From: Octopus vulgaris | Lineage: Eukaryota | DNA length: 64,000 nt | Direction of reading: 5' to 3' | NCBI GenBank assembly: GCA_951406725.2 | Contig: OX597821.1 | Span: forward strand, 107,012,001-107,076,000 | Part shown: positions 1-64,000 of the stretch, in pieces | Layout of the letters: the number at the start of each line of letters is the position of its first letter | Position numbering within the stretch: position 1 is the first letter of the stretch | Program-made: the position numbers and the translations under genes | Notes under the pieces: model-generated | What the model was told of the DNA's origin: nothing | Seen by the model: the letters and a program-made list of their open reading frames with translations, nothing else | The model's database searches: none

Positions 1-126
1 ATTTGTTGTCCAAATAAATCTGTTTAAATGCTGGGGGCAATGACAAGGAGGAAGAAATCTGGGAATAAATTTTAAAATCCTTTCTACTGGAAGGACATGG
101 CTTCAAAAAATAAATAGTGAAATAAA

Positions 127-520
127 TCTCTCTATATATAAAGCTGAAGTTGTCTGTGTATGGCAGGGTTGGTAGACTTCAACTAACTCTATCTCCTCCG
201 AGACCCTGCGGTGCAAGTTGACCAAAATTAAAAGTATGATAGAAGAAGGCTTGCTCTTCTTTCTGTAGAAGAAAAAAATCAAATCGGACCATGTTAACAC
301 CAAAAATTATTTACATCAAAAGGTACTCTTTTTTTCTATGAAAAACCCTATTTTCTACGATTATTTGACTGCTGTGCCGCCATTTTTCGGTGTATTTCAA
401 CCAGAAAAATATTCACTTAAAGAGAATAACAAAATGCATGATGCAATTTTTTTTACTTTTCAAAAGTTCCAATTCTAAAGGGTCGAAACAAACCCGAGCA
501 ACGCCGGGCTATACTGCTAG
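127..520 (+). mobile_element. Non-autonomous Helitron-like element
   Basis: Starts A|TCTCTCTATATATAAAG and ends in a GC hairpin (CCCGAGCAACGCCGGG) plus TACTGCTAG|T. The same 3' end recurs at 6667, 23729 and 24675. Confidence 0.75.
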
Positions 521-1139
521 TCGAATATAAATTTGATACGTAACTTCCAATCTCCATTAAAATCGTGAATAATAGAATGACTACCAAGGAGTATTAAAAG
601 GTGTTTCTGTATCAATAGTATTTTCTATTTTTCATTTCACATCTTGTCACAAGACCAGCGGCTTAGATGCTATGAGTGGATCACGTCGATCTGAGAGTTC
701 AAGATGAGACTTACTTTATTGGCAGGTGTTGTTAGAAGTGAAATCTCAGACCTTGCAAGACCCTGTGACCCATCTTGCCCAATAAGAGCCCACTTTCGAG
801 TTGCCATCTTGGTCTCCCTCTGTTCCATCATTCTGTAAAACCAAAGCCAAAATAAGCTAGGTTTCTGCGAAAGTTCAAAGTCGCATAGAGACGAATCAGA
901 CTGTTGGAAATAATAAAGTAAATATGTCACCTGGTAAATCTATGCATGTGCGTGTGTCTGTGTGTGAGTATGCCTATGTTTGAATATTTGTGTGCGTGAG
1001 TGAATGTATGTACATTGAACAACCAGCTACTCGTATTGTGTTTGTGTGTCTGTGTGCTTCTTTGTGTGTGAGTATCTGCGTGTGAATGAATATACAAAAC
1101 ATCAACTAGGTTATCATATAGAAAACTTATAACACTTAC

Positions 1140-2093
1140 CGATCTGTTTAAACGAATTCCAAGCCAAATCATTCCCAACAAAATGAGCAGCATAACGTTT
1201 ACATTGAATAATACATAAACATATGTATATAGGTTAGTTGTGAAGGAATAATTTATCATTCCATAAGTTGCAAGGCAGCAGCTTATTATACTATAGAGTA
1301 CGATAAATCCGGATGTCATCTGCAGAGATTCGTTGACTAGTCTCAGTACTGAGCTTAGAGTATCGTGTGTGTTACATATTTCTGTAATCTTTTTGTGTTT
1401 CTTGAAAACACCTGTATTGTCGGATTGCTGTTCCGTTACGCACCTTTGAGCCTCCTTCGCCACTTTGTTAAATTCATAAATAGCTGCAATACTGATTATA
1501 AAGTCTATATAGAGGTCTAATAACACAATCACCAGAGAGATGCCATTGAATATAGTCTGTATTATTAAAACTAGTATATGATATTTATTGTATGTTGGAA
1601 GAGGAAATATTAAAAATGTCAGAAAATCGTTGCTGCAGAGCGGAAAAATGATGTCTATACAGACATCGAGAAAGAGAGGGGTGAATATAAATACAAAGAA
1701 AGTTGTATGTGAATATACTGAATTAGTGTTATAATATTTTCTATCTTCCTCGTCAGTTTCAAGTTCGGCAAAATTTTCAAAGAGTTGATTGTCGTCAGAA
1801 TCCTTTAACATTTTCGCGAAAAAGAAAAGAGATAAGTAACACCTGTAAATTAATATGTAAAAATACACAAGCATTCCACCTGTGGTAGTATTCTGCTGTT
1901 GTATTATATCCACAAGATGTCGAATCGGGTTCATAATCAAATACACGAGGTACAGCAAGTAAAATGCAGACAGGCAAATTGCTTTAAACTCGAGTGCTTT
2001 CAGCATTGATTTATTCATAAAATATTTCCGAATATTCCGAATATTTCGATATAATTCCAACATTTTTAAGAACTGCGTTTGATTTTCTTTCAT
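1140..2093 (-). CDS. GRL-like (gustatory receptor-like 7TM ion channel) coding exon V1, TM1-TM6, 318 codons
   Basis: ATG at 2093. Multi-TM protein with YEFNKVA...ICNTHDTLSSVLRLVNESLQ and GIRLNRS, followed by phase-0 donor TCG|GTAAGT at 1140/1139. The ORF beyond the donor runs into (CA)n-derived text. Confidence 0.85.
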
Positions 2094-2600
2094 GCTTATT
2101 CAAATTCCCTCGTCTTGAGAGACGTTTCCTTTGAAATAGATGAACACGGCAATAGGGATTAGATGAGGTATAAAGTGTTCTTTACGTTTACCACTACTCC
2201 TGAAATCGTTCTGATACTGTTGTATAAATTAATCTACCAGAAAAACCATAAACACTATTCGATTGCAAAATAAAATATGTACCAACGGACCACATTCATT
2301 CAGAGATTACTATAGGCCTATTAATACAGCGATGATTTGCTAGCGTTAATGGGTTGCATTTCATACTATCGATAATTTATTTCCAAGTCTTATATATTAT
2401 GCATTGTTAAGAAATAGAATAGAAATGATTATACTAATTGTTAATGATGTGGATCGGGTGTCTCTGTTTTGAACATTTTATTGCCATGTAAATATCAGGA
2501 GTCCGGCCCAGTGGTTATTAAGTTAATCAATACCAATTTGTATATAATAATCAGATGCATTTTCGTAATTACATTTTATGCATTAGCGGTTTTACACAAG
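2094..2600 (-). promoter_or_regulatory. Upstream module of V1, homologous to 5937-6470
   Basis: Alignable by eye with the V2 upstream region (ttccaagtcttatatattat, atcgggtg, ttttattgccatgtaaatat, tataataatc..tttcgta). GGGATTA at 2155-2161. Confidence 0.55.
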
Positions 2601-2802
2601 CAGTTATACATATAAACAAGCTGAAGTACATATACAAGTATATGTGTATGTATGAATATGTATATATGTAAGTATATGCTGCAAAGTGCTTTTAGCCACT
2701 GTTCTACCTCTCTTTTGACAACGTTTTCTGCTCTTACAGATATTGCTATATTACGAAGTCATTCATAGAATGATTCTATCTGGCACTGAACGACCCTAAA
2801 AG

Positions 2803-3190
2803 TAGAGGTGCAATGGCCCAGTGGATAGGGCAGCAGACTCGCGGTCATAGGATCGTGGTTTCGATTCCCAAACCAGGTGTTGTGAGTGTTTATTGAGCAA
2901 AAACACCTAAAACTTCGCGTCGCTACAGCAGGAGGTGGTGGCAACCCCTAATGTATTTTCACCACAAAATTCTCTCACTCTTTCTCACTGTTTCTGCTAC
3001 ACCTGTATTTCAAAGGTCCAGCCTTGTCACACTCTGTGTCACGTTGAATCTCCTTGAGAACTACGTTAAGTGTAGACGTGTCTGTGGAGTATCTCAGCCA
3101 CTGGCACGTTAATTTCACGTGCATGATGTTATGTTGATTGAATCTACTGGAACCTCGTCGTCGTAACCGACGGAGCATCACGAAGACGAG
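2803..3190 (+). mobile_element. tRNA-derived SINE (family C)
   Basis: Head TGGCCCAGTGGATAGGGCAGCAGACTCGCGG...GGTTTCGATTCCC with A/B boxes; related copies at 28672 and 57256. Confidence 0.75.
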
Positions 3191-4274
3191 CCCCAGTCGT
3201 ACAGTGTTATTATCCTCAAAGTGTTCCATAGTTATAATGTCCACTGAGAATCACAGTCTAATAACTATATCAGCACAGACGTGACTAGCAACACTGTCTC
3301 CACCTTAATTTGATCTTCTAACGACCGTTTACTAATCTATTTTTTAATGGCTGGATAATACCACATTTACCGGAGGGTGTACAGTTTCACTATACAGCAG
3401 GGTATATATATATATATATATATTGCCATGATAGATCGTTACCCACTACACATTTTTTCTCTCCTTGTTTTTACTGTGTCCCTTTCTGTAGAAGAGCGTA
3501 GGCTCGAAATGTAAAAGAGTTTTTTCTATTCCTGAGCGTTATACTAATACATCTGTTTGTTTTGTACACCACCTGTCTTCGTCTTTTGTTTTTTTCGTAA
3601 ACTCTCCCTGTATATATATATATATGTGAACATATAACATAACAAACTGAGGAAAAGAAATCCATCGAAGGGGTGTGTTAAACATCCAGCTCTCTGGTAT
3701 GTCAGCTAGATCCCATATAAATATTTATATAATTCAATTACAAAGATAAATGAAATATAGAGATATACTATTGACAATCCAATACTTATTCATTTTATAA
3801 TATTACATTAAATACTATCAATATTATATAGCATAACAATATTATATAACATAAATAATTATAAAAACCATAAATGGCCAACAAATGGTTCCGACTTATA
3901 TATATTTTTTCTGATATACATAATTACAGTTCTATTATATATGAAATCACTTTAGGCTCTTGGTTATAGAAAAAGACGAAATTCCGTGTGAAAGGACGGC
4001 TGGATTGTAAAATTTAATTCAAATGATTATGTAATGAGCCTGAGCGTTAACTATTCAGCCATATATCAATTAGAATTTTAAAACAACAAAAACACCCTAA
4101 CAGACGATAGAATCAAGTAAACGCAATCCACATCCATCGAAATTCACTTCATTACATCTCAAACTGATGCTAGTTGAAACCCTTTCATGTCCAAGATTGA
4201 CGCTTGTTACTACAAGATAGAAGAATAAGATATGGGTGTATATAAATTTATATAATTAAGTATTCAGGTCTTCT

Positions 4275-4461
4275 TTTTTATTTGTTACTTGTTTCAATCA
4301 TTTTGACTGTGGCGATGCTGGAGCACAGCTTTTAGTCGAGCAAATCGAACCCAGGACTTATTCTTTGTAAGCCTAGTACTTGTTCTATCGGACGTAAACA
4401 CACCGGCATCGGTTGACAAGCGATGTTGGGGGAAAAACAGTCACATACACACACACACTCC

Positions 4462-4535
<74 letters not shown>

Positions 4536-4700
4536 TATACGACGGGCTTCTTTCAGTTTCCCTCTACCACATCCACTCACAAGGCTTTGATCGGCCCGAG
4601 GTTATAGTAGACGACATTTGCCCAAGGCGCTGCGCAGTGGGACTGAACCCAGAACCATGTGGTTCGTAAGCAAGCTACTTTCCACACAGCCACTCCTACT
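4275..4700 (-). mobile_element. tRNA-derived SINE (family B, CCTTGGGCAAG core, internal TA/TG microsatellite)
   Basis: Reverse complement matches copies at 23897-24340 and 61112-61475. Confidence 0.8.
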
Positions 4701-4969
4701 TACAGCTGGAATAAAACATAAACAATTACATCTTCAATACAACAACCCTTTTTTCTATTTAGATTATTTATTTAAAAAATTATTGTTTAAATTCTCTAAT
4801 AATAATCTTCTATATTTATTATTTTCTCGAAGGGATAATTCCGTAGTAGATATGTATAGAAACTTAATGAAAATTTCTCTCTTTGTTTAGTTAATCTATC
4901 GCAGGGAGAATTCCGTGAACATTGTTCGAATTCTCTCAGAGACTTATACAGTACCAGCACCGTTAAGTG

Positions 4970-5200
4970 ATGACTTATTGCCAACTTAATATGGCAGTCC
5001 CAGGATAGGGAAGAATGCTACGGCTATTTAGCCCCAGAAAACACCGTTTCCAGTTGACAATGTGACATAAACGTTCTGTGTGATTACGTTTTCAAACAGG
5101 GGAGATACGCACTCCACCCAAAAAAGCCAGCCCACAAAGACTAGTTTCAGAGTCATTGTGCTTCATCAGTCTGGAGTAGCTTGGCTTGCTAGCTGTCGAT
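4970..5200. mobile_element. Dispersed repeat carrying a hammerhead-like motif; inverted relative at ~32280-32595
   Basis: ggcagtcccaggatagggaagaatgctac..ttagccccagaaaaca matches the reverse complement of 32520-32595. Confidence 0.5.
5135..5174 (-). ncRNA. Minimal type-I hammerhead ribozyme-like motif
   Basis: Minus strand CCAGA-CTGATGA-AGCACAATGACTCT-GAAA-CTAG-TC-TTTG: intact core, palindromic stem III, GUC triplet, weak stem II. Confidence 0.5.
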
Positions 5201-5268
5201 GCTTATTTACCTTTGAAATCTTGCAGCATTTCAATTCAAATAAATTCACTGATCTACAAAACTAGAAG

Positions 5269-5323
<55 letters not shown>

Positions 5324-5555
5324 CTTTATTATCCACACAGGGTTGAAAACAGACGGGACAAATTACGAAGTAGACCTTTTCTTTTTGGGGAGAAAAAAAG
5401 TGGGGTAGGTTTTCGATCAAAAGGGATCGTAAAAAGGAAAGAAAAAAACCATTAATAGGCATCGTGTATCACAGAAATGTCATGGTGTAAAGTGTAAAGG
5501 GGGAAGTAGGTATATATATATATATATATATATAAATATATATATAAATATATAT

Positions 5556-5936
5556 ATATGAAAATATTAAATTAGTGTTGTAATATTTTCTATCTTCTTC
5601 TTCAGTTTCAAGTTCAGCAAAATTATCAAATAGTTGTTTTTCGTTAGAATGCTTTGTTTCACGGAACAGAAAAGAGATAAATAACTCCTTTAAAATAAAA
5701 CGTAAAACTACGCAAATATTTCTCTCGTGTAAGCATTTTGCAGTTGTATTAGTCATAATATGGTGGATCGGGTTTACAATAAAATATATAAAGGACAATA
5801 AGAAAAATGCAGAGAAGCAAATTGCTTTAAACTCGAGCTCTTTCCCTATTGATTGATTCAAAATATATTTCCGAATATTACTTATATTTCGATATAACTC
5901 CAACATTTTTAAGAACTGTGTTTGATTTGAATCCAT
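5556..5936 (-). pseudogene. GRL-like pseudo-exon V2 (closest to V1), frameshifted and 3'-truncated
   Basis: MDSNQTQFLKMLELYRNI... is near-identical to V1. Compensating frameshifts with TAG/TAA in the V1-homologous frame near 5690-5720; homology ends in (TA)n at ~5555. Confidence 0.85.
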
Positions 5937-6538
5937 GCTTATTCAAATGCTGTCGCCTTGATCGATGTGTCCATTCTGATAATCTCAGTGATTGGTTCCA
6001 CACAATATATAAAGGCATTTTTAAAAAAGTTTTCTACCATTTCTTTTAATATTTCTGTTTGTGCTATACCAAGAAAATATAAACAGTATCAGATAGTAAA
6101 ATGAAATATGTAACAAATGACTGCATTCATACAGACAGTATTACAGTCCCATAACTACAGAGCTTTATAGAATATATCTGGTCTTTGATTTAATCACTGT
6201 TAATACTATTCATGAAAAATGTGCTATGATCTCTAGGCGTTATGATTTCATAAGAACAATAACTTATTTTCAAGTCTTATATATTATCTACGTTGACGGA
6301 ACAGAAATAGTAACAGCAATTGATGAGTGAATCGGGTGCCTTTGAGTTGAACGTTTTATTGCCATGTAAATATAACAAGTAAGCCACCGTGCTTATTAAG
6401 ATAATCAATACGAACAGGCATATAATAATCCAATACATTTTCGTATTTACATCCACAGTAAACGTAAACAGCATAAACAGTTATACATATACACACACAA
6501 CTATATATTTATGCATACATAAACATGTATATGTGTGT

Positions 6539-6578
<40 letters not shown>

Positions 6579-6634
6579 TATATATGTATGTATCTATTTG
6601 TATATACATATATAGATAGATAGATGTATACATA

Positions 6635-6666
<32 letters not shown>

Positions 6667-7303
6667 CTAGCAGTATCGCCCGGCGTTGCTCAGGTTTGTA
6701 AGGGAAATAACTATATAAGCATTTTTAGAGAGTTATAGCCAAAAAATTAGCAAAAAATGCATTAAAAATGGAAAAAATATGATGGTAAATGTTTGAAAAA
6801 TCGTTGACTCATCGTAGACATTTTTAGAGAGTTACTTCCCTTATATAATAGCGAAAAAATGCATTAGAATGGAAAAAAAACGATGGTAATTTTTTTTTTA
6901 AATCGTAGACTCATGTAGACGCTTTCTTAGCCATTTCTGTTTTGGTGTCTTCAAGCCATGAAGTCGTTGTTCTAAAAGAACTCTGGTCTCCTTGACAACG
7001 CATTACGACGTTGATTTCCTTACACTCCCTTCCCCACAGGTGCAGGTGTGAGCGTGGACGCCAACTCATCCGCCATCGACACACGAAAAATTATGCATTA
7101 AAATGGAATAAAAAATTATGTTAAATTATTTTTAAAATCGTAGACTCATCGTAGACGCGCGCTAATACTCAGACGGGCTCGATATGAATCACGACTATAA
7201 GCTACCCGAATTTGGTTAAACTGCACCGCAAAATGTGGGAGTAGTTAGGAATCTAAATCGAAGGGGACAGACACTCACACAACTACAGTTTTATATATAT
7301 AGA
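6667..7303 (-). mobile_element. Non-autonomous Helitron-like element with internal tandem repeats
   Basis: Minus-strand 5' TCTATATATAT and 3' hairpin+CTAG; three internal aaatcgt(a/t)gactcat(c)gtagac units. Confidence 0.75.
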
Positions 7304-7354
7304 TATACATAGCGCAGTAGGGGTGAGATGTGACAGCAAAGAAAAGCATACATT

Positions 7355-7650
7355 CACTCTCTGCATGCAATTAGACTCGGAAAGTTCGTGAGGAACCCAT
7401 TGACCCAATTTGCTGACTTTTCCGATAGCACACAGGTCTCAATGAATGGTTGAATGACCAAATCCAAGCTTCTCTGCTAGTTCCTCAACAGTTACGATGA
7501 GATTTTGTTCCACCAGGGTTTTCAGGATGTCCTTGTCGAGTTCTACAGATCTTTCAGGATGAGGCTCGTCTTCTAGGCTGTTCCAATATAGCTTTGAAAA
7601 AAATAGCTGTTAAAATCGAAATGCACTCTTCAAAACTTGCACTATGAATA
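7355..7650 (-). mobile_element. Mariner transposase remnant
   Basis: Translates SLEDEPHPERSVELDKDILKTLVEQN...GKVSKLGQWVPHELS (WVPHEL motif) with an internal stop. Confidence 0.8.
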
Positions 7651-7756
7651 AGGACAAGATAAAATTACTACCTGCTTTTATAGCAAGTTAATATAAGTAG
7701 TTTATCCCATTCCCCTCTGACTTTTAGTTCAAGCTGTTGAAAAAACCGCATTATTA

Positions 7757-7826
7757 TATATATATATACATACATACATACATACATACATACATACATA
7801 CATACATACATACATACATACATACA

Positions 7827-7858
<32 letters not shown>

Positions 7859-8094
7859 CACACACACTCTCTCTCTCTCACACACATGCACACATTTATA
7901 TTCTGTTATTCTTTTATATGTTTCAGCCTTGAGGTTGTGGCCATGCTGGATCCTGTGTGTGTGTGTGTGTGTCTATCTGTCTGTCTGTCTGTATGTATAT
8001 ATGTATATGTATGTGTGTGAACAATAATATTTTCAACAGATGTGTTGCAAATGTATCTGATTGTTCTCAAGCTCCAATACTGTGTGTGTGTGTA

Positions 8095-8125
<31 letters not shown>

Positions 8126-8168
8126 ATGTATGTATGTATGTGTGTATGTATGTGTGTGTATGTATGTA

Positions 8169-8205
<37 letters not shown>

Positions 8206-8232
8206 ATGTATGTATGTATGTATGTATGTATG
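7757..8232. repeat. (TACA)n/(TATG)n/(TG)n microsatellite cluster
   Basis: Direct reading. Confidence 0.95.
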
Positions 8233-8641
8233 AGTGTTCCTCAAATCACTATCTCTGGCTATTTACTCTCTTCCAAGAACATTTTCACTCACACTTATGT
8301 GTTAGCTTCCCAAACATTTTACTCATGTATCTATCAGCGTGATAGAGAGAAACAAATATTACATCTAGTTTCACTTTATTCGTTGCCCACTGTGTGTGTG
8401 CGTTTGCGTGTGGTGTAAACCAGACTAAGAAAAGCATTTGACACACACACCAGAATGTGAGTTTTCTGTAAATTATGCTTAATTGGAGTTTAAATTTTAA
8501 AAAACTGGACCTGGCATGACGCGATGCATTGTACTCTTAAAATTGCTAGGTAAATTGTAATTGAAGAAATCCTATATTGTAGATTTGTATAACTCCCAAA
8601 GGGAGGCAGATAAAATCTGCCTTTTATAATAAGAGATATAC

Positions 8642-8737
<96 letters not shown>

Positions 8738-9179
8738 GTATAAATGTATACAGACACACATGTATGTATTCATATGCATAAACACGTGTGTTTGTGAATA
8801 TGTGCGTGTATGTGTAAAAACCAGTGTTTAATTGTTTAGTTTGTGAGTTGGCACCATCATTTACATCAGGAACAATTATAAAGATATCAAATTTATATCT
8901 CTTAATTAGGAAATGATTATAGGTACCGTTCATTATTCCCCCGTCTAGGTGTGTTTCTTAATGAAGGTAAGTACTTATAACAAAGCAGGCGATAAAATGC
9001 AGTCGGCTAAGCGATGGAATCCTTAGAACTTATAGAACGAGTTAAAAGGAGACCATATTTGCTTTCGGTGACATTTGATCGTCTGCAGTTTAGACCATTG
9101 CAACATTCTATAGTCCGCACGCAAAGTAAAAGCGCGGAACGTGAAACAATCTAATGGAGCTTCCGATCAACAGAACAGT

Positions 9180-9430
9180 CAGCTCGTGAAATCAATGCCT
9201 AAGTGGCAGGGTACTGCACAGACTCGTGTACCCTTGACGTAATTCTCGGGGGGATTTAGTGTGATGCAGAATGAGACAAGACTGGCCCTTTGGGGTACGG
9301 ATACACCTCATTTTTTGCCAGCTGTGGACTGGAGCAACGTGCAAAAAAGTATCTTGCTCAAGGACACCACCTCTCACGACATAGCGATCATGAACTGAAA
9401 GCCCTAATCACTAAGCCTCGGGCCTTCATA
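9180..9430 (-). mobile_element. SINE copy related to the 3' part of family C
   Basis: Reverse complement resembles 3010-3125; contains an inverted GTGTCCTTGAGCAAGATACTT core. Confidence 0.6.
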
Positions 9431-9519
9431 TAATATGATATAGCATTTTGTAATATAACCTGATATGATATGATATTTACATATATTTGCATATGTATGT
9501 GTGTATGTGTGTGTGTGTG

Positions 9520-10128
9520 TATTCAGTTAAGAGGAGAAAATGAAGAGTTAATGGCTAATTAATTCATTAATAAATTGATAAACAATCATTCCTATAATTG
9601 TTTCAATTTATACTCAATCAATAAATTAGATTTTGTTTATATACATATGTGTGTATATATGTGCGTGTATGAATATATATATGTGTGTGTGTGCATACAT
9701 ATATTTATGCATATACTTTTATATATGTATGTCTATGTACATATATTTCTCTCGCTTTCTCTCTCTTTATATATTTATATATATTCTATTTGATTCTATT
9801 CTGATTTTCATTTCATTATTTTATTTTTATTATCATTTTTCATTCTTTATTATATTCAAACTAATCTGCTCTCACAAATATACACTAAAAAAAATAGTTC
9901 TATATATTTAATCTGCTGAAAATAATGGATTGGTCAACAAGTAATATTAAAATGTCAAACATTTCCCTATTGAATATTTTGTTCATGACTCATAAATGCA
10001 GATTTATTGCATAAATTTGTAATTTATCGAATGCGTACAAATTGAAACAATTGTCGGAATAAATGATTATCAATCTATTATTAAATAGTTATTAGCCATT
10101 AACTCCATTTTCTTCTCTTAACTGAATA
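9520..10128. repeat. ~115-bp imperfect inverted repeat pair (9520-9635 / 10012-10128)
   Basis: tattcagttaagaggagaaaatg..agttaatggctaat...caattgtttcaattt matches the reverse complement of the right arm. Confidence 0.8.
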
Positions 10129-11454
10129 TGGATAATATGCTTAATATATATTATAGTGGAATATATAGACTGTATAAGATGTTGATGCGCTTGCCTGTAT
10201 GATATTACAAGGGTCCATAGAGAGACGAAGAGAATAAATTCAAGATCTTTATATTTACGTCATAAAAATCTATCGAGTTAAGATTTCTCTTCGATGCGTC
10301 AGGTTTCTCCTGAATGAGATTCTCCAGCATTGCTATTGGAACCTTTTAAGACTTTCAACTACAGTTTGTTTTAGGTTTATGGTTTTTGTATAGTTCGCAG
10401 TGAGTTACCTCTTTATAGTACATCTTATTTTGAAGCCCATTCGGAGTCTATCTCGAGTCTGTTCACTCTTGGTACCAGGTAAAGCATTAGTGTAAATTTC
10501 TTCCATCAATAATCAGACGGAGTGTTTCTGAGCCTGAGTATCGGGACAAAAATTTACGCAAATAGTATCATGTTGCTTTGTGAAAATCCACAGATACTTT
10601 TATACATATCTTAGTTGTCCTGTTGACATTCACTCCAATCTATACCGTTTCAACTACATACATTAATATAACATTACAGTGCTTGCATTTGTTTTCTTTC
10701 GAAGTTGTGGTGTTACCGTTGGAGTATACTTTTCGGGTATCCTTTAGCATATTTAACTGCTTCTTCCAAATGTTCATGTTTCGGTCAATGCAGATTACGT
10801 CAAATGTATTTCAACATCAGCATAGCATCCGCCTTTTGTTTAGCCACAGAAATACACATGATTGCAGTAGAAACTGCTACTGCTATCATTGCTGTTGTCT
10901 TGTTGTTATTGCTAGAGTGATAGCTGTCCCAATATTGTTATTTCACGGGCGATAACTGTAAATATTTACCTCCTCATGATGATCGTGATTATGTCAGCAG
11001 CGGCGATCGTTTTACTGCACAATCTGCTACTGTATGCGATACATCTTCACTGCTGCTGCTGCTGTTATTGCTGTGTTAGCAGTAATGGTGATAGTTCTCT
11101 TAGATGCTGCTGCTTCTGATATTGTTTTCACTACTCCTGGATATTGCTCCCGCTGCGGTGCTGCGAAGTGAAACATTTTGACTGCTAGCAACACTCAAAA
11201 TAGCTTTCCGCGCCGACTCCTGCAAAAGTCAACGAACGAACAACACGTTGAAGCCATCTTGAAAATTTTCTTTCGATTTCAACTCCCTCTTTTTTTCACG
11301 TTTTATTTCATGCTGGGCCCTAGTAGTCTTAACCTTCTGAACAATGTGTTTATTTTAATGACCTACTAATGTATACAGTAGGTTTCACTGCCCTAGGGGA
11401 CAGGAAGACACTCGGCAAGAAATGGAAACAGAATTGAAAGAATACTAATGAAAA

Positions 11455-11745
<291 letters not shown>

Positions 11746-11752
11746 GACTTAC

Positions 11753-12709
11753 CGATTTATTTAAACGGACTCCAATCCAAACAATCACCATCAAACATAT
11801 TAGGATAACAGATGTCAGATACACAACATACATGTATAAAACTGATGACATATTTTCAAATGAGCCATTTATAATTCCATAAGTTATGACACAACATCCA
11901 GTAATACTACTGAGCACGAGAAATCCCGAAGAGAATTTAAATGTGTCATTTACTAATCTCAGTATTTTACACAGAGTATCATGTGTATGACATATTTCTA
12001 TAAACTCTTTATATTTTTTAAAGAAATACAAAGTGTCTGATTGCTTTTCTTCTACGTATGTTTGAGCGTCATTTACTGCTTTGTTAAATTCGTATATCAG
12101 TGCAGTCTCAATCGCATAGTTCATATACCATTCAAATATCACAAACATAATTGTCATGGAATTAAATACAATCTGTAATATTAAAATTAACCAGTGGTAT
12201 GGATTGCTGATTGGCACAGGGTATGTTAAGAAAGTGCGAAAATCGTTACTGAAAATCAAAAATACAAATTCTATAATTGGATAGGACATACCTTGCCAGA
12301 CTAGAACTATACAAAGTGACTTATAGGAATATAAAAATTTACAATTATAAAATTTTGTATCCTCTTCTCCGATTTCAAGTCCAGAGAATGCTTCAATGAT
12401 TTGTGTGACTTTGGATTCTTTGAAGATGTTTGTAAGAAAATAGAGCGGAAGAAAGTTACGGGAAAATATTGCGTACGTATATAGAAATATTTCACCAGTT
12501 GAACTACGTTCCCGTTGTAGCAAACCAACAAAATTGCGAATAGGGTTTACAACTACAAATAAAAGATATGCGATATAAAAAAAATAAATTATGACCGTGT
12601 TAAATTTAAGAGATTTCAGTGATGACAGAGTCACAATTGATTTCTTGATAATATCAATTTTCCGGTAGAATTCGAGCATTTTTAAGAATCGTGTCTCATT
12701 CAGTTGCAT
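11753..12709 (-). CDS. GRL-like coding exon V3, TM1-TM6, 319 codons
   Basis: ATG 12709 (MQLNETRFLKMLEFY); YEFNKAV...ICHTHDTLCKILRLVNDTF; GVRLNKS then phase-0 donor TCG|GTAAGT at 11753/11752. Confidence 0.88.
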
Positions 12710-13283
12710 ATTTTGTAATTATGACTTCTTCACAAGTCTATGTCAACAACTAAACTCTCTTACATAATACTATAAGTTGTATTTATTTGTCTCTTTTCTA
12801 TGTATATATATATATATATAGGTTTATGCGTTGCTTTATCTTGCTGCTCAGTTGATTGCTCCATGTACAATAAGTAGAAAATCAATCTTATATCGATATT
12901 TCAAAATTGATGTGTGTTACTTGAAGAAAATGTTTTATATGCGCCTCATAAAAAAACATCCACATCTATTTTGATGAATATGCTATTATGAATAGAAATA
13001 TAACTTCGGCTTAACTGATAATGCTTCGTTTATCACAAATAAACTAACAATATACTAAAGACCAGAGAGAGTATTATTAAGTGGGAATAGATGTTTGTGT
13101 ATTTATATTTTATCTTAAATCAATTCGAATAGATGTTATATGAATACGAAGAAAAACCACGCACTAAGCTTCTTAAGAGGTATTAATTTCAGAACCTATC
13201 TATATATTAAAACAACACTGCTTAAAACATATACAAGCGTATGAATATCCATGTGTATTTGTTGGTGTTTGTGTGTGGTGTGC

Positions 13284-13340
<57 letters not shown>

Positions 13341-13660
13341 CATGTATGTATGTATGTATGCATGTATGTATGTATGTATGTATATATGGTTTTATTTTGA
13401 ATGCTGTCCATCGATTTTATCCAAATACAATAAGTGGCATATCGATAGTTATATTCATTTCAATTAATTTGTATTCTCTGGAGCATTGTTTCAAAATTGA
13501 CTTGTGTTGATTGAGTAAAAACTTTTGTAAATATCTGCCTCATAAAAGAAGAATAAAACTTATCCTCTTTCTAATAGATATTAGAGCGTGGACACTTATA
13601 TAAACGTTGCGTATTTTGTAGTCATATTGTTTTATTTGCTTAGTATGAAACTGGTATGTG
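12710..13660 (-). promoter_or_regulatory. Upstream module of V3 (proximal and distal blocks)
   Basis: GCCTCATAAAA at 12943 and 13537, CTAAGCTTCTTAAG at 13164; homologous to the V4-V8 upstream regions. Confidence 0.6.
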
Positions 13661-13835
13661 CATATATGTTTCTGTGTCTATGTGTATTTATGCATTTAAG
13701 GATATAAAGGATATATATGCTGGTATATATGAGTCTATGTAGATAAATATGTGTTTACGTGAGTACGCATGCATGCATTCATCGTTGTATGTATACGAGA
13801 GGATATCCAAAAGAAACCGGAATTTTGCAATATTC

Positions 13836-14040
13836 GGCGAGCTGGCAGAAACGTTAGCACATGGGGTTAAGTGCCTAGTGGTATTTGGTCTGTCTTCATG
13901 TTTTGAGTTCAAATTCCCCCGAGGTCGACTTTGCCTTTCATCCTTTCGATGTCGATAAATTAAGTACCAGTCACGTAATGGGGTTGATCTAATCAACTGG
14001 CCCCAAAATTTCGGGACTTGTGCCTAGAGTAGAAAAGAAT
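13836..14040 (+). mobile_element. tRNA-derived SINE (family A, MetaSINE-like central domain, tail type 2)
   Basis: GGCGAGCTGGCAGAAACGTTAGC...GAGTTCAAATTCC...GCCTTTCATCCTTTCG..GTCGATAAATTAAGTACCAG; tail CTTGTGCCTAGAGTAGAAAAG. Confidence 0.8.
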
Positions 14041-14061
14041 TTTATCTTATTCACTTAGTTT

Positions 14062-14877
14062 TACATGTTTACACTTTTATCGCCTTCAACGTATTCTCCA
14101 TTTGAAACAACACTTCGGTCCAAGCGTGTTTTCCACTAATCGAAGCTGTGCTGAAACTCTTGCGAAGTGATTCCTTTTAATACCTCTTTCGTTTTTCGCT
14201 TCACCCCTTCCACGTTTGCAAATTCTCTGGCACCAGCTTTCATCACTAGCGGTGACCTTCGAGAAAAGATCCGAATCAACTTTCAATTACTATATCAGCC
14301 GTGAATATTTTTTATCTTCCGTGAGCAAGCGAGGCACACATTTTGTAGCAACTGTTTTCATTTGCAATACCTCGCTCAAAATTCGTTCGTGGGAGCTCCT
14401 GGACACACGAGTCATATCAACAAGTTCGTCAATTCTCCACTGATGTTCTTCCAAGATCAGTTCGGGAATTTTCCTGATGTTTTCATTCGTTCGGGAGGTC
14501 GACGGTCGTCCTGAACGATGTTGGTCTTCAAGTGGCAAATATCCATTACTAAAACGTGGAAGCCACTGGAAAACTTATGTTTTGCTTATAGCAAAGTATT
14601 TGTAAGTTGTTTGAAACACGACAACTGTTTCGGCCGCCGTTTTGACCACCGGAAATTAGAATTTCACGGAAGCAAGCTGTTCCTTCTTTTCAGCCATTGC
14701 AAAAATCCACGAGCAAGGGAGAAGCCCTACAAAGCAAAGACGCTCCACGTGGCAGAACGAGGTTACCGAGTGACGCTGCTCGGCAGACTGATGCCTGAGA
14801 GTCGCATCAAGTGGATGAACTACAACGGATTTATCCCACAGAGAATGTTTCTGGTTAATTTTGGTACCCACATGTAC
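14062..14877 (-). mobile_element. Mariner transposon remnant (internally deleted)
   Basis: LEDQHRSGRPSTS...KCVPRLLTEDKK and FSKVTASDESWC motifs; ends approximate. Confidence 0.8.
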
Positions 14878-14879
14878 AG

Positions 14880-15330
14880 ATTTCTCGCGAAAGATCTATT
14901 TCAAATTTATAGCAATTCATCAGTATTTTAAAGTATCGAATTTATGCGACATTAAGAATTTCCTCTATCTAATTACAAACGGAACGATATTCAATCTAAC
15001 GAAAAAATGAATTATTTAATCTTATACCATATATTTATACAATACATTTAACAATACGATTTTCGATTTTACCCCAGGAAAATTGTTTCACATTTCTTTC
15101 GGTTTTCAAATTAAAGAATTGTTTTCGGTTGTAGTGCTTCGGTTTCGTTCGGCAGTGAAGATTAACTTGTACATGAATTATATTATAGTAATCAGTATTT
15201 TTAGAAGTGGAGAGCGAGGTAAAAACATTTGACTGTAAAGAGGTTACTTCATCGATAAAAGTCATCGCTTGATAATCTATTATTTCAACACATTTTGCCG
15301 GAAAGTTTATTCAGAATGTCAGAAGGATAA
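14880..15330. other. Far-upstream conserved block of the receptor repeat unit
   Basis: Homologous to 28050-28200 plus 29175-29510 and to 37070-37500 (tttatgcgac, aatacgattt...aggaaaattgtttca, aacttgta). Indels are not multiples of 3, so non-coding. Confidence 0.65.
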
Positions 15331-15829
15331 CTAGTTACCCAAACAATTATTGCCCAGTAGGGTAACTGTTCTAACAGTCTTTCTGTCTAAAATGGTTTGG
15401 AAATTTCAATACAATATTTTCAATGTCAAAAAGAAATTGATTTTCGTTATTTTTCGATATCAGACTGACTCGTAATTGTTCGGTAAGGGAAATTATTATA
15501 CCCAAAAGACGAAAACAACCGTTTTTTTTTACAGACTATATACGAGATGAAATACAAACAGGGATGACAAAAGTAAGGACAGTTTTGATACATATGGACA
15601 AAGAAATGAGAAGGGACATCAGCAGTTTGTGACTTATTATTTGCTAACTGTAACTCTGGAAATTATTATCCACTAGCTTCGAAGCATAAGAAGTAAATGA
15701 TCTTCTGGAAAAGAACATATTGCCTGTGGATCAAAACGGATGTAGGGAGAAATCGAGCTAAAGAACTGGCATTAGAAGAACAAGAAAGTAGCTGAGAAAA
15801 GACGGTGAACTCCACCTTAAATGTAATAC

Positions 15830-16060
15830 CTATTTCTTTACTACCCACAAGGGGCTAAACACAGAAGGGACAAACAAGGACAGACAAAGGGATAAAGTCG
15901 ATTATATCGACCCCAATGCGTAACTGGTACTTAATTTATCGACCCCGAAAAGATGAAAGGCAAAGTCGACCTTGGCGGAATTTGAACTCAGAACGTAGCG
16001 GCAGACGAAATACGGCTCCGCGTTTCGCCCGGCGTGCTAACGTTTCTGCCAGCTCACCTT
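15830..16060 (-). mobile_element. SINE family A, tail type 1
   Basis: Reverse complement of the 25334-25565 type; flanked by direct repeat ctc(c)accttaaatgtaatacc (~15811-15830 / ~16053-16072). Confidence 0.85.
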
Positions 16061-16329
16061 AAATGTAATACCGACTGGTTCTATCTACTAAGAAAGTAAG
16101 GTAGTAGGGGACTATTAAACACAAATGAAACTGCTAATACTGCGAAACTGAGTCTGGGACATTTTGTTGCGAAGAGTAAAAAAAATGTTCTTGCGACAGC
16201 CAGTGATACCCAAAACGTGACTGAAACAGTCGGAGAATCCACAAAAAAAAAGAAAAAAAAACGGAAGAGCAGAAGAGGAAAATGAAAAGATGAAAAGAAA
16301 TGGAACTCAGTGGTCAATACATGCGACAA

Positions 16330-17400
16330 AAAAAGAATCTTGGAAGTAGAGAAAACTGACTCTGATTGATTGAAGGAAAATTGAAACGAGAGAACAAAAC
16401 GCTAATTGTCGATGCTCGGGAACACGCCTTTGAATAAATCTGATAAAGGCAAGGATCGACAATACTCTGATAGACAGCAGATGTTACTACTGCAGGATAA
16501 GGGACGAAAGTATTTATCACATTTTGAGTGATAGCAACATATTTATACAAATAAAATATAAAATATGTGTTGGTGAAGTAGGCTGATGAATTACGATCAC
16601 GAATAGCCAACGAGAGAAGAAACCCTACTCTGCGTGGAATTACATGGTCAATTCCACCGTCAAATTAACTAATTAAAAGACTAGGAAGCATCCTGTAGGA
16701 GGCTTAGCAAGGGTGGCCTAAAACAGAAGACTAAAAGCCTAATCATCGCTGCCCAGGACTAGGCATCGGATACCATCTCCATGGAAAGTAATATATACCA
16801 CACAAGTGCAGAATGTGTGGGAAGAAAGTCGAAAGCGTGACTCACACTTATGAAAATCTTGCACAGAAAGGGTACAAACGACAGACATGGTAACCCAAAT
16901 CCTTCACTGGGTACTATGGCGGAAGTATGGATAGGAGGTAACGGGTTCTAGGTACCATCATACACCGGAAAGTATAATGGACGAAAAGAGGAAGGCAAAA
17001 ATCCTCTGGGACTTTGACTTCCAGACAGACAATATATTAAAGCAACGAAGGCCGGATATAGTAACATTTAAGAGGTACAAACAAGAATACCTGATAATCG
17101 AGAGCCAGGTAGTTAACATATTATCATGTAAGAAAGAGAGAAGATTGATAAATATGGAGACCAGAGAATTGAGATCGCCACAATATGGCTACGGGAGTCA
17201 AAGTTTGTCCGTATTATCATTGAAATACGTTATTGTCATTGGAATGTAAGTGTATTGCAAAAGTCGGCATTACTTGGACCTGCACGTATATTGCGTAAAT
17301 TACTGTCTGTCTGAGGTTCTTGTGATTTGACACACTACAAAACCCCTGGTAAACAGAATATGTCCAATAAACAGCATCACAATACTGGATACTGGATACT
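16330..17400 (+). mobile_element. Decayed R4/Dong-like (restriction-like endonuclease) non-LTR retrotransposon
   Basis: LIIAAQD, CRMCG zinc knuckle, KILWDFDFQTDNILKQRRPDIV, LQKSALLGPARILRK; many stops. Confidence 0.75.
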
Positions 17401-17541
17401 TAAATATTAAAAACATGAAGAAGAAGGAAGGGAAAGAAGACAAAGAAATAGAAGAAGAAGAAGAAAAGAAGAAGAAGAAGAAGAGGAAGGAGAAGAAGAA
17501 GAAAAAGAAGATGAAGATGAGGAAAGAAGAAGAAAGGACAT

Positions 17542-17576
<35 letters not shown>

Positions 17577-17583
17577 TGTTGTT

Positions 17584-17641
<58 letters not shown>

Positions 17642-18466
17642 GATAGAGAATAAAGAGTTTAAAAATTCAGGATCATAAGAAAAGTGTTCATAGAATAAAA
17701 ACATTGTTATACAAAATCCGTTTAGAAGAAAAAAAAATGGAAAACCAAAAAAAAAAAAAACAAGTGAAATGCGAACGCACGAACCGTTGCCATCAACTAG
17801 CAAGGAATGGGTTGTACGAAAGAAGGAAGGAAATGAAAGAGACAGTGAAGTAGAGATGGAGATGTTTATGACGGACCAAGAGAGTGGTGAAGGATATCAG
17901 AGAACGATACCTACAGGGAGAAACTTAAGAAGCCCCATTGTAAATGAAAAAAGTGTCGAAATTGAAAAGAGAGTATGAAAACGGGAAAATGTTATCATAG
18001 GCGCAGGAGTGACTGTGTGGTAAGTAGCTTGCTAACCTCACTGACTGAAGAGTGACTTTGCTTACCTTACTACGGTTTGGACGCGTTTTCTTCCCGGTAA
18101 GAGTTTTGTTGTGTTGTTAATATTACTTCGTACCATCTGGAACTTGTTGAAGTTTATTACTGAAAATTTGTTTTTGAACGTTGTTGAACTGTCTTGTTCC
18201 CCGGTTTTACCGGGGAATAATTGGATAATTTGTTACTGTTGAACTGTTAGCCATTGTGGCTTTTTTATCTACATGACTGTATATAGTCGAGCCAGACTAT
18301 CTTCGTGCCCCTCCCCCGAATGGGGGTGGGAATTAAACCTAATTTTTGAACTGCTTTTTACCACTCATTGAACTGCTTGGAAGAAAAACTTTTTTAGGTT
18401 TCCCAGTTTTGTGGGAAACCAACATTTGTATTTTTTGTGTTGTCTATTACTAATTTCAACAGAATA

Positions 18467-19872
18467 ATGTCTGTTGAGATTATTCACGAAAACATTGCTC
18501 TAGAGGAGAGCAATGTTGATAACTGTAGTAAAAGATTTTCGGCGGTAGCCGCAGTGGCAACCGAGAACATTGACATCAATGTCAATCAGCTCGTCGAGCT
18601 ATTCAAAAGAATGAAAGAGGAAGGTGGTGATGTTAAAATATCACCCTCCGCCAGTATCGTGGAGACCGAGAAGCGGACCGTAGTGTTTAAAACCTTCTGT
18701 CCACAAAGCAGAAGGTTCAAACACTTTGAAAAGAATACTATCGAGAAATGCCTGTCCCCGATTTGGAAGGACATTGTGTACATCGCCAGCGGACGGGCAT
18801 ATGGCACTGTGGAGGTCCACTTCTCGGGGGAAGAGGTGGCCCGCGGGTATTCTGTGAATCCCCTAAAAACCAATGAGGTGGTACTTCTGCCAACCTATAG
18901 GGGACGCAGGACGTCCCGGGTCAGGATTGCAGAAGCACCGCCGGAAGTAGATCCCGTAGATGTAGTGGCCGCTCTGTTATATAAAAGGACGGACAAAATT
19001 AAAATATTACAGGTAACATGCTCTGCCCCTCAATATTGGCTTGGGCGAGACATTAATGTAATAATTCAAGGAACACAGGATGACCTGCAGGTCCTTCGTG
19101 AGAGGGTGCTCGTGGGCGAGAATGTGGCCCTCAGGGTACAGGTCGAAGGCCGAAAACCCACCTGTTACGCCTGCGGCAAAAAGGGTCACATTCGTGTAGA
19201 CTGTCCAGACAAGCAAAAGAAACCGCAGACACCAGGCCCCTCAGATAATAAAAAAATCGCTACCCTTGCAAACTCACCTACCCCTACAAAAACAAAAAGT
19301 CCCACTCCTGCTGTTACGGTGCCAACCCCAAAACAAACTGACAAAAAACCCAGCCCTTGCACTCACAAACCCCTACATTATTAAAACCTCCCACCCCGTT
19401 AAAAACTGCGGCGCCTACTGAACAAAATATTGCTACCCCAGACGATACCATGGAGGTATCAGTGGGGGTATTTACAACAGTTCGTAAAATAATTCGTGCA
19501 TCATCCCCGTCCACATCCCCTATGAAAAATAATAAAAACAAAGACACACAACCGACACCAAAAAAAATCCCGCCCAACTGGCCCAGAAAAGGAATACAAA
19601 AAAATGAACTCATATTAATTGAATATGATACACAAAACAAATATATAAACGATATTGTGGTTCCGCATCACACAGCAAGACTACAACAAACACAAAGATT
19701 GAAACGAAAGATGTGCGTGGATTGCGGAAACAACGTTCAAACGATTAAAAGACAGACACCCACAGGCCATCCGGCGTATCGCAAACTTGCCGGACTATCT
19801 GAAGAAGGAGGAGAAAGAAGGGGCCCACAAATGTGTGGTGAGGTCGGCCCTAACCTCTCCAACGAAACGTAA
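18467..19872 (+). pseudogene. Tx1-like ORF1 (gag-like, CYACGKKGHIRVDC zinc knuckle), frameshift near 19360
   Basis: ORFs 18437..19384 and 19357..19872 overlap across a Pro/Thr-rich region. Confidence 0.8.
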
Positions 19873-19893
19873 GTAGAACTTTTACTTTTTGTA

Positions 19894-22800
19894 ATGGCTT
19901 CTCTTAACCTTGGTTATTTAAATGTGCGTGGTTTGAGTTCGAAGTGGAAGCAGGCTTGTTTCCTCGACGACCTCAGATCACATGATATACATGTGATGGT
20001 TGCTACAGAAACCAAGCTGGACAGCCTACAAACCTTCTCATCTCTCCTGAATGGCTACGAGAAAATCATGTCTCCTGGCCAGACCGGAGGGCGATGGGGT
20101 GTAGTGGTACTGATCCGTAAAGACTTGGCTCTGCAGACAAGTACAGTCTATGTGGACCCAGAAGGTGGGCTGGTCGTCCTTGATGTGACATACAGCAGTA
20201 AGGCCTTCAGGTTGATCAGACTCTATGCACCTTGTGCTAGAGGTTTCCAAACTGATTTTTATCGGCGCCTAGAGGGTTTTCTCGTGACGTCGAAGAGTTT
20301 AGTGGTATTAGGGGACTTTAATGCTATCGTTGACGTACACATCGATAGCGTTGGCTCGATCTATAGGAAAGTGAACTCACGTCTCGTGGATCTGCTTAAG
20401 CGGTTTCAGCTGGCAGATCGTTACAGACTTGACCATCCGAACGTCCCAGAGTGGACTTGGATGAGTGGCGACGGAAAGTTCAAGTCTTATCTAGACAGGA
20501 TAGTGATAAGAACTAGAGATAAGTCTAGTTTTAGTTGTCCACAGCTCGTCCAGGTGCCCTATACTGACCATAGAATGGTCAAGTGTAGACTGGACATAGA
20601 TAGCACACTTAAGATAGGAACCGGCTACTGGAAGCTGAACAAGTCTATTTTGACTCACGAGACATACCGTAGCCGGATTAAGGAGTTAGTGCAGAGGGCG
20701 TTAACCGGAGCCGTGGTTAATAACCGGTGGTGGTTTGCCCTCAAAACAGCCATTCGATTCGAGTCCATTACATTTAGTAAACAACTAAGACTAGATAGGG
20801 CTAGAATAGAAGGGCAACTAGTTATGAACTGTGAGGAGGCGTTGAGGTTGGGCTCTGCATCTCACATTTTAGCAGCGAGAACGGCATTAGACCGTCACCT
20901 CAAAACCAAACAAGAGGGATGTAGAGTTCGGGCTAAAGTACGAGCATTGGGCCGTGAGGGAATTAATGTTGCCGGATGGGCCCGTACAATAGAAACACAG
21001 CGTGGCAACGATGCCACAATTGGGTCTTTTGTTGATGAAAACGGATGCACGGTCAAGAAGCGAGACGAGACGTGTGAGGCACTTCACAAGCACTTCGCCG
21101 AGTTGTTCGGGGGGGGGACGCTGGATCATGGTGAGGCCCTTAGGGACTTCCTGTCTGGTGGCCCGCGTCTCTCGACACGAGAGGCTGAGTTCTGTGAAGG
21201 GCCAATCACAGCCGAGGAAGTAATCGAGGTGTTGGACAAGTGCCCCGGGGAGAAGTCGCCGGGTCTCGATGGTCTGCCCTATGAATTTTATAAAAGTTTG
21301 CCAGACTTGTTCGGGCACCTGCTGGCTAGCGTCTACGCCAACTGACAGCAGAATGGGAGAATTCCCAAGTCTGCGAGCCGAGGGGTGGTGACGTTGTTCA
21401 GGAAGGACCCGTGCAAGGGGGACGAGATAGGGAACTTCAGGACCATAACTCTGTTGAACACAGAGTTAAAGATTCTGGCTAAGGTGCTAGCAAAAAGGTT
21501 GGACAAACTTGTCGGGGAAGCGCAAACGTGCGCTATCCTTGGCAGAACGATCCACGACAATCTCCACCTTATACGCTACTCGTTAGAGAGAGTGGGGAAG
21601 CTTTCTGGCGCAGGGGGAGCACTGGTACATTTAGACCAGTCCAAAGCATTTGATAGGGTCGACCATCGGTACTTGGCGGCGGTCCTCGGAGAGGCTGGCC
21701 TAGGCCCGACCTTTCGAGGATGGATCGCTGCTCTGTATAGCGACATCGAGTCTGTAGTCAAGGTGAACGGTTTCTTTTCGAAGCCGTTCAGGATCGAGCG
21801 TTCAGTTCGTCAGGTGTGTCCTCTGTCCTCGCTCCTATACGTATTGGCTCTTGAGCCTTTGCTGCGGAAGTTGGAGGCACTAGGGGGCGCGCCGCATGAT
21901 CTATGGTGTGGAAGAGGAGCTACGGCGTATGCGGATGACACCTCCATAATCGTGGCAGACGAAGGCCAGCTTCCAGTGGTGGAAGAGGCCATCAAAAGCT
22001 ACGAGGCGGTGGCAGGAGCAAAGGTTAACAAGGACAAGTCGGTCGGTTTGCAACTCGGCACTTGGAGGTGCAAGCCGATGCCGTCCAATAACATCGTGTG
22101 GCGTTGGACGGAAGGTCCTGTTAAGCTGCTCGGCGTCTGGATTGGCCCAGACCTCCAGATAGAGAAAAATTGGAGTGAGGTGGCCAGCAAGGTGACCGCT
22201 CTAACCCAGATCTGGTCTGGGCGGCGTTATCCCTGCTAGGGAAGGCGGAGGTGGTGCAGATGTTTATAGCATCAGTAATCACCTACCGTCTGACCGTGGT
22301 GCCTTGCCCCGATTTGTGGCTGAACAAGTTGGAGAGAATCCTTTGCCGCTTTTTGTGGAAAGGAGGAAAGCCACTAGTAAAGCGCTCTGTCTGCTGCCAG
22401 AAACCGCTAAAGGGTGGGCTAGGGATGCCTTTGCTGAGGATGCGAAAATTCGCGTTAAGGTTGAGGCACCTCTGGCTTTACCTGGATGGAGAGCAGGTGT
22501 GGTCACCGCACGTCCGGTTCTACCTTCCCCAGTTAACATCCCTAACGGACATCGGTGCATGGATCAAGCGGAGACCTAAACTGGGTGAATGGCATTTGGA
22601 GTGCCATCAGGCGCTCCAGCTACTTTCTCGGGCGGGCAACGCCGGCAACAGGAGTTCCACCACGGATTTCTATAGTGGGTTAGTGGAACCTATGTCAGAA
22701 GACGCCTTGGGGGAGACCCTGGGCTGCGATGAAAATCAGTTGGTCAACTTGTTCCGGAGGACGTTCGGGCCGGGGTATCTGGATAATTACCAGAAATCCC

Positions 22801-23260
22801 TGGCCTGGCAGTGTTTCCGTGCGGCTTTACCTGTTCGCGACAAGCTGTCAAGGCACGGAAGTGCCGTCTCACCGACATGCCCGCGATGTGAGTGGGATAG
22901 GGAAACCGTCTTGCACGCATTCGTGGAGTGTCCGGAGTTATCGGGACTGATAGCTGTTGCCGAACAACTGTTGTCAGTGATGGGAAGAGTACAGCTATCA
23001 GCTGAGTCTATCATCGAGATTGTGCCGCCACCTTTCCTTAACAGGGAAAGAAAGGCTTGTTTTTTCTGTGTAGTAGCCATACTGAAAGAAACAGTATGGA
23101 AGACGTGTACGAAAGGTATAGTGACAGGCACCTTTGTCTCCGGCCAGGGGTTGATTAACTTTTTTAGTTACCACTTCAGTAGCAAAATCAGGCTGTAGAA
23201 GAGGTGTCTGTCACGAGATATGTTTGTGAAAAGATGGAAGCCTGTGGCATGCAAGCTGGG
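19894..23260 (+). pseudogene. Tx1-like ORF2 (APE endonuclease + reverse transcriptase)
   Basis: LNVRG, GDFN, YLDR, TDH, SPGLDG, DQSKAFDRV, AYADD, CPRC..HAFVEC; TGA at 21343, frameshift ~22235, TAG at 23196. Confidence 0.92.
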
Positions 23261-23345
23261 TATGTTTGGCACCAGGTAAGTGTGACCGGATCAAAAAGTA
23301 AACGTTCTACCTGGATGGCTGGGTGTCTGTCCTTCGACATGATCA

Positions 23346-23729
23346 TCTCTCTCTATATAAACAGCAGTTTGTCTGTGTGGGTTTCTGTGTGTCTGTTTGG
23401 TTGTACCCTCACCCTGACCACGGCTTTCAACCGATTCTGATGAAACTTGACACACACATAGCCCAATGTCATAATTCAAAACTAACGCACCGAAAATTTT
23501 GAAAAGTTCCCCCAGTTCTGAAAAATTCGATAAATTCGACATGGGGTCGAGAATCAGAAACACAACACAAACCACAGACTGTCTAGGGGACGCAACTCGA
23601 CTTTTAACTCTCAAAAAAATTTACCATCATTTTTTTCCATTTTTTTGCTATTTTTTGGCAATAACTCTCTAAAAATGCTTTATAGTTATTTCCCTTACAA
23701 ACCTGAGCAACGCCGGGCGATACTGCTAG
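23346..23729 (+). mobile_element. Helitron-like element nested in the LINE 3' UTR
   Basis: A|TCTCTCTCTATATAAAC start; CCTGAGCAACGCCGGGCGATACTGCTAG end. Confidence 0.75.
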
Positions 23730-23895
23730 CTAAGTAATATTTTTAAACATTGTCTTCGTAAAATTTATTGTTTATAATCTTATCCGTAATTTCATTCGAA
23801 AATTTTAACTGTGTTAAGCTACTTCACCCTTTATATTTGTCTGTCCTTGTCTGTCCCCTCTTTGTAAATGCCTAAATGGCAAATTATATGAAATA

Positions 23896-24054
23896 AAGTA
23901 GTTTGCTTACGAACCACATGGTCCCGGGTTCATTTCCACTTGCGTGGCACCTTGGGCAAGTGTCTTCTAATATAGCATCGGGCCAAATAAAGCCTTGTGA
24001 GTGGATTTGGTAGACGGAAACTGTAAAGAAGCCCGTCGTATATATGTACGTGTG

Positions 24055-24130
<76 letters not shown>

Positions 24131-24340
24131 TTTGTGTTTCTGTATTTGTTCCCCCAACATCACTTGACAACCGACGCTGGTGTGTTTACGTCCCCGTAAC
24201 TTAGCGGTTCAACAAAAGAGACCGATAGAATAAGTACTAGGCTTACAAAGAATAAGTCCTGGGATCGATTTGCTTGACTAAAGGCTGTGCTCCAGCTATG
24301 GTCGCTGTCAAATGACTGAAACAAGTAAAACAGTAAAAGA
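23896..24340 (+). mobile_element. SINE family B, 3' portion; 5' head at 17999-18036, split by the Tx1 LINE
   Basis: GGCGCAGGAGTGACTGTGTGGTAAGTAGCTTGC continues as ...GAACCACATGGTCCCGGGTTC, colinear with the uninterrupted copy at 61112. Confidence 0.85.
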
Positions 24341-24674
24341 GAGTGAAAATGACAAACCATGATGGTAAGAAGGGCGTGTTGTTGGAGAGAGAAAGAGGGG
24401 AGAGGTTAGTAGAACTATTTTGAAAGAAAGAAAGAGTTTGAAGTAATACCATTTCAGTATAGATACGACGAACTGCCGGCTGTTGTAATTTTTTACGATG
24501 TAATGCAGTATTTGTTGTAATTTTGTGTTAAAGAAAAGAGACAAGACTGCAAAGTAAAACTATAATTTAAAAGAAATAGTAAAACGAAGCTACTTGATTG
24601 AGCGGGGGAGGGGCAAGTAAGTCATTTCATCTTCATTTTCATCATATTCATAAATCATCCGATATATATACATA

Positions 24675-24945
24675 CTAGCAGTATCGCCCGGTGTTGCTAG
24701 GGTTCGTTTCGGCCCTTTAGAATTGGAATTTTTGAAAAGTAAAATTTTTTTATTATGTAGCTTGTTATTGTCTTTAAGTGAACATTTTTCTGGTTGAAAT
24801 ACACCGAAAAATGTCAACACAGCAGTCAAAAAACCGTAAAAAAAAGCACCTTTTTGATGTAAATAATTTTTGCTGTTAACATGGTCCGATTTGAATATTT
24901 TCTTCTACGGAAGTAAGAGCAAGCTTTCCTCTATCATATTTTCAT
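24675..24945 (-). mobile_element. 5'-truncated Helitron-like element (same subfamily as 127-520)
   Basis: Reverse complement aligns with 235-520. Confidence 0.75.
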
Positions 24946-25085
24946 GTGCCTAAATAAAGGATATCACATTGATAATTGTTAGTTGTTACTGACATTGCAT
25001 ACGTAAGAGTCGCTTTCGTTCCATGATGTCCTGATTACGAATTCATCATTGACATTGTCAAATTAACTGTATTTTGTGTGGCTAT

Positions 25086-25565
25086 GGCGGCGAGCTGGCA
25101 GAAACGTTAGCACACCGGACAAAACGCTAAGCGGTATCTTATCTGCCGTTACGTTCTGAGTTCAAATTACGCCGAGGTCGACTTTGCCTTTCATCGTTTC
25201 GGGGTCGATAAATTAAGTGCCAGTTACGCACTGGGGTCGATGTAATCCACTTAATCCGTTTGTCTGTCCTTTTTCGTCCCCTCTGTGTTTAGCCCCTTGT
25301 TGGTTGTAAAGAAAACTATATTTTGTGCGGATGGGGCGACGAGCTGGCAGACACGTTAGTGCGCCGAGCGAAATGCTTAGCAGTATTTTGTCTGTCGTTA
25401 CGTTCTGAGTTCAAATTCCGCCGAGGTCGACTTTGCCTTTCAGCCTTTCGGGGTCGATAAATAAAGTACCAGTTTCGCACTGGGGTCGAGGTAATCGACT
25501 TAATCCCTTTGTCGGTCCTTGTGTGTCCCCTGTGTGTGTAGCCCCTTGTGGGCAATAAAGAAATA
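25086..25565 (+). mobile_element. Two tandem SINE family A copies, tail type 1
   Basis: Copies at 25086-25315 and 25334-25565, each ending TTTGTC..TCCTT..GTCCCCT.TGTGT.TAGCCCCTTGT.GG..TAAAGAAA. Confidence 0.85.
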
Positions 25566-25975
25566 TATATTTTTTGTGGCTTCATCATGACACATCTTCC
25601 GACGAATTGTAGCTAAGTTTCAGATAAGAATATGAGACAGAGAGAGACTGAGAGACTGAATGAGTGATAAAAAGACCGTGGAGATATAAAACATAGACGG
25701 GTACAGCCAGATGAGTATTTCACTCTGTATTTCAGTCCTCTTTTAATAATGCAGCCTGGAAAGATACATCACAGGCAGGGTATTAATGGAAGAAGATATC
25801 TGATTACAGAAAGCCGAGGAAGATGACAATACATTCTATAATCCCATTAACGAATCTACTAATCCACCTTATTTTCTGATGCCGGAAATTCTAACAGAAG
25901 AAGCATTTGAATAACCAGTTGAGGGAATTATAACGAGTGTGTGTAAGAATGATATAAATATATTTTGTAACTTAC

Positions 25976-26926
25976 CGAATTATTTAGACGAACTCCAGTC
26001 CAAACCATTATCATCAAGTAAGTTAGGCCAAAAATTATTAGAAATGCAAAGTAAATGTATGTTAAGGATATATTTTGAAATGAGCCATTTATAGCTCCGT
26101 AAGTTGTTATACAACTTCCAATATTACTAGCGAATACGATAAAACCCGAAGGTATCTGAAATGATTCATTTGCTAATTTCAGTATTGTACTCAGAGTATC
26201 ATGAGTGTTACATATTTCTGTAATCTCTTTAGATTTCTTAAAGAAATATGAAGTGTTGAGTTGACTTTCTGTGTATATCCGAGCTTCATTCGCTATTTTG
26301 TTAAACTCATATATTAGTGTAATCCCCATTGTAAAGTTTATATAGCAATCAAATATCACGGACGCAATTGACATACTGTTAAATAAAGCATGTATTGTTA
26401 CAATTAGCCATTGAAACGAATTGCTGTGTGGAACTGGGTATGTTAAGAAACTCCGAACATCATTACTGATGTACACAAACGTGTAAAACAGAAAAAGGTA
26501 GCTAGTAATAAGCAAGAACAAAATTCCACAGAGTAATTTATAGGAATGAATTGATTTACAATTGTAGAAATGTTTATCATCTTCTTGAATTATAAGTTCG
26601 CCAAATGCTTCAATTACTTGTTCCTCTTTAAAGTTTCTGAAGATCTTTATCAGATTATACAGTGAAAGGAAGCACTGCAAAAATGTTGAATAACTATATA
26701 CAAATATTTGATCGTTTGTGTTACCTTCAAATAGTATGAAATGAAAAATATTGTGAATGGGAAAAGCAATCAAATGTATTAGATACAATGTAGAAATGGC
26801 ATCAAAACAGATTGAGCTTAATTTCAACGAATTCAAAGATGGAATATTCGCAATTGATAACCTGATATTATTAATCTTTCGGTATAATTCCATCATTTTA
26901 AAGAATTTTGTTTTTTTAAGTTGCAT
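25976..26926 (-). CDS. GRL-like coding exon V4, TM1-TM6, 317 codons
   Basis: ATG 26926 (MQLKKTKFFKMMELY, aligned with paralog starts); GVRLNNS then phase-0 donor TCG|GTAAGT at 25976/25975. Confidence 0.88.
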
Positions 26927-27191
26927 ATCTTTTAGAATGATCTCTCCTTCACAAGCTGCTTCTATATCAACAACTACAATACCTAGCACAAACCACACAA
27001 GCTGTATTTATTTGTTACTTTTCTAGTCGTTCGCCTTTTCTTTTATAATGTGTTGTACCGCTTTCTATGTTTGTGTGTCTTTCTTTTGTTAGTCTTCTGA
27101 GACTGTCCGTTGTACAATAGGTAAGAAGTCAATATTATATTGATATCAATTAGTCAAGTAAGTCCTAAGCTTCTTAAGAGGCATTAGAATT

Positions 27192-27268
<77 letters not shown>

Positions 27269-27270
27269 GC

Positions 27271-27315
<45 letters not shown>

Positions 27316-27366
27316 TATACATATATATACATACATATACATACATATATATATATATACATACAT

Positions 27367-27429
<63 letters not shown>

Positions 27430-27514
27430 CGACTCTTAATGCTTTTACGAATAGACGAAAGGGAATATTGATATTAATATTTACGTACGTACACACACAC
27501 ACATACAAACACGA

Positions 27515-27555
<41 letters not shown>

Positions 27556-27576
27556 GACAGACAGATAGACAAACAG

Positions 27577-27666
<90 letters not shown>

Positions 27667-27950
27667 ATAGATAGATTGAATTTTTTAGCTGTATCGATTT
27701 TATCGAGTGCAGTAAGAAGCATCTCGATGTTATATTTTTATCTACTAATTTGTATTATACCAGGCATTGTTTCCAAATTGACGTGCATTAGTTGACTAAA
27801 AGCTTTCATTATATCTGCCTCATAAAATGAACAGCAATTATCTTTCTTAAAAGAAAGATATAAGCGGATATAAGAGCATGAACACTTAATTAAAGATGGC
27901 GTATCTGGTGATTGTTTTGTTCTCCTTATGCAACGTGATGTTTTAGTGTA
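26927..27950 (-). promoter_or_regulatory. Upstream module of V4 with TATA-like TATAAAAG (27047-27040)
   Basis: CTAAGCTTCTTAAG at 27165, GCCTCATAAAA at 27817; interrupted by (TA)n/(GATA)n. Confidence 0.6.
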
Positions 27951-28207
27951 TATATATGTACATACGTATGTGTCTATATGGTAGGTTGTGTGTATGTATA
28001 CATTAATCTTTTTTAATGTATATAGCTTTACATCAAGTTTTCGAAGACCTTGCAAAGTATTAGTTTCCTATCTAATCACGTTTATGCGACGTTATGAATA
28101 TTCTGAAGATGTACCTTAACACAGTGAAAATTGTTCAATCTGTTATCTTAATATAATAAAGAACTGGATTATTTAGACTTATATAGCATGTATTTATACA
28201 AAAGTAT

Positions 28208-28338
28208 GGGTAGCTGTGTAGTAAGCAGTTTGCTTCCCGAATATATGGGAACTTGAGCAAATGTCTTCTGCTCTAGCCTCGGGTTGACCAAAACCTTGTA
28301 AATAGATTTGGGAAACGGAAACCGAAAGTAGCCAGTCG

Positions 28339-28388
<50 letters not shown>

Positions 28389-28403
28389 CATACATACACA
28401 CAC

Positions 28404-28438
<35 letters not shown>

Positions 28439-28453
28439 CATACATGCATACAT

Positions 28454-28508
<55 letters not shown>

Positions 28509-28614
28509 CGTGACCGACCAGGCTATCAGATGTTGCTACACATCGCTGGTCACAATGCGCTTCGCATTGTTTTTAGCCTTCAAATGACGCCACCCCGCTG
28601 GTTAAGCGAGCAGG

Positions 28615-28654
<40 letters not shown>

Positions 28655-29170
28655 TGTGTATGTGTGTGTGTGTGGAGGCATATGACCTAGTGGTTAGAGC
28701 AGCGGCTCGTGGTCGAATCTCAGACCGGGTGATGTATGTGTTTATGAGCGAAACACCTAAGCTCCACACGGCTCCAGCAGAAGGTAATGGCGAAATTCTG
28801 CTGACTCTTTCGCCACAACTTTTTCTTACTCTTTCCTCCAGCATCTTGCATCTCACCTGCGATGGACCGGCGTCCCATCCCCAGGTGGGGAGCCTATACG
28901 CCAATGAGACCGGGAAAAGGGCCCTTATGAGACAGGCGTGGCTCGAGAAGGAACAAACAATGTGTGTGTGTGTGTGTCTGTGCGCAACTACCTCTTGAGA
29001 ACTGGTGTTGATTTGCCTTCATTTCTATGATTTAATGCTTCATCAAAAAGAGTGACAGAGTAAGCGCCCGGCTTTAAAAGTTAAACACTGGGCTCTACTC
29101 GTTCTACTGAAAGTCTTCAAGGTGGTGTTCCAGTATGGCCGCAGTCTAGTAACTGAAATAAGTTAACGAT
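28208..29170 (+). mobile_element. Nested SINEs: family B interrupted by a family C-like copy (28672-28960) and microsatellites
   Basis: Family B head at 28208 and tail at 28975-29170; internal GTGGAGGCATATGACCTAGTGGTTAGAGC head. Confidence 0.7.
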
Positions 29171-30279
29171 AAAAAAATCATATTTAAAAAATACGATTTT
29201 CCATTTTACCTTAGGAAAATTGTTTCACTTTCCTTTCCGTTTACAAACTCATATATAAGGAAGAAATGTTTCCAGTTGCAAAGGCTTGGTTTTGTTTCTC
29301 TTTGAAGAGTAACTTGTAAAGAGAGACTGTTACTAGTTTATTAGTTATAGTTTCTAATAAATGTTTTTGGAATCGGTGAGCAAAATGAAAGCTTTCTTCT
29401 GTGTGGGAGTGAGTTCATTGATGCAAGTATTTCATTGGGAGTCTATTTTATCGACCACAGAAATTTCAAAGAGAAAATTTAATCTGGCGGAAATTGTATT
29501 CAGAATGCTTGTTCCCTTTTCTCCTCCCTTTCCTCCTATTGCATGTGGTAGAGGTTCTTGTGGATAGAACCGTTTGGCATAGCGACAAGAGCTCAACTCT
29601 TGTCTAGCACTTTAGTCGAAACTTGATAATCTACGTTTAGCAAAGTTATGGACATAAAGTTACCAATTTCGTCCTTGTTCGGGATCTCTCTTAGCTGCCA
29701 CCAACGCGTCAACGCACCACGGGTCACAGCACTGAGAATTCTCCCACTCTGTTGTCAGTTGCGGTAGACCTTCACCGAATAAGTCAAGCATATAAAGATA
29801 AAGCACAAAGAGAAGACCATCCAGCCATGGAGACGTCTCTCTTATGCAACCAGTCACCATAGCCACCACATTTTCCGATGTTATTTACATTTCGTAGACT
29901 TCTGTATCCTTGGCCGAGAGGCGCAACATGCTGTCGGTGTAGGAGAAATCCACACTTCGCCCCTCACCCGTGTTGTGCTCCCTACATTTCTTCAAAATTC
30001 GGCTGTTGTACATATTTCCTCCGACTCTAGTAACCGAGCACACGAAGCAGCGAATTGTGGTTCTGTTATCAAGTTTCCCCTCTGCTACAGGGTCAATCGA
30101 ACAGCATTCATCAGCTCGTTTCTAAGAGCAAGCACTGTAGCTCTAGCAAAGTAGCCATCGTGTTTGGCATCGAGCAATTGATCAATTGCCAATTTCGTCG
30201 CCAGTATGTCGGTCACTATGTCTCTTCTATATGCCTCTTCTTGCTTTCTAACTAAATCTCCCTCTATTCTAGATTCCTA

Positions 30280-30470
30280 GAATGTTTTCAAAATTTTTGT
30301 CAAAATACTTTGAAAAGTTTTTCAAAATTTTTGTCATAATCCTTCAAAATTTTTTTTCAAAAGTCTTTGAAAATTTTTTGAAAATTTTTGTCAGTCTTTT
30401 GAAATGTTTTTCTTCACTTTTGTTGAAATCCTTTGAAAATTGTTTCAAATTTCTTTTCAAAATGTGTATC
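30280..30470. repeat. Short tandem array of TTTCAAAA/TTTTGAAA quasi-palindromic units
   Basis: Direct reading. Confidence 0.7.
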
Positions 30471-30999
30471 ATATATTCGTGCTACCGGTTTCGTTGAGCA
30501 AAGACGTGCGTTTTCGTTCTCTCGAAACAACCAAAACGGATTCCATAAATCTACGAAAAATCTCCTAAAACTGACAAAAATGTTGTTATTATTTCATAAC
30601 GGTCTACTATAATATAGCTGTTTTAAAAATACGTAAAAAGTTTTATACAGTACATATCATTCAGTGACGCAAGCTAGAATTATCCTCGAAAAATCACGTA
30701 GTCATAAATTGTACTTTCATTTGCGGCGACGTGTGAGTAGAAAAAATATTGTTTTTGAAAGAAAACTTCACACAAGAACAAGGATTGGGATTTTACTTTG
30801 CGAATAAGTATCCTTCTCATTTTGTTTCTTTTTTTTTTCTGTGGTAATACCGGATGAAAATTTGTGGTAAGTCTTACTCTTGGGTTACATTCTCAGAATT
30901 TACGGTGACACTTTCTTTCTCTAGTACTATAATTTTTCATTAAACGTTTCTTACAACGAACCCTTCGTTTACATTCTATTTGAAAAAGTAGAAATCATT

Positions 31000-31730
31000 A
31001 CGAAACCCCTTTCTTTTCCTTATCGCTTCTTTTTTTTCCCTTTATCTCTTTTGCTTCACCTAGATTTATACATTTTTCTTTTCGCTTCCCAACGTATCTT
31101 CGTTAACGGCTTCCCCTCTCTCTTCTATACCTACCGCTTCCTCTCTTCTATATCATTCCCACACATATATTCCTTCCTTCCTTCCCGCTTCTCTCTCCCT
31201 CCCTTTATCTCTGTTTAAACCTACCTCGCCCCCTCACTCTTTCATATCTTCCTCTTTTTCTCAGCTCTCTCCCTCCCTTTTATATCTTCCTCCTTTTCTC
31301 ACTTCTCTTTCCGTTTGTCTCTCTCAATATTTACGTCTCTTCCTATCACTCCATCCTCTCTCTCATATACTTCTTATTTCCCCTCTTCTCACTCCGTCTC
31401 TCATTTCCCTCACATCACACAACCTTTACTCTCTCTCCCTTTCTCTCCCAATCCTCTCCCTCACTCTGTTTCTAAATTCTCTTCCCCTCATCTCCCTCCT
31501 TCTATCTCTCTTTCTCTCCCCCATCTCTACCTCTCTCTGTCTTGCTATCATCCTACACCCGCTTTCTCTTTCTTTGCTATCATCCTACACCCGCTTTCTC
31601 TTTCTTCATATCACCCTATCTCTATCCTTCATATCTCCCTCTCTCTTTCCCTGTTCCCCCCTCTGTGTTTCTTCTTCTCTACCTCCCTCTATCTCTCATT
31701 TCTACTGTATCCTCTCCTCCCCCTCTGGGC
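31000..31730. repeat. ~700-bp polypyrimidine (CT-rich) low-complexity tract
   Basis: Direct reading; includes a ~32-bp tandem duplication (tgctatcatcctacacccgctttctcttt). Confidence 0.85.
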
Positions 31731-31879
31731 TTAAAAGACGAAGATGGCACTCGTCTAATATTTCAATTCCAAATAGGGTTCTGTTGTTAACTTGCCACTA
31801 GATGGGTGGCCACGTTCCATTCGAATTTCGCAAAGTAGAAATCACGTGGAACAAAGCTTTCAGGAAGATGCAAAAACAT

Positions 31880-32240
31880 CCACCAGACGCCGTTCCAATT
31901 AGCTTCCAGTGACATCAAAGGTCTTTGCATATATATACCCATGTAAGGTGCAATCTGTGCAAGAGTTGAAGCAGTTCCATTACCAGCCACGAAAAAATTA
32001 TGCTCTTCATTTACACGATATGAATTACGACAATGAATTACGTCACGGAATTATCTTGAACAATGAAACCTATTTTTACATCAATGGATGCAGCAATAGG
32101 CAACACTGCATTTTTCTGCTACTGTAAAAATCCGGGAGCCATCCATCAGGCCAATTGCATTGACATAAAGCCAGAGTTTGGTGTTGGTTAATTTCGGAAA
32201 AAAACAATCGGACCCTGCGTCTACGAGGATGAGAGAGGCA
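31880..32240 (+). mobile_element. Tc1/mariner-like transposase remnant
   Basis: IYPCKVQSVQELK and ILNNETYFYINGCSNRQHC resemble PYKxQxxQEL and FSDEAxFxLxGxVNKQN. Confidence 0.6.
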
Positions 32241-33149
32241 GGGTTCTGAAGGAGGCAAGTGCCCCAAACCAAGAAATGTTAGAGCAATTTATCAGCCCAG
32301 CTATTCAGGTCACCCAGGTTGTGTGGTGGAAGTCAAATGGAGGAACTGCTATTAGTTGCTTTTCGTCTTTACGATATCTACGACTTCAAAACGTATATAC
32401 TGTGAGTAAGAGCGAGTGGCTGCTATCTATAGCAAGTGGCTATCCTGTACATACGAAGATAAAATAGCCAGAAAGGAGCAGTAGACTCCCTTGCTCACAC
32501 TATAAAGACACAGGTCATGTGTAAGTAGCCAGCTGCAAAAGATGTTTTCCTGGGGCTAAAAAGTATAACATCGTCCTACGTAGGACTACCACGTTGCGTT
32601 CGCAAATATACTTTTCTATGTATATTTATGTGTGCGCGCATGTATGGGAGTGAATGTGTGTTTGTGTGCGTGTGTAAATGTCATTTGCTGATTTTGGTCG
32701 TTCAAAGCAACCCTTGAAAAACCGGATTTAGTTTGTTAACGTCTCCGTTCTTTAATAGTTCGTCTGAAGTGAAGAATAGAATAAGTAGCAGGCTTCAAAA
32801 ACGAAGAAGAAAAAGAAGAAGGAGTGGGGGAGGAGGGGGGAGGAAAAGGGAGAGAAAGAGGAAGGAGGAGGAGGAGGAGAAGAAGAAGAAGAAGAAAACC
32901 AAATAGCAGCAAGAGAGAGATGGAGATTAAGGAATTGAAACGGATAAAGTCTGTGAACACAAAAACATAGATGGGTAGAGGAAGCTGAGGTTTCCGTCCA
33001 TTAATTCAAGTGTAATTTAATAATAGAACACGGTAAAATTAGTTCAACCGAATGTTCTACAGAAAGCCGAGAAAAAAAGACGCCATCATTTATGAATACT
33101 CTTTAACGACTCTGCCAATATGGCATCTTTTCTCATAAGACAAGTAATA

Positions 33150-33825
33150 TCCTTTCTACTAATGGAACAAGGCCTGAAATTTGATGGAATAGAACTAATC
33201 GATTATATCGACGCCAGTGCTCAACTGGTGCTTATATAATCGATCACGATGGAATGAGAGGCAAAGTCGACTTCGGTAGAATTTGAATTTGGAATATAAA
33301 GATAGACAAAATGGCGTTAAGCATTTTGTCTGACGTGCTAACGATTCTTTTCTACTCTAGGCACAAAGCCTGAAATTTTGGGAGTGGCAAGCAGTCGATT
33401 AGATCGACCCCAGAACATAACTGGTACTTAATGTATCGACCCCGAAAGGATGAAAGGCAAAGTCGGACTCGGCGGAATTTGAACTCAGAACGTAACAGCA
33501 GACGAAATACCTATTTCTTTACTGCCCACAAGGGGCTAAACACAGAGAGGACAAACAAGAACAGACAAAGGGATTAAGTCGATTATATCGACCCCAGTGC
33601 GTAACTGATACTTATTCAATCGACCCCGAAAGGATGAAAGGTAAAGTCGACCTGCGCGGAATTTTAACTGAGAACGTAGCGGCGGACGATATACCACTAA
33701 GCATTTCGCCCGACGTGCTAACGATTCTGCCAGCTCGCCACCTTAAAATAGTAAAGAAAGTAGTATTTTTATATATTTCTTTACTACCCACAAGGGGCTA
33801 ACGATTCTGCCAGCTCGCCGCTTCA
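33150..33825 (-). mobile_element. Cluster of three or more nested SINE family A copies in the V5 intron
   Basis: Repeated atcgaccccgaaaggatgaaaggcaaagtcgac blocks with both tail types. Confidence 0.8.
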
Positions 33826-33885
33826 TGCGATAGATAATGTGAGAAAACGAAAAGCAGTTAAGAGAAAAATATATATACAACTTAC

Positions 33886-34833
33886 CGATTTGTTTAAACG
33901 AATTCCAGTGCAGACCATTAAAATCAACTGAATTAGGCAAGAAGATAACATATATGCAACGTAAATGTATGTAGAGGACATATTTTGAAATGAGCCATTT
34001 ATAATTCCGTAAGTTGTAATACAACATCCAGTAATACTACTAAGTACGATAAATCCCTTAGACAACTGAAATGATTCATTTACTAATCTCAGTATTGTAC
34101 TCAGAGTATCATGTGTGTTACATATTTCTGTAATCTCATTGTATTTCTTAAAGAAATACGAAGTATATGATTGCTTTTCTTTAACGTATATCTGAGCCTC
34201 ATTCGCTACTTTGTTGAACTCATAAATCAATGCGGTTTCAATTGCAAAGTTCATATAGAAATCAAGTGTCACAGATGCAAGTGATATATCAGTGAAAAAA
34301 GACCGTGTTGTTAAAATCGGCCACCTATACATAACTGGAGCGTGATTTGTAAAGAAAATCAAAGCATTGTTACTGAAATACGAAATGAAATGAATCATAA
34401 TACAGTCAGTAATAGCAGTGAAGAATATAACTGCGCACAGTAATTTAAAAGAATAGATGGACTTATAATTGTAGAATTTTTTATCATTTTCTTGAATTTT
34501 AAGTTTGCCGAATGCTTCTATTAGTTGTTCGGATTTAGATTTTCTGAAGAATTTTATCAGATTATACATCAAAAAGTAACACTCGAAAACTATTAAGTAA
34601 ATATACACAAATCTTTCATCAGCTGTCCTATCATCCATGTGTATTACATTAACAATATCTAGAATGGGATATGCTATCATATATAAAAAATGCACAGCAG
34701 AAAAGACATGAAAGCATATTGAGCTAAATTTCAGCGATTTCAGAGATGCGATACTCGTAAATAATAATCTGATATTATTAATTTTCTGGTACAGTTCCAT
34801 CATTTTAAAGAATCGTGTTTCTTTGCGTTGCAT
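33886..34833 (-). CDS. GRL-like coding exon V5, TM1-TM6, 316 codons
   Basis: ATG 34833 (MQRKETRFFKMMELY); GIRLNKS then phase-0 donor TCG|GTAAGT at 33886/33885. Confidence 0.88.
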
Positions 34834-35160
34834 GATTTTTTTCTCTCTGTCTGTAATTACGACTCTTCAATGGATACTTCAATATCAACAGCTAAAATGG
34901 CTGTCATAAATCCCAAAAGGCTATATTTATTTCACTCTTTTAGATGTTTAATCCTTCTTTTATAATCATCCTTTTTAATGCCATGTACTACCTCATGTAT
35001 GTATCTGTATAGTACTGGACATTTTGAGGCTGTTATACGTATAATAAGAAGAAAATCAATATTATACTGACGTCAATTAGTTTGTATTATATCAAGCGTT
35101 AAAAGAATAAAAGAAAAGCTTCTTAAGACAATTAGGATTAGAACTTTTATGAATAGACGA
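34834..35160 (-). promoter_or_regulatory. Proximal upstream module of V5 with TATAAAAG (34964-34957); distal block displaced to ~36500-36720 by a mariner
   Basis: AAGCTTCTTAAG at 35116, GGATTA at 35135, GCCTCATAAAA at 36636. Confidence 0.6.
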
Positions 35161-35202
35161 AAAGAAATATTAATATACACATATACACATACTTACATGT
35201 GT

Positions 35203-36496
35203 GCCTATGGTGTCAATAAGCTTCCGGATTAATTGTGTTTAATGAATAATGGCTTATTTACCTCTGTATTAGCATCATATCGTTCAACATAGTCTTCTTG
35301 AACAGCAATATATCGGTCCCAGTGTTCCTGTCCCTTTTAGCCTGGTGGTAATTTTGCGTAAGCGATTCGATAACTTTCTTCGATTCGCTCTGGATTTCGA
35401 CAGTTGTAACATTTGAACTGTATGTTCATCTTGGGCAAGAGATGGAAGTACGCGGGTGATAAATCTGGAAAATAGGACAGGTGCGGAAGCGATGCCATGT
35501 TGTTTCTGGAGAGAAACTCACAAGTAATGAGAACTCTGTGACAGGGTGCATTATCGTCGTAAAGAACCCAATACTTCGCCCTTCGCAGATCCGGTTGCTT
35601 TCGCCCAATGTCCTCCCTCAAACGCTTTAAAACGTTGTAACAAAACTCTCGATTGACGATCCGGCCCAGATGGAAGAATTATTGTTTCACAATGCCGTGG
35701 ATGTTGATTATAACGATGATCATGCTCTTGATGGAGGTGAGGCTCTGTTGTGCCTCCTTTGGGCGTTTAGATGAAGGACTCGTCCATTGCGACGAATAGT
35801 ACTTCATCTTAGTGCCGTGCCCGTAGACCTAAATCTCGTCACCGCTGACACCCCTCGATGCCGCCGACAGAGATCTTAATAGACTTCGATGTTCTTTCTT
35901 CTCAGTGTTCAGCTGGCGGGCGACAAAATTTTAGAGCTCGTCGCATATTCAATTCAGATTTTACGACTGCCTTAATTGACTGATACAAAACAACATCTGC
36001 AATGTCTCTGATAGTTCCCTGATGAATCACGTTCACGAGCCAATGAATTTTCATCAAATTATAGGTGGGGGGATGTGGCGCTCGTGGCAGGTCTTTCAGA
36101 TCGAACATCACCCTCCAGGTAACTTGTTCTGTATTTGAAGCGTCTGTGCTACTCCAAACATCATGTACAACCCATTTCCTCCAGACCATAAGCTTGCTGA
36201 AACATGCTCAATGCATCCGTAGCAGACACTCCAAGTTCGACCCAAAATTTCACGTTGACCCTTTGTTGCAGCTTCCTGATAATGACATAAATCGCAGATT
36301 ACATCATTCACGCGATTACAAAAACATAAATCTCATAACATGCGAAGTAAAGATATCAATGCCGCAGGGCAGAATGCCGCAGGGCAGAATGCCTCATGTA
36401 GGATACTGCTAGCTCTCACTGCGCACACAGCTGTGTGCTGCCAACTATTAGCGTGCTACACAACTAGTCCGGGAACTGTTTTGATACCACATCGTA
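35203..36496 (-). mobile_element. Full-length decayed mariner with TIRs
   Basis: WVLYDDNAPCH and HLSYFPDLSPAYF motifs; imperfect TIRs tggtgtcaataagcttccggattaattg / caactagtccgggaactgttttgatacca; ~1.3 kb. Confidence 0.85.
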
Positions 36497-36724
36497 AATA
36501 GATGCGCGAGAACACTCACACACATTCTGTGTGCTTATTAATTTTGCCATAAACACTAATTAGCGTATCGATAATTACATTCATATTTATCGATTTATCT
36601 TGTGTGGTGATTGAATAAAGTCTTTTATTATAATTGCCTCATAAAAAACAAATTTTAACGTTCGCTTAATTAATAAAGAAGCGTATTTCTCAGTCATATT
36701 TCCACAATACGATACTGTGTTACC

Positions 36725-36794
<70 letters not shown>

Positions 36795-36834
36795 CTGTGT
36801 CTTCTATATGCAGGGATGGATAATGCATATAATT

Positions 36835-36875
<41 letters not shown>

Positions 36876-36961
36876 ATAATGTGTATGTATATATACATGT
36901 ATATATATATATAATATAATATAATATAATATAATATATATATATATACATGTAAGTATGA

Positions 36962-37052
<91 letters not shown>

Positions 37053-37539
37053 TATATATATATGTAGATTTCGCGAGATATATTTTCAAAGACGTCGCGA
37101 TCTATTAGTCATTTATATAAACGTGTTCATGCGACATTAGGAATTCCCTGTATCTGAACACTTACTAAACAATATTAAATTTGCTTTTTCAGTTTCATAA
37201 ACAACTGAATTATTTAAACTTATAAAATCTATTTAAGCATTATGTTTAAAAATACGATTTCTAATTTTTCCTCAGGATAACTGATTCGCTTTCCTTTCAG
37301 TTTTCAAACTGTTATGTATAGAATAATTTTTTCTCGTTACAGTGGCTTGGCTTTGGTCCTCATTCAACATTAACTTGTAAACAGAAACATTGGTTATATA
37401 TAATCTTTTGTGTTTTTGAAATGGTGAGCAAGACGAATGATTTTAATTGTTGGGCGGATGGTTCATCGATACGAGAAATTCATTGACAATCTATTGTACT
37501 AAGAACAACAACGACAACAACGATAATAATAATAACGGA

Positions 37540-37750
37540 TTCCACTATAGGCACAAGGCCTGAAATTTGTGCCGAGTGGGATAGTCGATCACAACGACCC
37601 CAGACTTGATTGGTACTTAATTTGCCTTTTATCACGAAAGGATCAGAGGCAAAATCTACCTCGGTGGAATTTGAACTCAGAACGTAGCGATGGGCGAAAT
37701 ACTGCTAATTATTCCGTACAGCACGCTAACTATTCTGCTAGCAGCCAATT
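37540..37750 (-). mobile_element. Diverged SINE family A
   Basis: ggcacaaggcctgaaattt tail and gaatttgaactcagaacgtagc head in reverse orientation. Confidence 0.7.
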
Positions 37751-37929
37751 ATGATAATAATTTAAGAAATGGAGACACGACAAGAGTGTAAAAGTCTTAT
37801 ACAGGAAACTTTGCCAGAAATAGGGAACTCAAGCTGGAATAATAATAATAATCAATCCAATCAATAATAATATTAGATTATTATTATTATTATGTATTAG
37901 CTTTTTATTATGTATTATTATTATTGTTT

Positions 37930-38360
37930 TCATTAATGGACAAGAAATGAGAAAACAATAACCAATAGACCTGACATTGCATTATCATTATTATTATTAT
38001 TATTATCGACCCATCATGCCCATTTGACTCCAGAATCGTAAAGAAAGAGGGGGAAAACGATAAAAGAATACAATCCTTTAAAATGTGTAATAGGAAGAAA
38101 TTGGAGCATGTGAACAGTAATGCTCGGGCTTAGGATAATTACTACACAGGGATCAGCAAGTGAGGATATAGACAAATATCTCAGGGAGATTGAGATAAAA
38201 TGCTCAGTAGAGCTCTTACAAAACGTCTGTCCCTTACGTAGAGCAAGGATTATCAGGAGGCGGAAGATGGGGAAAACTTATGGATACACATGTTTAGCGA
38301 TAGTAACCCACTATCCAAATAATCACTACCAGGAATATGACCGAACCTGAGACAAAGCAA
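37930..38360 (+). mobile_element. 3' fragment of R4/Dong-like LINE ending in (AAT)n
   Basis: RPDI, PFDSRIVKKEGE, ELLQNVCPLRRARIIRR, followed directly by an (AAT)n tail. Confidence 0.65.
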
Positions 38361-38439
<79 letters not shown>

Positions 38440-38518
38440 TTTATTATTATTATTATTATTATTATTGTTTTTATTATTATTATTATTATTATTGTTTTCA
38501 TTATTATTATTATTATTG

Positions 38519-38579
<61 letters not shown>

Positions 38580-38760
38580 CAGAAGAAGAAGAATGGGGAG
38601 GAGCAGGAGGAGGAGGAGGAGAAGAAGAATATGCATAAGAGGAAATTGGAGAAGAAAAGAAGAATGAAAAGAGGAAGAGAGGAACAAGAAGAAGAAGAAA
38701 AAAGAAAGAAGAAGAAGAAGAAGAAGAAGAAGAAGAAGAAGAAGAAGAAGAAGAAGAAGA
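38361..38760. repeat. (AAT)n-(ATT)n inverted microsatellite, then (GAA)n
   Basis: Direct reading. Confidence 0.9.
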
Positions 38761-39088
38761 AACCCCAGTCTCAGTAAGATAGAGACAGAGCGAGTGGAAA
38801 ACAGCGAAATATATACTGTAGTCACCAAACCTAGATGGGTGCAGAAAGCCGAGATTTCCGTCCAGTATTTCATGTTAAAATTTTATTACCAAAACCTGGA
38901 AAGATAACTGGTACGATTCTTATTTGTGGAATAAGATTCCTAATCATAGAAAACCAAGAAAAGGACACAAAAATTTGTGTAGACTCTACAACGAGTCTAT
39001 TAATTCCTTGTCTTTCATGATGTCACAGGTAATATAGAATCACGGATAAGCAGTTGATAGAACTATATAAATATATTATATAACTTAC

Positions 39089-40042
39089 CGATTTGTTTAA
39101 ACGTACTCCTATCCAAACCGTTGTAATAAAATGAGTAAGGCAATTAGTTAACTGATATGAAACATAGAAGTATATATATGATATATTTGTAAAGGAACCA
39201 TTTATAATTCCGTAAGTTCCAATGCAACATCCAAAAATACTACTAATTACGATTAGTCCGCCCGTCTTGTGAAACGATTCATTTACTAATTTCACTGTTG
39301 TAATCAGAGTATCATGTGTGTTAAATATTTCTGTAATCTCATTGTATTTCTTAAAGAAATACGAAGCGTCTGATTGCTTTTCTTCGATGTATCTCTGAGC
39401 TTCTTTCGCTATTTTGTTGAATTCATAGGACAATGCAGTTTCAATTGCAAAGTTCATATAGAAATCAAGTGTAAACGATGAAATTGATATGCAATTACAT
39501 AAAACCTGAATTGTTAACATCGGCCATTTATACGGATTGCTAACTGAAACAGGATATGTTAACCAACTAACAAAATTGTCATTGAAATGCGAAATTAAAT
39601 GAATGATGATAAAATAAATTATAATTCTCAACAATATAACAACACCTAATAACTTATATGAATATATTGATGCTGAATTGTAGAATTGTTTATCTTCTTC
39701 TTGAACTTTAATTTTGTCAAAAGCTTCTATTAGTTCCTCAGCATTAAATTTTTTGAAGGATTTTATAACACAATGCAGTGTGAGGAAACAATGAGAATAT
39801 ATGAAATAAATATACACAAATATTTCATCAGGTGTCCTATCTCTCAGTTGTATTAAAATAACAAGATCTAGAGCGGGTTTTCCAATCAAATATAGAAAAT
39901 ATACTGCATAAAACGCATAAAAACAAATTGCGCTATATTTCAGCGATTTCAGAGATGCGATACTCGTAAATAATAACCTGATATTATTAATTTTCTGGTA
40001 CAGTTCTATCATTTTAAAGAATCGTGTTTCTTTGAGTTGCAT
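39089..40042 (-). CDS. GRL-like coding exon V6, TM1-TM6, 318 codons
   Basis: ATG 40042 (MQLKETRFFKMIELY); GVRLNKS then phase-0 donor TCG|GTAAGT at 39089/39088. Confidence 0.88.
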
Positions 40043-40940
40043 TTTTTTTCTTTTTGGTTCTGTTTTGTTGTTTGTAATTACAACTTCTTCAATAGCTGCT
40101 TCAAAGTCAACAGTTAAAACCAACAAGCTGTTTCTCACTTTTCTAGATCTTCTAATATCTTATAATGCTTTGTACTGTTTCATGTACGTAACTGTATATT
40201 ACTGGTTGTTTGAGACTGTTATATGTACAAGTACAAAATCAATATTTTACTGATATCAATTAGTTTGTATTATATCAAGCATTGTTTCAAAATGGACATC
40301 AGTAAGTTAATAAGCTCGTATTATATCTGCCTTTTAAAAGAGCATTGATATTTCTTTTGATTAATATAGTAGCATGCATCTATGATTTAGTTTCTCCGTA
40401 CTTAGATATTACTTTTAATTAGTTCTTATTGATGTCGTATAAGTATTAAAAAAATCCACTAAGCTTAAAAGAGCTCATGCAGGATCACCGTCTAATAACT
40501 GAAACTATTAAAAGAATAAAATTAAAGCTTTTTAAGACACATAGGGATTAGAGTCTATAAATTAAAAGAACATTCACGCATACACAAAATGGAATATCAG
40601 TATGAATATTTATATATAGGTACATACATGCCTACGTACATAAATACACGTACACACAGTCACGCACATAGCTTCTGAGTGTTTATCGACTTTAACAAAT
40701 ACAATAAATGACATATTGATGTTATATTCATATCTATTATTCAGTATTATATCAATTATTTTTTCAAAGTTTACTTGTATTGTTTGAGTAAAAGCTTTTT
40801 TGTTATATCTGCCTCATAAAATAATAATAATAATAATATTTATCTTTCTTCTAATGGATTTAAAAGCCGAAACACTTATTTAAAGATTATGTATTTGGAC
40901 GTTGTATACTTTTTCTTATGTAAGGTGACACGTTCATATA
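40043..40940 (-). promoter_or_regulatory. Upstream module of V6 (TATAAGA 40164-40158)
   Basis: CTAAGCTT at 40459, GGGATTA at 40544, GCCTCATAAAA at 40811. Confidence 0.6.
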
Positions 40941-41027
40941 CAATGTTCATATATACCGGTCAGTATTTATGCTTGTTTATATATATATGTGTATATGTGT
41001 GTGTGTATGCATACATGTATGTGTGTG

Positions 41028-41067
<40 letters not shown>

Positions 41068-41213
41068 TGTATGTATGTGTGTATATGACGTAAAGTATTG
41101 TTCCCACACAATAATGAATTTGCTAATTCGATATATTCTATGATGTACTATGTATTATAAAAAGATTTAAAAAATCAGATGACAGAATTTTATAAAATAT
41201 TTCTATAACTTAC

Positions 41214-41640
41214 CGATTAATTTAAACGGACTCCAGTCCAGATCATTGTGATCGAAAAAATTACGTTTATAGAAGTCACAAATATAACAGTAGTGTGTAC
41301 AGAGAATACAGTTTTAAATGAATCATTAACAATTATGTAAGTTGCAATACAACATCCATTAATAGAAACTAGTGTGATAAATCCCGAAGTCAACTGAAAT
41401 GATTCATTTACTAATTTCAGTATTGAACTCAGAGTATCGTGTGAGTTACATATTTCTGTAATTTCTTTATATTTCTGAAAGAAATACAAAGTGTTTGACT
41501 GCTTTTCTTCTACGTATCTCTGAGCCTCGCTCGCTACTTTATTAAACTCATATAGCAGTGCAGTCCCAATTGCAATATCCATATACCAATCAGGTATGAC
41601 AGCTGTAATTGACACAGCATTAAATACAATGTTTATTATT
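41214..41640 (-). pseudogene. GRL-like pseudo-exon V7 (closest to V8): 5' half deleted, K>stop just before the donor
   Basis: DWYMDIAIGTALLYEFNKVASEAQRY...GVRLN*S|GTAAGT; mid-exon joins directly to promoter sequence (41641-41820) homologous to 57005-57180. Confidence 0.88.
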
Positions 41641-41819
41641 GAGTTATTATATACAGCCTTCCGCTTTGTTTGTATGTAGGTATTATTTTTAATTTGTTGC
41701 TATGGATGTAAAGTATAAGTCAAATTGAATATAGCACGCTAATCTTCTTAAAAGCGTATGAACATTATTTGCATTATATTAAACCAATATTTTTGAAAGC
41801 GTGTAAGAAGATTAATATA

Positions 41820-42318
<499 letters not shown>

Positions 42319-45300
42319 ACTTAGAATAACTTAGAAAGGTTTTGGCCAGTATTGGCCCAGGCCATGTCTAACTTAATAGCACCACCTGGCGAAGTCTTTC
42401 AGTTCAGGATTTGAGCACCAAGGCCCATTCGAGCAGAGAGTTATTGTTTGCGGAGACATATCCGGGTGTGGGTGGTTTGTCCGGTACTGTTTGAAGGAAT
42501 TTGTCCAAAGACTTCTTGAATTTTGTGTGGTCAGTTTCTTTTTTGACGTGTCCTGGTGTAATGTTGAAGAGAGCGGGTCCAATTGAGGTGAAATAGTTGT
42601 GCCGTATTGTCGTTATGTGATGCGATTTAGATTTTTGTTGTGGACGGATGGCACGTGGTCCAAGCCTTGGATGTATTTTGAAGGTGATGCCAACATCATT
42701 CGGACAGTGCTGATGGAATATTTTCCACATCATACAGATAATGTAGCGTTCACGGCGTCGTTGGAGTGAATACAATTTCAGCTTCTCTAGTCTACCCCAG
42801 TAGTCAAGGTCTGACATGCCATCTATCTTTTTTGTGATTGACCTTTGGGGAGCTTCAATTCTCATAATATTTTGTTTTGTGTAGGGAGACCACAGTGGAC
42901 AGCAGTATTCAAGGTGGGATCGGGCAAAAGTGGAGAAGAGAAGGATAATAGCGTGGGAATCTCTCGACTGGAAGGTTCTGAGAATCCAGGAACACATTCT
43001 GCGGGCCATGTCAACTTTGCTGCTTATATGTGTAACCCAGCTTATGTTGTTGTCCACTGTTACTCCCAAGTCTCTGATGTTGTTGGATGCCATGAGAATT
43101 TCTCCAGAAGGAAGAGAGTATGGGAGTTTCAGAGCGTCCTCCCTTCCAAAGTGGATCAGTTCGAATTTGTCTTCATTTAACAACATGTTATTCTTTTCCG
43201 CCCATTGGACAACAGCCAGTAGGTCTGACTGAAGGTTTATTCGGTCATCCACGCCATTGATGACCTTCTGGAGCTTGGAATCATCAGCGAAGGTTCTGAT
43301 GTTACTGTGTTTGATGGTGTCAATAATATCATTTATGTAGATGATGAAGAGAAGTGGGCCCAACACAGTGCCTTGTGGGACACCACTGCTGACTTTGGCT
43401 GGGCTGGATTTGACTCCTTCGACTACAACATGTTGGGTTCTGTTAGACAGGAAGCACTTGATCCACTGCAGCAGCTTTCCAGTGACACCAATATTGGACA
43501 GCTTTCTCAGAAGGATCTTATGATCAACCCTGTCAAAGGCCTTGCTAAAATCAAGGTAGATGACATCAGTGTTGGAACCTTCTCCCAAGGCTCTCAAAAT
43601 GTCATCGAAGTGATGCAGTAGCTGCGTCAGGCAATCTCTCCCATTACGGAATCCATGCTGGTTGGGGTTCAGCATATTATGACTCTCAAGGAAGTGAGTC
43701 ATATGCGATCTCAGCACCCTCTCAAATACCTTGATGATATGAGAGGTGAGTGAGATTGGACGGTAATTCACGGCAAGCGATTTGTTTCCTTTTTTGAAAA
43801 CTGGGACAACAGACTGGGATAGAAGGTCTTCTGGTATATATCCAGCATCCGGTGAGTTCCTCCACAGATTGGCTAGAGGGGGTGCAAGTTGGTTTTGACA
43901 CATCTTCAAGACACAAGCAGGGAACCTATCGGGACCTACTGCTGAATTATGCTTCATTTCCTTTATTGCTGCTAAGACATCAGGAGCGCCAAATGTTATG
44001 TCCGATAAAGTGTATTGGGGAGTAACATCACTGATACAGCCCAGATCAGTCATATCAGGATTGCTGAAAACAGAGCAATATTGTTTCTGCAATATCTCTC
44101 CCATGGTTTTGGCATTGTCTTGAAGAGTACCATTTTCATCAATCAGAGGGCCAACAGTAGAACCAGTGACTCTGTGTTTTTTTTGCAAATGAAAATAACA
44201 CTTTGGGATTGAGTTTGATCTTCTCAATGGCCCAGGCCTCTTCAGCTCTTCGCTGACTATTGATGATAGACGTCATGTTGTTTTGGAGTTTATGTTTTTT
44301 AATCTCTAGCGACGAGATGGCAGTCAGGTTGGTGTGTTGCTGTTGACAGTATATCAGAATGTTGATCTTTTTGTTAATTCTTTTAATTTTCCTTATGAGA
44401 GATTTTCTATTCCTGGGGATTCGACACTTAGATTTGTTTGCAGATCTTAATGGGGTGTGTCTTGCACATATGTTCGTGATGGTGTCTACAAGTGATTGCC
44501 AGGACTTTTTGATGTTAGTGGGTGTTTATGTGTGCGTGAAGGACCAATCGACTTGTGCAAGATAATTATTGATCGCTTCCCAGTTTGCATTGTGGAAATC
44601 CATAGTGTCAAATGGATGAACAGGAGGGATGACATTTGTCTTGCATTTTGGCCAGTGAAATCTCAGATCACAGAGAACCATGTCATGATCTGAGAGTAGG
44701 GTTTTCTCCACTGCAATATTGTGGATAGTATCAGTGAGATTGCTGAAAACTAAGTCTAAGACGTTTTTGTGACATCTCGTTGGTTCGAGTACCAGTTGGG
44801 ACAGGAAGAAATCATCCATGAAGTCAAGAAGCGATTCCACTGCCTTCCTGTCAGGGGTTGAGAGAGAAGAACCTGGCGGCAGACTGTTTGTAGACCAGTC
44901 AACCCCGGGAAGGTTGAAGTCTCCCATCATTAAAATGTTGTCAGGTTGACACTGCTGAATGAAACACTTTATGCTGTTGAGGCATTCCTTGAAGCATGGT
45001 AGGGACGTTTGGGGTGGTCTGTAGAGCCCAACTACTGTTAAGTTGTTGGTTTGACTGAATACAGCGACTGCTTTGCAGTATCCATTGGAAAATATGTTCA
45101 TGGCTTCTGTTGAGAATGAATCATGGACATAAATGGCAGTCCCACCCTTTCTTCTGCCAGCACGATCAGCACGAATGGTTTTGAAATTTTTAACTTTCAC
45201 CTCGGCTTCCAAGTGGAGGTCACTAAGATGGGTTTCAGTGAGGACGAAGAAAGGGATGTGGTTTGGATGGGCCTCTACCCAGTGCTCCAGGAATCTTATC

Positions 45301-47075
45301 TTCCATTTGTGTGTATTGGTGGAAGGGCTGATGCCTTGGGCATTAAGCAGAAATGTTGAGGCGAGAGTGGATGGTTTTAATTGTTTTGGTGATTTGTTCA
45401 TTTTATTGCTTTTTAATGGCATGTGCAGTGGGGTGATAGTGGTGGATGGTGGTGGGTGATAGCTCGGATGTTTTTTTCCAGTTCTTTTGCTAGATTCATT
45501 ATAGCTAAAAAAGAGGAAGAAGAGGTGGTTTCCTGTCTAGGGAACTGTAGGTGACTGTGGTTGTGGTTATTTTTATATGAGTGGTTATCTTTAAATGTCC
45601 GACGAGTCCCCGGGAGATGGGTAAAGGGGCAATCCCTGTGCAAACACAATCTGTCTCGCTGGGAATAGCGGCAGATTTGGGGATTCCTTGTTTGAGATAT
45701 TGGTGGTTGTGGTGATGTTGTATTATGGTGGTTGCTGTTGTAGTTTGTGGGGATAGAGCGTTTTGTTCAAGGTAAATGGGTGAATTTGCAGTCTCTATCA
45801 GTGCACAGTCTATGGCGAAGAGAATATCGGCAAATGATGGGGTTTCGAGTGGGTGTGTAGGTGCGTGTGTGTGTGTGAGTTGTGAAAGGTGTAGATGATT
45901 GTTTGTTGAAGTTTTGGCGACCTTTGTGACCTGTAGAAGGTAAATTCCTTGAGATAGCATTAGTAGTAGTAGTTGTAGTAGTAGTAGTAGGTAGAAGGAT
46001 GTTGACAGTGGTAATAATTGAGGAGGTCGATTCCAAGATGTTTGTCGATACATAGTGGGAGTAGTACTAGTAGTAGTAAGCAGAGGAGATAGTGTTGACA
46101 ATGATGATGATTGAGCTGCTGGGGCGGTGAAAGGAAGGGGTGGTACTTCCTGCTGTGTGACCCTGATGACTGGGGGGTCAATCGTTTCGTTTAGCAAATC
46201 GGCCATTGTAGATGAATCAAGGAGTGGTTCATCCTGTTGTTGTTGTTGCTGTATCTGTTGTTGTTGTTGTTGTTGCCGCTGAGGTTGTTGCTGCTGAAGT
46301 TGTTGTTGCTGTAGCTGTTGTTGTTGTTGTTGCCGCTGAGTTTGTTGTTGTTGAGGTTGTTGTTGTTGTTGCGCCGGTGATGCGTTCGAAGAGAAAACAC
46401 ATCTCAGTTTATCGAAGTGTTTATTTATTAATTTAAAAGCAACTTCGATTTGTTTTAATTTATTTTGTATCTGCTGTTCAGATCGAGTTTGCAAATGGTG
46501 AACTGTTCGTTTAGCAATTTCGTTCAGACACGAAGCACCTATGCTCTCTGTTTCGGTAAGGCCATGCCATGTGTTGATAAGAACGTCGACTTCATTATCA
46601 GACCAGTTTTTGTTGGATTTTTGGTGGCTAGCCATTCTGGTTGATATGTTTTATTAAATTTTATTTTGTTCGTTTGTTTTGTTGATTACTTTTAATTATT
46701 ATTTTTTTTTTTAAGGAGAAGTATGTAGAATAGATTGTACAGAATGTTTGCTGTAATACTGAGAAGTTTGTATTTGAATTATGAGCTTGTAGTTATTTTA
46801 TCTTTCTTTTCTTTTCTTCTTTTCCCTCTTTTTCTAATTTTTTATGTGTGGGTGATCCTTTAGTTATCAGAAGGTGTTTGAAAATATTTGGTCGTTTGAA
46901 AATTATGAAAATAGTTTGTGGTTAAGGAAAAGTCTACTCACGAGTTTGAAAAAAGCATGGTTTCAAATATACAGGAATATATGTGATGGTCAATTTCGAC
47001 GAATGTAGCTGTGAAGCTTGCTGCTGACCGGCGCAGAGAGGAGTAAAAACACTTCTTTATACTTCAGCAATCATG
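42319..47075 (-). mobile_element. Near full-length CR1/L2-group LINE (ORF1 + APE-RT ORF2), few disablements
   Basis: APE ORF 44526..45422 (LNAQG, LTETHL, GDFN, LSDH); RT ORF 42404..44227 (QHGFR, DFSKAFD, GVPQGTVLGPLLF, FADD, LYSLQRRRERY); tail of TCTAAGTTA-like repeats. Confidence 0.9.
45413..46635 (-). pseudogene. LINE ORF1: Myb/SANT-like N-terminus, polyQ, two CCCH fingers
   Basis: WSDNEVDVLINTW; CRYSLRHRLCTDRDCKFTH and CRYSQRDRLCLHRDCPFTH read across frameshifts. Confidence 0.65.
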
Positions 47076-47247
47076 CCATATATATGTATGTATATATATA
47101 TATATGTATGTATATATATATATGTATGTATGTATATATATGTATGTATGTATATATATATGTATGTATATATATATATATGTATGTATATATATATATG
47201 TATGTATATATATATATGTATGTATATATATATATGCATATATATAT

Positions 47248-50203
47248 AAACTTAGATAAACTTAGATATGTTTCGACCAAAGATTGGTCCAGGCCATGTC
47301 TAACTTAATAGCACCACCTGATAGGATTATTCGAATCCTGTTTAAGTCAAGTTCTGTTCAAGTAGTGAGTTCTTGTTGGGTGAGTTGTATCCAGTTTTGT
47401 TCAAGTAGTGAGTTCTTGTTGGGTGAGTTGTATCCAATTATGGGTGGCTTATCTGATATTCTTTGAAGGAATCTATCCAGACTCTGTTTAAAGTTGATGG
47501 GATCCTTTTCCTCTTTGATCTCTCTTTGGACAATGTTAAATAGGGCAGGGCCTGTTGAGGAAAAGAAATTATGTTGCACTGTACATGTATGTTGTGATCT
47601 TGAATTGGGCAGGGGACGTATAGCCCGTGGTCCAAGTCTTGGATGAACCTTGAAGCTAATGTTTAGGTCGTTTGGGCAAAGTTGGCGGTATATTTTCCAC
47701 ATCGTACAAATGATGTACCGCTCACGGCGACGCTGGAGGGAGTAACGTTTCAAGGCTTTAAGGCGATCCCAATAATCGAGAGCAGCCATGCCTTCAATGC
47801 GTTTAGTGAGTGCCCTCTGGGGTGACTCAATTCTGGAAATGTTTTGTCTTGTGTGAGGAAACCACAGTGGGCAGCAGTATTCAAGGTGTGACCGTACAAA
47901 GGAGGAAAAAAGTGGTATGATGACACCTTGTTCTCTGGACCGGAAAGTTCTTAAGATCCAGGAACTCATCCTACGAGCTATATCGACCTTCTTGTTGATG
48001 TGTGCACTCCAACTGAGATCGTCATCAACAATTACACCCAGGTCTCTGATATTGTTAGAGGCTGTGAGCGGTTTCCCTGAAGGAAGAGAGTATGGCTGTT
48101 TTAGTGAGGAGTTTCTTCCAAAATGCATCAGCTCAAATTTTCCCTCGTTCAGTTGCATTTTGTTTCTGTCTGCCCATTGACTCACAGCATATAGATCAGA
48201 CTGGAGTTGAGTTCGGTCTGCTTCTTCATTGACGATTTGCTGGAGCTTGGTGTCATCAGCAAATATTTTCACTTTGCAGTAATGTACGACACTGGAAAGG
48301 TCGTTTATGTAGATTATGAAGAGTAGCGGACCCAAGACAGTCCCCTGGGGGACACTGCTGGTTACTTTTGCTGGGCTTGAGTGGACTCCATCAACTACAA
48401 CATGTTGTGTTCTATTCGCCAGGAAATACTTGATCCAGTGTAGAACTTTTCCACGGATTCCAACATTTGCCAATTTTGAGAGTAGGATAGTATGGTCTAC
48501 CCAGTCGAACGCTTTACTGAAGTCAAGATATATGACATCAGAGTTCGAACCTGTTCCCAAGGCCTTGAGTACATCTTCAATGTGGTTTAAGAGCTGTGTT
48601 AGACAGTCCCTGCCACAGCGAAAGCCATGCTGATTTGCATTTAGGAGTTTCTGGGTCTCCAGGAAGTCAGCCATCCTTGATCTTAACACTCTTTCAAACA
48701 CTTTGATGATGTGGGAGGTGAGTGAGATTGGGCGATAGTTGAGTGCGAGGGATCTGTTTGCCTGTTTGAAAACCGGGATGACTGACTGGGATAGAAACTG
48801 TTTTGGTATATAACCTGCATCTAACGAGTTTCTCCAGAGGTTGGTCAGAGGGACTGCAAGTTGGTGTCTACATTCCTTCTGGAGACTAGCGGGGAATCTA
48901 TCAGGGCCTACAGCAGAGTAGTATTTGACCTCATTTATTGCTGCTACGTTGTCAGTGGGAGTGGAGGTTATGTCTGAGATTTTATGTTGGGAGTCAACTT
49001 CGTTCGCTTCTCTTACGTCAATATCAGTGGGAACACTAAAGACAGAGCAGTATTGTTTCTGCAGTATTTCTGCCATTTCTTTAGCATCGTGTTGGGGAAT
49101 GCTGTTAGCATCAATCAATGGCCCAATGGGTGAGACAGTGGTTCTATGCTTATTTGCATAGGAATAGAACACTTTTGGTTTCTGTTTGATGTTTTTGATT
49201 ACCCACTGTTCCTCCGCAGCTCTTTGGTTTTCAATGGAGGTTTTCATGTCGTTCTGCAGATGAAGTTTTTCCAGCTCTAGCCTTTTCATTGTTGTTGAAC
49301 GTGGATGTCGTTTGTGGGAATATTTTAATTGGTTGATTTTTTTGTTAAGTCTTTTGATGCGCCTGATGAGTGTTTTCTTCTTTTTAGGGAGCCGATTTCT
49401 GTTTGTGTTAGTAGATTTCGTGGGAGCGTGTTTAGAGCATGTATATGTGACAATGTTTTCAAAGTGCCGCCATGCGGTCTCAATATGGGTGGAATTGAGA
49501 GTTAAAAGACCAGTCGATGAAAGACAGATCCTTTCTGATTGCTCCCCAGTCCGCTTTGTGGAGGTTTATGTTATCAAATGAGTGCCATGGAGTGGGATTG
49601 GCTGGTTTGGTTTTTATATGTCGGGAAGTGAAATTGCAGAGTACCATGTCGTGATCTGAGAGGAGAGTTTTTTCAACTGAAATACTGTGAACAAAGCTAG
49701 AGTGATTGGTCAATACCAGACCCAAGATCGTTTTATTCTGTCTCGTTGGTTCGAGCACAAGCTGAGTCAGGAAGTATTCACCCATTAGATTAAAGAGCAG
49801 TTCCGCTGCTGCCCTATCTGATGTAGAGCACTTGCCTAACTTTAGAGTATTTGTGGGCCAGTTCACATGAGGGAGGTTAAAATCACCCATCACTAGAATG
49901 TTTCCGGAGTGGTAATTCCGAAGGAAGGACTTGACTTTGCTAAGGCACTCTTCAAAGCACTTTAAAGGTGCTTGGGGAGGCCTGTAAAGACCAACAATGA
50001 CTATGTCCTTGGCCTTGCTGAATAGTGATACAGATTCTCAATAGCCATTGGAAAATATGTCCTTGGCATCAAGTGAGAAGGAGTCATGGATAAAGATTGC
50101 TGTCCCTCCCTTATTTCTGTTTGTACGATCCGCACGAACAATGGTGAAATCTTTTATTTTCACCTCGGCGTCTATGGGTGTTGTTCAGGTGAGTCTCGGT
50201 AAG
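47248..50203 (-). mobile_element. 5'-truncated CR1/L2-group LINE (sister subfamily)
   Basis: RT ORF 47358..49289 and APE fragments up to LTETHL at ~50200; 3' end CAGGTGGTGCTATTAAGTTAGACATGGCCTGG shared with the 42319 element; 43-bp tandem duplication at 47351-47436. Confidence 0.9.
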
Positions 50204-50204
50204 G

Positions 50205-50231
50205 ATATATATGTATGTATATATATATATG

Positions 50232-50265
<34 letters not shown>

Positions 50266-50313
50266 TATATGTGTATATATATATATATGTATGTATATAT
50301 ATATATGTATATA

Positions 50314-50396
<83 letters not shown>

Positions 50397-50662
50397 GTAT
50401 ATATATATGTATATATATGTATATATATATATATGTATATATATGTATGTATGTATATATGTATGTATATATATAATCAATCTGCGAAATTAGTTTTCTG
50501 TTCATTTGATTTCGCGAGTACAATAATAAGAATATTGATAAGCGTTGATTCGAAATTGATGATTTCAGTTATTTCTTTTATTTGCCACACATAAGATTTT
50601 TTGTTGCGTAGTTGCATTGCATTACCTATGTTCCCCGATGCAAGTGTGTTTGTACGTGTATA

Positions 50663-50695
<33 letters not shown>

Positions 50696-50853
50696 GAGTT
50701 TGATTTATTGTATGTCTGGAAATGTAGGCTGATCGTGTGCATGTACATGTACACATACAAACACACACACATATATATATATATATGCAAATGTAAATAT
50801 ATGCGTATGTATATATATATATATATATATAAATATATATATATGTATGTATG

Positions 50854-50902
<49 letters not shown>

Positions 50903-50913
50903 GCATATATATG

Positions 50914-50964
<51 letters not shown>

Positions 50965-51001
50965 ATATATATATGCATATGTATGTATATATATATGCAT
51001 A

Positions 51002-51051
<50 letters not shown>

Positions 51052-51060
51052 CGCATATAT
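50205..51060. repeat. (TA)n/(TATG)n microsatellite blocks
   Basis: Direct reading. Confidence 0.9.
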
Positions 51061-51062
51061 TT

Positions 51063-51339
51063 ACAACAAAAATCTAAATCGCATCACATAACGACAATAC
51101 GCACAACTATTTCACCTCAATTGGACCCGCTGTCTTCAACATTACACCAGGACACGTCAAAAAAGAAACTGACCACACAAAATTCAAGAAGTCTTTGGAC
51201 AAATTCCTTCAAACAGTACCGGACAAACCACTCACACCCGGATATGTCTCCGCAAACAATAACTCTCTGCTCGAATGAGCCTTGGTGCCCAAATCCTGAA
51301 CTGAAAGACTTCGCCAGGTGGTGCTATTAAGTTAGACAT
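51063..51339 (+). mobile_element. 3' fragment of the 42319-type LINE in opposite orientation
   Basis: Near-identical to the reverse complement of 42365-42641. Confidence 0.9.
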
Positions 51340-51344
51340 TCAAT

Positions 51345-52830
51345 TTCTATATGGCTGCAATTAGTCAGACAAGGATGTTTAATGCGCAAGCACCAGCGCC
51401 CATTTTCGATGACTATGAGATATTTTCATCGTGTAGTTTGTCGGGAGTGGGCGGCAGGGTAGCAGTGTTACTCCGAAAATCCTTAGATCTCGAAGTAAAA
51501 TCAATCTTCTAGGACCCGGATAGCAGGTAAATGTGTATGATAGCGAAGTTCAACAGGAACTGGAAAGCAAAGATTCTTCAGGTGTTTAGAAACATTGCTG
51601 GAAACGTCTTGAAGTTTAGTACTTGTAGTGGACTGGAATAGTATCTTGGATGCATGGATGTCTAGGTCTACTACATATAAGGAGCGCGTGCAAAAGCCTC
51701 GAAAACCTACTCAGACTCTTCCAATTGTCTGATAGATATTGTCTGGATTTCTCTGATATGTCATTGTGAACATGTAGCAACCATAATGGGGTATCCAGAT
51801 CGTGTCTAGATAGAATATTTGTTATGTTATTAGATATGGATAGTGCAGCTTATCCACAATTTCAATTGGTTGGCTGCACAGATCACAAATTCGGATTTTG
51901 ACATTCAAGTTAGATAGGACCGTAGACAAGGACCCGGTTACGCGAAGTTAAACGCCTCCTTTCCGACACGAAGAGACTACAGGAACCGGATGAGGGAACT
52001 AGATAAGCCACAGTTTACGAGGACAATCGTCAATAACCGGATGTGGCATTGCAACCGATGTGTTAGCGGCCAAAATGGCCCTTGATCACTTATTCGAAGG
52101 TTGTTAGAGTTAAGGCTCGTGCACTCAAACATCAAGGAACTAACTGTCTGATCGACCCGAACTGTAGCGATGCGTCAAAACCACAAAACCACAAAACCAC
52201 AATCAAGTCTTTAACAGATCGGGAGGGGTGCGTATTACTCGGCGAGTGTACGGCTTTTTAGCAGTATTTCGCGCAGCTTCTTGGGGTGGGCGATGGCAGT
52301 TGATGACGGTTCATACCTAGACGGCCTGCAACGGATCTCGACTGCTGATGCGAGATGATATGAAAGGCCAATAATAGCAGCTGAAATTTAGTAGGCGATG
52401 AGCGATTGTACAGATCCCAGATCGCCCAGCTTGGATGGCTTACCCTATGAATTCTTTTTAGTCATGTCAGATTTATTTGGTAACCACTTGGCAGACATTT
52501 ACTGCAACTGGCAACAGAGCGGGAGAATTTCTAGTGTTGTTAGCCGATGCGTGGTAAGACTGCAGAGGAAGAAAACCGACAATGGTGACGGATTAGGGAA
52601 TTTTCGGCCCATAATTCTGCTTAACACAGAATTTAATATTTTGCGCATGGTTTTAGCGAAAAGGTTGGTGTTTGCCATCAGTAACCTGGTCGGAGAAGCG
52701 CAAACGTGCGCAATCCAAAGCAGGGCTATCCACGACAACTTCCACCTTATGCGATACATCATAGGGAGGGATTTGACCAAAGCTGACTATGGGGTGCTCT
52801 GATAAATTTGGATCGATCGAAAGCATTCGT
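51345..52830 (+). mobile_element. Old, heavily decayed Tx1-like ORF2 fragment
   Basis: SPSLDGLPYEFF, NFRPIILLNTEF, LVGEAQTCAI, IHDNFHLMRY; same family as 19894-23260. Confidence 0.85.
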
Positions 52831-53349
52831 TTAATTATATGCAAAAACCCACGTTTTATGTGTGTCTTTCTGTTGCCCCCACCATCCTTCGCCGTGGTGG
52901 CAAATAAATGAAATTATTATTATTATTATCATCATCATCATCATCATCATCATCATTATTATTATAGGAATAAGTATAAAGAGAAGAAAGAAAGAAAGAA
53001 AGAAAAAAAGAAAAGTTATTTGGAAATGCAGACACATCAGAAGACGTCTTCCGAGAAGGATCTGGAGGAGTAGAAGAAGAAGTAGAAAAAGAAAAAGACT
53101 ATTAGGAAGTGCAAAATGATCCAAAACGAATTTCGTAAATTAAAGATGACGTCCTCCAAAAATTCTGTTTAACAGATCAGTAATTGTTATTGAAATTATT
53201 AGAATGTTGTTTTAAAGACTGTGTGCATTTGTGTGTGTATATGGGTTCGTTTCTTTTTGTTTGTAACCGTGCATTGTATAGTTTATTTTTGGTTTTATGT
53301 CTATTCTGTTCTTATTAATATTAATGAAAGCAAACACAGGATAAGTATT

Positions 53350-53560
53350 TTTTTCCTACTCTAGGCACAAGGACCAAAATTGCGGGTGAGTGAGGCAGGT
53401 AATTAGATCGACTCCAGTACGCAAATGGTACGTAATTTGTCGACTCCGAAAGCTTGAAAAGCAAAGTCGACCTTGGCGGAATTTGAACTCAGATCGTAAA
53501 GACAGACAAAATGCCGCTAAGTATTTCGCCCGGCGTGCTAACGTTTCTGCCAGCCCACTA
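53350..53560 (-). mobile_element. SINE family A, tail type 2
   Basis: Matches 13836-14040 in reverse. Further family A copies at 54290-54505 (+) and 54915-55160 (-). Confidence 0.8.
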
Positions 53561-53699
53561 CCTGGCAAGTGTACAATATTATTAACATAGTTAATGAGGT
53601 TTGCAATCAGATGTACTGAATGCAGGATATAAAATGCAAAGACACAGACAGAGCTAAAATCGTTGACATAAAATATACAAGTTCAATTTTTATGTAAGA

Positions 53700-54150
53700 T
53701 CTTTAGTTTTTCAATTTTAACTCTATAATGAATTTCGTGTAAGGAATATTTGAAATTTGTTGCTGTGGATTTATAATATATATCAATTTAAACATTGTTC
53801 GCTAAGCTTCTTAAAACGTACAAAACTTAGATTCTATGAATTAAACGAACACCTTTCCAAGCGTATAGAAATATAAATATGAATAATAACACACACACAT
53901 ACACACACGCACACATACTCACATATACACACACCCTCACGCACAGACACATATATGAAATTTATGCCGCAAGTGCAATTATGGGAATAACGATGTTTTA
54001 TTGAAATCAAGTTGTTCCCATTCTATAGAGCATTGGTTCCGAATTCACATTTCTTGAGTAAAAGGCCGTTTCTCTACTGCATAAAAGAATACTTCTAATT
54101 CTTCTAATGAATATGTTAGCGTGAGCATTAATGGTAACAATTTATTACGT
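53700..54150 (-). promoter_or_regulatory. Orphan or displaced receptor upstream module
   Basis: GCTAAGCTTCTTAAAA at 53801; gagcattggttcc..ttgagtaaaag..tgcataaaagaa..ttctaatgaatatgttagcgtg matches 13480-13590. Confidence 0.55.
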
Positions 54151-55909
54151 TGTGATATAGCATTTCTGAGGTACCCTGATACAAAACTGTATACATGCGT
54201 GGGCCTACGTGATTGTATGTCTGTATATATATAAGACTATATGTGTGCGTACCTGTATATAACTGTGTGTATATATGCATATATAAAGCGCGTCCAGTTG
54301 GAAGAATCGTTAGCATGCCTGACGTAAGGCTTAGCTGTATTTCGTCTGCGGTTGCGTTCTGAGTTCAAATTACGGCGAGGTCGAATTTGCCTTTCATATT
54401 TTCGGGGTCGATTAAATAAGTATCAGTTATGCACAGGGAGGTAATGTAATCGCCTTAATTCCTTTGTCTATCCTTGTTCGTTCCGTTTATGTTTAGGCCC
54501 CTGTGCGATATATATATATATACATGGGAGTATATGTGTATGACGGTGTGTTTAAAACCTCCTGTTATTAGGGGTATCGCGAAAGGCTTTGCTGGAGGCC
54601 CAATCTTCTGATTTCTTTAACATGATTTAGAAAAACAGACGGACGGCTACAATAAGTGTTTTAATCTGAGTGGGGAATATATTATATAAAATGGTAATTA
54701 ACAGATCCTCCTGCATTTTCATTTACATAAAACCAGAAAGTTTTCAGGACTCTTTCGTGTATGCATTTATAAATATATAAATATTTTCATAGACAGAAAA
54801 CCATATATATAAATGTGTAAATGTGTAGATAGACAAATAGATAGATAGATAAATACATAGATAGACACAACGACACACATACATATGCACATACAGATAC
54901 TCACTCATATATGCCTTTCTACTCTAGGCACAAGGCCCGACATTTTTGGAGAGGGAGTTATTCGATTAGCTCGAACCAAGAACAAATGGATTAAGTCGAT
55001 TACATTGATACCAGTACGTAACTGGTACTTAATTTATCGACCCCGAAAGGATGAAAGACAAAGTCGACCGCGGCAGAATTTGAACTTAGAACGTAACGGC
55101 AGGCGAAAAACGGCTGCGCATTTCGCCCGGCGTGCTAACGTTTCTGTTAGCTCGCCGCCTTAAACTCACAGATATATATATTTGAGTGTGTGTGTGTGTG
55201 TAGCTGGTAATGTGTAAATATTTTCAAAAAAACACAGGTTTGTATGCATAAATAAACATTCAGAAGGAGGAAAAGAAGGAAAAGAACAAAATGAAGAGAC
55301 GAAGGAGGTGGAGGAAGAGGAGAAGCGGAAGAAGAAAGAAAGAAAGAAAGACTATTAGGAAATGCAGAAACATCAGAAAAAAACATTCGTACATTGTTAT
55401 TGAAGTTATCAGAATGTCGGTCCGTTGTGTCCTGAAAATAAAGCCATTATTGACACAGGACAAAAGTTAGTCTATGTGAATTGTTTTCTATCTCCCCACT
55501 CAAGCCTTCTGGAGTTCTTGGATAAGCGAGAATTTGCTTGGCGTCCCTAAGACGTTTTACAATGAATGGTTGCTAAATGCGACAACCAAGAGTGAGAAAG
55601 TGTGAATGAATGAATAATGTAATCAGAGAATGAGTAGAATGTCGGTGGTGATAATAGTCATAGTGGTAAGGATGGAAGATTTTAGTTCATTATTCCACAT
55701 TTATCCAATGTTTTCATTTGAGAAACGAAAGTGACAAGACGGACAATGGAAGGAATGATACAAAAAAGCTTTAAAAAAACCGATGTTACTGGAGTCACAG
55801 AGTCTTTCCACACGATAATGAATATGCTAATTCGATATCTTTTATGATGTAATATCTATACTAAATATTCGAAAATAACTTGTTTGACAGAATTATATAT
55901 AAAACTTAC

Positions 55910-56815
55910 CGATTTATTTAAACGAACTCCAATCCACACCATTATGATCAAAGCCACCATGTTGCAAGAAGCCGCAAACATAACGGGAATGTATATAGAT
56001 GATGTATTTTTAAATGAGCCATTTATAATTCCGTAAGTTGCAGTACAAGATACAGGAATACTACAGAGTGCGATAAATCCCGAAGTCAACTGAAATGATT
56101 CATTTACTAAATACAGTATTCTACTCAGAGTATCATGTGTGTTACATATTTCTGTAATCTCTTTATATTTCTTAAAGAAATACGAAGTGTCTGATTGATT
56201 TTCTTCTACGTATCTCTGAGCCTCGCTCGCTACTTTATTAAACTCATATAGCAGTGCAGTCCCAATTGCTAGATCAATATACCAATCAAATAGCAGGGAC
56301 GCAGTTGTTATGCTATTTATTAAATTGTCTATTATTATAAATGTTAAAAAAACTGTTGATAAGCTACCAAACAGCAATACATTCAAAATAATTTGAATAA
56401 TTACAGGTAGGAATACAAGTACAGAAAATGTCTTAAAAGAAAACGCGTTATTATTATAGAATACTTGATCGTCTTCTTTAATTGTAAGTTTGGTGAAAGC
56501 TTCGACTATTTCTTTGACTTTAGATTTTCTGAAGGTTTTCATTAGAAAATACAGCGAATGTAGACTCTGGAGACACATCCCAAGAATATATACAAATTTT
56601 GTATCATTTGTGTGAAGAAGCAATTGCCCAATAACATCCACATATTTAAGGGGGCCTGCAACCAGATATAGAGAATATAACTTACAAAAAGCATAGAAAC
56701 ACATAGTGCTACGTTTGAGAGATATCAGTGAAATTTTCACATTTGATATCCTAAAACCATTCATTTTCTCATAAAATTGCAGTATTTTATAGAATCGTGT
56801 ATCTTTCAGTTCCAT
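55910..56815 (-). CDS. GRL-like coding exon V8, TM1-TM6, 302 codons
   Basis: ATG 56815 (MELKDTRFYKILQFY); GVRLNKS then phase-0 donor TCG|GTAAGT at 55910/55909. Confidence 0.86.
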
Positions 56816-57180
56816 AATTTAGTAAGTAAATATTCTTCACAGGTTACTGCTATATAAAGAGCTAACCCTTTGGCATAAAACTCCCGAGATCTATTTGTAT
56901 CTACGATGATTACTTCGTCAGTGTTTCCGTCTATAAAGTCTTGAGAGTGTCGCACTCCTTCGTCAGTCAAGAAATTACTGGAAATAAAGAAATGACGCAA
57001 TAAAGCTGTTATATAATGTCTTTCACTTTGTTTATATGTGGGGATTATTTCAAATCTGTTGCTAAGGATTTAAAACATATATATACCAAACGGATTACTT
57101 CTCGCTAATCTTCTTAAAACCTATGAATCTTAGATGATTTATATTAAACATTATCTTTATAAAAAGTAGAAGAGAATGGA
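56816..57180 (-). promoter_or_regulatory. Upstream module of V8 (TATATAA 57015-57009)
   Basis: GGGATTA at 57041, GCTAATCTTCTTAAAA at 57104. Confidence 0.55.
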
Positions 57181-57189
57181 TATCAACAT

Positions 57190-57255
<66 letters not shown>

Positions 57256-57372
57256 GTGGAGGCGCAATGACCCAGTGGTTGGGGCAGCGGACTCACGGTC
57301 GTAGGATCGCGGTTTCGATTCCCAGATCGGGCGTTGTGAGTGTTTATTGAGCGAAAACACCTAAAGCTCCAT
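57256..57372 (+). mobile_element. SINE family C head, truncated, within (TA)n
   Basis: Matches 2803-2915. Confidence 0.75.
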
Positions 57373-57427
57373 ATGTGTGTATATACATATATATGTGTGT
57401 ATATATACATATATATGTGTATATATA

Positions 57428-57479
<52 letters not shown>

Positions 57480-57775
57480 TATATATATGCATATATATAT
57501 ATGCATATATATATATATATATATATATAAATTGAGATAGGGTTTGTAAATGCAACCCTCCATGGGATAACATATATCCAATATACTGCTAGTGAAGTAC
57601 CCAACAAGGTTAATACATAAATGTTAGGGATTGCGATGCAATCAATTCATTTACTGTATTATATGGGCAAAGGTAAAATGTTTTACGACAAATTCATAAT
57701 ATAAAATAAGAAAATGGAGAAATACATATTGATAATTGATATTTGATTTAGATGTATTTCTCCATTTTCTTATTT

Positions 57776-57821
<46 letters not shown>

Positions 57822-58177
57822 TATGTATATATGAAACGGTGATGCATCAACATGGCGGCAGCTCTGAGCTGAAGCTAGAGAGGAAAACAAAAAATGAGGG
57901 GAGAAATTTATATTAATCAATTAACATCAATTTGAACCAGTGCTTTAGCATATTTAAAGCGAAAGACTACACTGAGTGTAGCAGATATATACATTCGTAA
58001 ATATTAACACCGAAACCATGTTATGTAGGTAATCGTTTTATTTTGTATATTCTCATATTTCTTGTTCATTTTTACATTCTGGCGTTTTGCTGTAATTTTC
58101 TTCAGAACACAGTTTTGGCGGTAAGGCGATTTGACGTCTATTCTTAGCATATTAGGAATCCACTTTGGTGGTCATTC

Positions 58178-58235
<58 letters not shown>

Positions 58236-58439
58236 ATAAAGGGTGGAATATAATTAATTTAATAAAATTAATCAATTTCACCTAGTAGATTTATCGGTAT
58301 GGAAAAGACCATATTTGGTAAGGGTTATAATAATTATAATTAAGGGTTAATTGCAACAAGTTGCTCAAAACCACATACCGAAAATATTAGAAATAGCAGC
58401 CAAAATTGATCACTATTTCCTCTACTAATAAAAAGTCTC

Positions 58440-60020
58440 CACAAACAAATTACAATAGCCGAAGGCTACAACTTCCAGCAAATCTTCAAATGTTACAATA
58501 AAGGACATTTTGGAAGATGCCAAGGAGGACATATATAACGGCAGAGGAGAAGAGGATGCCAGGCCACAAACCCATGAAAAATAGGCCAACCCGCGCGCTG
58601 TGCGCCAATGTGAGCGGTGTCTGCAGGATTGAGCCGCTGCTCGTTGATCGGTTGGAAGACTCCAGACGCTTTAAGTTACATAAGATTCTGAAAGTAAAAC
58701 TGCATGTTATGTGGAGGTCAAATCCAAGGGCGCGGGTCACCAGGCAGTTCTTTGTGGATTGGGGGAATTTGGTAGTTCGTCCTGACGTTAAGAAATATGT
58801 CCAGAAATATAACCTACCCTTGAAAGCCCTTCACGTCCTGGACAATGCACCTGCTCATCCACCAAACTTCTCGAAGATGACATCCTAGAAGGGTTCAAGT
58901 CTATAAAGGTTCACTACATTCCACTCAGCACCACCCCACTTATTCCGCAGCTCATGGACCAGCTGGAGATTTCTAGTTTCAAGAACCTCTTCATCACTTA
59001 CTTGTTCCGCCGCTGGTTTGAGATGAACGAGAGTAGAAACCTCATCTTTCGAGATTCTGGAATGACCATTATAACATCGGGATATGCTTCAGAACTATCG
59101 ATATGACCTGGCAGGGTGTTATAAAGAGGACCTTGACTTCTGCGTGGAAGAAGCTGTGGCTTGAGATTGTGTCTGAAATGGACTTTGAATCACTCGAACC
59201 CGAAGCGGCAGTTGTGGAGGAGATCGTATCACTCGGCAAGTCCGTGGGCTTGGGCGAGTATGAAGTTGATATCAATGATCTCATCGAAGATTACACCGAG
59301 ACACTAAAACCAGAAGAGCTAAAGTAGCTATAGACACAGCAGCACACGGAGGTTTTGCAGGAAATAGGTGACTCAGAGGAGACGGAGGCGGTTATCTCTA
59401 CAAGTGAAGTAAAGGAAATATTGAGGGATGTAAGAGAAACTTTCAGACTTTATTCAAAAGAGACACTCATAATTATTGCAACGGGGCGTGTGACGGCGCT
59501 ATTTAATGACACTTGCCTAACGAATTTCGGAAACACTCTGAAAGTGAACACGAAGCAGACCTTATTGGACAAGTATTTTATCTAAAATATCTGCAGATGA
59601 AAGTGAAGAAAGCTTGGTGAGAAGGGCAAAAATCAGCGAATAAGATTCAGTAACTCAGTTCAGCGTTTCTCCTCCACCTCCGTCAGTATCCTCAAGTCGT
59701 CTGATCTCCAAGATAAATGCTGTATATTATACTTAATGAAACCAATTTATTGCAATACATTCTATTCCATTGTTTTTTTTATACAATATTTGTTATTTAT
59801 AAGTACACTTTTCTTATTTAAAAACACGCGTGTTTTTAAAATTGTATGTTTTTAAAATGGTATGTTTGAAATTGTATGTTTTTTTTTGGTGGGGTGGTGA
59901 GCGGAACCGATTACTGGCATTTGAATTCATTTCAATGGGGACATTTGATTTGACATACGAATAATTTGAGTTACGAGCTAGTTACGGAACGAATTAAACC
60001 CGTAAGTCAAAGTCCCACTG
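58440..60020 (+). mobile_element. Tigger/pogo-like DNA transposon remnant
   Basis: WKMPRRTYITAEEKRMPGHKPMKNR..CANVSG, LDNAPAHP, SAWKKLW; right TIR ...CGTAAGTCAAAGTCCCACTG|TA. Confidence 0.88.
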
Positions 60021-60068
<48 letters not shown>

Positions 60069-60134
60069 ATTATTATTGGATTTAATCTTAAATCTGATTT
60101 TTTCCCTGTAAATTTGGATTTATTCCCTAATATT

Positions 60135-60195
<61 letters not shown>

Positions 60196-60427
60196 TGTAT
60201 GTATGTATGTATGTATTTATATACACACAGAAAAAATGGGTGTTTCGTTCACAGGTGATCTAAACGACTAGGTATGCTCTAACAGATTACTATGTTTCCA
60301 AATTTAAAGCCGAGACTGCAGATTGCCGATATAGTGGATATATAATTGTTAAAGAGGACAACAGACGTTAAGGTGAGGCAAACATCTCAAGTCATATACA
60401 TTATTATTATTAGAAAAAAGATTCAAA

Positions 60428-60483
60428 GTCTTACAGCTGTTTCTGGGATATCCCCTAGCATGGGTTATTCCGTCATCGGAGAC
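60428..60483 (-). ncRNA. Degenerate type-I hammerhead ribozyme
   Basis: GTCT-CCGATGA-CGGAATA..TATCCCA-GAAA-CAGCTG-TA-AGAC; one core substitution (CUGAUGA>CCGAUGA). Confidence 0.55.
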
Positions 60484-61111
60484 AAATAGGGAAAATGAGA
60501 AGGGTATAGATTAATGAAATGACGACATAGAGGACAGGAGTAAAGGAATAAGGAGATGAAGAGAGAGAGAAGAAAGAAGAAGCATAAAAGTTCGCAGCTC
60601 AACTTTCCGATCTAATGGAAATAGGTCCATAAGTCCGTAAGTCCTTAGGTGCAATACTGCGTAAATCCATCTAGGTTACAGACTTGATAGATATTTACAC
60701 TATCCAGAAAGAAAACGTGAACATATCAACGTTCAATAATAGAATGGTAGCGGAGGTGGCTATTAAGTGGTAAAAAGTAGAAAAGTAAATAACTAGAAAG
60801 AGAGGTAGATAGGGTGAGGGAGGAAGTTAAAGATAGGCGTTAAGGATAATGTAAGGTGAATAAAAAATATAATGTCTAAGAATTTATGTAGAAAGATAGC
60901 CTAGAAGATAAAAGAGAGGATGAGGAGGAGGTAAAGCAAAATAACGTTAAAAAGTCAGAATAAACAAAATAGAGCGAAATGAACGGAATTTAAACTACCA
61001 TTATAGAATCATCATTGATGAATAATATATGTTAAGGCTACTTATACTTTGAATAGGTCAGTCTTTGAGGTATCATACATGTGTTGAGTTCTTTTGCTTA
61101 CAATAATTTTG

Positions 61112-61475
61112 CAAGAGTGGCTGTGTGGAAAGAAGTTTGCTTACCAACCACATGGTTCCGGGTTCAGTCTTCTACTATAGCCTCGGGCCGAGCAACACCT
61201 TTTGAGTGGATTTGGAAGACAGAAACTGAAAGAAGCCCGTCGTATATATATACATATGTGTATGTGTGTATGTTTGTGTGTCTGTGTTTTCCCCCCACCA
61301 TTGCTCGACAAACGATGTTGATGTTTTTACGTCCCTGTCACTTAGCAGTTCGGTAAAACAGAACGATAAAATAGGTACTAGGCTTACAAAGAATAAGTCC
61401 TGGGGTCGACTTTTTCGACTAAAAATGCGGTGCTCCAGCATGACCGCAGTCAGATGACTGAAACAAATAAAAGAC
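61112..61475 (+). mobile_element. SINE family B
   Basis: GAGTGGCTGTGTGGAAAGAAGTTTGCTTACCAACCACATGGTTCCGGGTTCAG head; GACTGAAACAAATAAAAGA tail. Confidence 0.85.
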
Positions 61476-62497
61476 TAGAATAATACAACGTTTATTCTAT
61501 GAGTATTAATGTTATGGCGTGTACTACTGTTACAAGTGTCATAAAAATTAGATAATTTTCTTTCGTTAATTAAAGATATAATCTGGCATAAATTATTAGA
61601 TACGGAATTACCAATTCTAAGAAGCCTAAGTTTAATAATATCATATCATATATTCCATTGTAAAATGTTTAGAAAAAAGTCTGTATAAGACTCCGACCAA
61701 ATTACCCTTAGTTTGCTTAGCGAATAGAACTATGAACCCAACAGTTTCGTATTTATCTGAAGCATTATAATTTTCAAATCTTCGAGCGCTATTGAATATA
61801 TAAGGGGCTTGTTTCTTTTTATCCTGTTATTTATATTCCTCATAGTATTAGAAGGAATTAATACACTGGTTCTCATATTTTGTATATCATTTTTCACACG
61901 AGAACAATTAAGCTTACCTATCGTTAATAAAGGCAACATCTACAAGTACTGGCACCCATATTTTTATGATAATAGTCCAATTTTTGTTTATATTCAGCAT
62001 TACTAAGTGCCACATTATTATAGTCGTCATTTTTGTCAAACATTTCCTTATTAGAAGGTAAATTAGGAATTCTTTTAGAAATATTACCAACTAAAAAAAA
62101 CCTTTTACATAACTAGGAACATTACTTTTGACATTTATATACCTAAGACTGAAATTGGGCTCGTGGCATCGTTCGTATTTTACCTGTATGAGATTAAGCT
62201 CAACATCAATGAAGTTAATAGAGTCGTGTTCGTTGTATCTTCCTCTCATATATATATATATATATATATATTAGAAGAAATGGGGTAATCAGAAATCTGG
62301 ATGGTTTTATATTTACAGATATTTATTAATACGTCACAGATTTTTATAAATCATATAGCGCTTGCGTCCACTCTAGTAGAGTCGTCAGATTGAACTTTTT
62401 TCAGGAATTTTGTCTCTTTTTAAAGTATTATTAAGTGTGTAGGGGTGGAGAGGGATATAAGAGAGTACAAGAGGGTGAGAAATGGGGTGTGAGAGAG

Positions 62498-62533
<36 letters not shown>

Positions 62534-62534
62534 T

Positions 62535-63210
62535 TTCTATCTGAAAGAAGTGTCAATGGAAAAAAGAAGGAAAGGAAGAAGGAGAACAGAAAGAAGAAAA
62601 TGTGTTGACATCTTTGCAGCTGGTCATTCTTTCAATAGTAAATGATTCTTGGCTTTTAGAAATGGCAAACCCAGCTGGTCACTCCAAGGGTGGGGATGGG
62701 ACAAAATGTCACTTTTCACAAAATTGTCTGGATTTCTTTTTATCATTGTCTTGTGAGAGAGTGTGTGTGTATGTGCGCGCGTGTGTGTGGGTGTCTGTGT
62801 ATCTAAAAGGAGTGTCAATGGAAAAGAGAAGGAAAGGAAGGAGAAGAGAAAGAAGAAAAAATGTGTTGACATCTTTGCAGCTGCTCAGTCTTTGAATAGT
62901 AAATGATTCTTGGTTTTTAGAAATGGCAAACCTAGCTGGTCATTTCAGATGATCAAAATGTCACTTCTCAAAAAAGTGTCTCGATTTCTTTTTAGAAGGG
63001 AAGAAAGAAGGAAGAGAGGAAGAAGAAATAATTGTCTTGTGAGAGTGTGTGTGTGTATGTGCGCATGTGTGTGTGGGTGCCTGTGTATCTGAAAGGAGTG
63101 TCAATGGAAAAGAGAAGGGGAGAAAGAAGTAAGAGAGGAAGAAGAAATAATTGTGTAGACATTTATACCGCTCTTCAGTTCTTTCAATCCAATGGGTTGG
63201 AGATTCTGGA
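62535..63210. repeat. Tandem repeat, about three copies of a ~260-290-bp unit
   Basis: tatct(g/a)aa(a)g(a/g)agtgtcaatggaaaa recurs at ~62538, 62800 and 63086, followed by tgtgt(t/a)gacat blocks. Confidence 0.85.
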
Positions 63211-63365
63211 AGAAACATTGTTTTTATTTATGTATATGTACATATGTGTAGTACTCTGTGTGTGTGTGCGTGTGTCTGTTTAATACAATTTACTTTACAA
63301 AATTGGTCCTTCATCAAGTACAAATTATTATAGAAATATTTTCAGCCATTCGATTTATATATATT

Positions 63366-63417
<52 letters not shown>

Positions 63418-64000
63418 GTTAGTTAGTTATTTACATATATATATGCATATGTGTTAGTGTGTGTTTATGCATGCATGTTTCTCTATATTCCGTCTATGTA
63501 AAGTGTAAAACATCAAAATATTTTGAAATATACACGAGCAAGTGCTAATAATAAAGTGAATATTGTCTCGTTGGAATACAGGAATAATTGTATCTCAGAT
63601 TATTACCTTATATGAAGTACATTTCCGTTTTCGTTCCCTCGTTGACATCTTCCCCTAGTGTTCCCATATAAATAGTGTTGCAACCCCATGCCTAATCCTT
63701 AAACGAAAATGTCTGCGGCTTCCCAACCACACATCGTAACACGAATTGTAGCTAAGTCCCAGAAACTAGGAAAGGAAAAGAAAGAAAGAGAGTGACAGAT
63801 AGATAGACAGACAGAGACAAACTTAAAATGCCAGACGGATCGAGACACAGAGCAAATGAGTGGAAAGCTGAGCCTGACTTAGATGGGATTAGAAAAACAT
63901 TTTGGAACATTATTTCAGGTCTGTCTTATTTCTGCAATCGGGAAAAAGTGGCCAAATTGACATCTGATAATGGAAAACAGGCGAAAATGATGTAATGTGA

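Follow-up and report, generated by a model that had tools for sequence, protein, structure and literature searches.

Octopus gustatory-receptor-like reading frames as probable alternative first exons on a shared pore-helix cassette

The six long open reading frames of the window, a 64,000-nucleotide stretch of the Octopus vulgaris genome (OX597821.1, 107,012,001-107,076,000), are probably alternative first exons on a shared pore-helix cassette, giving ligand-gated channels that are probably chemosensory. The components of this reading are not equally firm: splicing of the variable first exons (V) to a shared cassette is highly probable, and for a chemosensory role, deduced indirectly, the balance is moderately favourable. 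Each frame is the front part of a relative of the insect taste receptors, without the predicted pore-lining last helix, and is likely to splice to a shared three-exon ending 39-94 kb away. The surrounding cluster spans 1.05 Mb with 62 intact first exons, 31 broken ones and 17 cassettes, and could comprise about 60 overlooked, probably chemosensory octopus ion channels.

First exons in the window and the shared cassette

The features of the window and of the nearest cassette are, in our interpretation, the following.

1..1139, minus strand: intron heading out of the window toward the shared cassette, which lies outside
1140..2093, minus strand: V(g1), variable first exon, 318 codons, helices S0-S6, phase-0 GTAAGT donor
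5475..5936, minus strand: broken V exon that retains its 5' part (profile positions 1-144) and then passes into a TA microsatellite
11753..12709, minus strand: V(g3), variable first exon, 319 codons, GTAAGT donor
25976..26926, minus strand: V(g4), variable first exon, 317 codons, GTAAGT donor
33886..34833, minus strand: V(g5), variable first exon, 316 codons, GTAAGT donor
39089..40042, minus strand: V(g6), variable first exon, 318 codons, GTAAGT donor
41220..41684, minus strand: broken V exon reduced to its 3' half, RLN being closely followed by a stop
55910..56815, minus strand: V(g8), variable first exon, 302 codons, S3-S4 loop partly deleted, GTAAGT donor
OX597821.1 106,974,032, minus strand: C1 exon, 69 nt, phase 0
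OX597821.1 106,973,055, minus strand: C2 exon, 90 nt, phase 0
OX597821.1 106,971,234, minus strand: C3 exon, TYILVVIQT followed by a stop, phase 0

A sequence-only reading of this DNA had described six intact paralogs. The six frames were confirmed, all on the minus strand and open from the ATG to the donor over 302-319 codons, and they match each other in tblastn at E < 1e-55, hence the family is not a chance one. As whole genes, however, they do not stand: all end at a phase-0 GTAAGT donor, and the final approximately 70 residues have no exon in the window. Two broken V copies (5936-5475 and 41684-41220) were missing from that reading; the nearest relative of the second is g8 (65% at the amino acid level, 81% in DNA).

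The nearest three-exon constant cassette, encoding S7a/S7b, is located 38 kb to the left of the window, so that the distance to its acceptor is 39.1 kb from V(g1) and 93.9 kb from V(g8). All joints in the series V, C1, C2, C3 are phase 0 with AG/GT ends. When 8,884 candidate phase-0 exons from 1.314 Mb were scanned with splice sites taken into account, 17 C2 exons emerged, none of them between 106,973,055 and 107,282,556, and no C1, C2 or C3 exon in the window or the surrounding 309-kb block; in the positive control, a profile built from seven divergent C2 exons only recovered the main C2 type with E~1e-11. The all-against-all comparison of inter-exon peptides and DNA produced no private terminal exons, only SINE-like repeats and upstream non-coding blocks.

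These observations bear on the model implicit in the sequence-only reading, that of six independent genes, either having their own helix-7 exons or complete as six-helix proteins. Indeed, every frame has its own ATG and reads through past the donor to a stop 15-119 codons further on, and units of one V exon with one cassette are present elsewhere in the cluster. On the other hand, the donor is kept in all copies while the read-through tails are unconserved and vary in length, the C exons are absent from the window and block in a scan whose positive control worked, a protein lacking S7b would have no pore helix (PMC11100771), and RefSeq isoforms place V exons on a shared tail. We therefore consider independent genes extremely unlikely.

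The cassette itself is transcribed and spliced: the C1-C2 joint (908 nt, GT-AG) was observed in all four runs, which come from two studies, were guessed to be RNA, none of them being catalogued as such, and have depth 2-7. No V-to-C1 junction was seen in these reads, where an intronic repeat obscured the loose read ends. The exons of six copies of the window's cassette type differ by 0-1 nt, hence reads point to the type of cassette in use and not to a particular copy.

Annotated isoforms provide the link between V exons and tails; this is automated annotation, from O. sinensis and not from O. vulgaris. The RefSeq isoforms X1, X2 and X3 of O. sinensis LOC118764608 are orthologues (97-99%) of three different V exons and share one tail, identical to the cassette nearest to the window (71 aa in X1). 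The first exon of X1 (XP_036361421.1) is 98% identical to V(g1), and X1 passes over two intact V exons. In LOC118764607, two V exons are joined to a tail identical at 68 of 69 positions to the cassette at 106.452 Mb. The tail of an O. bimaculoides isoform matched two cassettes (63/69 and 65/69), and so was not used for cassette assignment. The C-terminal search retrieved no more than four Octopus proteins among its 36 candidates. The cephalopod origin proposed from the sequence agrees with the orthologous exons, being 97-99% identical to O. sinensis proteins.

Assignment to the insect GR/OR superfamily

It is almost certain that the proteins of the cluster belong to the insect GR/OR (7TMIC) superfamily, as the sequence-only reading had suggested; the fold, the Atlas comparison, Pfam 7tm_7 in three spliced homologues and three phase-0 introns at the 3' end all point the same way. 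The AF2 model of P0005, the spliced O. sinensis orthologue of g1 (pLDDT 84, pTM 0.82), has the OR/GR fold, with S0-S6, a split S7a/S7b and long cytosolic S4-S6. Its top eight matches among 48,161 chains (VIA) are OR, Orco and GR structures, with Z 19.2-24.4 over 313-366 aligned residues, the next match having Z 7.8; sequence identity to the insect GR structures is about 10%. Atlas features and structure both lead to GR clusters (score 0.96, TM 0.75-0.78). The proposed Foldseek comparison gave E-values of 0.002 or worse, and GPCR rows had TM of at most 0.17. The P0005 model is the second of two, made with more C-terminal rows because the S7 pLDDT in the first one (P0002) was below 50; in both, confidence is lowest over the S7 region (pLDDT 35-65).

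The proposed Pfam check gave a mixed result. Family 7tm_7 scored above the gathering score (26.6 bits) in P0002 (31.6), P0011 (30.3) and P0012 (27.4), and below it in P0001 (25.1), P0005, P0006, P0015 and all six window exons, one of which, g3, has a weak match (E 0.024); P0005 has no Pfam match at E<=0.01. The sequence search against PDB was similarly weak (Gr43a, E 0.14).

The motifs reported for the six frames were recovered with some variation: GxRLN is present in all of them, and HxxLxxxxxxVNxxF is exact in four, the other two having VNESL and ANESF. For the reported approximately six hydrophobic spans, the crude hydropathy scan gave three to six per exon, and this part of the orthologue forms six long helices in the AlphaFold model. 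In C3, the TM7 motif TYhhhhhQF appears as TYILVVIQT, with T, Y, five hydrophobic residues and Q kept, and the final F replaced by T; variants of this motif are found in true GRs (PMC9998090). The position of the outer gate Phe of BmGr9 (F444) is occupied by Thr in the seven distinct C3 sequences observed.

Both alternative families dismissed from the sequence remain excluded. DRY and NPxxY occur in none of the six window frames, which together with the Foldseek values argues against a rhodopsin-type GPCR; both models are all-helical with no strands and hence have no beta-sandwich ectodomain of a Cys-loop chemotactile receptor. Judging by the fold, the proteins would be tetrameric ligand-gated cation channels with an intracellular N-terminus.

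Use of distal exons, promoter choice and selection

In the block containing the window, the long first exons upstream of the cassette extend over 265 kb; 19 of them are intact and 15 broken. All 62 intact V exons of the cluster carry a phase-0 donor (50 GTAAGT, 11 other GT and one GC), its presence being part of the definition of an intact exon. The birth-and-death pattern suggested earlier is borne out by 62 intact exons against 31 broken ones; the expansion was also called recent, which is wrong for the window's six exons, as these are old (identity 41-62%, dS 0.38-1.36). For the tandem units at 106.79-106.98 Mb, an assembly artefact was considered and rejected for most: their introns are 91-99% identical between copies, hence most units are real duplicates, and the closest pairs could be haplotypes. 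The tree was obtained with an IQ-TREE quick search.

Since donors are present and nearby acceptors absent, each V exon would be driven by its own promoter, and the chosen one would be spliced over all downstream V exons to C1. An acceptor-like site (>=14/18 pyrimidines) was found within 150 nt of the ATG in none of the 19 V exons; among 21 true acceptors the same rule recognises 15, and it accepts 10% of random windows. A TATA-like motif occurs 165-230 nt upstream in 11 of the 19, which in AT-rich DNA is weak evidence. If instead the V exons were Dscam-like mutually exclusive internal exons, with a single shared promoter and 5' exon and no promoter choice, acceptors could lie further upstream, beyond the 150 nt covered by the scan, and the conserved non-coding blocks that g3, g4 and g5 share at 2.2-2.7 kb upstream could be untranslated exons. 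The lack of near acceptors, the ATG in every V and, weakly, the TATA-like motifs make such an arrangement quite unlikely.

Another concern is whether splicing reaches this far. Only the V exons nearest to the cassette might be used, the distal ones, including most of the window, being orphaned and either decaying or kept by recent duplication. In favour of this, annotated isoforms of the block involve the three nearest intact V exons only, and thus one of the six window exons (g1); the introns required would be up to 94 kb long for window exons and 265 kb long for the most remote exon; broken copies make up 15 of the block's 34 loci; and the omega of a young clade is 1.16 overall, not different from 1. 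However, the window exons have stayed open after dS of 0.4-1.4 with omega 0.61 overall (LRT 33 against 1), falling to 0.30 in the cytosolic S4-S5 anchor, the young and most distal clade has omega 0.48-0.51 in its N-terminal and anchor parts, and the O. sinensis annotation splices the farthest V exon of a different block, which in the O. vulgaris layout is 77 kb away from C2. Thus, restriction to the nearest exons seems very unlikely.

The constant exons are far more conserved, with omega 0.09-0.24. In the young clade, which has nine members and is situated beside the window, we observed positive selection (M2a vs M1a, 2dL ~30), and seven of the eight sites with posterior >0.9 are in the outer half of the helices. 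The selection tests used custom code that does not screen for gene conversion; the parts for which omega is given separately were delimited after the conservation profile had been seen.

Taken as a mechanism, V (S0-S6) would supply the ligand pocket, and C (the end of S6, S7a and S7b) the common anchor and pore; because the latter are common, isoforms would form tetramers with the same gate, possibly mixed ones.

Comparison with known receptor systems and possible role

The layout, in which no acceptor or terminal exon precedes the shared cassette, is that of Drosophila Gr39a and Gr28b. In those loci too, large exons stand in tandem, each bringing an ATG, six helices and a donor of its own, and the three small exons that encode helix 7 come after them and are shared; the large exons undergo birth and death, and the constant ones are far more constrained (PMC2204066). 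According to the same source, Gr39a of D. melanogaster has four large exons and most other species have a fifth, whereas the octopus block has 19 intact and 15 broken ones, over 265 kb and in a mollusc. Intron-containing Blattella germanica GRs (such as Gr60a-m) likewise combine multiple long first exons with three shared short exons and phase-0 introns, and the genome has many loci of this kind, the largest with 13 isoforms (PMC6175461). The octopus differs in phylum from both. Larger insect GR arrays exist, with about 30 isoforms in Tribolium, hence the size of the octopus array is no record. As identity to insect GR structures is only about 10%, the array is probably convergent with the insect ones on a shared three-intron layout.

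With animal GRLs/7TMIC in general (BmGr9, Gr43a, Gr64a, MhOR5, Orco), the octopus proteins share the fold (Z 19-24), the S7a/S7b split, the TY-hhhhh-Q motif and the three phase-0 3' introns; unlike BmGr9, they have Thr at the gate. GRLs are already known from Mollusca (PMC7746228). The octopus chemotactile receptors are similar to the cluster in that they are ion channels which expanded within the lineage and show positive selection at the ligand pocket (PMC11526382), but they are Cys-loop pentamers of demonstrated function, with as many as 26 in O. bimaculoides; the cluster represents an unrelated family with up to 62 intact variable exons, predicted to encode candidate receptors. The arrangement of exons has a further parallel. 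Vertebrate clustered protocadherins alpha and gamma, unrelated as proteins, join variable first exons to three constant exons; stochastic promoter choice is a feature of the protocadherins.

The architecture may be correct and the channels may still not be external chemoreceptors. For GRLs of animals other than insects, roles apart from chemosensation are possible (PMC7746228, PMC5850775), and functions in light, heat, internal-nutrient sensing or development, as for LITE-1, Gr28bD and NvecGrl1, are reported (PMC7746228, PMC5850775, PMC11526382); the depth of the cassette in the four runs is low. In contrast, 62 intact and 31 broken exons in tandem are the usual pattern of a chemoreceptor family, and diversifying selection is concentrated where insect GRs bind ligand. 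Such roles are thus conceivable, if the less probable outcome.

A broader proposal, equally tentative, is that the locus represents a third, unrecognised class of octopus ionotropic chemoreceptors, larger than the chemotactile receptors. About 60 GR-like tuning subunits in one megabase would be selected by promoter choice per sensory cell and joined to a small number of pore cassettes that they share and whose Thr gate is non-canonical. Such subunits might be the receptors still missing from the olfactory organ, lip or sucker, and would compensate for the limited set of GPCRs in cephalopods. Lineage-expanded chemosensory GPCRs are few in these animals (PMC11886862); for the receptors behind much of their taste and smell, the locus offers as many as 62 concrete candidates, each with a defined splice model.

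Our literature search found no description of GRL clusters or of a large GRL repertoire in cephalopods. The cluster may have been overlooked because annotation merges it into a few "uncharacterized" genes and none of the 26 matches of the genome-wide Pfam 7tm_7 scan falls inside it. The design with variable first exons and a shared pore is probably also present outside arthropods, which suggests that the ancestral three-intron GRL layout repeatedly allows such expansion.

Variable exons and the constant cassette

The six minus-strand ORFs of 302-319 codons that the sequence-only reading placed in the window are indeed present at its positions, accompanied by two broken copies. In every intact ORF the conserved part stops at RLNxS and is followed by GTAAGT, a phase-0 donor, and the in-frame read-through past the donor (15-119 codons) is unconserved. 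We refer to these ORFs as variable (V) exons. The sole database match of one of them, g3, was O. bimaculoides XP_052825892.1, with 57 extra residues and a terminal TY..Q helix; this tail has no counterpart anywhere within the 64-kb window. It is coded by a cassette of three phase-0 constant exons, C1 (69 nt), C2 (90 nt) and C3 (about 57 nt).

The window occupies G000:C8:107,012,001-107,076,000, and the cluster was mapped in 1.314 Mb of surrounding sequence, free of N. Profile scans and a splice-aware scan (8,884 candidate exons) yielded 17 C2 exons, none of them between 106,973,055 and 107,282,556; as a control, the main C2 type was still retrieved by a profile that drew solely on 7 divergent C2 exons. 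The V-exon profile, with matches weaker than E<0.001 left out, gave 93 loci: 62 are intact, 30 are broken, and the one left unclassified was later seen to be frameshifted. When each V locus is allotted to the first cassette downstream of it, the block that includes the window has one cassette with 19 V loci that are intact and 15 that are broken; the intact V exons in other blocks number 12, 7, 5, 4, 3 and fewer. Donor and acceptor are 39-94 kb apart for the exons in the window; for the farthest V exon of the block the distance is 265 kb. One intact V exon, L027, has no cassette nearby:

G000:C8:106,755,527-106,756,495, plus strand: L027, intact V exon

A weak C1-like match (E 0.19) lies 1.5 kb downstream of it, and its relatives are 500 kb distant, which suggests an inversion.

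Searches with five divergent queries returned full-length relatives from the cluster alone. A Pfam scan pointed to a GRL-like 400-codon ORF (L126:2946-4145, minus strand; V-profile E 1.2e-7) at G000:C8:24.54 Mb, with no constant exon found in the 7 kb around it; it is probably a separate, more distant GRL locus, 82 Mb away. An isolated V-exon fragment (L127:4670-4933, plus strand) is situated about 0.5 Mb past the cluster. At G000:C8:106.79-106.98 Mb there are about eight tandem units of V exon and cassette (loci L030-L046 and L001-L003), 91-99% identical. Frameshifts affect many of their V exons and the C1 of one cassette, and C2 is missing from one cassette. One intact V exon (G000:C8:106,545,328-106,546,299) has a GC donor.

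Probable splicing of V exons to a common tail

In the automated O. sinensis RefSeq models of LOC118764608, isoforms X1, X2 and X3 (X2 and X3 being partial, 141 aa) join three different V-exon orthologues to one common tail of 71 residues, identical to that of the cassette left of the window. Their V exons correspond to g1 in the window (98%) and to the two intact V exons between g1 and the cassette (97% and 99%). Similarly, the automated model LOC118764607 places two V exons of another block on one tail. The C1-C2 intron is spliced out at GT-AG ends in contigs of all four runs examined, from two studies (runs presumed to be RNA), the depth of the joint being 2-7; no V-C1 junction was seen in reads. 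An acceptor-like site nearby was found for none of 19 V exons, while the same scan recognised 15 out of 21 true acceptors; this speaks for first exons that each have a promoter of their own.

Upstream of g3, g4, g5 and g6, at comparable distances, lie non-coding blocks that are 65-75% conserved (window coordinates):

14878-15281; 29184-29450 with 28038-28196; 37066-37495: first set
13410-13616; 27692-27938; 40685-40896: second set

These are candidate promoter or enhancer elements duplicated along with the V exons. An internal CAG acceptor in C1 (G000:C8:106,973,964-106,974,032, and homologues) accounts for a 14-residue difference within pairs of RefSeq isoforms from two Octopus species; its use would shorten the cytosolic S6 extension.

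Fold, precedents and proposed mechanism

The AlphaFold model of P0005, the O. sinensis orthologue of g1, has pLDDT 84 (42-65 in the S7 region). As the sequence-only reading had proposed, its closest structures are insect-type receptors: the eight best chains in structural alignment are OR, Orco and GR (Z 19.2-24.4; next chain, 7.8), Foldseek ranks them identically (E>=0.002, probability 1.0), and the Atlas, by features and by structure, gives GR clusters. The Pfam 7tm_7 match is borderline: three spliced homologues score above the cut-off, four others and the window exons below it. The exons meet at residues 318 (in S6), 341 (within S7a) and 371 (immediately ahead of the TY motif of S7b). Compared with TYLVILIQF of BmGr9 (PMC11100771), octopus TYILVVIQT has Thr at the outer gate.

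The octopus block has the layout of Drosophila Gr39a (PMC2204066), and likewise of cockroach GRs, for which PMC6175461 gives a maximum of 13 isoforms and describes three phase-0 introns as present in animal GRLs throughout. GRLs were already known in Mollusca (PMC7746228), and the annotated O. bimaculoides genome was mined for them (PMC11526382). We found no account of a cephalopod GRL cluster in the literature searched, although single octopus GRL sequences may sit in published supplements or lists; "octopus" and "cephalopod" are absent from the main text of PMC5850775, PMC9998090, PMC7746228 and the Himmel preprint. The family and the splicing design are known; the lineage is new, the scale large and the function putative.

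Beyond the observed layout, donors, model fold, cassette splicing and annotated isoforms, we infer that promoter choice would select one V exon, which would be spliced to the first strong acceptor, that of C1; the V exon would supply the ligand pocket and the constant exons the common anchor and pore, and tetramers would gate cations when a chemical binds.

Age, selection and mobile elements

The expansion had been read as recent, but the window's six V exons are old (dS 0.38-1.36, pairwise identity 41-62%), and a recent expansion (dS from 0.06) adjoins the window at 107.09-107.22 Mb. In a quick tree, one supported group (95) takes in 16 of the 19 intact V exons of the window's block, and g1 is placed with V exons from another block. 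The window exons have an omega of 0.61, their cytosolic S4-S5 region one of 0.30, and the constant exons values of 0.09-0.24. For 9 exons at 107.09-107.22 Mb, M2a was preferred over M1a in our own implementation of the site tests (2dL 30.6 with one codon-frequency model and 29.4 with another, both uncorrected for recombination). The posterior is >0.9 at eight sites, seven of which fall in the outer halves of helices S1-S4 and S6, the same helix region that holds the ligand in insect GRs.

The window also contains mobile elements and a Q-rich ORF:

18398-23198, plus strand: non-LTR retrotransposon between g4 and g3, with zinc-knuckle ORF1 and an endonuclease/RT ORF2 interrupted by stops
42404-45536 and 47358-50037, minus strand: two copies of an endonuclease/RT retrotransposon, 68% identical over 3.1 kb
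45505-46650: Q-rich ORF with a weak Myb/SANT match, between the two copies
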